Of a stretch of 40,000 nt of DNA, positions 1 to 40,000 are shown piece after piece (positions within the stretch are counted from its first letter, which is position 1; the number at the start of each line of letters is the position of its first letter). The stretch comes from Methanococcoides sp. AM1. GTDB taxonomy: Archaea > Halobacteriota > Methanosarcinia > Methanosarcinales > Methanosarcinaceae. Below the pieces are notes generated by a model that was not told the origin of the DNA, made no database searches, and saw nothing but the letters and a program-made list of their open reading frames with translations. A program made the translations under genes and the position numbers. Location of the stretch: positions 39,797 to 79,796 of the forward strand of contig NZ_CAAGSW010000001.1 in assembly GCF_900774055.1 (NCBI RefSeq), given 5' to 3'.

Positions 1-953
1 GTGGTCGCGTACCCTGTTGTCGTCAGTATAGAGACAACCTGAAAAATAGCATACCTGAAAGATGTGGGGATAGAATCGGGCGTGTCCCTCCAGAGGATCA
101 ATGTCAGAAGGACAGTCGCAAGACCTACGATCACAAAATAAAACTTGAACTCATTATCCTTTAGAAGGCTTTTTTTATCAGAATATAAGGTCTTGTAATG
201 CAAAGCAAAGTTCGCACCTGCAATGAACATAAAAAGCGTGATGATACCTTCGATGAGAGGACTGTTAAAAGCTGCAACACTGTCTGCATAAGGTGAAAAA
301 CCGCCACATGCCATCGTAGTAAAAGTATGCGTGCAGGCGTCATAGAAAGACATACCCGCAATGAGCAGTAGAAGAAGCTCAACTACGGAAATGGAAACGT
401 AAACAGTCCAGAGTATCTTTGCGGTTTCCCTTATCCTTGGCTTTAGCTGGTCCTCTTTGGGACCCGGGGCCTCAGCGCGGAACATCTGGCGACCTGCAAC
501 TCCAAGCTTTGGGAGAATAGCAATGAACAACATGATAATTCCCATGCCACCAATCCATTGGGTCATACTTCTCCAGAACAGCAGACTTCTTGAATGAGAC
601 TCAATGTCTACGAAGACCGTTGCTCCGGTCGTTGTAAACCCTGACATTGACTCGAACAGGGCATTAAGAAAAGTTACTCCGTCGAACATATACGGAATTG
701 AACCAAATAGTGCTGCTGCAAACCATCCAAAAGCAACTATAGCAAAGCCTTCACGTTTCTCCCATTCCCTTTCATCTGATGAAGAATACCTGAATGAAAG
801 TATAGATCCAACGACAGTAGTAAATGAAAACGCGACTGCAAAAGGATATGGAGATTCACCATAATAAAGGGCAACACCAAGAGGTAGTAGCATCATTGGA
901 CCAAGAAAACGAAGAAGTAAGCCCAATACATTAAATACGATACCAAAATTCAT
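1..953 (-). CDS. trkH: Trk-type K+ uptake membrane subunit TrkH (partial; C-terminus lies beyond the left edge)
   Basis: Absent from the ORF track because it runs off the window. Hand translation of the minus strand from the ATG (complement of 951-953) stays open to position 1: MNFGIVFNVLGLLLRFLGPMM...SMSGFTTTGATV...MTQWIGGMGIIMLFIAILPKLG...FTTMACGGFSPY... It is multi-TM with Trk/Ktr-like GFTTTG and GGMG pore-loop motifs and lies immediately downstream of trkA. Confidence 0.75.
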   Translation of the reverse strand, partial: MNFGIVFNVLGLLLRFLGPMMLLPLGVALYYGESPYPFAVAFSFTTVVGSILSFRYSSSDEREWEKREGFAIVAFGWFAAALFGSIPYMFDGVTFLNALFESMSGFTTTGATVFVDIESHSRSLLFWRSMTQWIGGMGIIMLFIAILPKLGVAGRQMFRAEAPGPKEDQLKPRIRETAKILWTVYVSISVVELLLLLIAGMSFYDACTHTFTTMACGGFSPYADSVAAFNSPLIEGIITLFMFIAGANFALHYKTLYSDKKSLLKDNEFKFYFVIVGLATVLLTLILWRDTPDSIPTSFRYAIFQVVSILTTTGYAT

Positions 954-973
954 CAAAACACGCCTATTTAAAA

Positions 974-2308
974 TTACTTGAACAATCTTTCGACAGCCTG
1001 ATGTGCAGAAGGCAATGAGAATATAAGCACACGGTCACCTTCCTTGATAATATAGTTACCGCGAGGTACGAAAGTATCGCCTTTATGAACAACCATACTG
1101 ACAAGTGCACCTTCAGGGAACTTGACGTTCTTCAAAGGTCTTCCAACTACTTTTGAATTGCTTGATGCAGTATATTCAATGATCTCCGCTTTTTCGCCCT
1201 CGATCATGGTCAGGGCTTCAATGCCTGTTCCCATGGTCAGTTTCAATACTTCATTAATGGTAGCTTTCCTTGGACTTACAGCACGATCCACACCTACAAG
1301 TTCGAACAGTGGAACATAATCAAGATGATCAGCACGTACAATGACCTTTTTAGAACCAAGCTGCTTTGCAAGCAGAGCACATAACAGATTCTTTTCATCA
1401 CTATCCGTCACAGAGATAACGACATCCATATCCTGAACACCTTCTTCCTTGAGAAGGTTGATGTCCGTCCCATTGCCTTTCAGAACAAGTACTTTTGGGA
1501 GTGCCTCAGCAATGAACTCGCACCTTTCCCGATCCTTTTCGATTATCTTTATAGTTGCATGGCTTTTTTCAATAAGCTTTGCAAGATAGAAACCAACGGT
1601 ACCTCCACCGATGATCATCACCCTACTGACGTTATCCTCATGACCCGCAAAGAGACTTCCCACATTAGCCATGGCATCCGATTTTCCGATGACAACAACA
1701 TGATCAGCACTATGTATGACATCATCCCCATGAGGAATAATAATGTCGGATTGCCTGTAAATAGCACTCACAATGCAGCAATCAGAAAGATCTAGGTCCT
1801 TCATATTCTTGTCCACAAGATCGCTTTCTTCAGATACAACGAATTCCATCATCTTGATCTTTCCATCTGCAAATATCTCAGCATCAATAGCTGATGGAAT
1901 AGAAAGGATCTCGGCGACCTCTGAAGCAAGGGATAGTTCCGGACAGATCATGACATCGATGCCTATCTGTGTGCGGGTTGCAATCGGCCTGTCAATATAA
2001 TCAGGATTTGTTACCCTTGACATTGTTTTGAATGGCCTGTAAGAAGGAGCCAGCAGTTTGGCTGCGGTACATGCAACAATATTCACTTCATCTGAACCGG
2101 TCACAGCAACAAGGAGATCAGCATCGTTGATCACCTGGCCTAATATGGAGATATTAGCACCATTCCCATGAATGACCTGTACATCAAGTTCGTCTGCACG
2201 TGCACACGCATCCTCATCATTATCAATGACGATAACATCATTGTTGAGATAAAGGGAACTTGCTATATGATACCCTACCTCTCCGGCTCCGACGATTATG
2301 ATTTTCAT
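974..2308 (-). CDS. trkA: Trk system NAD-binding subunit TrkA (two RCK repeats)
   Basis: The ORF has two Rossmann motifs (MKIIIVGAGEVG and VMIIGGGTVGFYLA), each followed by an RCK_C-like segment. I prefer the ATG at 2308 over the upstream GTG at 2317 listed in the track. Confidence 0.9.
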   Translation of the reverse strand: MKIIIVGAGEVGYHIASSLYLNNDVIVIDNDEDACARADELDVQVIHGNGANISILGQVINDADLLVAVTGSDEVNIVACTAAKLLAPSYRPFKTMSRVTNPDYIDRPIATRTQIGIDVMICPELSLASEVAEILSIPSAIDAEIFADGKIKMMEFVVSEESDLVDKNMKDLDLSDCCIVSAIYRQSDIIIPHGDDVIHSADHVVVIGKSDAMANVGSLFAGHEDNVSRVMIIGGGTVGFYLAKLIEKSHATIKIIEKDRERCEFIAEALPKVLVLKGNGTDINLLKEEGVQDMDVVISVTDSDEKNLLCALLAKQLGSKKVIVRADHLDYVPLFELVGVDRAVSPRKATINEVLKLTMGTGIEALTMIEGEKAEIIEYTASSNSKVVGRPLKNVKFPEGALVSMVVHKGDTFVPRGNYIIKEGDRVLIFSLPSAHQAVERLFK

Positions 2309-2436
2309 AAAGATCACACTAACCTATGAAAATAAATTGGAAGTATAAGATATGGTTAATAACCGGTATCTGTGTTAAAGTTTACTCCACAGAAAGAGAA
2401 ATATAAAAAAAATAAGAGAGGTCTCCGACCCTGTGA

Positions 2437-3636
2437 TCAAGAATTTACAGAGTCGGAGAAAGTATCTGAAATTGCAGTTTCAAAAGCGTCTTTAACCTTG
2501 TCAAAGAAGCCTTTGCCACCTTTTGATCCTTTGGATTGAGTACCACTGACCTTGTCAAGCTCTTCCAGAAGACCTTTCTGTTTGTCTGTGAGATTCGTAG
2601 GCGTCTCAACAACGACCTTCACAAGCTGGTCACCCTGACCGTGTCCATGAAGATGTGGCATTCCCTTACCTTTCATACGTAGTATTGAATGGGTCTGGGT
2701 TCCTGCTTTTATCTTCATCTTGACCTTTCCATGAAGTGTCGGGACCATTACTTCAGAGCCAAGAGCTGCCTGAGAGAATGCGATCGGGACTTCATAGACA
2801 ATATCATCACCTATGCGATCGAATATCTCATGAGGCTTTATGTGGATCACAACATAAAGGTCACCTGATGGTGCACCCGGACTTCCTGCTTCACCCTCAC
2901 CGCTTACCTTCAGACGCAAACCAGTATCAGAACCTTTTGGAACCCTTACTTCGATCTTGCGCACTTTCTTCTGCTTGCCTGAACCTTTACAGACAGGACA
3001 CGGGGATTCGATGATCTGACCCCTACCATGACAATTGTCACATGTGGTAGTGGTCATGAAGTTACCAAGAGGTGTCCTTCGTGAATGGGTCATCTGACCG
3101 CTGCCACGACATTTCGGACAGGTGGTTGGGCTTGTACCTTCCTTTGCACCTGTACCTCCACAGGTTTCACAGTTCTCTGCCCTTGGAACATTGATCTTAA
3201 CCTGTTCACCGAAAGCAGCCTGCTCCAGAGTTACAGCCAGATCATATCTCAGATCAGAACCCCTTGTAGGACCCTGCCTGCGACGACCTCCGCCGCCAAA
3301 ACCTCCGAAACCGCCAAAGCCGCCTCCGAAGATACTGCCAAAGATATCACCAAGGTCTTCGAAACCGCCAAAATCAGCATTCCTGAAAATATCTTCGGTG
3401 CTATATCGACCGTCTATACCTGCATGGCCAAACCGATCATACTGTGATCTTTTCTCATCATCGGACAGCACAGCATAAGCTTCAGATATCTCCTTGAACT
3501 TTTCTTCAGCACCATCATCCTTGTTCTTGTCAGGATGGAATTTCATCGCAAGTTTGCGATATGCTTTCTTGATCTCGGTCTCAGAGGCATCCTTGGCTAC
3601 ACCAAGTATTTCATAATAATCACGTGTGGTCGACAT
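2437..3636 (-). CDS. dnaJ: Chaperone DnaJ (Hsp40)
   Basis: J-domain with HPD motif (YYEILGV...KFHPDKNK), a G/F-rich linker ([14 protein letters not shown]) and four CxxCxGxG zinc-finger repeats ([32 protein letters not shown]). Confidence 0.95.
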
Positions 3637-3702
3637 TAAATCTCCTTCATGGATAAATTAAAGTGCAGATGGAAAGCATCTGCACCTATACCTTCAAGAT
3701 AT

Positions 3703-5562
3703 TTATTTGTCTTCGTCGACAACCTCATAGTCCGCATCGACAACAGTTTCATCGGATCCGGAGTCAGAAGTGGATGCACCTGCATCTTCAGAAGCTTCAG
3801 CACCTGCAGCTGCTTCCTGCTGTGCCTTCTCGTACATTGCAGAGGATACCTGATAAACAGCTTCCTGTAATGCTTCGGTCTTAGCCTTAATAGCTTCGAC
3901 ATCTTCGCCTTCCAGAGCCTCTTTCAGATCAGCCATAGACTTTTCGATCGTGGCTTTCTGTTCATCGGTTGCGACATCTCCGGCTTCTTTCAGGGTCTTC
4001 TCAGAAGCATTGACAAGGGATTCTGCATTGTTCCTGATATCCACCTCTTCCTTACGTGCCTTATCCTCTTCTGCATGGACTTCAGCATCCTTTACCATCT
4101 GGTCGATCTCCTCATCGGACAATCCACCAGGTTTCTGGATAGAGATAGACTGTTCTTTACCGGTACCAAGATCCTTTGCATTCACATGGAGGATACCATT
4201 AGAATCAATGTCAAAGGTCACTTCGATCTGTGGCATTCCCCTTGGTGCAGGTGGTATACCATCCAGTACAAAGCGGCCAAGTGTCTTGTTAGCAGAAGCA
4301 ATTCCTCGCTCACCCTGCAGGATGTGGATCTCCACAGATGGCTGGCTATCTGCAGCAGTTGAGAATATCTGGCTCTTCTTTGTAGGGATAGTAGTGTTCC
4401 TCTCGATAAGCGGTGTTGCAACGCCTCCAAGGGTCTCAATACCAAGTGTCAGAGGTGTGACATCAAGCAAGAGGACATCATGGACCTCTCCACCAAGTAC
4501 ACCTGCCTGAATAGCTGCACCGACTGCAACTGCCTCATCAGGATTGATGTTCTTGTATGGATCCTTACCAATGAAATTCTTCACAAGATCATATACTGCA
4601 GGGATCCTGGTAGAACCGCCGATAAGAAGTACCCTGTCGATGTCCTTTGGAGTGACCTTTGCATCACTAAGAGCCTGTTTCATGGAAACAAGTGTCTTTT
4701 CTACAAGGTCTTCGGTCATCTTCTCGAACTGGGCCCTTGTAACATCAATATCAATGTGTTTTGGCTGTCCGTTAGAATCTGCTGTAATGAAAGGCAGGTT
4801 CACGTTAGTTGAAGCAACGCCTGAAAGTTCGATCTTTGCCTTCTCAGCAGCATCATTAAGACGCTGGAGTGCAGCTTTATCGTTTGAAAGGTCAATACCT
4901 TCAGCTTTCTTGAACTCATCGATAAGGAATTCTGCAAGCCTGTGGTCAAAGTCATCGCCACCAAGATGCGTATCCCCACTTGTGGAAAGTACCTCAAAGA
5001 TACCCTCTCCAAGCTCAAGAACGGATACATCAAAGGTACCGCCTCCGAGATCGTAGACCAGGATCTTGTGGTCGCCTTCCTCTTTGTCAAGACCGTATGC
5101 AAGAGATGCAGCTGTAGGTTCGTTGATGATCCTCATCACCTCAAGTCCGGCGATAGTACCGGCATCTTTGGTAGCCTGCCTCTGGGAATCATTGAAGTAA
5201 GCAGGTACAGTGATAACAGCCTGTGTGATGGACTCACCAAGATATGCTTCAGCGTCATCCTTGAGCTTGCGAAGGATCATTGCAGAAACTTCCTGTGGAG
5301 TGTAATCCTTATCATTCAGGTTTACTTTATAGTCACCCTCACCGATGTGACGCTTAATGGAGCTTACACTGTTATCAGGGTTGGCGATCATCTGCCTTTT
5401 TGCAACCTGTCCTACAAGCTTTTCTCCTTTCTTGGAAAAACCAACAACTGAAGGAGTTGTCCTTGCGCCCTCTGCGTTAGGGACAACAGTAGGTTTTCCA
5501 CCTTCGATAACAGCCATACAGGAATTAGTAGTTCCAAGATCAATACCTAATATCTTTCCCAT
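3703..5562 (-). CDS. dnaK: Chaperone DnaK (Hsp70)
   Basis: 619-aa ORF with canonical Hsp70 signatures ([32 protein letters not shown]). Confidence 0.97.
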
Positions 5563-5657
5563 GATAATACCTCACTTGTCTTTGATTATTAAATAGTTAA
5601 TAGCAATTTGATTCTCTTTATGACATTACTAAAGCAATAAGCTCATAATATCAGATG

Positions 5658-6236
5658 TTAGTTCTCATCCGGATTATCTGCAATTGTTACCATTGCATGA
5701 CGTATGACCTTCGAGTTGAGTTCATAACCGGGCTTGCAGACATCAACAACATGATGATCAGGATATTCCGAGGTCTGCACATGCATCATTGCCTCATGAA
5801 GGTGCGGATCGAATTCCTGACCGGTGCAATCGATCTTTTTCAGGCCTTCCTTCTCAAGGATAGAGACAAAATGCCTGAATACCATCTCAACGCCCTCAAT
5901 AACTGAATTCACATCATCGGTCTTCTTTGCAGATTCAAGAGCACGCTCAAAGTTATCATACACTTCCAGCATTTCGACCATCATATTCTCCAGAGCGAAC
6001 TTGCGGAACTCTTCCTTTTCACGCACACTTCGCTTTCTGAAGTTCTCGAACTCAGCCCTCTGCCGGATCAGTTGTTCTTTGAGTTCCATCATATCAGAAT
6101 CCGTGGAAGTGACATCTTCGTTTTGGTCATCGGCTCCATTACCAGCCAGATTTTCCGACATATCGTCGTCTTTGCAACCAGTACACGAATCCTTCTCTTC
6201 TTTAAGTTTAGATTTCTTTCCAAATTTACCTGCCAT
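5658..6236 (-). CDS. grpE: Nucleotide exchange factor GrpE
   Basis: 192-aa ORF with a GrpE-like coiled-coil region (RQRAEFENFRKR) and beta-domain. It sits at the head of the grpE-dnaK-dnaJ operon. Confidence 0.9.
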   Translation of the reverse strand: MAGKFGKKSKLKEEKDSCTGCKDDDMSENLAGNGADDQNEDVTSTDSDMMELKEQLIRQRAEFENFRKRSVREKEEFRKFALENMMVEMLEVYDNFERALESAKKTDDVNSVIEGVEMVFRHFVSILEKEGLKKIDCTGQEFDPHLHEAMMHVQTSEYPDHHVVDVCKPGYELNSKVIRHAMVTIADNPDEN

Positions 6237-6388
6237 TGATCACGACTCCGCCATAATTTATCAGCGGTATAATTAACAGCAGATGATTGTTTGAAGTTCT
6301 ATAAATACGTTATGGTTTGGTTTGCACGCTACACTAAAAAAGAACAGACCAAAAACAAGCCCCAACAAGCGCCTTTGGTCAAATTGGT

Positions 6389-6802
6389 TCAGGCATATTC
6401 TGCCTGCATCTTATAAGATAGTAATTTTACAAGCAACATGCTTGCGATCATACAGATGGCAAGTGCTGACACCAGTCGATCCCACCCCAATACACTGAGG
6501 CCGTCCTTGAGGACAAAATCAACGCCTCCAAAAAATGAAAAGATGGAGATGGTAGCTGCAAGTGACACGACACATCCACCGATAAGTGCACCTATCTGGT
6601 CGGCACCCCTCTTCTCAAAGAATACTGAACCTACTATGAACACCACAGCAAATATCAGCAATATTACAGAAGAAGGCATTGGACTGATGCCACTGGAAAG
6701 AATGTTCATAACTCCAAGAGCCATACCGATCATAAAAATGGACATGGTACCTGAAACAGCAAGCGCCTGTAAAAAAGGATTATCTGAAATTTCCGCATTC
6801 AT
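6389..6802 (-). CDS. Small integral membrane protein, function unknown
   Basis: 137-aa ORF with about four hydrophobic helices. I recognise no motif. Confidence 0.5.
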   Translation of the reverse strand: MNAEISDNPFLQALAVSGTMSIFMIGMALGVMNILSSGISPMPSSVILLIFAVVFIVGSVFFEKRGADQIGALIGGCVVSLAATISIFSFFGGVDFVLKDGLSVLGWDRLVSALAICMIASMLLVKLLSYKMQAEYA

Positions 6803-6939
6803 CCTTCATATCCCTCGCGTTGTAATTTGTGTTGCTGATATATATAGTAATTGTCGAAGACACACAATAAATAGGGAATATATTCACAGCACCATGATCC
6901 ACAGTAAATAACAAATAAGATGATAGAATCTCACCTTAC

Positions 6940-7863
6940 ATGAAAATACTCCTTTCGGAATATGCCCTCAGCACCGGCATGGGTGGAACCTACCTTTTAG
7001 AAGGTAAAGCAATGCTCCACACCCTGACATCCAGTTTTTCGCGCCTTGGACACGAAGTAGTATACACATCGTCAGGACCAACGATAGAATATGGCAACCC
7101 AATTGATTCCAACGAGGACAATATCAATGAAATTCTGGAGAAACAGGCAAAGGATTGCGATGCAGCCCTTGTGATCGCACCTGAAGAGCTTCTACCCGAT
7201 ATCACAGCCATAATCGATGACAATACACTGAACCTCGGCTGCCCCTTTGAGTCAGTATCTATTTGCTCGGATAAGCTGGAATGTACCAGAAAACTGGAAA
7301 ACGCATCAATTGCGACTCCGGGAACTTATTCTGCTGACCAGGAAATACCAAAAGAGAAACGCTGGGTAGTAAAGCCAAGATACGGGTGTGCATCAGAGGA
7401 TACATTCGTAAGCCACTACCCGAAATTGAAAAAAGGTCAGATCGCAACAGAGTATGTCGAAGGAGAACATTTAAGTGTCAGCCTCATCTGTGGAAAGAAG
7501 ACACTCCCATTAACAGTGAATAAGCAAATGATAGATATCGATCCCGAAAAGGATTCGTCTTCTGTTGATTACTGCGGCTGCACGACGCCATACCCTACCG
7601 AAAGGATGCAGGAGCTTTATGAAACAGCTATCGAGGCAACCAGCATACTGGGATGCAATGGGTACACCGGAGTGGACATAATACTGAGAGACAGGCCATA
7701 TATAATAGACATTAATCCAAGACCTACGACATCTCTTGTAGGCATTACTAAAATAATGGACAGGGAGATAGCAGAGCTTCTGATAGCTAATGCTCTTGGG
7801 CAACCACTCCCACAGATAAATATTACAGGAAATTACTCGTTCACCAAAGAGGAATTGATATGA
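6940..7863 (+). CDS. mfnD: ATP-grasp ligase, MfnD-like (tyramine-L-glutamate ligase of methanofuran biosynthesis)
   Basis: 307-aa ATP-grasp-like ORF (WVVKPRYGCASE...; EYVEGEHLSVS; GVDIILRDRPYIIDINPRP). It overlaps the next gene by 4 nt. The assignment rests on the ATP-grasp / hydantoinase-like / amino-acid-kinase-fold trio known from methanofuran biosynthesis. Confidence 0.6.
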   Translation: MKILLSEYALSTGMGGTYLLEGKAMLHTLTSSFSRLGHEVVYTSSGPTIEYGNPIDSNEDNINEILEKQAKDCDAALVIAPEELLPDITAIIDDNTLNLGCPFESVSICSDKLECTRKLENASIATPGTYSADQEIPKEKRWVVKPRYGCASEDTFVSHYPKLKKGQIATEYVEGEHLSVSLICGKKTLPLTVNKQMIDIDPEKDSSSVDYCGCTTPYPTERMQELYETAIEATSILGCNGYTGVDIILRDRPYIIDINPRPTTSLVGITKIMDREIAELLIANALGQPLPQINITGNYSFTKEELI

Positions 7864-8849
7864 AATATATTGGAATAGATATTGGCGGAGCCAATACAAA
7901 GGTCGCCTCCTCTGATGGGGAAATCAAAGAACTGCTCTACATCCCGCTATGGAAAGATACAACACTTCCATCAGCACTTAAGGAACTATCAAAAAAGCTC
8001 AACCCCGATGGCCTGGCTGTTGTAATGACAGGAGAACTTGCAGACTGTTTTGTAGACAAGGATGAGGGAATCAGCTTTATTATGAACGCTGTGAACAACG
8101 CTTTCGATTGCAAGATAGAATACGTGAACAACAGTGGGCACTTCCAGGACAGTACCCAGAACACAAGGGACCTTGCTGCTGCCAATTGGGCTGCATCTGC
8201 CCGCATGATAGGAAAAGAGGTAGGAGATTGTATTTTTGTAGATGTGGGCAGCACCACCAGTGATATTATTCCCATTAAGAACGGCAAACATATGGCAGGA
8301 TATACCGATTTTTCCAGGCTGCTTCGCAGTGAGCTGGTATATGCAGGAACCCTGCGCACGAACCTTGCAGCCCTGCTTAAGAGCGTAGAACTAAAGGAAG
8401 GAACATGCCGCATCTCTTCCGAACTTTTTGCAACCACTGCTGATGCATACATGCTTCTTGGTGATATAGACAAGGAGCTGTTCACATGCGAAACCTCAGA
8501 TGGTGCCGGCCGGGACAGAATTGATTGCATGAGAAGGCTTGCACGAGTAGTATGTGCCGATCTTGCAGAAATATCTGAAGAGGACCTGCTTATGATAGCA
8601 AAAGATGTGAAGGAAACACAGATATCCCTGCTTTGTGATGCAATATCCACTGTTGCTGAGAAGAATGGTCTTGACACTATTGTCTCCGCAGGACTGGGAG
8701 AATTCATGATAGAAGAAGCTGCAATGCGTCTTGACCTTGATTGTTTCTCAACTTCCGACAAGTGGGGACCTGAGATATCAAAGGTGTTCCCTGCTTATGC
8801 TGCTGCAAAGCTGCTTGAAGAAGAGGAAAACGAAAAAAATACGAATTGA
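7860..8849 (+). CDS. mfnF: Hydantoinase-A-like / H4MPT-linked C1 pathway protein, MfnF-like
   Basis: 329-aa ORF with an ASKHA/hydantoinase-like N-terminus (MKYIGIDIGGANTKVA...FVDVGSTTSDIIP). It is translationally coupled to the ATP-grasp gene. Confidence 0.55.
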   Translation: MKYIGIDIGGANTKVASSDGEIKELLYIPLWKDTTLPSALKELSKKLNPDGLAVVMTGELADCFVDKDEGISFIMNAVNNAFDCKIEYVNNSGHFQDSTQNTRDLAAANWAASARMIGKEVGDCIFVDVGSTTSDIIPIKNGKHMAGYTDFSRLLRSELVYAGTLRTNLAALLKSVELKEGTCRISSELFATTADAYMLLGDIDKELFTCETSDGAGRDRIDCMRRLARVVCADLAEISEEDLLMIAKDVKETQISLLCDAISTVAEKNGLDTIVSAGLGEFMIEEAAMRLDLDCFSTSDKWGPEISKVFPAYAAAKLLEEEENEKNTN

Positions 8850-8865
8850 GATCCTGCGATAAGAA

Positions 8866-9498
8866 ATGAAAGTAGTCCTTAAGATCGGTGGAAGCCTGAT
8901 AGAGCAAGCTGATGATCTGCTAAAAGCAATCATGGAACAAATTGTCAGCACAGAAAGCAAAGTAAAGATAGTGGTCGTACCAGGAGGAGGTGTCTTTGCC
9001 AATGGAATTCGAGAAGCAAGCAGAGCATATTCGATCGGTGATGAAGCTGCCCACTGGATGGCTGTGGCAGCAATGGAACAATATGCGTACCTTCTTGTGG
9101 ACAAAAGTGGCATGCCTTCAATTGATGATACGGATAATGTGCCTGAAGGAATGTCCATCCTGTTGCCATATAAATTACTAAAGACAACTGATGAGCTCGA
9201 ACATTCATGGGATGTTACATCAGACACCATAGCAGCATGGGTTGCGCATCGGATCGATGCAGCACTTATCAAAGCCACAGATGTTGATGGAGTTCTAAAT
9301 GAAGGTGAACTTATCGAAAAGATCACTGCTAAAGAACTTGAGAGCATGGGAGAGACATGTACTGACCGGATACTACCGCACATATTGGATAAATATGGCA
9401 TGGACTGTGTCATCGTTAATGGAAACATTCCAGAAAGAGTGGTTGCTGCTATCGAAGGGAAAATGGTTAGGAGTACATACATCAAGGGGAATATTTAA
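8866..9498 (+). CDS. mfnE: Amino-acid-kinase-fold small-molecule kinase, MfnE-like
   Basis: 210-aa ORF with AA-kinase-fold motifs ([23 protein letters not shown]). It is the third gene of the mfn-like cluster. Confidence 0.55.
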
Positions 9499-9599
9499 AT
9501 TATATACCGCGTATGTACAGAAACCGTTATAGCTTATCGCGACACGAAGCGTTTCGTTCAAGCATTATACATATTTACAGAATCAAAAGGAGTATTACA

Positions 9600-9764
9600 A
9601 TGGCAAAAGTTGAACAATGCACATCATGTGGAGTTCGCCTTGTTGAGAAGGGTTTCACAAGATTCCCATGCCCAGCATGTGACACCGAGCTTGGAAGATG
9701 TACCAAGTGCAGACAACAGAGCAACCCTTACACATGCCCTAAATGCGGCTTTGTAGGACCCTGA
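9600..9764 (+). CDS. Small zinc-ribbon protein upstream of aEF-1beta
   Basis: The internal ATG at 9600 gives the 54-aa product [14 protein letters not shown]...[33 protein letters not shown] with four CxxC pairs. The longer 83-aa track ORF has an implausible N-terminal extension. Confidence 0.6.
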
Positions 9765-9773
9765 GGGACCGAT

Positions 9774-10043
9774 ATGGGAGAAGTAGCAGCAACAATGAAG
9801 ATCATGCCAGAAGGTGTCGACACCGACCTGGATGACCTGAAGAACAAACTAGAAGCAGTATTGCCAGAAGGCTCATCAATGTTTGGTTCAGAGGTAGAAC
9901 CTGTTGCTTTTGGTCTGAAAGCACTCAAGGTAGTAATCCTTGTAGGTGACCTTGAAGGCGGTACCGAATCCGTTGAAGAGGCTTTTGCAGCAGTTCCTGG
10001 CGTAGAAAGTGTACAGGTCACTGAATTAGGCAGACCTGTATAA
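9774..10043 (+). CDS. Translation elongation factor aEF-1 beta
   Basis: 89-aa ORF of typical aEF-1beta size and sequence (MGEVAATMKIMPEGVDTDL...FGLKALKVVILVGDLEGGTE...VESVQV). A T-rich tract follows it. Confidence 0.88.
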   Translation: MGEVAATMKIMPEGVDTDLDDLKNKLEAVLPEGSSMFGSEVEPVAFGLKALKVVILVGDLEGGTESVEEAFAAVPGVESVQVTELGRPV

Positions 10044-10124
10044 TCGCAAAGAGCTTTTTCTTATCTCTTTTTCTTTTCTTTTAATTTTCCTTAATATCGT
10101 AGTAATTACTCTAAATATTATGAC

Positions 10125-10196
10125 GGGCTCGTAGATCAGGGGGAGATCGTTACGTTCGCAACGTAAAGGCCGCGGGTTCAAATCCCGCCGAGTCCA
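10125..10196 (+). tRNA. tRNA-Ala (anticodon CGC)
   Basis: Hand-folded cloverleaf. Acceptor GGGCUCG / CGAGUCC includes the G3:U70 alanine identity pair. D stem is GAUC/GAUC. Anticodon stem is UUACG/CGUAA with loop UUCGCAA (anticodon CGC). Variable loop is AGGCC. T arm is GCGGG-UUCAAAU-CCCGC. Discriminator is A. CCA is not encoded. Confidence 0.9.
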
Positions 10197-10281
10197 GTAA
10201 GAAAGTTTAGATAGACCTAAGAAGATAGCGATTTTCTGCAAGAATTGAGTATATAAGTCTCTGTCTTTTTTGTACTTAACC
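10184..10281 (+). repeat. Direct repeat copy 1 (attL-like): last 13 nt of tRNA-Ala plus 85 nt downstream
   Basis: Aligns without gaps to 18819-18916 with roughly 9 mismatches in 98. Shared stretches include cccgccgagtccagtaagaaa, gattttctgcaagaattgagtatataa and tctctgtcttttttgtacttaacc. Confidence 0.75.
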
Positions 10282-10952
10282 CAGCTGGTTAGTTGTAATC
10301 TTGATCAAAAGTTAAGCAGGATTGTATCTGCTGGAAGGCCACAGCTCGCTTGTGCACAGGCATCTCACATAAAAGAAAACACATATGCATACGTTCACAA
10401 ATCACTCTACATCCTTCTAGGGGCTTCTGGAGATATGCCTACATGTCTTTTCTCAGTTATTCGGAAATATGCTGAGTTGAGATTGCGGTACCAGAAGGGT
10501 TTGACGAGATTGAGAAAATAGAGCAAAAATCCTGAACCATAATTTGTTTTTACTCAAAAAACAATATATAATGTGGGAGTGGGAGCTAAAGGATTCTTTG
10601 TCAATCGGCTGTGACTCCAATTAGACAAACTATCCAGAAAAACGTCAACTACCTGGCTTCTGTTCCCACATTATACTATTTTTGTAGAAGCTTGAGGTTC
10701 TGTTTCTTTTTGCACTTTGCTTTTTGAACAGTTAAGATTAAAAGTACCTCTGATTACAAAATATTATACTTGACAATAAAGTCCTGCAGTTATACAGGCA
10801 ACGCGGGTTACTGGAAAGTCCTTGGATAAAAAGAAGAATTCACGACTCTTGGCTTAATTGCCAGGAATGTGCGCGAATTGTCTTTGTTGGAACTGGGTCT
10901 GGTTATTTTACATTCGCCGAAGTAGTTAGAAGTAAGTAAAAAAGGTAAAAGT

Positions 10953-12440
10953 TCAGACCGACCTCTGAACTTTCTCAAACTCATCCTGTATTTCCTGCTC
11001 CGGCTCCTCACCAAATCTGGTAACCAGCCAGATGACAATGCTGGAAAGCACAAATCCCGGTACGATCTCGTAGAGATCGAAGATACCTCCTGTGAGCTGT
11101 TTCCAGACGATAACCGTGGTACCACCAATGAGTATTCCGGCAAGGGCTGCATTCCTTGTCATTTTCTTTGAGAACAGTGAGAAGATGATGGCAGGGCCAA
11201 AAGCTGCACCGAATCCTGCCCATGCATAGGCTACAAGGTCAAGGACAGAACTTTCCGGGTCGAGTGCGAAGTAGTAGGCAAGAAGGGAGATCCCGATAAC
11301 CGTGATACGCCCCATCCAGACAAGCTGCCTCTGGCTGGCATCTGACTTGAATAGCAGCGTGTATATGTCTGTAAAAGCAGAAGATGCCACAAGTAACTGT
11401 GAGTCAGCAGTACTCATTATGGCTGCCAGGATCGCTGCCAGCATTATTCCTGCAACGACCGGGTGGAAGAGGCTGTTGATCATTACCATGAACACGGTCT
11501 CGCTTGTAGCTCCTGCAAGGAACTCCGGGACATATGCCCTTCCCACAAGACCGACGATCACTGCAAATGCGAGGGAGATGGTTACCCATGACATGGCTAT
11601 TGCACGGGACTGTTTTATCTCCTCAGGTTTTTTGATCGCCATGAAACGTACAAGTATGTGTGGCTGTCCGAAATACCCGAAGCCCCATGCCATGAGGGAT
11701 ACGATTGCCATCAGTGAGATCATGGTTCCGTCAGAGCCTGTAAATGGGCTCAGGAGGCTTGGGTCGATGGTCCTTATCATGTCAGTGGTCGAAGTGATCC
11801 CTCCAAGGCCTTTCATGGCTGTCAGAGGCACTAATGTGATAGCAAGGATCATGAGCAGGCCCTGGAAGAAATCAGTCCAGCAGACCGCCATGAATCCTCC
11901 CATGAAAGTATAGAAGATGATGGCAAGCACTCCGATGGTAAGCGCTGTGACATATTCGCCCCCGAAGACCGTGCTGAAAAGCTTACCGCCAGCAACGAAA
12001 CCGGAGGATGTGTAGAAGAGGAAGAATATCAGGATGAACAGGGCTGAGATCGTTCTCAGGAGTTTGCTCTTATCGCGGAAACGGTTCTCGAAATACACCG
12101 GGATTGTGAGGGCATCACCTGCTTCCGTTGTGTATTTTCGAAGCCTCTTGGCAACGAACTTCCAGTTAAGGTATGTTCCGATTCCCAGCCCAAGGGCGAT
12201 CCATATAGCTTCCATTCCTGCAAGGTATGCATAGCCGGGTAATCCCAGAAGCAGCCAGCCGCTCATGTCTGATGCTTGGTAACTTAAAGCGGTTACCCAT
12301 TTGTTCAGTTTCCTGCCACCAAGAATATAATCGGACAGGTTCTCGTTTCTCTTATAATAGTAAAAACCGATCGTTAGCATAAAAAGCAGATATAATGCAA
12401 TTACAATCGCAACACTCTGGTTTCCGGATATAATTTCCAT
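10953..12440 (-). CDS. putP: Sodium/proline symporter (SSS family), PutP-like
   Basis: Long colinear similarity to E. coli PutP as I remember it (DYILGGR, ASDMSGWLLLGLPG, FYTFMGGFMAVCWTD, GYFGQPHILVRFMA, AILAAIMST, AYAWAGFGAAFGP, MTRNAALAG, LYEIVPGF). I prefer the start at ATG 12440 (MEIISGN...) to the track start at 12545. Confidence 0.85.
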   Translation of the reverse strand: MEIISGNQSVAIVIALYLLFMLTIGFYYYKRNENLSDYILGGRKLNKWVTALSYQASDMSGWLLLGLPGYAYLAGMEAIWIALGLGIGTYLNWKFVAKRLRKYTTEAGDALTIPVYFENRFRDKSKLLRTISALFILIFFLFYTSSGFVAGGKLFSTVFGGEYVTALTIGVLAIIFYTFMGGFMAVCWTDFFQGLLMILAITLVPLTAMKGLGGITSTTDMIRTIDPSLLSPFTGSDGTMISLMAIVSLMAWGFGYFGQPHILVRFMAIKKPEEIKQSRAIAMSWVTISLAFAVIVGLVGRAYVPEFLAGATSETVFMVMINSLFHPVVAGIMLAAILAAIMSTADSQLLVASSAFTDIYTLLFKSDASQRQLVWMGRITVIGISLLAYYFALDPESSVLDLVAYAWAGFGAAFGPAIIFSLFSKKMTRNAALAGILIGGTTVIVWKQLTGGIFDLYEIVPGFVLSSIVIWLVTRFGEEPEQEIQDEFEKVQRSV

Positions 12441-12662
12441 GACTAATGTTCTCCTGTGGGTATTTGTCTTTGGATTGGCCCTAGATACAATTTTTCCGTT
12501 ATTAATGTTATAATTTTTCAGTAAAGCATTAAAATCCTTGAACAACGACTGTTTTGCAAAGCGATTCTGCTCTACATGATCTATACTTTCGAAAGGTGTA
12601 TAGAATAAGAAGTGGATTCATCAAAGAACTGAAGGGGATCTGGATGCATCTGCCCCCGTTTA

Positions 12663-13619
12663 TTAGTTCAAATATACTCCGGCACCGAGCCACCAGGTAT
12701 CATCGACCTTTTGGACGTAGCTCATCTTGGGTTCAAGGGTCATATTGTGGGCCGGGTTGTAGTAATGGTAGAAGATGAAACCGCCGCCTTGCTGTGCCAG
12801 AAGGATCTCGACATGGGTGTAATTTACGCCATAGGGATCCTGAAGCCCGGAAAGATCGGTTCCAATCAACTGGGGCTGATAGGGGAGCGCCAGGGTCGTT
12901 CCATTATGATCGAAGGCGTAGATGTAGAGATTATCACGTACAAACGTACCGTTCTGGTCATTGAACTCCGCGATCGCGGCATCCTGTCCGTTCGTATGGG
13001 CATACTCAATCGCTTCCCCTACAAAGGATTCCAAGCTCTCTCTTACCTGGGGATCTGTGCCCGTCCTCACGACCGGCGAATCCTCCTGCGGATCGTAGAT
13101 GCCGGCTCCGATGAACCAGCCCTCGTCCACCATCATCACGTAGCTGAGTTTCTGTTTGACCGTGAAATTATCTGCAGGGTCTACATAGAGATACCGGGCG
13201 AAGCCGCCGTCGGACTGTGCGGTGGTTGCCATATCCTGGATAAATGCGGTGCCGTTCGCATCAGTAATGTTCCAACGTTTCGTCCCGATTATCTCGGGCT
13301 GGAATGGAAGGGCCAGTGTGTTGCCCTCGGTATCGTAGGCGAAGATATAGAGTTCGCCGTCAACGAACTGGCCAGTCTGGTTATTGAATTCCCGTAGAGC
13401 GGCTTCCTGTCCGTGGACGTGCGCATATTCATAAGCTATCTCTACGAATGCTACAAGCTCTCCTGGAGACACGGTGGAACTGGGAGCTAGGGACAGTGCA
13501 TTGGTCGGCGTAGCTTCCGATTGGTTCTGAGGAAGAGTTGTATCGGTGTCCGTACAGCCGGCACCAAGGACAGTTATCAGTACGAGTGTAACAGTAAAAA
13601 GGATTGTAGAAGTTCTCAT
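12663..13619 (-). CDS. Secreted lipoprotein with two tandem Cache-like (sCache_2-type) domains
   Basis: Signal peptide plus lipobox (LGAGC). The two halves are internally repeated (AYEYAHVHGQEAALREFNNQTGQFVDGELYIFAYDTEGNTLALPFQPEIIG... and AIEYAHTNGQDAAIAEFNDQNGTFVRDNLYIYAFDHNGTTLALPYQPQLIG...). No TM or output domain is present. Confidence 0.7.
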   Translation of the reverse strand: MRTSTILFTVTLVLITVLGAGCTDTDTTLPQNQSEATPTNALSLAPSSTVSPGELVAFVEIAYEYAHVHGQEAALREFNNQTGQFVDGELYIFAYDTEGNTLALPFQPEIIGTKRWNITDANGTAFIQDMATTAQSDGGFARYLYVDPADNFTVKQKLSYVMMVDEGWFIGAGIYDPQEDSPVVRTGTDPQVRESLESFVGEAIEYAHTNGQDAAIAEFNDQNGTFVRDNLYIYAFDHNGTTLALPYQPQLIGTDLSGLQDPYGVNYTHVEILLAQQGGGFIFYHYYNPAHNMTLEPKMSYVQKVDDTWWLGAGVYLN

Positions 13620-13995
13620 AAATAAGAATTAGAGTTTCTATTAATAAAGATTAGGTTTTTTCAAGATTGCTCCAGAATTTCAGTCATAATCTTCTTACAA
13701 TCACCCCTTTCCCCTGCTTCCACATCGTAATATGTTTTAACGTTGAATGCAATATATTGAATGAGAGTGGGAGTTGTAGAAAACAAGGCGATTTTTGGAA
13801 CTTGTGGGGAATCCACAGGGCAAAATCGAGAACGTGGCGAATTGAGACGAACAAACAGTTGCATTGGGTCTGCAATGCATCGGTTGAAAGTCTGCAGAAC
13901 CCTACGAATTTTAGTCGTGGGAGCAGTCACGAGATAATGACCCAATAAGTCGTATTTGTTTTCTAAGAACATGTATGTTATAGGAGTGTTGCGAC

Positions 13996-14580
13996 ATGAT
14001 CGAGCTGAAGAAAGTAATTTGCGTTCTATTGGTCCTTGTAATGTTCTTCGTAGTTGCAGGGTGTGTGCAACCAGATGATACTGGTGAAGGACTAGATGAT
14101 ATTGATGAAGACGAACAAGGCATAGTTGAGGAACAGAATGAACTGGCTTCCCAAAGAGAATTTACGGTCTCACAGGTCAATTTAGCCGTTGAGCTAATCG
14201 AGGAGGAAGGAGAGCAAGCCTTCCCACAGTTCAGGGAGAAGAGCAATCAGTGGTTCCATGATGATTTCTACATTTTCGTCTGGAGAACTGATGGAATACG
14301 TGTGGTATATCCACCTGATGTCAGCGGTGAGGGGGAGGATGTGAGCAATCTTGAAGACTTCAACGGTAAACCAATAGGCCAGATGTTCATAGACATGGCC
14401 CAGAGCGAAGAAGGAGAGGGCTGGATTGATTACTACTGGCCAAAACCCGATGAGATCGAGCCTTCAATGAAGCACACCTTCATCAAAGTGGCATCCTTTG
14501 ATAACCAAACCTATATTGTGGGATCAGGGTTCTACGTTGATGACTATATCTATACCGAGACTCTTGAAGACGTTAATTAA
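13996..14580 (+). CDS. Secreted lipoprotein with a single Cache-like domain
   Basis: Signal peptide plus lipobox (VVAGC), an acidic linker, then a Cache-like core (FHDDFYIFVWRTDGIRVVYPP...GEGWIDYYWPKP...KHTFIKV...YIVGSGFY). It is divergent from the double-Cache gene. Confidence 0.7.
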   Translation: MIELKKVICVLLVLVMFFVVAGCVQPDDTGEGLDDIDEDEQGIVEEQNELASQREFTVSQVNLAVELIEEEGEQAFPQFREKSNQWFHDDFYIFVWRTDGIRVVYPPDVSGEGEDVSNLEDFNGKPIGQMFIDMAQSEEGEGWIDYYWPKPDEIEPSMKHTFIKVASFDNQTYIVGSGFYVDDYIYTETLEDVN

Positions 14581-14667
14581 ACCCGCTATGGAAACATATC
14601 CGTTGGATATCTCATCCACCCAGCAAAAGTTGACTGGGATCTGGGTATAGATTACAGCTTTACACAT

Positions 14668-14931
14668 GTGATAATCGATGCAGGGCAGTCGATTGAACCT
14701 CACATAATGAAGAAAACCGAGGTATACTATGTTCTTGAAGGTGAAGGTGTGCTCTACATAGAAGATGTGCCATTTGAACTGAGTAAAGGAAAAGTTGTCC
14801 ACATACCTGCAAACTCAAAGCAGTACACGGAGAGCACTGGGGATGTTGACCTTGTGGTCTTTGTTATAGACCAATCTGCCTGGGCAAAAGAAAATGTCTT
14901 CTCTTTTGTTCCGTTTTTTACTTTTTTTTAG
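14668..14931 (+). CDS. Cupin-domain protein, probably N-terminally disrupted
   Basis: Cupin core (GQSIEPHIMKKTEVYYVLEGEGVLYIED...VHIPANSKQ). The same frame is open upstream to 14581 (..VGYLIHPAKVDWDLGIDYSFTH) with no ATG/GTG/TTG. The only nearby ATG (14588) is in another frame and stops after 20 codons. Confidence 0.4.
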   Translation: MIIDAGQSIEPHIMKKTEVYYVLEGEGVLYIEDVPFELSKGKVVHIPANSKQYTESTGDVDLVVFVIDQSAWAKENVFSFVPFFTFF

Positions 14932-15165
14932 GAAATCCGATTGTAACTAATACTGCAATCCACAAGACAACAAATTCCAATGAAACAAAAACCGTCATTA
15001 TAGCTGGTACAACAATAACCAGGATGAAAGCATCAACTGTAAGTTCTAAAGTGAAACCGTTTCGTCAACAAATCCGCCGACATCTATTCTGTTGTTTTTG
15101 ACCTAGGCAGAACCATTAATTTGATATCTCCACTTAAGATTAAAAAATATTGGTGAAGAGCGCCT

Positions 15166-15540
15166 TCATATTAATCGATTCTTATGTTCAAATCCTGGGC
15201 ACCATATTGGAGATTTATGGGATTCAACTGTTTCATGTTTGATTAAACGATTCAACCTGTTACACGTATACTCATATCCCCTTTCGCTTGGGAAGTCGTT
15301 CCAGCATTTAAAATGTTCACATAAGGTGCAATCGTCGCGTTTTAATTCAGGGTCATGGTAGTCTTCCCATTCTCCACACCACGTATCGATATCAGTTTGA
15401 GGGAATCCCTCAAGGAAGAGAGTATGCTTCCGGCACTCTCCTTTAGCTGATTCCGAATTTACATCAATTAGTACCCAATTTTTGCAATATAAGCATTTTT
15501 TTATTGAATCCATACTACCACTTTTATACAAACTTCTCAC
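15166..15540 (-). CDS. Cys-rich small protein, unknown function
   Basis: 124-aa ORF with several CxxC/CxxxC pairs (CLYCKNW, CTLCEHFKCW). Its 3' ~145 nt are duplicated in inverted orientation at 17734-17881. The start may be the internal MDSIKK at 15513. Confidence 0.45.
   Translation of the reverse strand: MRSLYKSGSMDSIKKCLYCKNWVLIDVNSESAKGECRKHTLFLEGFPQTDIDTWCGEWEDYHDPELKRDDCTLCEHFKCWNDFPSERGYEYTCNRLNRLIKHETVESHKSPIWCPGFEHKNRLI
15217..15365. repeat. Inverted duplication, arm 1
   Basis: Its reverse complement matches 17734-17881 with only scattered mismatches (e.g. cgttttaattcagggtcatgg and ttcaactgtttcatgtttgattaaacgattcaac). Confidence 0.75.
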
Positions 15541-15570
15541 TCATATAAAAATATTTATACTAATGCCGAT

Positions 15571-15780
15571 TCAGTGCAACACTGCATAAGACAAGAACTT
15601 CTTCTTCTGCATCAACATGCTTGCAGCACCACTCAATGCATCAACCTGATCATCCTGAGCTCCTTCAGAGAACTGTTCAAGCTCTGCCAGAAAAGCATTA
15701 ATCCAACTGTCCTTAACAAGCTTGAAATTTCTGAAGAGATTCTGGATATAAAAATGATTTTTTGCCATCAATGAATGCAT
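15571..15780 (-). pseudogene. Remnant of a phage/provirus terminase large subunit C-terminus
   Basis: The 69-aa ORF ends ...WINAFLAELEQFSEGAQDDQVDALSGAASMLMQ, matching the conserved extreme C-terminal motif (hDDxVDAL) of terminase large subunits (psiM2 ORF9-type C-terminal domain). The N-terminal ~400 aa are absent, since a PRTase gene starts on the other strand right there. Confidence 0.5.
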
Positions 15781-15826
15781 GGTTGAAACGAAGTATAAAT
15801 ATCAATATTCGAAACATTTTTACAGA

Positions 15827-16552
15827 ATGGAAACTAATTTTATATTTATGGTAGTTGTGAGCAGATATCCACCTGCTGATCGTACCTCTTTTAAATGCGA
15901 TTTGATGGGTTTTGGGGAAACATATAACCTTGCTAAGATACTTGCCAAAAAAATAAGAGATTCAGGGGATTTGCCTGACATAATAGTTGCTATAGGTAGA
16001 GGTGGCTATGTACCTGCCAGGTTAATATGTGATTTTCTTCTTTTTGATGACCTGACAACAATAAAGATCGAGCACTACAAAGGGGCCGCAGACATTCAAG
16101 AGATGGCAACGCTCAAGTTCCCAATCTCTGTTGATATTCATGATAAAAAGATCCTTGTTGTGGATGATGTTACAGATACGGGTAAAACACTAAGTCTTGC
16201 TGTAGAATATCTGGAAAGCCTTAAGCCAGCAGAGATCAAAACTGCAGTTCTCCAGCACAAAATATGTTCGGATTTCGTGCCGGATTATTATGCTAAAAAG
16301 GTTGTTAAATGGAGGTGGATAATTTACCCATGGGCTGCTTACGAAGATCTTGCAGGATTTACCGAAAATATAATTGCTGACAGGACTTTAACCCCTAAAC
16401 AAATTTGTAATGAATTTGATGCCTGCTACAGTATAACTATAAAAGGATCTGATCTGACAAAGATACTTGAAGACTTGAATGAAAGGGGACGCATAGAGTG
16501 CATTGATGATAAAAGGAAGATGCTATGGAGAAAAGCAAACGTTTCGAAATAA
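15827..16552 (+). CDS. Purine phosphoribosyltransferase (type I PRTase, hypoxanthine/xanthine-guanine type) with a C-terminal extension
   Basis: PRTase motifs (DIIVAIGRGGYVPARL and the PRPP loop ILVVDDVTDTGKT). The start is uncertain: 15779, 15827 and 15848 are all in frame. Confidence 0.75.
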   Translation: METNFIFMVVVSRYPPADRTSFKCDLMGFGETYNLAKILAKKIRDSGDLPDIIVAIGRGGYVPARLICDFLLFDDLTTIKIEHYKGAADIQEMATLKFPISVDIHDKKILVVDDVTDTGKTLSLAVEYLESLKPAEIKTAVLQHKICSDFVPDYYAKKVVKWRWIIYPWAAYEDLAGFTENIIADRTLTPKQICNEFDACYSITIKGSDLTKILEDLNERGRIECIDDKRKMLWRKANVSK

Positions 16553-16711
16553 GCCGTAGCTAAGTGTATTACACGTCCTTTGATGTGTATAAAATAGAGT
16601 TCTTTAAGGTCTATGTTAATTGCTGTGCCAATTTATGTAAACCCCGTCCTTTTAGGACTCACGTCACTCCTTTTTCTTCATGATTTGATATTCTTATTTT
16701 AGTGTTTTATA

Positions 16712-17638
16712 TCATCCGATGTTGGAAAGTTCCCACCCGAAATGTTCCCTGATGATAGTGTAGGCCATCTGTGGGGGGAATGCTCCTACCTCTGTTATTA
16801 TCATGTCAATGTATTCGGCAGGTGTTATGTCGAATGCAGGATTTTTGACTTTCACATTTGGCATTTCTGCAAGAACCTTTGGATCAATGACTTCATCTGC
16901 TGACCTTTCTTCGATATCTATCATGTCACCAAGTATCGTGTTTGGGATGAACTTGAAAGTTTCAGCAACGCTTAGAACATTCTTCCTTGCTTCGTGTGCA
17001 GCATGGGCCAATTGTGATGTTCCTACCTTGTTTACAAGAGCACCATTGAACGTTATTGCATCAGCTCCAACTATTACGGTATCAACCTCTTTCATGAAGT
17101 ATCTGACTGCAGAATCCACGATCAATGTGGTGGGAATGCCGTAATCGTTCAGTTCCCTTATGGTAAGGAATCCCTGTCTTCTCGGGCGTGATTCGGTTGC
17201 TATGACCGAGATGTCCTTGCCCTGCTTGAAAGCAGTAGATATGACCGAAAGTGCTGCATGGGAATTGGAGTGTGTCATGATAACGTCCCCGTCATGTATC
17301 CTTTTAGCACCGATCTTTCCCATTTTATCAAGAGCTTCTCCTGCATGATTGAGGAACATATCCGCATTCAGGACTATTTCCTCCCGTGCTCCTGCTACAT
17401 CATCAGAATAATGACGTTTTGTGATCTGCACTGCATTTGAAAGGGATACGGCGGTAGGCCGTGTCTGGATAAGGACATTTGCAGCCTCATCCACTTTCCT
17501 GTTGAAATCCGTTATGTTAGTAACCTTGAGGCTCAGTACGTAATCACGAAGTGCAGCAGAGGCGGCTTTGGCGGCCCTTCCTGCTCCACATATCTCCATT
17601 GTCCTTATTTTTTCTGCGGTGTCAAGTAATTGCTGCAT
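16712..17638 (-). CDS. Ribose-1,5-bisphosphate isomerase / eIF-2B alpha-beta-delta family protein
   Basis: 308-aa ORF typical of the archaeal e2b2 family (ICGAGRAAKAAS..., THSNSHAAL, VIVGADAI..NGALVNKVGT, NPAFDITP). Confidence 0.85.
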   Translation of the reverse strand: MQQLLDTAEKIRTMEICGAGRAAKAASAALRDYVLSLKVTNITDFNRKVDEAANVLIQTRPTAVSLSNAVQITKRHYSDDVAGAREEIVLNADMFLNHAGEALDKMGKIGAKRIHDGDVIMTHSNSHAALSVISTAFKQGKDISVIATESRPRRQGFLTIRELNDYGIPTTLIVDSAVRYFMKEVDTVIVGADAITFNGALVNKVGTSQLAHAAHEARKNVLSVAETFKFIPNTILGDMIDIEERSADEVIDPKVLAEMPNVKVKNPAFDITPAEYIDMIITEVGAFPPQMAYTIIREHFGWELSNIG

Positions 17639-17733
17639 AAAGATACATTGGGGGTGAATGCATTTATATGTATTTGGTTATGTGCCGGGCTTCAATCCTG
17701 CATGCGTTTTCGACGTAGTGTGGTAGTATCAGT

Positions 17734-17881
17734 AGAATGCCATGACCCTGAATTAAAACGCGACGATTGCGCCTTATGTGAACATTTTAAATGCTGGAAC
17801 GACTTCCCACGCGAAAGGGGATATGAATATACGTGTAACAAGTTGAATCGTTTAATCAAACATGAAACAGTTGAACCCCAT
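17734..17881 (+). pseudogene. Inverted duplicate of the 3' part of the 15166-15540 gene (arm 2)
   Basis: Encodes HDPELKRDDCALCEHFKCWNDFPRERGYEYTCNKLNRLIKHETVEP, against HDPELKRDDCTLCEHFKCWNDFPSERGYEYTCNRLNRLIKHETVES in the full gene. It lacks the N-terminal half. Confidence 0.65.
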
Positions 17882-18022
17882 CTTCTTCCTTGTTAGCCAT
17901 CCCTCTCTCCAATACAATAATTGCAAAGATTTATTTGTGTATTTGTACAATTATTGTATATGTATATTCAGTGGGGTTCTGGAATATGTTAACATTAATC
18001 GAAGATAAAAGAGGGATATTAA

Positions 18023-18607
18023 ATGGAATCTAAAAGGGATTCTTTATCAACGCATCTAAGTATCTTTTTGATTCTGGTCCTTGTCAACACACTCATTTCA
18101 AGGTTTGCAATTGTCAATTCTCCAATATCTCCGACTCCGGGTGTATCCGGAATATATTTTGCGGCGGCTTTCATGATCGCTTTTGGGCTGTGGTATGGAA
18201 TGTGGGGTGCTCTATCTGCTTATCTGGGCTGCCTGATAGGTGCAGGAACTCTTGTCGACATGCCTTTTTCACTAAACATAATATGGTCTCTTGCAGATTT
18301 CTGGCAGGTTCTTATACCGCTTATAGCTTTCATTTCACTGGGCGCTGATATCACTCTGAAGACACGGAGGGATGTAGCCATTTTTCTTGTGTTCGGACTT
18401 TTCCTCAATAATCTAGTGGGTGCTGTATGGGGTTCTTCCGTACTTGTTGCCGGGGGAATTGTCCCATGGTCTGAATACAGGATTGTTTTCCAAGGATGGT
18501 TCATTGGCAATCTGGTTGTTACAATCCTCATAACGCCTCTTCTGCTCAGGTTCGTAACTCCTTATCTGAGTAATACAAGATCATATATCAGGGGTTACTG
18601 GAGCTGA
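18023..18607 (+). CDS. Polytopic membrane protein, unknown function
   Basis: 194-aa ORF with about 5-6 hydrophobic helices and no recognisable motif. Confidence 0.55.
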   Translation: MESKRDSLSTHLSIFLILVLVNTLISRFAIVNSPISPTPGVSGIYFAAAFMIAFGLWYGMWGALSAYLGCLIGAGTLVDMPFSLNIIWSLADFWQVLIPLIAFISLGADITLKTRRDVAIFLVFGLFLNNLVGAVWGSSVLVAGGIVPWSEYRIVFQGWFIGNLVVTILITPLLLRFVTPYLSNTRSYIRGYWS

Positions 18608-18818
18608 TGCCTTTATTCTCTAAAAAAGAAAAGTAAACACTCCACAACCCTCTTTTTAGGAGGCACAAATATAGAAGTCACCCAGCTTCACTTCGAAACT
18701 CTCCAACCTTTCCATCACATGAGCATTGAGAGCATCTACCTTGTAGAACCTCTTTGCCAATTCAACTTATTACTCACTAACGTTACCAAATTTGTCTATC
18801 AAGCAACCTAGTAAAGAA

Positions 18819-18916
18819 CCCGCCGAGTCCAGTAAGAAACTTTAGATAGACCTAGATAGATGTCGATTTTCTGCAAGAATTGAGTATATAATTCTCTGTC
18901 TTTTTTGTACTTAACC
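18819..18916 (+). repeat. Direct repeat copy 2 (attR-like): partial tRNA-Ala 3' end (13 nt) plus 85 nt
   Basis: See 10184-10281. The tRNA body upstream of the 13 nt is absent here. Confidence 0.75.
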
Positions 18917-19013
18917 TCAGTGGTAATTTGCGTGGTTCTGGTCAGAAAAAAAGCTGCCCTACATCAGCTGGGAGAATTGAGTTAGGCAGCACTTGTATTT
19001 TGTCGAGGCGTGA

Positions 19014-19074
19014 GGTTCGAATCATACACCCCGCATTTTAAGAAGGGGATATAGGTAACGATGAAAAACGGAAC
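19014..19074 (+). repeat. Pseudo-tRNA-3'-end / TIR-like unit A (paralog of the casposon target site)
   Basis: ggttcgaat-catac-accccgc-a-ttttaagaa-ggggatataggtaacgatgaaaaacggaac is colinear with the reconstructed empty target (19099-19129 joined to 33948-33977) and with the T-loop-to-trailer part of tRNA-Ala. Confidence 0.45.
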
Positions 19075-19117
19075 TTTTATAAATTTTTGATTTCCATAGG
19101 TTCGAATTTTACCCCTC

Positions 19118-19129
19118 GCATAGAAAGTT
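19118..19129 (+). repeat. Target site duplication, left copy (gcatagaaagtt)
   Basis: This 12-mer abuts the outer end of TIR-L, and an identical 12-mer abuts the outer end of TIR-R at 33936-33947. Confidence 0.65.
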
Positions 19130-19179
19130 GGGGTAATAGGTATCTTGAAAAATAGATACTCAGAAATTTAAGAAGTAAT
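19130..19179 (+). repeat. Casposon left terminal inverted repeat (TIR-L)
   Basis: ggggtaataggtatcttgaaaaatagatactcagaaatttaagaagtaat. The reverse complement of 33886-33935 differs at 3 of 50 positions. Confidence 0.8.
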
Positions 19180-19215
19180 CTCTAAAAATAGAATAGTAAA
19201 AAGTTTGAATGTAAC

Positions 19216-20040
19216 TCATTTGAGTTCATCTGATAAATCATCAATTGTGCTTTTTGCCTCATTAAATATTCTGATTGCATTTTCCTTTTTATTTGATTTC
19301 ATTTGCGTTAAATCATCAAGGTTATTGAAAATGATTCGATTTTGATTAGATGGATGAGTAATAGAAATCATTTTTACATTCTTATTTGATAAAGTCGGAT
19401 CATTTTTCCAGAAATCGATTTGATGAAATCGACCGTCTTTTGTAGGTGTATCAAGAAAAATGATTAACTTCAATTGATTACTAAATCTAAAGTGCTTGAA
19501 AAAGCATCCTATTTCATTTTGTACATTTCTGAACACTTTTTTTGGTGGTTCAGCACTTTTTTTCACTGGATGAAGTATAGCACAGTTAAATGCTTGAGTT
19601 AATTGAATTCCAGAATCTAAACTATTATCTAAATTTTCAAACATACCATTCCATTTCGTCTTTGGGTCGTTTGTTTCCCAATATGATACAATTTTGCTCA
19701 AGTAATCAAATAAACCAATTTTACTCAAATACTCAAAAAGATTATCTCGCATTCCATTAGCATAAATAGATGAAAAACAAGCTTCATGCATTGACTTACC
19801 ATTTTTCAATGCTTTTACAAATAATTCATGACTTTTATCAGATGTTGTTTTCCCACAAATAATTACATGAGGTTTATCAGGATAATTTCCTACTGGAGAA
19901 TAATTTATAAAATATTCACCTACTTTTAGTGGAATTTTTATTTCTGTTGTTGAATTAGTTTTTATTTTCTCAAATTCATCATAGAATATTTGTTTATCAT
20001 TAAAACATGAAAGAGAACAAATGTCTGTTGTTTTTAGCAT
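19216..20040 (-). CDS. Hypothetical protein; weak uracil-DNA-glycosylase-superfamily-like motif order
   Basis: 274-aa ORF next to TIR-L. KPHVIICGKTTSDKS and a late MISITHPSNQNRI resemble UDG-fold motif A (hydrophobic strand-G-x-x-P/T-G/S) and motif B (HPS..N) in the right order and spacing. This is motif-level evidence only. Confidence 0.5.
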   Translation of the reverse strand: MLKTTDICSLSCFNDKQIFYDEFEKIKTNSTTEIKIPLKVGEYFINYSPVGNYPDKPHVIICGKTTSDKSHELFVKALKNGKSMHEACFSSIYANGMRDNLFEYLSKIGLFDYLSKIVSYWETNDPKTKWNGMFENLDNSLDSGIQLTQAFNCAILHPVKKSAEPPKKVFRNVQNEIGCFFKHFRFSNQLKLIIFLDTPTKDGRFHQIDFWKNDPTLSNKNVKMISITHPSNQNRIIFNNLDDLTQMKSNKKENAIRIFNEAKSTIDDLSDELK

Positions 20041-20151
20041 ATATGTGACTCCATCAAATAAAATTTAAAACGACATTCACTATAAACTTATTTATACAAA
20101 TAAATAGTGTATGTTCTAAAGTTTAACTACTCTTACTATTGAGGATTCCCA

Positions 20152-22992
20152 ATGCTCGATCTCAATGAATTCCAAACCAGAACACAGAAAATAGATGTTC
20201 TTCTCAAAGAACACGGATGGGATATTTCTGACAGATCAAAGGTTATAGTTGAAGTTGATACCAAGCAATCTGATTTTAGTAAGCAGATTTACAAGCAGGT
20301 TAATGAAACTCTGAAAAACGATATGGATAGCAAGTATGCCGATTACCTTTTGCTTGATAGTCTAGGTGATCCTATTGCTATTATTGAAGCAAAGAGGACC
20401 TCAAAAGATTCTATTGTAGGACAAAAACAGGCTGAGCAATATGCTGATGATATTAAAGCTCAAACTGGAAAAGATGTCTTCATTTTCCTTTCCAATGGTT
20501 ATGATATCTGGTTCTGGGATCGGGAACGCTACCCTATGAGACAGGTCAAAGGATTCCATTCTCAAAAAGACCTTGAAAGAATGGATTACCAGATACAAAG
20601 CGGGAAGATTGAATCTGATATCGAGGTAAATACGGATATTGTTGACCGTGCAAAAAGCATCGAGGTTACAAAGAGGGTTGTTGAACATATCCGTAAAGGA
20701 CATCGAAAAGCCCTGATTGTCATGGCAACGGGTACGGGCAAGACCCGTGTTGCAATGGCCATTATTGACCAGCTTATGTGTGAAGGTCGTATTCAGAAGG
20801 TCTTGTTTTTAGCTGATCGTAAGGAACTTAGAAAACAGGCTTATGATAAGGGATTTATGAAATTTTTCCAGGATGAGTCTAAGGAAAAAATCCTTTCAGG
20901 CAATTATGACCCTAACAAAAGACTTTATGTTTCCACCATCCAGACCTTCCAGGAAATCTATAACCAGAAAGACAAGAATGGAAGATACAAGATATCACCG
21001 GGAGAATTTGACCTTATCTTCTCAGACGAAGCTCATAGGTCTATTTACTCCAAGTGGAAAGGAATCTTCACCTATCTCGATGCCGTCCAGATAGGACTGA
21101 CAGCTACACCAGCGGACCTTGTTGAGAGGGATACATTCAGGTTCTTTGAATGTGATGATAATACTCCCACAGCCCTTTACTCCTATGATGAAGCAATAAA
21201 GGATGGTGTTCTTTGTGATTTCCGCAAGAATGTATCAGGAGCAAGAACACATTTCCAGATAAAAGGGATTAAACCTGATGATCTCAGCGAAGAGGAACGT
21301 GAGGAATTGATCGCGAAAGGTATTGACCCTGATACGATTGATTTTGAAGGTACTGAGCTTGAGAAAAAGGTTGCTGTGAAAGGGACATCTGAAGCAATTG
21401 TCAGAGAATTTATGGAGAATTGTATCACTGATGAGTCTGGAACATTGCCTGCCAAGACCATCTTCTTTGCAATATCAAAGAAACATGCTCTGAGATTATG
21501 GGAGGCTTTTGAAAGACTATACCCTGAATACAAGGGACAAATGGCAAAGAGGATCGTCTCTGATGATTCAAGGGCTTCAGAATTGATCAAAGATTTCCGG
21601 GAAAAATCATTGCCAAGGGTCGCAATCTCTGTTGACATGATGGATACAGGTATTGATGTTCCTGAGGTGTGTAATCTTGTGTTTGCAAAACCTGTGTTCT
21701 CAAAGATCAAATTCTGGCAAATGCTGGGTAGAGGTACAAGGTCTGATGCTGTATGCGAAAATCGGGAATGGTTGCCAAATGGTGAGAAGGAATATTTCAA
21801 AGTATTTGATTTTTGGAACAATTTCGAGTACTGGGAAATGAACCCAAAGGGTGTCAAGAACGAATCCCCTGAAGCTATTACAAACCGTATATTCCTGTTC
21901 AGACTCAAACAACTGGACGAACTGAAGACTCGTGGTAATGAGGAACTTGTAGAAAGGGTCAAGACGACCATTATTGAAGACATCAAATCCCTTCCACAGG
22001 ATTCTGTGAGTGTAAAGGAACACCTTCAAGATGTGGAAAAAGCACTTTCTCCAAAGCTCTGGGACAATGTCGGACTCAATCCGATTGAGTTCCTTCTGAA
22101 GAAGATAATGCCTTTGATGAAGTTTAAACCGGGCGTGAATCTCAATGAAGCAAACTTCACCTTAAAGTGTGAGAAGCTTGCCTATGCTATCCTTCAAAAT
22201 AATACCCAAGAAATTGAACGTCTGAAAGAACCCATTGCCCAAATGGTTGACCGCCTACCAAGGACTTTGGACAAGGTAAAGGAAAAAGAGGATCTGATTG
22301 ACAAAGTCCTGTCCCATTCATTCTGGAATGATATTGTTTTTGAGGATGCCAAGATGATGATCGATGAGATCTCACCTCTGATGCGCTATATGAACAAAGA
22401 GCCCAGAAAAACCATTGTAATTGACATGGGGGACACGATAGAAGAGAGGAAAGAGTGGGTAATCGGTGATGAAAAAGCTGAATATGAAACAGCATACATG
22501 GAGAAGGTGGAGAACAGGATCAAGAAACTTGCAGAAACACATCCTGTTATCATCAAGATCAAGAATGATGAGGTCTTGACAGAAAGCGACCTTCAACAGC
22601 TTGAAGATACACTTTTCAACTCGGAGCTTACCCTCAGCGAATCAAGGCTCAAGCAGATATTTCACAGGCAGAACTCAACCCTTGTGGATTTCATAAGACA
22701 TATCCTTGGACTTTATGAATTCCCATCACCTGATAATACGATCAAGGATGCATTCCAGACCTTTGTTATCGAGAATAACAAACACTATACAGCAGACCAA
22801 CTCAATTTCATCAGAACAATCCAGACGGTTTTCCTGCGAAAGAAACATGTCGAGTTCTCAAACCTCTGGAACGCTCCATTCACAAACTTTGGCACAAATG
22901 CACCCATGCCAATGTTCAGCAAGGAAGAATTAAATGCTTTCATTGACATCTGCAATGGAATCGAGAGAGAAATATTTGCTTCAGAGGCATGA
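20152..22992 (+). CDS. hsdR: Type I restriction enzyme R subunit (HsdR)
   Basis: N-terminal PD-(D/E)xK nuclease (ADYLLLD...IAIIEAKRTS), SF2 helicase motifs (MATGTGKT, FSDEAHR, GLTATP, DTGIDVPEV, QMLGRGTR) and an EcoEI-R-like C-terminal domain. Confidence 0.92.
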   Translation: MLDLNEFQTRTQKIDVLLKEHGWDISDRSKVIVEVDTKQSDFSKQIYKQVNETLKNDMDSKYADYLLLDSLGDPIAIIEAKRTSKDSIVGQKQAEQYADDIKAQTGKDVFIFLSNGYDIWFWDRERYPMRQVKGFHSQKDLERMDYQIQSGKIESDIEVNTDIVDRAKSIEVTKRVVEHIRKGHRKALIVMATGTGKTRVAMAIIDQLMCEGRIQKVLFLADRKELRKQAYDKGFMKFFQDESKEKILSGNYDPNKRLYVSTIQTFQEIYNQKDKNGRYKISPGEFDLIFSDEAHRSIYSKWKGIFTYLDAVQIGLTATPADLVERDTFRFFECDDNTPTALYSYDEAIKDGVLCDFRKNVSGARTHFQIKGIKPDDLSEEEREELIAKGIDPDTIDFEGTELEKKVAVKGTSEAIVREFMENCITDESGTLPAKTIFFAISKKHALRLWEAFERLYPEYKGQMAKRIVSDDSRASELIKDFREKSLPRVAISVDMMDTGIDVPEVCNLVFAKPVFSKIKFWQMLGRGTRSDAVCENREWLPNGEKEYFKVFDFWNNFEYWEMNPKGVKNESPEAITNRIFLFRLKQLDELKTRGNEELVERVKTTIIEDIKSLPQDSVSVKEHLQDVEKALSPKLWDNVGLNPIEFLLKKIMPLMKFKPGVNLNEANFTLKCEKLAYAILQNNTQEIERLKEPIAQMVDRLPRTLDKVKEKEDLIDKVLSHSFWNDIVFEDAKMMIDEISPLMRYMNKEPRKTIVIDMGDTIEERKEWVIGDEKAEYETAYMEKVENRIKKLAETHPVIIKIKNDEVLTESDLQQLEDTLFNSELTLSESRLKQIFHRQNSTLVDFIRHILGLYEFPSPDNTIKDAFQTFVIENNKHYTADQLNFIRTIQTVFLRKKHVEFSNLWNAPFTNFGTNAPMPMFSKEELNAFIDICNGIEREIFASEA

Positions 22993-22995
22993 TTA

Positions 22996-24150
22996 ATGAA
23001 ACATGAATTACCAGACGGCTGGAAATATATCCAGCTTGGCGACTTAACCAAAATAAAAACTGGAAAACTAGATGTAAATGCACAAGATAAAGATGGTCAG
23101 TATCCTTTTTTTACATGTTCTCAAAAAACCTACAAGATAGCTTTCTACGACTATGATTGTGAATGTGTCCTAGTTGCAGGAAATGGCGATTTAAATGTGA
23201 AATATTATGATGGTAAATTCAATGCATATCAGAGAACTTACATAATAGAATCATTGGATAAAGAGATCCTTGATGTAAAATATTTATATTATTTTTTGCG
23301 TAAATATATAACAATATTGAGAAATAAAACTATTGGAGGAGTTATAAAATACATAAAGCTTAGTTACTTGACTGAAATAAAATTACCAATTCCTTCCATT
23401 AAAATCCAGAAAAAAATTGTCGCCATCCTCGAAAAAGCAGACGAAACAAGAAAACTCCGAACACAGGCTGATGAATTTTCACACCAGCTTCTTCAAAGCG
23501 TATTCATGGAGATGTTTGGAGATCCTGTTAAAAATAATAAAGGATGGAACATTGAGAAAGTTGAAGATGCTGTATTAAGTATCGAAGCTGGATGGAGCGC
23601 AAACGGGGAGCAACGACGTCACACATTGAATGAATACGGTGTTTTAAAAGTAAGTGCTGTTACTCAAGGAATATTTTTACCTGAAGAACACAAAGCAATT
23701 AAGGAAAATACTGAATTAAAAAAAGTAGTTATCCCTGAAAGAGGCGATGTATTATTTAGCCGAGCCAATACTCTTGAACTAGTCGGTGCAACGTGCATTA
23801 TCAAAAAAGATTATCCATGCTTATTATTACCTGACAAGTTATGGAAAATTAAAGTTGATACAAAGGTAGTAACACCTGTTTTTTTAAAATTCGTTTTGAG
23901 CCATCCTGCAATCAGGGCAGAAATTTCTAAAAAATCCACTGGTACAAGTGGTTCTATGTACAATATATCAATGAAGAAATTGAAATCAATTAACATAACC
24001 ATTCCACCGATTGAAATTCAAAATAAATTCACAAATATTGTTGATAGAATCGAACAAATTAAAGATAATCAAAAGCAATCATCCGAAGAAATTAGCACTC
24101 TTTTTAATGCACTTACGCAGAAAGCCTTCACCGGAGATTTGATACATTGA
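22996..24150 (+). CDS. hsdS: Type I R-M specificity subunit (HsdS), two target-recognition domains
   Basis: 384 aa. Two variable TRDs are separated by the conserved central helix (IKIQKKIVAILEKADETRKLRTQADEFSHQLLQSVFMEMFGDP) and followed by the C-terminal helix (IEIQNKFTNIVDRIEQIKDNQKQS...LTQKAFTGDL). Confidence 0.88.
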   Translation: MKHELPDGWKYIQLGDLTKIKTGKLDVNAQDKDGQYPFFTCSQKTYKIAFYDYDCECVLVAGNGDLNVKYYDGKFNAYQRTYIIESLDKEILDVKYLYYFLRKYITILRNKTIGGVIKYIKLSYLTEIKLPIPSIKIQKKIVAILEKADETRKLRTQADEFSHQLLQSVFMEMFGDPVKNNKGWNIEKVEDAVLSIEAGWSANGEQRRHTLNEYGVLKVSAVTQGIFLPEEHKAIKENTELKKVVIPERGDVLFSRANTLELVGATCIIKKDYPCLLLPDKLWKIKVDTKVVTPVFLKFVLSHPAIRAEISKKSTGTSGSMYNISMKKLKSINITIPPIEIQNKFTNIVDRIEQIKDNQKQSSEEISTLFNALTQKAFTGDLIH

Positions 24151-24425
24151 GCATACCAAGGTACAGGAAAAAATTCAAATTTGGAAGTTTAAAATCTTTA
24201 GTTGATCTGAATTGGGGGAAATACGGACCCTATGGTTATGTTGGTGCAAAAGCAAAAAATGGTATCTCTGTAGGTTACTCAATAGGTACTCGTGGACAAT
24301 ATGGATACGGTAGTTACAATAAAAAGGGATGGCAAGCTCGAATAAAATATAATATCGAATCTGGAAATATCTCGCCTCGAATAAAGAAATATACATCCAG
24401 AAATAAAAGACAAAAATGGAACTAA
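24147..24425 (+). CDS. Small basic Gly/Tyr/Lys-rich ORF between hsdS and hsdM (uncertain)
   Basis: 92 codons are open in AT-rich DNA. The TTG start overlaps the hsdS stop and the ORF ends 4 nt before hsdM. Composition is low-complexity (GKYGPYGYVGAKAKNG...GQYGYGSYNKKGW). No known motif. Confidence 0.3.
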   Translation: MSIPRYRKKFKFGSLKSLVDLNWGKYGPYGYVGAKAKNGISVGYSIGTRGQYGYGSYNKKGWQARIKYNIESGNISPRIKKYTSRNKRQKWN

Positions 24426-24429
24426 TATC

Positions 24430-25944
24430 ATGAGACTTTCACCTGAAATCAAAACAAAGATAGATGGCCTCTGGGATAGGTTCTGGAGTGGAGGTATGTC
24501 AAATCCCTTACAGTCCATTGAACAGATGTCATATCTCATATTCATGAAAAGGCTTGAGGACATGGATGTTCTAGAGCAGAGGCGTGCATATGCCATGGAT
24601 AAGGAGTACATATCCATCTTTGAAAGCAATGAGGATTGCAGATGGTCTGTTTGGAAGCATAAGTCCGCTGAGGATATGCTCAAGCACGTCAGAGACGTCG
24701 TATTTCCGTTCATAAAGACAATTCGTGATGGTGAGAAAACGCTGTTCTCACAGCACATGAAGGATGCTGTATTTGTTATTCCAAAGCCAACTCTTTTGCA
24801 GGAAGCAGTTGGTATTATCGATGAACTCAATATAGCTGCTCAGTCAACAGATGTGCAGGGAGATCTCTATGAATACCTTTTAAGTCAGCTATCCACAGCC
24901 GGCAAGAATGGACAATTCAGGACTCCAAGGCACATAATCAGGATGATCGTGGAGCTTGTTGACCCCGACATCAATGACAAGATATGCGACCCTGCGTGTG
25001 GTACAGGTGGTTTCCTTTTCACCGCTCACAAACATATACTCAGGAAATACACATCTCCTGATTTGATCGAGCAGGATCAAGAAGGGGAATATCACAACCT
25101 TATTGGAGATAATATCACCGAACAGGAGCACTGGGATAAACTACACCATGATACATTTTATGGCTTTGATTTCGAGTCCACAATGGTCAGGATAGGACTT
25201 ATGAACATGGTGCTCCATGGAATCAAATATCCTCACATCGAGCTTGTTGATACTCTCTCAAACCTATACAGTGAAGAAAATTGCTATACCGTGATTCTTG
25301 CCAATCCACCTTTCAAAGGCAGCATAGACAAGGATGATATCAATGACAAGCTGACACTTGACACAAAGAAGACCGAACTGCTCTTTGTGGAGAACATGAT
25401 CCACTTGTTGGAGATCGGTGGAAAATGTGGTGTAATTGTTCCTGATGGTGTACTCTTTGGTAATTCAAGGGCACACACGAACCTTCGTAAGATACTGCTT
25501 GAGAAATGCCAGCTTGAAGGTATCGTCTCCATGCCATCAGGGATCTTCGAACCCTATGCAGGAGTATCAACTGCTGTACTGATATTCACCAAGGGAGGAA
25601 ACACGGAAAAGGTCTGGTTCTATGACATGGAAGCGGATGGCTATTCTCTTGACAAAAAGAGAAATCCTATCGACATGAAAGGGGATATTCCTGATATAAT
25701 TGAAAGTTTCCGGAACAAACATGAAGAGAATCCTGAAGACAGGAAGGGTAAATGCTTCTATGTTCCATTTGATGAGATCAAGGAAAATAACTACGATCTT
25801 TCAATTTCCAAGTACAAGGAAATTGAGTATGAAGAGATTGAATATGAGATGCCAGAAGTTATTCTTCAGAAGATCGATGAGCTTGAGGATCAGATAAAGG
25901 CTAATGTTGCTGAGTTGAGGAAGATGTTAAAGCAGGATCTATAA
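24430..25944 (+). CDS. hsdM: Type I R-M N6-adenine DNA methyltransferase subunit (HsdM)
   Basis: HsdM N-terminal domain, AdoMet motif I (ICDPACGTGGFL), catalytic motif IV (ILANPPFKG) and a C-terminal coiled coil. Confidence 0.93.
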   Translation: MRLSPEIKTKIDGLWDRFWSGGMSNPLQSIEQMSYLIFMKRLEDMDVLEQRRAYAMDKEYISIFESNEDCRWSVWKHKSAEDMLKHVRDVVFPFIKTIRDGEKTLFSQHMKDAVFVIPKPTLLQEAVGIIDELNIAAQSTDVQGDLYEYLLSQLSTAGKNGQFRTPRHIIRMIVELVDPDINDKICDPACGTGGFLFTAHKHILRKYTSPDLIEQDQEGEYHNLIGDNITEQEHWDKLHHDTFYGFDFESTMVRIGLMNMVLHGIKYPHIELVDTLSNLYSEENCYTVILANPPFKGSIDKDDINDKLTLDTKKTELLFVENMIHLLEIGGKCGVIVPDGVLFGNSRAHTNLRKILLEKCQLEGIVSMPSGIFEPYAGVSTAVLIFTKGGNTEKVWFYDMEADGYSLDKKRNPIDMKGDIPDIIESFRNKHEENPEDRKGKCFYVPFDEIKENNYDLSISKYKEIEYEEIEYEMPEVILQKIDELEDQIKANVAELRKMLKQDL

Positions 25945-25986
25945 TTCTGCTTTTCGTTTCTAAAATGCTATTTATTAGATTTTTTC

Positions 25987-26049
25987 TTGTCTTTTAGCTT
26001 GTCTTTTATGTCGCTTTTCAGTTGTCGCATTGTCTCCTGGAATTGTCGC
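25987..26049. repeat. Iteron-like array of (T/A)TGTC(G/T)C heptamers downstream of cas1
   Basis: Six copies start at 25987, 25999, 26008, 26022, 26030 and 26043 (ttgtctt, ttgtctt, atgtcgc, ttgtcgc, ttgtctc, ttgtcgc). Four more (ctgtcgt, atgtcgc, ctgtcgc, ttgtcgc) lie at 26252-26287 inside the cas1 3' coding end. Confidence 0.5.
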
Positions 26050-26089
26050 CTAATTTTTATTGAAAAGAGACACCAAAACCCCCATGAAA

Positions 26090-27304
26090 TTAAGCATTTG
26101 CGACAAGTTTTTCCCATTGATTCAAGCGCTCTCTTACATGAGCATTAAGAGTAAAAGGCTTATTAGCCTCAGCATTTTTCTTCATATAATGCAATGTTCC
26201 CTTTGAAAATCCTAGCTTTTTCCAATCCGAATATGATATGCTAAGTATTTTCTGTCGTATGTCGCTTGAATCCTGTCGCTTTGTCGCATACAGCGGTTCT
26301 AAAAAATCAATCTCTTTGCGTTTACCAGTCAAATAATAGGCTAATTCCCTAGCTTTCAGGAGAATTACATAATTCCACATTGGCATTTTATCTTGGTATC
26401 TAACTCTTTTGTTAAACCACAAATTGACTTCTTCAGCCAGCTTCTTAGCCCCACTGGGCCTGAGCCTTAACGAATAATTCTCTGTCCTGATGAAGTCTTT
26501 CTTGTCTATGACATTTGTCTCTATCAGGTTAAGAACAGCAAAATCAACAAGGAATCTGAAAGGTTCCTGAAGATCATAAGCCAAACTATTCTTGCTAGGA
26601 TTCATTTCATGCAAAAAGCCCACGTGAGGATCTAGCCCCACAGCGTTGATGGCCCGCAGGCACTCTGCCTCTAACAAAGCGTAGCCGTAGTTAAGCATGG
26701 CATTTACCATATCCCCAGCCCCTATGGCCCTCCCACTCTGGTTAATTCGTGATTCTAAATTGTATTTCTCAGGGATAGCTTTTGAAAATTCATTCCAGTA
26801 CTTGTAGGCAACACCACCCTCTACACCCAATATTCCCCCGATTGTGTTGATTTTCTTTAGTTTATCAACATCCTCAGAGAAATCAAAATCAACAGTAGGA
26901 TATCGTTGATTTAGGAAATCAAGGACAACTGTTGATTTATCAATTTTGGCATCAATAAAGCTCCTTGCCATCTTTATTCTATTTTCTTGATTCTCAAATG
27001 CATGGTATTGAGCGAACTTTGTCTTTATGTTGGTACTCTCAGGAGGAAGCATTGTTGTTAACAATTTTCCATCCCAGTTGAGAATTGATATCTGTACATT
27101 ATGTTTAATCAACCACCTGATAGCATCAAGAGTGAGGTTTCCATTTTTCCCATAGATTATGATACTATCAACATCCATCCTTTTTGGAGAAAACATATAT
27201 TCTTCTGGTTCTTCAGTGGTTGAAAATCTCCCATCCTTGATATGAAGTTTTGATCCGTTTACACGCATGTCGATACCATGACCGTTTAGAAGAAGGAATT
27301 TCAT
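26090..27304 (-). CDS. cas1: Cas1-family integrase (casposase) with a C-terminal HTH-like extension
   Basis: Cas1 signatures in order: N-terminal beta domain (LHIKDGRF...IIIYG.NGNLTLDAIRWLIKHNVQISILNWDG), NAMLNYGYALLEAE, DPHVGFLHE and LAYDLQEPFRFLVD. About 80 extra C-terminal residues (..ILSISYSDWKKLGFSKGTLHYMKK..) follow. The ATG at 27304 is preferred to the TTG at 27310. No cas2, effector genes or array are in the window. Confidence 0.9.
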   Translation of the reverse strand: MKFLLLNGHGIDMRVNGSKLHIKDGRFSTTEEPEEYMFSPKRMDVDSIIIYGKNGNLTLDAIRWLIKHNVQISILNWDGKLLTTMLPPESTNIKTKFAQYHAFENQENRIKMARSFIDAKIDKSTVVLDFLNQRYPTVDFDFSEDVDKLKKINTIGGILGVEGGVAYKYWNEFSKAIPEKYNLESRINQSGRAIGAGDMVNAMLNYGYALLEAECLRAINAVGLDPHVGFLHEMNPSKNSLAYDLQEPFRFLVDFAVLNLIETNVIDKKDFIRTENYSLRLRPSGAKKLAEEVNLWFNKRVRYQDKMPMWNYVILLKARELAYYLTGKRKEIDFLEPLYATKRQDSSDIRQKILSISYSDWKKLGFSKGTLHYMKKNAEANKPFTLNAHVRERLNQWEKLVANA

Positions 27305-27306
27305 TA

Positions 27307-28206
27307 TCAATCAACTCCTGGGAAATCTGGTTCTTGTGAAACAATGCCTAGGTTTTTCCTTGCCCGATGCTTAATTTTCTGGATTACCTCAGCGTTTTTG
27401 GTCTTGCCTTCTTTTTTCAACTTTAATTCATGATTAAAGAGTTCCGTTCTATGATTTTCAATCACATTTGAAGTAAATGGAGTTTCATATTCATCTTCTA
27501 CAGTAGAAAGGTCTTCTAATTCTATAGAATCTTTAATTAGTTGATCAACAACATCTTTATCATTAGACCAACCAAGTAAAGCAATAATGTATCCTCTTAA
27601 TGATTTTCTCCTGTTTGGAGACAAAGGGTATCTACCTAATAAATGCTTCAAAACACTCAAATATTCATCTTCATTTGCTGGTTTTATTCTCTTTTTAATA
27701 ACATGATTATACAGAATTATGAGAATTCTATAGACCAGTTCTTCATCTTTTTCATCTAGATTTTTCGCAATGATGTTTAATTGAATAGGGTCCAGAACAT
27801 AAACATGCTCATAACTAAAAATTTCTGCTACGACTGAATGTTTGTCATCAATAGTTCCTTTTTCAAGAATTTTAAAGATATCATCTAAGTGTTTTTTAAT
27901 ATCAGATGTTTGTTTTAAAATGAGATATGTGGCCCTAGCATCTGTTTCTTTAATTCCAAATTTAGCAAAGTTTTCAGGTTTTACAATTTTTAAGATTCCA
28001 AGATCAGCCATCTTGTCAATTTTTCGGTTGATGCTTTTCTCACTATATCCTCTTTCTTGTTTGTGTTTTTCCGTGAGATAATCTATGAGTTTTCTTCTCC
28101 TGATTGGGCCAGTTTTTTGGATGATTGATTTTACTTCTGAGTCAAAATCATACTTAATACTCTCATTATCATACCTATATAGAAAGGAATCTGATGACAA
28201 ACTCAT
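27307..28206 (-). CDS. Winged-helix DNA-binding protein, casposon-encoded
   Basis: wHTH-like N-terminus (IRRRKLIDYLTEKHKQERGYSEKSINRKIDKMADLGILKIV) followed by a helical repeat region. Its stop lies 2 nt before the cas1 ATG. The start is ambiguous (28206, 28248 or TTG 28269). Confidence 0.6.
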   Translation of the reverse strand: MSLSSDSFLYRYDNESIKYDFDSEVKSIIQKTGPIRRRKLIDYLTEKHKQERGYSEKSINRKIDKMADLGILKIVKPENFAKFGIKETDARATYLILKQTSDIKKHLDDIFKILEKGTIDDKHSVVAEIFSYEHVYVLDPIQLNIIAKNLDEKDEELVYRILIILYNHVIKKRIKPANEDEYLSVLKHLLGRYPLSPNRRKSLRGYIIALLGWSNDKDVVDQLIKDSIELEDLSTVEDEYETPFTSNVIENHRTELFNHELKLKKEGKTKNAEVIQKIKHRARKNLGIVSQEPDFPGVD

Positions 28207-28237
28207 ACTCAAATTTATACTCAAATTGGTATATAAT
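28205..28237 (+). promoter_or_regulatory. Putative operator plus TATA box of the RHH-orf213-HNH-polB operon
   Basis: A perfect 11-nt tandem direct repeat atactcaaatt (28205-28215 and 28217-28227) is followed by tatataat (28230-28237), about 32-39 nt upstream of the RHH ATG at 28269. Confidence 0.4.
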
Positions 28238-28268
28238 CTTTCCGACATTTGTTGCTTTTGTGAGAACA

Positions 28269-28406
28269 ATGAATTCTACCAGAATTATTGCAACACTATC
28301 TCCTTATCTCAAGGAGAAACTGGAAAAGCTGTCAGACAAACTAGGATGCTCTCAGGCTGAAGTGGTCAGAGTAGCATTACTGAAATTAGCCGAGGAAGAG
28401 CTATGA
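28269..28406 (+). CDS. Ribbon-helix-helix (CopG/Arc-like) DNA-binding protein
   Basis: The internal ATG at 28269 gives MNSTRIIATLSPYLKEKLEKLSDKLGCSQAEVVRVALLKLAEEEL, a beta-strand/helix/helix pattern typical of RHH proteins. ATGA overlap with the next gene. Confidence 0.6.
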   Translation: MNSTRIIATLSPYLKEKLEKLSDKLGCSQAEVVRVALLKLAEEEL

Positions 28407-29044
28407 CCAGAAGACGGTTCTCTGAGAAGTTCAGGACCTATGGAGAATGGCTCAAAGCAGAATCCCGGGATTCAAGATATGCAAAACGAATAATTCGTTT
28501 TCATGAACGTTTTCCAAACCTCATCCTTAAAGAGTTGAGGGATGTCAGGCTCAAAGACCAAGATCTAAGCACTCGCTCCTGGGACAGTCTATCATCTCAG
28601 GAAAAGAGGGACAGACAACTTTCTCTTCAAATATTAAGAGAAATAAGAACTGGTAGCCACCTTAGCCGTGTAACGGAAAAGCTTGGAGTCAAAAAGGATT
28701 TTGCTGTAAAACATCTCGGGAAATACCTCTACAAATCAGGAGGAAAGTGGAAGGTTACAGCCTCAGACAGAATTGAGGTTGAGATGCTTTTCTATGAGAG
28801 GGGAGAGGGTCAGAGAACGATCATTACAGCTAGCTCGAAGGATCGGTCCTTGATTGGTCAGTACTTTGCTCTTGTACAAAAGGCACTGAGATACAATGAC
28901 CCTACAGTTCTTGACAAGTTCAAGGATAGAACAATTGTGGATGCTGAAGGCAATGTACACCATTTTGAGACGGATCTTGATAGGTTGTATGAAATAATGG
29001 AAGCTCAGGAAGAGCCTGAGTTTTTAGAGATATATCAAAACTGA
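28403..29044 (+). CDS. Hypothetical casposon protein (possible HTH)
   Basis: 213-aa ORF translationally coupled to the RHH gene upstream and placed 3 nt before the HNH gene. No catalytic motif is recognised. Confidence 0.55.
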   Translation: MTRRRFSEKFRTYGEWLKAESRDSRYAKRIIRFHERFPNLILKELRDVRLKDQDLSTRSWDSLSSQEKRDRQLSLQILREIRTGSHLSRVTEKLGVKKDFAVKHLGKYLYKSGGKWKVTASDRIEVEMLFYERGEGQRTIITASSKDRSLIGQYFALVQKALRYNDPTVLDKFKDRTIVDAEGNVHHFETDLDRLYEIMEAQEEPEFLEIYQN

Positions 29045-29047
29045 GGA

Positions 29048-29389
29048 GTGGATACTTTGAAAAAAGAAGACTATGCGAACTATATTAGAAGGAACAAGAA
29101 AGGAAAGAAGCCACCTATTGCTTGTGCTATATGTGGAGAGGATGATAAAAGCGTTATTGAACGACATCATGTTGATGGGAGGAATAATTCAGAATGGATT
29201 AAACCTCTTTGTAAAAACTGTCATACAAAGATAACAGCAGAGCAGAACAAACTCAGCCCTAAAGCAAGATCCAAAGATGCAACTCTGCAAAATCTGAAAG
29301 CCTTTAACATAATCTCACTTGGGGCTTTGCTCAGGTTAATTGGTGAACGATTGATCAATATTGGTATGGGGATGACTGTACATGTCTAA
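29048..29389 (+). CDS. HNH endonuclease
   Basis: CAICGEDD...ERHHVDGRNNSEW..PLCKNCHTKIT gives a CxxC...HH...N...CxxCH HNH zinc-finger core. GTG start. It overlaps polB by 8 nt. Confidence 0.8.
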   Translation: MDTLKKEDYANYIRRNKKGKKPPIACAICGEDDKSVIERHHVDGRNNSEWIKPLCKNCHTKITAEQNKLSPKARSKDATLQNLKAFNIISLGALLRLIGERLINIGMGMTVHV

Positions 29390-32054
29390 GATAGCTGCAA
29401 GGGCTTTCACCCAAAAGTGTAATCCCACCACGAAAAACTACCCTCAAAGAAAAGATCCTCCTTTGAGATATGACAGAGTACTGGTATTTGATACTGAAAC
29501 AACAACTGATCAGTACCAAAACATGAAGATTGGTCATTTTGAAATATTCCAGGATGGATATACTCAGCATGAAGGGTTATTCTATGACTCTTCAAAGTTA
29601 GACGATAGTGAGAACAAGGTTATAGAGGAATATTCCAAAAATCAGAAACTTGCACTTTATACCTTAGAGGGATTTGTAGATGAAGTATTCTATCCAGAGA
29701 CATTCAATCTTGGTACGCTATGTGTTGGTTTCAATCTTGCTTTTGATATTATTAGAATAGCAAAGAGATCGGGTGATTCAAAGAAAGGGAATAAGGGTGG
29801 TTTCACTCTTACCTTGTCAGATAATCCATTCAATCCTCCTATAATCATTCGTAAGATGGGAGAATCCAACACTTACAAGTTCTCCACAACGAAACAAAAC
29901 AAAGGTGAAGAATACTTTTCGGGTCATTTCCTTGATGCTCAAACCCTTGGTGAAGTTCTCCTGCAAAAGAAGCATATCTCACTTGAGAAAGCTTGTGAGC
30001 TGCTTGACACAAAACACAAGAAAATAAAGGATATAGACCATGGTACTGTTACTAAAGAGTATATCGACTACATGATTATGGATGTTAAGACCACTTATGA
30101 TGTTTATAGGGAATTGCTTGATGAACTGGATTTATATCAGATAGATATTCCTTTAACAAAGATCTTCAGTGCAGCATCTCTCGGAAAACATGCTCTTAAG
30201 CAGTTGGGAGTTCAACCATTTCATAAACAAAACCCTCTCTTCCTGCCTGATATACTAGGTAATATCATGACTGCTTACTTTGGAGGTAGGTGCGAGTGCA
30301 TGTTCAGGAAACAGCCAAAAAAGGTCACAGTCCTTGATTTTACTAGCATGTATCCAACTGTTACAATGGTTCTTGACCTTTGGAAATTCATCATTGCCGA
30401 AAAGTTACAAAAGGAAGATGCAACCAGTGAGATCAAAGAACTGCTCTCAAAAGTGTCCCTTGAGTACTTGCAGAATAAGGAAAATTGGGAAGACTTTGTA
30501 GCAATGGTCAAAATAATTCCTGACGAAGATATACTGCCTGTGAGAATGGACTATAAGGGAAAGAAATCAACCTTGAATGTAGGACTTAACTATCTTTCGT
30601 CCAAGTCTCCCATGTGGTTTTCCTTGCCTGATGTAATCAGTTCTGTGCTCTTAACAGGGAAAGTCCCGGAGATCATTGAAGCGATCCGTTTTGTTCCTTC
30701 AGGTGTGCAGGATAGTCTTGTGGAATCATCAATTCTTGGTATTAATCTTGATCCCAGGAAAGACAATCTTATTCAGACATTTGTTGAAGAGAGGCAGAAG
30801 ATCAAAACAAGAATGAAGAGCTTGAATAGAGGCACATCAGAGTATCGTCATCTATCAAGTCAGGCTCAGGCTATAAAGATCCTTGTTAATGCCATGAGTT
30901 ATGGAATTTTCATTGAACTGAACCCCGAGGATAAGAAGAGTGATATTGAAGTCTATGGCCTTGATAGCTTTGATACGTCTGAGAATAGGTATGAGAAAGC
31001 CGGGAAGTACTTTCATCCACTGCTGGCAGTGATGATTACTTCTGGCTCACGCCTGTTTTTATCCATGGCTGAAGCCAAAGTAAAGGACCTTGGCTCGGCT
31101 CATGCTTACATGGATACTGATTCTGTGTTTGTCCCACCTGAGCACGCTCAGGAGATCATAGATTATTTCCAACCACTAAACCCTTATGATCTTGATATCT
31201 CTTTACTGAAGCCTGAAAAAGATGATATGTGGTTCTATGGGATATGTTCCAAAAGATATGCTCTTTACAACAAAGAAGGAGATAATTTCAGCTTCTATGA
31301 GCATGAGAGATCCTATAAGTTACATGGTTTAGGTCATTTGACCAATCCCTTTCCTAATAGCGATAAAGACTGGCATGCTGATGTCTGGCTGGATATTCTT
31401 CGCTTACATTATGGAATCATAAAGCCAATTGATATTGAAGAAAAATACTCTTCACTCTTTGCTGTTTCAAGGCTCACAGTTAGTACAGCTAATGTGCTGA
31501 AGAGGTTTAAAACGATTAATGACGGCCAGCCATGGTCCAAGCAGATAAAGCCTTTCAACTTCTGCAATGTCGGCTTTCAGACCATTAAAGATGATGGGAA
31601 ACCAATCAAACCATTAGCTCCTTTCTCCAAAGATCCACAGAAAATAGTCTATGAGCCATTTTTAGACTACAATACGGGTGAGATCAAGCAGGGAATGGAA
31701 TATTTCAAAACTCTGAGTAGGACAATTTTGGAGTATGCAAATCATCCTGAGTACAAGTATGAAGGAGATATTGGACAGATGAAACGCAGGCATATCCACG
31801 CGGATAGTATCGTTCTCATTGGCAAGGAGGCTAACAATATTGATGATCAAGCCTTGGATATAGGACAAGCTCAGGTCTTTATCAACAAGCAGGATATCAT
31901 GGACAAAATAATGCAATTGGATGCAGAAATGGGTAGGAAGGTTGGTATTGCTTACAGAGGTACTCTGAAAAGGATACAGGACAAAATAAAGCTAACAGGG
32001 GACATAAACCTTAATACAAATTTTATGAAAGAACTTGTGGATAAGCTCATTTGA
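29382..32054 (+). CDS. polB: Family B DNA polymerase, protein-primed type (pPolB)
   Basis: Exo I (VLVFDTETTT), Exo II (GFNLAFDIIRI), Exo III (YIDYMIMDVKTTYDVY), motif A (LDFTSMYPTV), motif B (KILVNAMSYGIF) and motif C (YMDTDSVF), all in canonical order. Confidence 0.92.
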   Translation: MSKIAARAFTQKCNPTTKNYPQRKDPPLRYDRVLVFDTETTTDQYQNMKIGHFEIFQDGYTQHEGLFYDSSKLDDSENKVIEEYSKNQKLALYTLEGFVDEVFYPETFNLGTLCVGFNLAFDIIRIAKRSGDSKKGNKGGFTLTLSDNPFNPPIIIRKMGESNTYKFSTTKQNKGEEYFSGHFLDAQTLGEVLLQKKHISLEKACELLDTKHKKIKDIDHGTVTKEYIDYMIMDVKTTYDVYRELLDELDLYQIDIPLTKIFSAASLGKHALKQLGVQPFHKQNPLFLPDILGNIMTAYFGGRCECMFRKQPKKVTVLDFTSMYPTVTMVLDLWKFIIAEKLQKEDATSEIKELLSKVSLEYLQNKENWEDFVAMVKIIPDEDILPVRMDYKGKKSTLNVGLNYLSSKSPMWFSLPDVISSVLLTGKVPEIIEAIRFVPSGVQDSLVESSILGINLDPRKDNLIQTFVEERQKIKTRMKSLNRGTSEYRHLSSQAQAIKILVNAMSYGIFIELNPEDKKSDIEVYGLDSFDTSENRYEKAGKYFHPLLAVMITSGSRLFLSMAEAKVKDLGSAHAYMDTDSVFVPPEHAQEIIDYFQPLNPYDLDISLLKPEKDDMWFYGICSKRYALYNKEGDNFSFYEHERSYKLHGLGHLTNPFPNSDKDWHADVWLDILRLHYGIIKPIDIEEKYSSLFAVSRLTVSTANVLKRFKTINDGQPWSKQIKPFNFCNVGFQTIKDDGKPIKPLAPFSKDPQKIVYEPFLDYNTGEIKQGMEYFKTLSRTILEYANHPEYKYEGDIGQMKRRHIHADSIVLIGKEANNIDDQALDIGQAQVFINKQDIMDKIMQLDAEMGRKVGIAYRGTLKRIQDKIKLTGDINLNTNFMKELVDKLI

Positions 32055-32058
32055 GAGC

Positions 32059-32907
32059 TTATTCCTCTTTTTCTTTTTGTCTTACAATCTCATCAAGTGT
32101 TTTGTCGTCTTTATTTTTCCATTCTCTCCAGCCATTTGCCGTTCTAGCTAATACAACGGAAGCGGCCAGAGATGGTGAAGAAAATGTGAAATTTTCCTGA
32201 AAAACATAAACACCATTTTCTTCTTTTAGTATCCCTTTATCTAGAAGGTTTATCCTGAAAGATTTTATTCTTTCTTTAATGGATGGAGTTTCTTTAATGT
32301 TTGATTTTGAGTCTTTATTGACAACAAAACCTTCTTCAGTATATTCACCTACTGCATCGGCCTCTTTGCTTTTACAGTAGTACATATTTTTCTTGCTCCT
32401 CTTTGATTGCTCAAAAATAGGATAGCCAAGAGTAGTCATGATTATTTTTAAGTCCTCAAAAATACGCAAAACAAAGTCTCGATCCTGATTTGTTAAAGAT
32501 GATTGAGTGGGATTGTTACTGTTTTCAAGAGTACATTTGTTAACCTTTTTTGCTTCATTGCAGGCATGGTTTTCAAGGTACTTGATATGAGCTTTGTTCA
32601 AATTGTTCTTTTCAGAAACAAAGCATATAGCTTGGTTCCAGAAGTCTTTCTCCTTGTTATGTTTATTAAGCCGAGTTAACAATACCTCAGATTCTCCAAC
32701 ATAAATACTCGGCTTTCCAACTTCGTCTTTTTCGCCTATTAGGAAATAAACACCCGGCTGAGTAAGCTCTGGATTTTGTGATGCATCACTCAATTTTGCC
32801 CTCGGAATTGAAACCGCTTTGACAATAGAATCTAAAAAATCACATATCTTAATGCTTTGGGGATTGGCATCTGGCAGGTAAATTGAAATTGTTCTTCCTA
32901 TTGTCAT
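32059..32907 (-). CDS. GIY-YIG nuclease-domain protein with a DUF4357-like C-terminal domain
   Basis: N-terminal GIY-YIG pattern (PGVYFLIG...PSIYVGESEVLLTRLNKH) and a C-terminal F.SPS.AA..V..R..NGW..WK motif (FSSPSLAASVVLARTANGWREWK), as in DUF4357 proteins commonly embedded in R-M loci. Confidence 0.72.
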   Translation of the reverse strand: MTIGRTISIYLPDANPQSIKICDFLDSIVKAVSIPRAKLSDASQNPELTQPGVYFLIGEKDEVGKPSIYVGESEVLLTRLNKHNKEKDFWNQAICFVSEKNNLNKAHIKYLENHACNEAKKVNKCTLENSNNPTQSSLTNQDRDFVLRIFEDLKIIMTTLGYPIFEQSKRSKKNMYYCKSKEADAVGEYTEEGFVVNKDSKSNIKETPSIKERIKSFRINLLDKGILKEENGVYVFQENFTFSSPSLAASVVLARTANGWREWKNKDDKTLDEIVRQKEKEE

Positions 32908-32955
32908 GAATTAAAATTCCTTTCCTAGAATTATTTTTGAACTATTAACTGGACA

Positions 32956-33801
32956 TTAAAAATGTTTTGCAAGTTGCTTTAGTAAATCTTTGTAAATGAC
33001 TAATACTCTATCATAATCATCTGACGAAATCCAACTATTATGTGCAACATGGTTTCTTGAAACTGCACTATGTTCTATCCATGTTTCTATATGGCTTAGT
33101 TTAGTAAAATAAGCATCAAACAAATCAGTCCAATTCCGTTCAATAATTTTATAAAGATCGTTTATGTCAACATAGAATAGGTCTTTATCGCCTCTTACAG
33201 AATGAAACGGTGTCTTTTCTCCATTTGCAATTCTGGTTTTCACTCTATTTCTTACTGGTCTTGGTATATCGAGATGATTCCAATAATCATCTCCATATTT
33301 ATCTTTTGATACATTATCAATGAATGTTCTAAGAGTGTTTTCAAAGCAATAAATCAACAAATAAGCTTCTGTCATCTTCTTTCCATTTTCTAAAACATCA
33401 GTTGGAATTAATTTTTTGATAGTTGCATCATTAATTGCGTCCATTTGAAGATCATTAATCATTGCTTCAACGGGTTGCCTTTCTAAGATCTCTACATTGT
33501 GATTATCTTCATTAATCATTAAATTTAATGGTTTAAGTGTTTCATTTAAGAAATCTATCTTCGGCTCCCATGTATTATTATAATTTATTTCTAAAATCGT
33601 TTCAACAATATATTGTAATTCCTTTACATTAGATATATTATTTAACAAGAGGTATTTTATTTTTTCAGGTTTGTTTGGAAGTTGTTCCATGTCAGCATCC
33701 GAAAAATAAGTCTTCAAGGCAACTTCTACTTTTCTACGTCCTCCCACGTAAAAAACATTAGCAAACTTAGATATATTTTGTTCAATTTGAGATGAAATCA
33801 T
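32956..33801 (-). CDS. Swt1-like HEPN domain protein (putative RNase toxin / abortive-infection component)
   Basis: The C-terminal half follows the Swt1-type HEPN pattern: FENTLRTFI...GDDYW...FYVDINDLYKII..NW..F, ending with the Rx4H catalytic motif SRNHVAHN. Confidence 0.6.
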   Translation of the reverse strand: MISSQIEQNISKFANVFYVGGRRKVEVALKTYFSDADMEQLPNKPEKIKYLLLNNISNVKELQYIVETILEINYNNTWEPKIDFLNETLKPLNLMINEDNHNVEILERQPVEAMINDLQMDAINDATIKKLIPTDVLENGKKMTEAYLLIYCFENTLRTFIDNVSKDKYGDDYWNHLDIPRPVRNRVKTRIANGEKTPFHSVRGDKDLFYVDINDLYKIIERNWTDLFDAYFTKLSHIETWIEHSAVSRNHVAHNSWISSDDYDRVLVIYKDLLKQLAKHF

Positions 33802-33885
33802 GACTTTAGAAGTATTTTAATTGTATTAATATGTTTTGATTTGATATAAAATTATAAGACAATATTAAAATTAAATTTGGCCAAC

Positions 33886-33935
33886 ATTACTTTTTAAATT
33901 TCTGAGTATCTGTTTTCCAAGATACCTATTACCCC
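33886..33935 (-). repeat. Casposon right terminal inverted repeat (TIR-R)
   Basis: attactttttaaatttctgagtatctgttttccaagatacctattacccc. Its reverse complement matches TIR-L at 47/50 positions. Confidence 0.8.
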
Positions 33936-33947
33936 GCATAGAAAGTT
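33936..33947 (+). repeat. Target site duplication, right copy (gcatagaaagtt)
   Basis: Identical to 19118-19129. It is followed by ggggatatagggaaatcggg, which resembles the start of TIR-L. Confidence 0.65.
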
Positions 33948-34422
33948 GGGGATATAGGGAAATCGGGAAAGGCAACAAGCTACCTTCGTAAATATTTTTG
34001 TCACCGATGGATAGTACAGGAGCATGGTTTTCTTTTACTTTTACAAGCCAGAAATCATAATTAAACCCATAGGTATCACCGGCTACAATATAGTCACCGT
34101 CGGAAGTCTGCTGGACAGAATATGCATAATCATCGGAACCACTGTCAAAGGTCATATTCCAGTCCTCGGCACCGGTGGAATTTGTCTTGATAAGCCAGAA
34201 GTCAGAATCAACATCGTAATCAGTCCCACCGGCTATAATATAGCCGCCGTCGGAGGTCTGCTGGACAGACCATGCATGATCACTAAAACCACCATCAAAG
34301 GTCACATTCCAATCCTCAAAAACTTCCACAGTAGCTGGAGATGCAGCCCCTATGCTTGAAAGTATTAGCATTACAATAGTAACAAGCAACATATACTTAA
34401 CAATAAATTTATCATTTTCCAT
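33948..34422 (-). pseudogene. Truncated secreted repeat (surface) protein gene abutting the casposon
   Basis: Signal peptide (MENDKFIVKYMLLVTIVMLILSSIGAASP), then two copies of ..W..TFD.G..D.A.SVQQTSDG.YI.AG.T...D.WL.K. An Ig/PKD-type domain starts (NHAPVLSIGDKNIYEGSLLPF) and breaks off after ~20 aa. The track ORF (33871-34443) finishes by reading through the TSD and TIR-R. Confidence 0.5.
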
Positions 34423-34991
34423 GATATCACCATATAAACACATATTAAAAATTTAAGATGATGCCTAAGATATAGACATTGTATATAAATATTAGTATAT
34501 GTTAAGAAATTTGATAATTTGTATGATATGTTCACACGGATAACATTCATCTTTACCTGAACCCCAATAATTTTGTAAGCCACATAAATATGAATAAGAT
34601 AATGGCACATAGGCAGAGGCACAATACCAAATGCAGGCATCTATATTTGTGCCATAAAGAACTTTGGAAGAGTTTTATAGCACAGATGTGACCGATGAGG
34701 AAGGAATATGACACCTCGAAACAAAACGTGGTGTTGTAGAATAAAAGTAGAGCTTCCCAAAGAGAGCAACATAAAGAGATTATTTCCAAAATTGCAGGTT
34801 CTGAAGGCTCCGGCAAAAAAGCTAAACTTCCACTCTCACTTGATTAAGCTGCAGAGGAGCTTACCAGAACTTGAAAAAGAGAACGAACATGTGCATTCGC
34901 ATATCTACGAGCATACACATGTGAAAGTAAAGGATATTCTGCACTCATATAACCATCATACAAAAGGGCATGAGTGAGAAGTAAAACCCTA

Positions 34992-36170
34992 TCACCCATC
35001 ATTTACAAAGAATGATCTTGCATTAGCAATCGCATCATTCACCATTTCTTCAATATCCAGTTTTTCTTCTTCTCTGACGATCAGATCGAATGCAGCATTG
35101 ATCTCCGGTCGTGCAGGAACTGCACCACATCCGGAGGTGGGCATAATGGAGATATCATAGGTACCAATACGCCTTGCAAGATCAATGATCTCAGTCTTAT
35201 CCAATCCGATCAAAGGATGATAAAGAGGTATTCCAAGCCCATATATCTCAGCATGCATGTTAGCAGCTGTCTGTGATGCAACCTGTCCGATGGAAGAGCC
35301 AGTAACAATGCCATCAGCGCCTTCTTTTTTCATAATTTCATATGCCATGCGATACATAGTGCGCTTGCACAGAAGACATGTGTTCTTCTCATTGCAGTTC
35401 TTAATGAATGTGTCAAGATTCTTCCCATGCGGAACATCATACATCTTGATGTTATCTGCAGGAGACCACCTCTGTAATACTTCCACACATTTTATTGCCC
35501 TTTCGAGTGCACTGTCTTCAGCAAATGGTTTATTGTTGGCATAAACCGGTATTATTTTTACACCACGCCTCATCATAAGCCAGGCTGCGACTGGAGAATC
35601 GATACCACCAGACATTAGAACGATCATCTTACCCTGAGTTCCGAGAGGCAAGCCACCCACGCCCTTCACGATGTCGGTGAATACATATGCCTTGTTCTGC
35701 CTCATTTCAACGAAGATCTCACGATCCGGATCAGAAAGATTCACTTTCGGAGTCCTGCCAAGAGATTCCAGGCGACCCCACACTGCATCCCCGCAAAGGC
35801 GTCCAATGTCAGTGGATGAAAGACCAGTTTTACCTGAGCGGCGTGCACGGATACCAAAGGATTCGCCATCTTTTATCAGATCAGCACCAATGTCAGCACA
35901 CACCTTTGCAGCGGCATCAATGTCAGCTTCGACCTTTATAGCAGAAGATGCGGACACGACTCCAAAAACATCTGCTGCTGCCTTTGCAGCACCAGTATCA
36001 GCTGATTCGATAAAAATACGGCCCCATTCCCTGTAAACCCTGGAGAACGATACATTCTCCTGCTTAAGCATGGCTTCAAGGTTACGAACCAGGACTCGTT
36101 CATACAGATTCCTGACACCCGGACTCTTAAGAGCCAATTCGCCATATCTTACAATAACCACGTCGTACAT
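34992..36170 (-). CDS. thiI: tRNA 4-thiouridine synthase / thiamine biosynthesis protein ThiI
   Basis: 392 aa with an N-terminal ferredoxin-like/THUMP region and a PP-loop (VLMSGGIDSPVAAWLMMRRG). Confidence 0.9.
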   Translation of the reverse strand: MYDVVIVRYGELALKSPGVRNLYERVLVRNLEAMLKQENVSFSRVYREWGRIFIESADTGAAKAAADVFGVVSASSAIKVEADIDAAAKVCADIGADLIKDGESFGIRARRSGKTGLSSTDIGRLCGDAVWGRLESLGRTPKVNLSDPDREIFVEMRQNKAYVFTDIVKGVGGLPLGTQGKMIVLMSGGIDSPVAAWLMMRRGVKIIPVYANNKPFAEDSALERAIKCVEVLQRWSPADNIKMYDVPHGKNLDTFIKNCNEKNTCLLCKRTMYRMAYEIMKKEGADGIVTGSSIGQVASQTAANMHAEIYGLGIPLYHPLIGLDKTEIIDLARRIGTYDISIMPTSGCGAVPARPEINAAFDLIVREEEKLDIEEMVNDAIANARSFFVNDG

Positions 36171-36440
36171 GAGGCATACTTATTCATACATGTTTTTTAA
36201 GCTATTTGGTAAAGGCAAAACTGACCAAAAAAATAAAGATGGCGAAAATTATAAATACTGATGAGATGATAATATAGGTTTACCGTCCCACCACCAATAT
36301 AGGGGGCACGATGCAAATTTCGGCATCAGCAGGGACATGAGCGTGTTTGGGGAGTGGGAAACTCAACGCACCCATAGAGAGATCTTTGTAGATCATACGC
36401 AACCATATGAAATATTACTTGAAGTTAGGGGAAACGTAGC

Positions 36441-36578
36441 ATGAAAACATTACACAAATGTCCAAAATGTAGCTCAAGATTGGAATTGAAAGGGGAAAAC
36501 ATACAGGTTTGCAATGTCTGTAAATACTGGACAGAAGCAGGAACTGCAAGACTTGATTCCATTACGATTCTTGAGTGA
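36441..36578 (+). CDS. Small zinc-ribbon protein (45 aa), below the ORF-track size cutoff
   Basis: Hand translation gives MKTLHKCPKCSSRLELKGENIQVCNVCKYWTEAGTARLDSITILE, with two CxxC pairs 13 residues apart. The 82-aa minus-strand track ORF in this region looks spurious. Confidence 0.35.
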   Translation: MKTLHKCPKCSSRLELKGENIQVCNVCKYWTEAGTARLDSITILE

Positions 36579-36587
36579 GGCGAGATC

Positions 36588-36740
36588 TTGGAAATCACTT
36601 TGAAATGTCACTTGTGTGACATTGATCTGAAGATCATGAGGATTGGCGATAACGCCATGTATTATTGCCAGAAATGTGGGAGAACAACCTCCATTGACTC
36701 TGCCCGCAGCATATCTGATCAAACTGCTTATACAGCCTGA
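36588..36740 (+). CDS. Second small zinc-ribbon protein (50 aa, TTG start), tentative
   Basis: Hand translation gives (M)EITLKCHLCDIDLKIMRIGDNAMYYCQKCGRTTSIDSARSISDQTAYTA, with two CxxC pairs. It lies 9 nt after the previous small ORF. Confidence 0.3.
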   Translation: MEITLKCHLCDIDLKIMRIGDNAMYYCQKCGRTTSIDSARSISDQTAYTA

Positions 36741-37204
36741 TGTGAATTGCCTGCGATCGACCTCAATTTTGCAACATAGGAATACAGGCTTTCCACATCT
36801 TTAATCTCTTTTTTTACCATTGAACTCAAACGGTCACGCATATGCATATCTACATCAATGCCAAAATACCTGAGATCTTCCGAGATCTTTGATGCCAGCA
36901 AGTCACCACGCCGATCCCAGTCGGTCAGGATCATAACTCTTTTACCAGTATCAACGATCCTGGCAGAAACCTCCGTAAGAGGCCGGTGGGTTGCAAGTTC
37001 AATGTCCCCATGGAAACCCAGTTTTCTTAAAGAAATAACATCCCTCTTCCCTTCAACAACAATAAGATAACCATTATTCGAACATTCCAGCATTTCTTCA
37101 AGAAGTTTCTCGATCAGTTCAAGCTTTCGTTGATATACAAAAAAAGGAGCTTTCAAATGGGGCCTGCCCGCTGGCACATTTGCAGTCTGTTCATGATCTG
37201 ACAT
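36728..37204 (-). CDS. Toprim-domain protein (small archaeal UPF0292-like)
   Basis: Toprim motifs: the conserved glutamate in LIVVEGKRD and the DxD in ILTDWDRRGD. Confidence 0.75.
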   Translation of the reverse strand: MSDHEQTANVPAGRPHLKAPFFVYQRKLELIEKLLEEMLECSNNGYLIVVEGKRDVISLRKLGFHGDIELATHRPLTEVSARIVDTGKRVMILTDWDRRGDLLASKISEDLRYFGIDVDMHMRDRLSSMVKKEIKDVESLYSYVAKLRSIAGNSHQAV

Positions 37205-37352
37205 TAATATAGAATATTGGAATTCAAACCTTAATAATCATCCCATAAAATAAGAACTCCTAATTCCACTCACATCGATAATGTTATATATAAATGTCAA
37301 TTAAACTTTATACAGATGGAGTAATCGACCAATCCATCAAGGAGTGGTATAT

Positions 37353-37559
37353 ATGGGTTGCATCTTTTGTGGAAAAGCTTGTACAGAAGCAGGGGTCGAA
37401 GGCGAATATGGAAAAGAGCTTGCCGAAGGCCGAATTGTCGGACATACTCACGTTTGCCTGGATTGTCTGGCAGAGCTAAAAGAGATCCTTGATATTGAAG
37501 AAATTGAAAAAAAGCTCGCTGAGACCGAATACGAAATTTTTGAAGAGGCCATACACTGA
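37353..37559 (+). CDS. Small CxxC...CxxC protein with an acidic C-terminal helix
   Basis: MGCIFCGKAC...GHTHVCLDCLAELKEIL... The competing 160-aa minus-strand ORF (37297-37779) overlaps the acylphosphatase gene and looks spurious. Confidence 0.45.
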   Translation: MGCIFCGKACTEAGVEGEYGKELAEGRIVGHTHVCLDCLAELKEILDIEEIEKKLAETEYEIFEEAIH

Positions 37560-37639
37560 AAGGTATTAGTTGCCTGGCATAAATTAAGAAAGAAGACAGT
37601 CCGGACAGTTCCAACTGTTTAGGACTATCAAGAAGCAGT

Positions 37640-37930
37640 TTATCTTTTAATAGAGAATTCAGTGAATTCGTCAGAAGTATTGACCCAGCTAACATCGATG
37701 CTTTCAACGCTGGAATGTTCAGGCCCGATGCGCAGATTATCCAATAGCTCCGATATAAGGGATCTTTTACCCTGTGCAATGACCTTTACCCTTCCATCAG
37801 GTAAATTCCGGGCATATCCGACCAGACCTAATCTGGTCGCCACCTTCTGGGTAAAGCCCCTGAAGTACACACCCTGAACCCTGCCGGAGACATACACCTC
37901 CGCACAGGCATTATCATTATTTTCTGACAT
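37640..37930 (-). CDS. acyP: Acylphosphatase
   Basis: 96 aa with the acylphosphatase signatures VSGRVQGVYFR and GYARNLPDGRVKV. Confidence 0.88.
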   Translation of the reverse strand: MSENNDNACAEVYVSGRVQGVYFRGFTQKVATRLGLVGYARNLPDGRVKVIAQGKRSLISELLDNLRIGPEHSSVESIDVSWVNTSDEFTEFSIKR

Positions 37931-37952
37931 GAATACACTTTCCAGTACGTTC

Positions 37953-39860
37953 TTAGAGGAACTTTGGCCTCATTGAAAGCAACTTTGCAAGAGGTAAACT
38001 GCGGTATGGCATATCACCTATCTCGGACAGAACCCGTCCATTAAGCTCATCAGCAGTCATTTCGACCTTCATTGGCTTCTTTGGTTCGGACTCAGCACGT
38101 ATGGTCACATTGACCTTTCCACTTTCCACTTCAGAATCGCCTATAACTGCCACGTATGGAACCCATTCACGACCGGCATCGCGTATCTTCTTACCCACGG
38201 TTTCTTCACGGTCATCAATATCCACACGGCATTGAAGAACGTCAGCAACCTGATTGGCAAATTCCATATGCCTTTCCGCAATAGGAATGACACGGACCTG
38301 TGTAGGGGACACCCATAATGGCAGATTTGGAACTTTACCAGCTTCTGCATCCATTGCTGCCTTTTCCAGGAGGGCATATATACATCTCTCAATTGCTCCG
38401 CTTGGAGAACAGTGAAGAACAACAGGATGTTGTGTCTCACCATTGGAATCAATATAATTGATGTCATAGCGCTCTGCATTTTCCACATCGATCTGAACGG
38501 TAGATAATGCACTTGCCTTTTCTATGGCATCCACGAAATTGAACTCGAACTTAAGGACGAAATAGAAGAACCTTGTATCCCACATTTCCACAAGTACAGG
38601 TTTGTCAACCTTTCTTGCAAGCTCTGTAATAAAGTCCCGATTACCTTCGTAGAAATCACGTGTAAAGCGAATAGCAACTTCAAAGTCACTTACATCAATA
38701 CCGATCCTGTTCAATGTATCAATACACATGCTGTACTGCTCACCGAACTGAGACACGGCACCTTCCATGTCCGGACACAATGTGTGCATATCCGGCATTG
38801 TGAAAGCACGCAGCCTTCGAAGCCCCACAAGCTCACCACGCTGTTCCTTCCTGAAACTGTATCTGGTAAGCTCCATCATCTTAAGAGGAAGATGCCTGTA
38901 GGAAATGGTCATGTCATGATTCATCAGGAACTGCCCGAAACAGGCAGCAAACCTAAGGAACATGTGACGTTTGTCAGACTCAATGGAATACTGACGTGCA
39001 GGGAACCTGTCAAGATACTTCTTCAAAGTAGGATGGTTCATGTCGTACATCAATGGGGTTTCCACCTCCATTGCACCGATCTTTGCAGACTCATCAAGAA
39101 CGAAATTCTCGATAAGTGACTTCATCAACCTTCCCTTAGGATAATAGCGCATATTACCGGAATCAGAACCAGGCTCATAATCTGCGATCTCAAGCCTGCG
39201 CATCAGCTCTACATGAGGTGGTGCTTTGTCAATATTCCTGTTCTTAGTGATCTCATAATCCACGAACTTCTTGAGATTGTCGTAGCCGGTAAAATCAAAG
39301 CCTTCTGCTTCATGAAGCTCTCCATCAGGAGTCAGGATGCGCCAGTAGGACTTTGCGGTGCTTTCTGCTTTCAGTGCTTCAGAAACTACCTCGTCCTTCT
39401 TTTCCTCAACTACAACCGCTTCACCGCAGGTTGCAGACCCTTCCGGCCTGATAGTACGGGAAAGTTCAGAGAGCGGATGACCTTTACAGCTGATACTGAA
39501 TGCTTTATACCAGCCAAATGGAGCTCTCATGACATTGTACTTGCCAGAAAGTTCTTTTTCGATGCTCTTGAGCACAGAGACCGCTACCTTCGGAGATGAA
39601 AGATCGGAACTCAAGTGTGCATAAGGATAAAGCATCACATTTTCAGCTTTTACCTGACCTGCAACCTTCTCTATTTCAGCAACAGCACGTTCAACTACCT
39701 GCTGCTGATCAGCCTCATCGAAGCTCTCAACGGCCATGAATGCCGTAAGTGCTTCCTCAAGACGGCCCTGCTTGAAGGACTCCTCGATCTTTTCGGCCAC
39801 AGGAGTGCTCTTTTTTACCTCATATTCAATGTAATCTGAATGGATAAGTAATAACTGCAT
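37953..39860 (-). CDS. thrS: Threonyl-tRNA synthetase, archaeal type with N-terminal editing domain
   Basis: 635 aa with an archaeal ThrRS N-terminus ([15 protein letters not shown]), class II core motifs ([24 protein letters not shown]; [17 protein letters not shown]) and a C-terminal anticodon-binding domain. Confidence 0.95.
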
Positions 39861-40000
39861 GATCTCACCGGTTGAATAATCCTGTGCTTTAATTAAACCA
39901 ATCCTTATTAACCTTTTTCAAGTAAGTGCTCTGGAAACAAAAATGGAACACAGATTAAAAAGAGATTTACTTTTCATTGTGCCTGTTCTTCTTCAACCTT

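Follow-up and report, generated by a model that had tools for sequence, protein, structure and literature searches.

Decayed tRNA-Leu-like boxes and solo terminal repeats beside a family-2 casposon of Methanococcoides sp. AM1: the probable left edge of a casposon graveyard

The described systems closest to the locus analysed here are the MetMaz-C1-type family-2 casposons of Methanosarcina mazei (PMC4779613, PMC6977970). Like the element of Methanococcoides sp. [quoted passage not shown] In the M. mazei elements the first four bases of the TSD are the final four of a tRNA-Leu gene (PMC4779613, PMC6977970). They reside at tRNA-Leu and at the intergenic site IR1 (Krupovic 2016, Hickman 2020), a type of target common to AM1. 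In vitro, the M. mazei casposase requires CGCA, the adjacent 4 bp on its 5' side and also bp 12-17 of a 40-bp test target, which lie inside the upstream tRNA-Leu sequence (PMC6977970); the same need for upstream tRNA sequence is proposed here for the AM1 casposase, a relative of the tested enzymes and not identical to them. M. mazei intergenic sites with partial similarity to tRNA-Leu are known (PMC4779613, PMC10359463), and the 'tLEU2' site of M. mazei Go1 (Gehlert 2023, PMC10359463) is an intergenic partial tRNA-Leu target like the AM1 boxes; the evidence for tLEU2 is nested PCR on populations, whereas that for AM1 is comparative genomics of fixed insertions. The same study suggests that a casposon may bring its target site along (PMC10359463). 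Solo-TIRs of M. mazei (PMC4779613, PMC6977970) adjoin CGCA without casposon genes, as do the stubs Y and W of the present locus, and measure 19 or 31 bp against ∼50 and 28 nt in AM1, where three lineages meet at one locus. The AM1 element differs from the M. mazei casposons in its genus, its type I restriction-modification cargo and a decayed box without a tRNA gene.

Tandem arrays of casposons have been described in Methanosarcina sp. 2.H.T.1A.3 and 2.H.A.1B.4 (PMC4779613, PMC5137440), where elements share one TSD, with the newer next to the box and the older in decay, as in AM1. The published pattern is that a newer element enters between the leader and the earlier element (PMC4779613, PMC5137440). 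Unlike those arrays, the AM1 locus retains only 28 nt of the older element and has, 85 nt upstream, a further box followed by a separate 14-mer and TIR stub. The tRNA-Pro target of Aciduliprofundum boonei (PMC5137440, PMC6614799) is likewise in two parts, a duplicated segment and an essential 'leader' within the tRNA, but involves another tRNA, has a TSD of 15 bp and depends on less upstream sequence. What CRISPR leader-repeat integration has in common with AM1 is a homologous integrase, polarised insertion that depends on a leader, and a cut segment that becomes duplicated. In AM1, by contrast, 14 bp are duplicated, identical repeats and a regular array are absent, and the inserts are 15-kb transposons or stubs. 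The link to CRISPR through solo-TIRs, tandem leader-proximal insertion and the PAM-like CGCA has been drawn before (PMC4779613, PMC5137440, PMC6977970). Where the first-pass annotation invoked the casposon-to-CRISPR scenario, the analogy holds for tandem reuse, a point already published, and fails for the duplication of a repeat array, there being two units and a 14-bp duplication.

The window, that is, the whole stretch of 40,000 nucleotides analysed, falls within this published casposon biology of tRNA-Leu targeting, the CGCA rule, tandem arrays and solo-TIRs. Since that biology has already been described in Methanosarcina, the value of a Methanococcoides example is mainly confirmatory. On balance, positions 19014-19129 are probably the left edge of a casposon graveyard, in which tRNA-Leu-mimic boxes alternate with stubs of older elements and box B was carried in with the end of lineage Y. 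The features concerned are collected in Table 1.

Table 1. Features of the casposon locus in the AM1 window
Feature	Position	Strand	Evidence or remark
Resident family-2 casposon, Methanococcoides sp. AM1	19131-33934 (14,804 bp)		Cas1, PolB, TIRs, TSD
Left TIR, Z type, GGGTAATAGGTATC...	19131-19179	+	Inverted repeat I2; PWM rank 1
Right TIR of resident casposon	33886-33934	-	Inverted repeat I2; PWM rank 2
Casposase (Cas1 homologue)	26090-27310	-	PF01867, E = 1.6e-66
Family B DNA polymerase	29382-32054	+	PF03175 and PF00136, 890-aa ORF
Left 14-bp TSD copy, CGCATAGAAAGTTG	19117-19130	+	Exact match at 33935-33948
Right 14-bp TSD copy, CGCATAGAAAGTTG	33935-33948	+	Perfect copy
Leader A (box A), degenerate tRNA-Leu 3'-end mimic, GGTTCGAATCATACACCC	19014-19031	+	No upstream T-stem partner; exact motif
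14-nt CGCA block tA, CGCATTTTAAGAAG, apparent TSD-type segment of an old insertion	19032-19045	+	
Leader B (box B), tRNA-Leu 3'-end mimic used by the resident casposon, GGTTCGAATTTTACCCCT	19099-19116	+	
Solo left TIR 'Y', older casposon of a different lineage	19046-19097	+	At least 42 nt homologous to real TIRs
Solo left TIR 'W', GGGATATAGGGAAATCGGGAAAGGCAAC	33949-33976	+	Apparent stub of an older casposon displaced rightward by the resident one

Resident casposon and its target site

The element at 19131-33934 is a family-2 casposon of the Methanosarcinales type, with Cas1, PolB, TIRs and TSD all present. Its TIRs, of ∼49-50 nt, are 94% complementary according to the repeat finder (I2), and its casposase, 100% identical to the NCBI Cas1 protein of Methanococcoides sp. 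AM1, has 787 homologues at E <= 1e-30, among which methanogens predominate. The cargo comprises a type I restriction-modification system (Pfam HsdR, HsdS and HsdM), a DUF4357 gene and a HEPN gene (HEPN_Swt1). Inside the casposon, the ORF list and Pfam returned no other cas gene, and Cas1 is linked to none. Beside polB, where casposons of this family carry an HNH nuclease gene, a 113-aa ORF (29048-29389) displays a CxxC...HH...CxxC pattern by eye, yet has no Pfam match at E <= 0.001.

The TSD of the resident element starts with 5'-CGCA and is AT-rich in its 3' part. Direct reading of both junctions bears out the empty site that the first-pass annotation had reconstructed by joining the flanks; the duplicated segment, given there as a 12-mer, is best read as the 14 bp CGCATAGAAAGTTG. 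In ∼100 related junctions the TIR begins GGG after a 14-mer that begins CGCA; the base just ahead of GGG is variable. Exact-protein look-ups for sister strains or empty sites returned the same sample only, and those with the Cas1 proteins of L074, L052 and similar casposons, aimed at their far ends, gave no exact match.

The 12-mer had been taken for the loop of a CCCC/GGGG hairpin. The CCCC-N12/14-GGGG hairpin is indeed the predicted minimum-energy fold of both units, at -2.8 and -2.5 kcal/mol, and published work considers inverted repeats close to Cas1 integration sites (PMC5137440), both of which would suit a cruciform or hairpin with a duplicated loop, recognised by shape rather than sequence. 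These energies are nevertheless no better than those of shuffled sequence (z = -0.08 and +0.61), so that the hairpin loses its standing as a target structure. The G that closes the stem is the last, variable base of the TSD joined to the GGG of the TIR, and is A, T or C in other genomes; given that variation across the ∼100 junctions, the four-base stem is an accident of a TSD that ends in G. In A. boonei, moreover, a segment with the T-loop palindrome and without the TSD was nonfunctional for the casposase (Beguin 2016, PMC5137440). Recognition of DNA structure here can be given hardly any credence.

Units A and B and their tRNA ancestry

Each of the two units consists of an 18-nt tRNA-like box, a 14-mer opening with CGCA and a sequence opening with GGGATATAGG. 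The window has exactly two occurrences of the pattern GGTTCGAAT-N9-CGCA (19014-19035 and 19099-19120), and CGCAT-N3-AAG-N2-GGGG-WW-ATAGG matches at 19032, 19117 and 33935 against an expectation of 0 from shuffles. Unit A (19014-19058) aligns gap-free with the rebuilt empty site B at 36/46 positions, an identity that 0/2000 shuffles equalled, and the repeat finder independently lists the similarity as families D3 and D4. Units A and B are thus real and non-random, and the paralogous unit reported 85 nt upstream holds good. A dispersed repeat or MITE unrelated to casposons would have many copies away from casposon ends; units of the box-TSD-TIR kind are widespread and, in the sets searched (for AM1 itself, the window only), always tied to casposon TIRs.

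The first-pass annotation went further and held that each insertion duplicates the whole unit, box and loop together, building a CRISPR-like array in place. The units do lie in the same orientation, at 78% identity over 46 nt, with TIR-like sequence after each, and in M. seepicolus (L052) the 14-mers flanking an equivalent module match at 12/14 positions. Against this, the enzyme family duplicates 14 bp without the box (PMC6977970; junctions in the present study). As casposition duplicates only the 14-bp TSD, it cannot copy the tRNA-like box upstream. Identity between tA and the TSD is only 9/14, and a second copy of tA was absent from the window beyond chance matches. Where a CRISPR-like array would have at least three regularly spaced identical repeats, there are just two units at 78% identity and a 14-bp duplication, and Tandem Repeats Finder reported no tandem array at the units. 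In addition, real tRNAs (Leu or Gly) lie 62-84 nt upstream of a pseudo box at loci L045, L074 and L127, and the two L045 14-mers are unrelated. Finally, A and B are each nearer to sites of other genomes than to one another. When the 19 variable positions of box and 14-mer are compared, B has one difference from a site of M. orientis and four from a site of M. seepicolus, while unit A ranks only 33rd of 129 in closeness to B; the nearest relatives of leader A are pseudo-leaders in L053, L080, L120 and L127. By these distances, A and B are neither each other's closest relatives nor local duplicates, and duplication of the whole unit is quite improbable.

Two simpler schemes were also set aside. 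A plain 85-bp tandem duplication is unsupported, as the similarity ends after 46 nt and Tandem Repeats Finder is empty. A TSD of ∼33 bp that includes the box was rejected as a general rule on the unrelated L045 14-mers and the 9/14 AM1 pair.

The boxes share 17-19/22 positions with tRNA-Leu 3' ends of related methanogens. They are colinear with them from the T-loop to the discriminator base, with an acceptor strand ending CCCTCGCA, as a derivative of a tRNA-Leu 3' end would be. Identity to the window's own tRNA-Ala is 12/22, and the colinearity with tRNA-Ala noted in the first-pass annotation is therefore merely formal. A match of AAGAAAGTT in the trailer was rejected as evidence of tRNA-Ala ancestry: the octamer AGAAAGTT is present seven times in the window, so the shared match is due to chance. 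ARAGORN found the tRNA-Ala at 10125-10196 as the only tRNA of the window and nothing at the units. In both units the T-arm is unpaired (gtgag/catac and ccata/tttac, 5 nt on either side of the T-loop-like motif).

A survey with the pattern GTTCRAAT-N9-CGCA-N10-GGGNNATA, one genome per species, returned at least 120 stretches, nearly all from methanogens. Downstream sequence scored as a TIR at 97 junctions, of which 47 lie at tRNA-Leu, 2 at tRNA-Gly(CCC) and 48 at pseudo boxes, some of which may be genuine tRNAs missed at the edges of 8-kb stretches. Among the tRNA-adjacent junctions, 47/49 thus fall at tRNA-Leu. The 48 pseudo boxes have a decayed T-stem and keep the CCCT ahead of CGCA. Together with these decayed boxes elsewhere, the 17-19/22 match identifies the AM1 units as decayed mimics of the tRNA-Leu 3' end, which, judging from the survey, are a common kind of casposon target. 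This extends the confirmatory picture in two respects. About half of the 97 sampled methanogen junctions lie at decayed tRNA-Leu mimics and not at genes. The CCCT-CGCA positions conserved in the mimics are, moreover, the biochemically important ones, at which mutations severely impair the integration activity of the M. mazei casposase (PMC6977970).

A tRNA-Gly(CCC), whose 3' end is also ...GCCGCA, serves as casposon target at L022, L117 and L122 (Methanosarcinales), and at L074 a pseudo box lies 62 nt after a tRNA-Gly. Two further ideas were discarded. That the TIR arose from the tRNA-Leu 5' half, TIR and box together having about the length of a tRNA, was rejected on alignments at shuffle level, and TIR remnants seen by eye between the real tRNAs and pseudo boxes of L045, L074 and L127 were unsupported by the position weight matrix (PWM).

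Solo terminal repeats and the succession of insertions

The PWM, built from 57 TIRs beside real tRNA-Leu genes in other genomes, was applied to 79,940 30-mers of the window. The two resident TIRs ranked first and second, the unit-A sequence Y (19046) third and the right-flank sequence W (33949) fourth. By blastn, Y matches L132 at 23/23 and M. orientis L005 at 38/42 positions, and also L044, L084 and L065. The inner part of W resembles the TIR type of L006 and L076 (Methanococcoides LMO-2 and M. vulcani; 6-7/5000 shuffles equal), and in Methanococcoides sp. FTZ1 the second tandem casposon has a TIR (L135 position 9607) that is almost the same as W. Both Y and W match TIRs, adjoin a CGCA-N10 14-mer and lack casposon genes, as solo-TIRs do. 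The first-pass annotation had likened the sequences to the right of the loops to the left TIR of the resident element. They are genuine TIR remnants, but belong to two other lineages: the likeness of unit A to the resident TIR is a weak local alignment (118/2000 shuffles equal), and that of the right flank is confined to the first ∼11 nt. Taken together, the TIR types Z, Y and W indicate that three casposon lineages left ends at the AM1 locus. The PWM found no partner right end for Y in the window, and tblastn gave no significant match to further casposon gene debris in the flanks.

Left of unit A, at ∼18700-18745 (- strand), 13 residues, LNAHVMERLESFE, match the C-terminus of the casposase, LNAHVRERLNQWE (3/2000 shuffles equal). 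In M. vulcani (L120), longer copies of the Cas1 C-terminus flank the orthologous membrane-protein gene on both sides. The AM1 match is probably debris of still older casposons.

At all six loci with both casposon ends (the window, M. orientis, Methanolobus vulcani, M. mangrovi, M. tindarius and one metagenome contig), another left-type TIR follows directly after the right TSD copy. In AM1 this is W, and the claim that successive casposons reused one site accordingly stands at box B, where the stub lies directly after the right TSD; its corollary, a duplicated target unit for each event, does not. The use of box B in turn by at least two casposons, a W-type element and then the resident one, is supported.

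The insertion mechanism is established for related enzymes and presumed for the AM1 casposase. The target would have two parts, a box of ∼18-30 bp that mimics tRNA-Leu from the T-loop to the acceptor 3' end (GGTTCGAAT-N5-CCCT) and the adjoining 14 bp that open with CGCA. [quoted passage not shown] Because the box and the left TSD copy outlast each insertion, the site is reusable; a newcomer would separate the box from the element before it, and older elements would be worn down to solo TIRs. We infer, rather than observe, the deletions and the sequence of events, which at box B would be as follows: the W-type element was resident first, the Z-type element entered the same 14 bp, and W was deleted to 28 nt. 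Unit A would be a separate site of like kind, made up of box A, a distinct 14-mer and a solo TIR of ∼50 nt from lineage Y. Most probably, an older end of Y type landed at box A and brought box B with it. Since Y is without a partner right end and tA without a second copy, its arrival in one piece is argued by analogy with M. orientis, L007 and L052.

A 190-aa ORF (33871-34443, - strand), with a signal-peptide-like start, two repeats and no Pfam match, runs from the right flank across the W stub and the TSD into the casposon TIR. Its final ∼35 residues are therefore encoded by transposon-derived DNA, and it is probably a gene cut short by the deletion that removed the W casposon.

The casposons of Methanococcoides burtonii were reported in 2014 as the sole ones without identifiable TIRs (PMC4046053). 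TIRs of the family type were observed there in tandem (L133 3746-3761 and 13880-13895; L134 3802-3817), with a shared 14-mer CTCATAACAAGTCG between them and IS elements interrupting the casposons; that these casposons do have TIRs and a shared 14-mer again goes beyond confirmation. In Methanolobus mangrovi (L008, 3661 and 18227) the TSD is perfect and the TIR subtypes differ (…AAAAAACGGAAC versus …AAAAAGTGTACGC), a mixture that recombination between tandem neighbours would be expected to produce.

Double ends, a candidate portable module and other features of the window

Among 130 distinct TIR termini, nine have a second TIR of the same orientation 74-113 nt inward, whereas only two have one elsewhere within 570 nt. 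The share of double ends could be inflated because the survey pattern demands box-CGCA-N10-GGGNNATA and so favours occupied sites. Every time, the stretch from one TIR to the other contains a tRNA-like box and a 14-mer, arranged as TIR, ∼53 nt, tRNA-like box, 14 nt, second TIR. In AM1, M. seepicolus and Methanolobus vulcani the two TIRs stand exactly 85 nt apart, and an alignment of the module from four loci, these three included, is almost gap-free with 78% column identity. GGTTCRAAT is enriched 40-80 nt inside the termini (Poisson 8e-5), and one outer module occurs twice, on separate contigs, in one Methanomicrobiales MAG. A metagenome scan for TIR-gap-GGTTCGAAT, in which chance matches predominated, added two double ends (L136 and L146) and one unoccupied box (L139). 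In M. orientis the same box B-TSD-TIR junction has different flanking genes; the junction lies there 65 nt inside one end of a 16.9-kb X...X' element with matching TIRs, bounded by its own perfect TSD, CGCAGAATACTTCG. Its position inside a TSD-flanked element makes box B a passenger of a mobile element in that genome. The arrangement 'TIR, ∼23-nt AT-rich spacer, tRNA-Leu-like box, 14-mer' appears from these alignments to be a conserved end-module of other casposons too, consistent with the carriage of box B on the Y end.

The double ends could also be read as att leftovers, two tRNA-Leu 3' fragments left beforehand by integrase-type elements or proviruses and targeted independently, after which the casposon at box A shrank. 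Such cohabitation of tRNA-Leu by casposons and tyrosine-recombinase elements is on record (PMC4779613), provirus debris lies upstream within the AM1 window, and the pseudo boxes of L045, L074 and L127 stand 62-84 nt past real tRNAs. In L003 (IMG/VR), a tailed provirus with terminase and portal ends right at a pseudo box one base off the tRNA-Leu(TAG) 3' end, followed by a TSD and a casposon TIR. Independent deletions, however, would not give the equal distance of 53-54 nt found in AM1, L052, L007 and L136, and the homologous spacers would go unexplained. The FTZ1 pseudo box comes straight after a gene terminator without an adjoining element arm, and in M. orientis and L007 the inner box sits inside a TSD-flanked casposon. 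Pre-existing att leftovers are thus an unlikely source of the AM1 pair, and the end-module is the preferred reading.

Three origins of this module can be envisaged: nested insertion at a target-like box that belongs natively to certain casposon ends, for which L139 would be an unoccupied example; a non-autonomous mini-casposon, in which the box end ...TTACCCC would mimic the right TIR terminus, as the 12/14 match of the L052 14-mers might indicate; or capture of an upstream solo TIR. More tentatively, the ∼71-nt block of TIR, AT-rich spacer and box ...TTACCCC may be a mobile unit, whether a mini-casposon or an acquired end-module, a possibility to which we give less than even odds. The box end ...TTTTACCCC-3' resembles the terminus of the right TIR (...TTACCC) and could act as a transposon end, and a landing anywhere would rebuild the full box-plus-CGCA target. 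If so, a casposon would travel with a landing site of its own and start nested or tandem arrays elsewhere in genomes, the constant 85-nt spacing of the double ends would be explained, and leader-like sequence would have a concrete route to join Cas1 substrates. A recurrent double end of fixed spacing, if it is a portable target or mini-casposon, bears on the tie between Cas1 integrases and leaders, and the recurring architecture offers a modest lead for further work.

In L003, the tailed provirus (6700-8166 and 595-2598) meets the tRNA-Leu(TAG)-like 3' fragment and then the casposon end at the junction 13894-13935; with a casposon end beyond the fragment, part of this 'viral' contig is casposon.

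Several other features of the AM1 window were recorded. The last 13 nt of the tRNA-Ala(CGC) and more than 100 nt of its trailer (10184-10295) are repeated at 18819-18930, 8.6 kb downstream, with 88% identity, the similarity fading by ∼10340 and ∼18975. The repeat suggests that two related elements integrated one after the other at tRNA-Ala, in tandem, and that the older is reduced to its first ∼170 nt; the 8.6 kb between the copies hold ordinary-looking genes mixed with phage debris. A 157-nt inverted repeat (15217-15373 and 17725-17881, 93%, I1) is a duplicate of part of a cysteine-rich ORF (15166-15540). In M. vulcani L120 the genes nearby have another arrangement, which suggests an inversion in AM1. 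A short ORF at 15571-15780 (- strand), ending in ...EQFSEGAQDDQVDALSGAASMLMQKKK, resembles by eye the C-terminus of a phage terminase large subunit, and a similar terminase-like remnant is present in M. vulcani L120.

What the first reader, a model, noticed from the sequence alone, without database searches (positions are those of the whole stretch)
19130..33935. Complete casposon: Cas1-solo casposase, protein-primed PolB and HNH, bounded by 50-bp TIRs and a target duplication
Seen directly in the sequence. (1) 19130-19179 and the reverse complement of 33886-33935 match at 47 of 50 positions. (2) The identical 12-mer gcatagaaagtt abuts both outer TIR ends in direct orientation. (3) Between the TIRs lies a Cas1 homolog with the ordered Cas1 motifs (NYGYALLEAE, GFLHE, YDLQEPFR), and the window has no cas2, CRISPR array or effector genes. 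(4) There is a family B polymerase with Exo I-III and motifs A-C including YMDTDS, an HNH nuclease overlapping its start, and RHH/wHTH proteins. From established knowledge, this gene set plus TIR/TSD defines casposons (Krupovic et al. 2014). Family 2 casposons occur in Methanosarcinales and insert near tRNA 3' ends. The element class is known. This copy looks intact, with all core ORFs open and TIRs about 94 percent identical, so it may still be mobile. The 12-bp perfect duplication is shorter than the 14-15 bp reported for studied casposons. It extends to 15 bp with one mismatch (ctcgcat... vs cccgcat...) only if the TIR ends are drawn asymmetrically.
Basis: partly seen in the sequence, partly recalled or inferred. 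Interest (0 to 1): 0.9.

Follow-up and report, generated by a model that had tools for sequence, protein, structure and literature searches.

The report
Intact defence-carrying casposon in Methanococcoides
This is an intact 14.8-kb family-2 casposon, a transposon that moves with a Cas1-type integrase, in the archaeon Methanococcoides sp. AM1; the element class is well known, but about half of this copy is anti-virus defence genes and it sits among leftover ends of earlier casposons.

Summary
Window 19131-33934 is a 14,804-bp family-2 casposon in Methanococcoides sp. AM1. Its Cas1 matches the crystallised M. mazei casposase over its full length (E 5.6e-194), with the catalytic residues conserved. 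All five family-2 core genes are open and full length.

Three details need correcting.
- **Target duplication.** It is a perfect 14-mer, CGCATAGAAAGTTG, with symmetric 49-bp TIRs that start GGG. This fits the published M. mazei rule (14 bp, 5'-CGCA). Seven related elements I delimited follow the same rule.
- **PolB.** "Protein-primed" is not established. Papers call family-2 PolBs RNA-primed or an intermediate cluster, and my tests gave mixed signals.

The element is not at a tRNA gene. It lies at a tRNA-Leu-3'-end-like pseudo-target, between two solo TIRs. That site is inside a 24.8-kb strain-specific island between tRNA-Ala and thiI.

No empty site exists in available data, so current mobility is unproven.

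Verdict: a new member of a known kind, of moderate interest. One open question is a recurring "TIR + tRNA-Leu-like leader + 14-mer" module found at several casposon ends.

The parts
19013..19031 (+). tRNA-Leu-3'-end-like 'leader' fragment 1 (AGGTTCGAATCATACACCC)
   Evidence: Aligns with the 3' ends of genuine tRNA-Leu genes that carry related casposons. ARAGORN and Rfam call no tRNA here.
19032..19045 (+). 14-mer CGCATTTTAAGAAG, a TSD-like target next to a solo TIR
   Evidence: Follows the CGCA + 10 rule and sits directly before a TIR-like sequence.
19046..19097 (+). Solo TIR ('TIR-S', GGGATATAGGTAACGATGAAAAACGGAAC...), remnant of an earlier casposon
   Evidence: About 91% identical over 43 nt to the solo TIR after the right TSD of the M. 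orientis casposon. Aligns with all TIR variants. No inverted partner in the window.
19098..19116 (+). tRNA-Leu-3'-end-like 'leader' fragment 2 (AGGTTCGAATTTTACCCCT), directly upstream of the integration site
   Evidence: The same unit occurs in L013, L031, L038 and L027.
19117..19130 (+). [quoted passage not shown]
   Evidence: Perfect repeat of 33935-33948; the only two matches in the window.
19131..19179 (+). Left terminal inverted repeat (49 bp, starts GGGTAATAGG)
19216..20040 (-). 274-aa cargo ORF of unknown function
   Evidence: No hit in Pfam, PADLOC or NCBIfam. A 78%-identical homologue sits in related casposon L019.
20152..22992 (+). Type I restriction enzyme R subunit (HsdR), cargo
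   Evidence: Pfam ResIII, HSDR_N and EcoEI_R_C. PADLOC REase_I 6e-132.
22996..24150 (+). Type I specificity subunit (HsdS), two target-recognition domains
   Evidence: Pfam Methylase_S, two stretches. PADLOC Specificity_I 9.9e-72.
24147..24425 (+). 92-aa ORF between hsdS and hsdM, unknown
   Evidence: No family hits. Also called as a gene in the Logan assembly.
24430..25944 (+). Type I methyltransferase (HsdM)
   Evidence: Pfam N6_Mtase 1.9e-66 and HsdM_N. PADLOC MTase_I 3.9e-178.
26090..27304 (-). Casposase (Cas1-solo with C-terminal HTH extension), 404 aa
   Evidence: PDB 6OPM (M. mazei casposase) at E 5.6e-194 over residues 2-404; best CRISPR Cas1 only 1.5e-37. No CRISPR-subtype Cas1 model reaches its cut-off. 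The residues aligned to 6OPM's active-site E162/H232/E247 are conserved.
27307..28269 (-). 320-aa conserved family-2 gene, at the position of the 'HTH-h' protein
   Evidence: Homologues sit next to cas1 in 17 of the 23 related loci tabulated (25-83% identity). No domain hit.
28403..29044 (+). 213-aa conserved family-2 gene, at the position of the second HTH protein
   Evidence: 39-79% identical homologues in related elements, same length as in MetPsy-C1.
29048..29389 (+). HNH-like endonuclease, 113 aa, overlaps the polB start by 8 nt
   Evidence: Weak Pfam HNH hit, E 0.0065. Cys/His motifs visible in the translation. Conserved upstream of polB in relatives.
29382..32054 (+). Family B DNA polymerase, 890 aa (casposon family-2 type)
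   Evidence: Pfam DNA_pol_B_2 3.5e-12 and a weak DNA_pol_B hit. 774 relatives, the top ones all about 890 aa. AF2 model pLDDT 81 with PolB fold matches.
32059..32907 (-). DUF4357 / PDC-S14 candidate defence protein (weak GIY-YIG N-terminus), cargo
   Evidence: Pfam DUF4357 4.4e-22. PADLOC PDC-S14 3.3e-105. 81% homologues in MetPsy-C1 and L019.
32956..33801 (-). Swt1-like HEPN protein / PDC-M34B, cargo
   Evidence: Pfam HEPN_Swt1 7.9e-14. PADLOC PDC-M34B 3.8e-32.
33886..33934 (-). Right terminal inverted repeat (49 bp, 46/49 matches to the left one)
33935..33948 (+). Right copy of the 14-bp TSD CGCATAGAAAGTTG
33949..33980 (+). Second solo TIR ('S2', GGGATATAGGGAAATCGGGAAAGGCAAC...), directly after the right TSD
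   Evidence: Resembles the left TIR of the Methanococcoides LMO-2 casposon. 6 of 8 delimited elements have a TIR-like sequence in this position.

Best explanation
Window 19131-33934 is an intact family-2 casposon of Methanococcoides sp. AM1. It is a self-synthesizing DNA transposon moved by its own Cas1-type integrase (casposase). Most likely mechanism: the casposase binds the two 49-bp TIRs, whose 3' ends are ...CCC-OH. It recognises a target made of a tRNA-Leu-3'-end-like 'leader' followed by a 14-bp segment starting CGCA. It joins the two ends to the two strands 14 bp apart, and gap repair then duplicates the 14-mer. Here the target was not a tRNA gene. It was a pseudo-target that already carried the remnant (solo TIR) of an older casposon on its distal side, so the new element went in between leader and resident TIR, as in tandem casposon arrays. 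The core module (casposase, two conserved small proteins, HNH, PolB) handles integration and, presumably, copying of the element. The two cargo slots carry a complete type I R-M system and two candidate defence genes, which probably benefit the host and stabilise the element. Shown here: TIRs, TSD, gene set, conserved catalytic residues, and the same architecture in relatives sitting at real tRNA-Leu genes. Taken from experiments on the M. mazei homologue: 14-bp staggered integration, the requirement for TSD plus about 30 bp of tRNA-Leu, and in vivo mobility. Inferred: that this copy is still active, the role of PolB and its priming mode, and the defence function of the cargo.
For: TIRs are 46/49 identical and unique in the window. 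The 14-bp TSD is perfect. Cas1 matches PDB 6OPM at E 5.6e-194 over its full length, including the C-terminal extension, with the residues aligned to the catalytic E/H/E conserved. No CRISPR-subtype Cas1 model passes its cut-off. The window has no CRISPR array, and no cas2 among the ORFs scanned. The five core genes are all open, have the same lengths as in relatives, and are syntenic with MetPsy-C1 and the complete relatives delimited here. A blind rule (TIR starting GGG[AT][AT]AT, 14-bp flanking repeat) recovers 8 elements, all with perfect 14-bp TSDs starting CGCA. Four of them sit at ARAGORN-called tRNA-Leu genes whose last 4 nt are the CGCA. The M. mazei casposon end is 5'-TATATCCC-3', its TSD is 14 bp with 5'-CGCA, and its target needs TSD plus 30 bp of tRNA-Leu (PMC6977970; PMC4779613). 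MetMaz-C1 moves in vivo (PMC10359463). Element GC is about 0.37 against about 0.44 in the flanks. Five related Methanococcoides genomes lack the element, and M. vulcani has a different ~4-kb insert at the site.
Against: No empty site or second insertion site of this exact element is available. Its proteins occur only in the AM1 genome and one Logan assembly of the same organism, so recent mobility is not shown. The left 'flank + TSD + TIR' unit is about 91% identical to a unit inside the M. orientis casposon at an unrelated locus. The site is therefore not simple host DNA, and the element could have arrived together with its flanks. The HNH hit and the HTH assignments are weak at the sequence level. 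The role of PolB and its priming mode are unknown.
Confidence: 0.93

Rival explanations
1. The element is a sequence-intact but immobile fossil. It inserted long ago, or was inherited or transferred as part of a larger block, and no longer transposes.
For: No polymorphic empty site was found. It lies in a 24.8-kb strain-specific island among decayed casposon ends. Published family-2 casposons of M. burtonii are decayed (PMC4779613).
Against: All five core ORFs are full length with catalytic residues intact. The TSD is perfect at 14/14. The TIR termini end in the CCC that Hickman et al. describe as contacted by the M. mazei casposase. The close M. mazei relative is active in vitro and in vivo.
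Confidence: 0.4
2. The casposon did not insert here by itself. It arrived inside a larger mobile element or recombined block, and the flanking leader, 14-mer and solo TIRs belong to that vehicle. The vehicle could be the whole tRNA-Ala-to-thiI island or a composite casposon.
For: Window 10197-34990 is absent from five related species. A 112-nt direct repeat contains the last nucleotides of tRNA-Ala (10184-10295 and 18819-18930, 88% identical). The leader + TSD + TIR-A unit also occurs inside the M. orientis element. The literature reports casposons inside other MGEs (PMC4779613 abstract).
Against: No integrase or other MGE hallmark lies outside the casposon; region 10197-18800 encodes ordinary cellular functions. 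Solo TIR-S has no inverted partner. A perfect TSD sitting exactly at the TIR-A ends is what direct casposase integration leaves behind.
Confidence: 0.2
3. The Cas1 is a CRISPR adaptation gene, or a degenerate CRISPR-Cas remnant, rather than a transposase.
For: NCBI names it 'CRISPR-associated endonuclease Cas1'. The generic TIGR00287 model passes.
Against: The window has no array, and no cas2 or effector among the ORFs scanned. Similarity to the casposase 6OPM is E 5.6e-194, against 1e-37 or worse for CRISPR Cas1s. All subtype-specific Cas1 models fall far below their cut-offs. The gene lies between TIRs alongside PolB and HNH.
Confidence: 0.01
4. The 50-bp repeat is a dispersed genomic repeat and the flanking 12-14-mer is coincidental.
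For: TIR-like sequences (GGGATATAGG...) occur at two further places in the window.
Against: Those extra copies are diverged solo TIRs lying exactly next to CGCA-14-mers. The TIR-A sequence itself occurs only at the two ends. Seven other elements show the same TIR/TSD geometry.
Confidence: 0.01

Closest known systems
Methanosarcina mazei family-2 casposons (MetMaz-C1, MetMaz1FA1A3-C2; casposase structure PDB 6OPM)
   Same: The casposase is homologous over its full length, including the C-terminal extension and the catalytic residues. The TSD is 14 bp with 5'-CGCA and an A/T-rich centre. The TIR terminus is GGG... (3' end ...CCC). The target context is like a tRNA-Leu 3' end. Solo TIRs occur at used sites.
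   Different: Different genus. The TIR is 49 bp and reads GGGTAATAGG rather than GGGATATA. The site is a pseudo-target, not a tRNA gene or M. mazei IR1. Cargo is a type I R-M system plus PDC-S14 and HEPN. The element has not been tested experimentally.
MetPsy-C1 (Methanolobus psychrophilus R15), a described family-2 casposon (locus L015)
   Same: Same core gene order. Cas1 78%, PolB 63%, the 213-aa protein 53%, and DUF4357 cargo 81% identical. It has a TIR-A-like end (87% over 47 nt) next to a CGCA-14-mer.
   Different: MetPsy-C1 has duplicated segments and UDG/AP-endonuclease cargo, and no type I R-M.
Undescribed casposon of Methanococcoides orientis (CP073710.1, locus L013)
   Same: Closest casposase from a named, complete genome (88%). 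Collinear core. A type I R-M system sits in the same slot downstream of cas1. The 14-bp TSD is CGCAGAATACTTCG. It contains an AM1-type TIR + CGCATAGAAAGTTG + leader unit and the same solo-TIR type.
   Different: The outer TIRs are a different variant (GGGATATATATAACG). PolB is only 44% identical. The R-M system is a different lineage, with an added SIR2 gene and a RES-domain cargo gene.
MetBur-C1 to C3 (Methanococcoides burtonii), the only Methanococcoides casposons in the literature searched
   Same: Same genus and family. Cas1 about 65-66% and PolB about 64% identical.
   Different: They are reported to lack TIRs and TSDs and to be partly fragmented (PMC4046053, PMC4779613). The AM1 element has both and all core ORFs are open.
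CRISPR-Cas adaptation module (Cas1-Cas2, leader-repeat integration)
   Same: Homologous integrase fold and chemistry. Integration occurs next to a leader-like sequence and duplicates a short target segment. New insertions go on the leader-proximal side of older ones.
   Different: No Cas2, no array, and a 14-bp duplication rather than a 25-37-bp repeat. What is integrated is the 14.8-kb element itself.
Pipolins and other PolB-encoding MGEs that act as defence islands
   Same: A self-encoded PolB plus a high load of defence genes. Here 5 of 12 ORFs, about 49% of the length, hit PADLOC.
   Different: Pipolins use tyrosine recombinases and piPolB. A 2024 survey found defence genes several times less frequent in 48 reference casposons than in pipolins (PMC11551731).

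Membership tests
Casposon (superfamily) | Cas1 homologue not associated with cas2, a CRISPR array or effector genes | tested here: met
   Pfam Cas_Cas1 1.6e-66. No array. No cas2 or effector among the window ORFs scanned. This holds only for the 40-kb window.
Casposon (superfamily) | Family B DNA polymerase gene within the same element | tested here: met
   890-aa PolB with Exo and Pol motifs. PolB fold confirmed by Foldseek on the AF2 model.
Casposon (superfamily) | Terminal inverted repeats bounding the element | tested here: met
   49-bp TIRs, 46/49 identical, unique in the window.
Casposon (superfamily) | Target site duplication flanking the TIRs | tested here: met
   Perfect 14-bp CGCATAGAAAGTTG on both sides.
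Family 2 casposons | Casposase carries a C-terminal HTH extension and groups with family-2 casposases | tested here: met
   Aligned to the M. mazei family-2 casposase 6OPM through residue 404 of 404 (chain residues 17-419 of 431) at E 5.6e-194. Nearest homologues include MetPsy, MetBur and MetFor Cas1. No formal tree was built.
Family 2 casposons | Conserved HNH endonuclease gene | tested here: inconclusive
   Pfam HNH only E 0.0065, below the curated cut-off. However, the ORF is conserved upstream of polB in relatives at 31-76% identity and shows Cys/His motifs.
Family 2 casposons | Two different HTH proteins, one with a C-terminal HEAT-like domain | tested here: inconclusive
   The 320-aa and 213-aa ORFs are positional homologues of the two conserved genes of MetPsy-C1 and other relatives. 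No HTH domain was detected by Pfam or NCBIfam, and no structure was predicted.
Family 2 casposons | PolB of the family-2 type (published as PolB3-related / arCOG04926) | tested here: met
   63-64% identical to the PolBs of M. psychrophilus and M. burtonii, genomes with described family-2 casposons. The best PDB profile hit is the Pyrobaculum calidifontis PolB 5MDN, consistent with the published sister group.
Family 2 casposons (Methanosarcinales type) | 14-bp TSD with conserved 5'-CGCA, at or mimicking a tRNA-Leu 3' end | tested here: met
   Literature rule from PMC4779613 and PMC6977970. There is no intact tRNA at this site.
Protein-primed PolB (pPolB) | TPR1 and TPR2 subdomains in the palm; usually a terminal protein gene upstream | tested here: inconclusive
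   Relative to 5MDN there are insertions of about 92 aa and about 26 aa at the TPR1 and TPR2 positions, and about 100 fewer N-terminal residues (alignment). The top BFVD fold hits are pPolBs. The top PDB hits are Pol alpha and archaeal PolBs. The literature calls these PolBs RNA-primed or an intermediate cluster. No terminal protein was identified.
CRISPR-associated Cas1 (any subtype) | Reaches the subtype-specific model cut-off and is linked to cas2 and an array | tested here: not met
   All subtype models fall far below their cut-offs, for example Cas1b 131 against 304 bits. No cas2 or array was found.
Type I restriction-modification system (cargo) | hsdR, hsdS and hsdM present together and full length | tested here: met
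   Pfam and PADLOC hits cover nearly the whole length of all three. Activity was not tested.

The most novel reading that the evidence does not exclude
Some Methanosarcinaceae casposon ends carry their own portable integration target. This would be a conserved module of TIR (about 52-63 nt) + tRNA-Leu-3'-end-like leader + CGCA-14-mer. Casposons would then home into each other and build leader-duplication-TIR arrays wherever one of them lands. The AM1 element would be one such nested insertion. I found the module in six places: four followed by another TIR or a whole casposon, one where the following TIR has no inverted partner, and one apparently unoccupied. A second, independent novel reading is that the family-2 PolB (no N-terminal domain, insertions at the TPR1 and TPR2 positions) is protein-primed or primer-independent rather than RNA-primed.
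Probability: 0.25. Interest if true: 0.65.

Novelty: new member of a known kind. Interest (0 to 1): 0.4.

Why it matters
Casposons are the presumed ancestors of the CRISPR adaptation machinery, but few intact copies are known outside M. mazei. The only Methanococcoides casposons in the literature I could search are decayed. This copy offers a second, apparently complete family-2 element with a slightly different TIR and a defined pseudo-target. That is useful for testing how casposases read the leader and the 14-mer. It also shows that one lineage of casposons is heavily loaded with defence genes. The cargo is type I R-M, PDC-S14 and HEPN here, type I R-M + SIR2 + RES in M. orientis, and Mrr-NACHT, TIR and CHAT in a metagenomic relative. 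This contrasts with the low defence content reported for reference casposons. The stacking of solo TIRs behind a leader-like sequence is a natural example of the leader-proximal, repeated integration invoked in models of CRISPR origin.

Tried and rejected
- **tRNA at the site.** ARAGORN and Rfam, even at E up to 10, find no tRNA at 18700-19300. The only Rfam hits there are chance snoRNA and pseudoknot matches, which I rejected.
- **Empty site.**
  - Exact-protein look-ups of Cas1, ThiI and the 194-aa flank gene found only the same organism.
  - The genome-contig scan with ThiI found six syntenic Methanococcoides loci. Five lack the whole island and one (M. vulcani) has a different insert, so none is an informative empty site.
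- **TIR and leader searches in viral contigs.** These gave one chance hit inside a coding region (L016) and nothing else.
- **PolB against the PDB.** The single-sequence search found nothing; only the profile search worked.
- **HTH domains.** Pfam and NCBIfam gave no hit for the 320-aa and 213-aa proteins.
- **Island as an integrase-type MGE.** I looked for an integrase or other MGE genes in 10197-18800 and 33949-34990 and found none.
- **Outer solo TIR as the end of a larger composite.** Rejected, because it has no inverted partner in the window.
- **Formal Cas1 tree.** PDB E-values and NCBIfam cut-offs were used instead.


Full report
**1. The observation**

- **TIRs.** 19130-19179 and 33886-33935 form a 50-nt inverted repeat, 94% complementary. 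It is far longer and better than any other in 18000-35000; the next is 32 nt at 72%. A 30-nt probe from the repeat matches only these two places in the 40-kb window at up to 3 mismatches. Shuffled sequence gives 0 matches.
- **The 12-mer.** gcatagaaagtt abuts both ends.
- **Genes.** Cas1, PolB and an HNH-like ORF that overlaps the polB start are present.
- **No CRISPR context.** The window has no CRISPR array. None of the ORFs I scanned is a cas2 or effector gene.

**2. Boundaries and the duplication**

The "short 12-bp TSD" is a drawing artefact. The direct repeat is really CGCATAGAAAGTTG, at 19117-19130 and 33935-33948. It is perfect, and these are the only two matches in the window, with 0.02 expected by chance. 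Its first base (C) and last base (G) are complementary, so they can be read as a 50th TIR pair.

Drawn symmetrically, the element is 19131-33934 (14,804 bp), with 49-bp TIRs starting GGGTAATAGG and a 14-bp TSD. This matches the published rule for M. mazei family-2 casposons:
- The TSD is 14 bp, its first four positions are CGCA, and the rest is A/T-rich (PMC4779613).
- The casposon strand ends 5'-TATATCCC-3', so the TIR starts GGG (PMC6977970).

I tested the rule blind on all loci fetched. I searched for a TIR starting GGG[AT][AT]AT at both ends plus a 14-nt flanking repeat with at most 2 mismatches. This recovered eight elements of 8.4-17.6 kb. All eight have perfect 14-bp TSDs, and all start CGCA in one orientation. 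In four of them (L018, L019, L021, L038) the CGCA is the last four nucleotides of an ARAGORN-called tRNA-Leu gene.

**3. Identity of the genes**

*Casposase.* The 404-aa Cas1 matches chain 6OPM_A, the M. mazei casposase, at E 5.6e-194 across residues 2-404. That span includes the C-terminal extension typical of family 2. The best CRISPR Cas1 in the PDB scores only 1.5e-37. The published active-site residues E162, H232 and E247 align with GVEG, GFLHE and YDLQEPFR in the AM1 protein. In NCBIfam the generic cas1 model passes, but every CRISPR-subtype model falls far below its cut-off.

*Source organism.* A 100% identical protein is recorded as Methanococcoides sp. AM1. The host assignment is supported by ThiI, which is 94% identical to that of M. 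vulcani.

*Core gene set.* The core genes are Cas1, a 320-aa gene, a 213-aa gene, HNH and PolB. In the delimited complete relatives they are conserved in this order. The 320-aa gene went undetected in one of those relatives, L021. The conserved order also holds in the M. psychrophilus R15 locus, which carries the duplicated UDG/AP-endonuclease segments described for MetPsy-C1. Gene lengths equal those of relatives, so nothing is truncated. The HTH nature of the two small proteins and the HNH assignment rest on position and homology. Domain hits are absent or weak.

**4. PolB: is it protein-primed?**

The literature says family-2 PolBs are related to archaeal RNA-primed PolB3. Their sister group is a Thermoproteales clade (PMC4046053; PMC4104785). 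[quoted passage not shown]

My tests were mixed.

Pointing to the archaeal, RNA-primed type:
- A profile of five casposon PolBs hits archaeal replicative PolBs best. The top hit is Pyrobaculum 5MDN at 5.8e-09. No phi29-type polymerase appears at E up to 10.

Pointing to the protein-primed type:
- ExoI lies at residue 37, so the usual N-terminal domain is missing.
- Relative to 5MDN there are about 92 extra residues between motif A and the fingers. There are about 26 more between motif B and the palm. These are the positions of the pPolB-specific TPR1 and TPR2.
- Pfam's best hit is DNA_pol_B_2.
- hhalign aligns residues 498-625 with phi29 382-491 straight through TPR2.

Fold searches on an AF2 model (pLDDT 81) point both ways:
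- Against the PDB, Foldseek ranks Pol alpha and archaeal PolBs first by E-value, with phi29 best by TM-score.
- Against viral models, it ranks tectivirus, SEV1 and WheeHeim pPolBs first.

I conclude that "protein-primed" is not established and the priming mode is open.

**5.

Between the left TIR and cas1 lie:
- a 274-aa unknown ORF;
- a complete type I R-M system: HsdR 946 aa, HsdS 384 aa with two recognition domains, a 92-aa ORF, and HsdM 504 aa.

Between polB and the right TIR lie:
- a DUF4357 / PDC-S14 protein;
- a Swt1-like HEPN / PDC-M34B protein.

Five of the 12 ORFs, 7.2 of 14.8 kb, hit defence models.

Relatives use the same two slots for other defence genes. M. orientis carries a different type I R-M plus SIR2 and RES. 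L019 carries Mrr-NACHT with repeats, a TIR-domain protein and a CHAT protein. A 2024 survey reported a low defence content in 48 reference casposons (PMC11551731).

The element is also a mosaic. Its Cas1 is 88% identical to that of M. orientis, but PolB is only 44%. Its PolB is 85% identical to one from Methanolobus sp. ZRKC5.

**6. The site**

In five related Methanococcoides genomes thiI lies 60-170 nt from a tRNA-Ala(CGC) gene. In AM1, 24.8 kb (window 10197 to about 34990) separates them. M. vulcani has a different insert of about 4 kb.

The first 8.6 kb of the island encodes ordinary cellular functions and no integrase. It is bracketed by a 112-nt direct repeat, 88% identical, that includes the tRNA-Ala 3' end.

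The casposon lies further in, at a sequence that is not a tRNA but resembles a tRNA-Leu 3' end: AGGTTCGAATTTTACCCCT followed by CGCA. M. mazei casposase needs the TSD plus about 30 bp of upstream tRNA-Leu, so this pseudo-leader plausibly supplied the recognition signal.

Directly after the right TSD comes GGGATATAGGGAAATCGGG..., a solo TIR resembling the LMO-2 casposon TIR. Eighty-five bases upstream of the left junction there is a second unit of leader-like fragment + CGCATTTTAAGAAG + solo TIR.

The reconstructed pre-insertion site (leader, 14-mer, solo TIR) therefore has the same architecture as this neighbouring unoccupied unit. Six of the eight delimited elements have a TIR-like sequence right after the distal TSD, and L019 has a whole second casposon there. 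This is the tandem, leader-proximal re-use of a site and the solo-TIR decay described for Methanosarcina (PMC4779613).

**7. An unexplained feature**

The block [TIR-like, 52-63 nt][GGTTCGAATYTTACCC(C/A)T][CGCA-14-mer] is homologous in six places:
- AM1, where the casposon follows it.
- Inside the outer TIR pair of the M. orientis element, followed by an AM1-type TIR that has no partner.
- Inside the left end of L038, followed by an inner TIR.
- Upstream of the L031 casposon, whose TSD CGCATAGAAAGTCG differs from AM1's by one base.
- Two places in L027, one of them followed by non-TIR sequence, that is, apparently unoccupied.

Casposase integration does not duplicate the leader, so the spread of this block needs another explanation. 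One possibility is that some casposon ends carry a portable target. Another is that one ancestral junction was spread by composite transposition or recombination. I could not decide between these. Either way, the left flank of the AM1 element is not simply host DNA.

**8. Mobility**

Evidence that this copy could be active:
- open core genes;
- conserved catalytic residues;
- a perfect TSD;
- terminal CCC ends;
- GC of about 0.37 against about 0.44 in the flanks;
- demonstrated activity of the M. mazei homologue in vitro and in vivo.

Against this, only one genome of this organism is available and no empty or alternative site was found. Activity of this copy is therefore inferred, not shown.

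**9. Verdict**

It is also incomplete on cargo and context.
- The element class is known. This copy is not mentioned in the literature I could search, where only M. burtonii appears for the genus.
- It is a new member of a known kind, of moderate interest.

Noticed in passing
window 10197-34990: The whole stretch between tRNA-Ala(CGC) (10125-10196) and thiI (34992-36170) is absent from five related Methanococcoides genomes, where the two genes are 60-170 nt apart. M. vulcani has a different insert of about 4 kb. This intergenic site is a variable hotspot.
   Followed up: partly
window 10184-10295 and 18819-18930: A 112-nt direct repeat (88% identical) begins with the last ~13 nt of tRNA-Ala. 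It looks like att sites, but it brackets 8.6 kb of ordinary cellular genes (SSF transporter, Cache proteins, cupin, PRTase, IF-2B-family) with no integrase.
   Followed up: partly
window 15166-15540(-) and 17630-17896(+): Two Cys-rich ORFs share a nearly identical ~55-aa stretch (HDPELKRDDC.LCEHFKCWNDFP.ERGYEYTCN.LNRLIKHETVE) in inverted orientation. This is an inverted partial duplication inside the island. Neither ORF has a family hit.
   Followed up: no
window 18931-19035: Possible decayed tRNA-Leu pseudogene (GCGTGGTTCTGGTCA ... GAGGTTCGAATCATACACCCCGCA). It shows acceptor-like ends and D-loop and T-loop motifs, but ARAGORN and Rfam do not detect it.
   Followed up: partly
window 19046-19130; L013 19633-19732; L038 3173-3260; L031 ~3490-3584; L027 1721-1806: A homologous module of TIR-like sequence + tRNA-Leu-like leader + CGCA-14-mer recurs at or inside casposon ends in unrelated loci. 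It is usually followed by another TIR, and once by non-TIR sequence. Its origin is unexplained.
   Followed up: partly
L013 (M. orientis CP073710.1) 19595-19667: An AM1-type right TIR with the inverted AM1 TSD and leader lies inside the outer TIR pair of the M. orientis casposon and has no partner TIR. This suggests an end swap or nesting between two casposon lineages.
   Followed up: partly
window 29382-32054 (PolB): The family-2 casposon PolB starts directly with ExoI (residue 37) and has no N-terminal domain. It carries insertions of about 92 aa and about 26 aa at the positions of the pPolB TPR1 and TPR2. The region after motif B aligns with phi29 TPR2. This sits uneasily with its published description as a typical RNA-primed PolB.
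   Followed up: partly
window 26090-27304 vs 29382-32054, compared with L013, L017, L019 and P0122: Mosaic ancestry. The cas1 gene is 85% identical in DNA to M. orientis, but polB only about 69%. PolB is 85% identical in protein to Methanolobus sp. ZRKC5. The 274-aa and DUF4357 cargo genes match L019. This points to recombination between casposons.
   Followed up: partly
L019 883-17071 and 17086 onward: This metagenomic relative at tRNA-Leu(TAA) carries CHAT, TIR-domain and Mrr-NACHT-repeat (antiviral-STAND-like) cargo. A second casposon, with another 892-aa ORF at the PolB position, follows directly after the shared TSD.
   Followed up: partly
window 33871-34443(-) and 34077-34317: A 190-aa ORF from the right flank reads through the solo TIR, the TSD and into the casposon TIR, so its C-terminus is encoded by transposon-end sequence. 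The flank contains two 150-nt-spaced repeats (84% identical) that encode a repeated motif. It is probably a truncated surface-protein gene.
   Followed up: no
L027 1826-2012 (minus strand): A segment of about 190 nt is flanked by two perfect copies of CGCATAGAAAGTCG, the first following a tRNA-Leu-like 3' end. It may be a strongly deleted element or a miniature derivative, but it has no recognisable TIRs.
   Followed up: no
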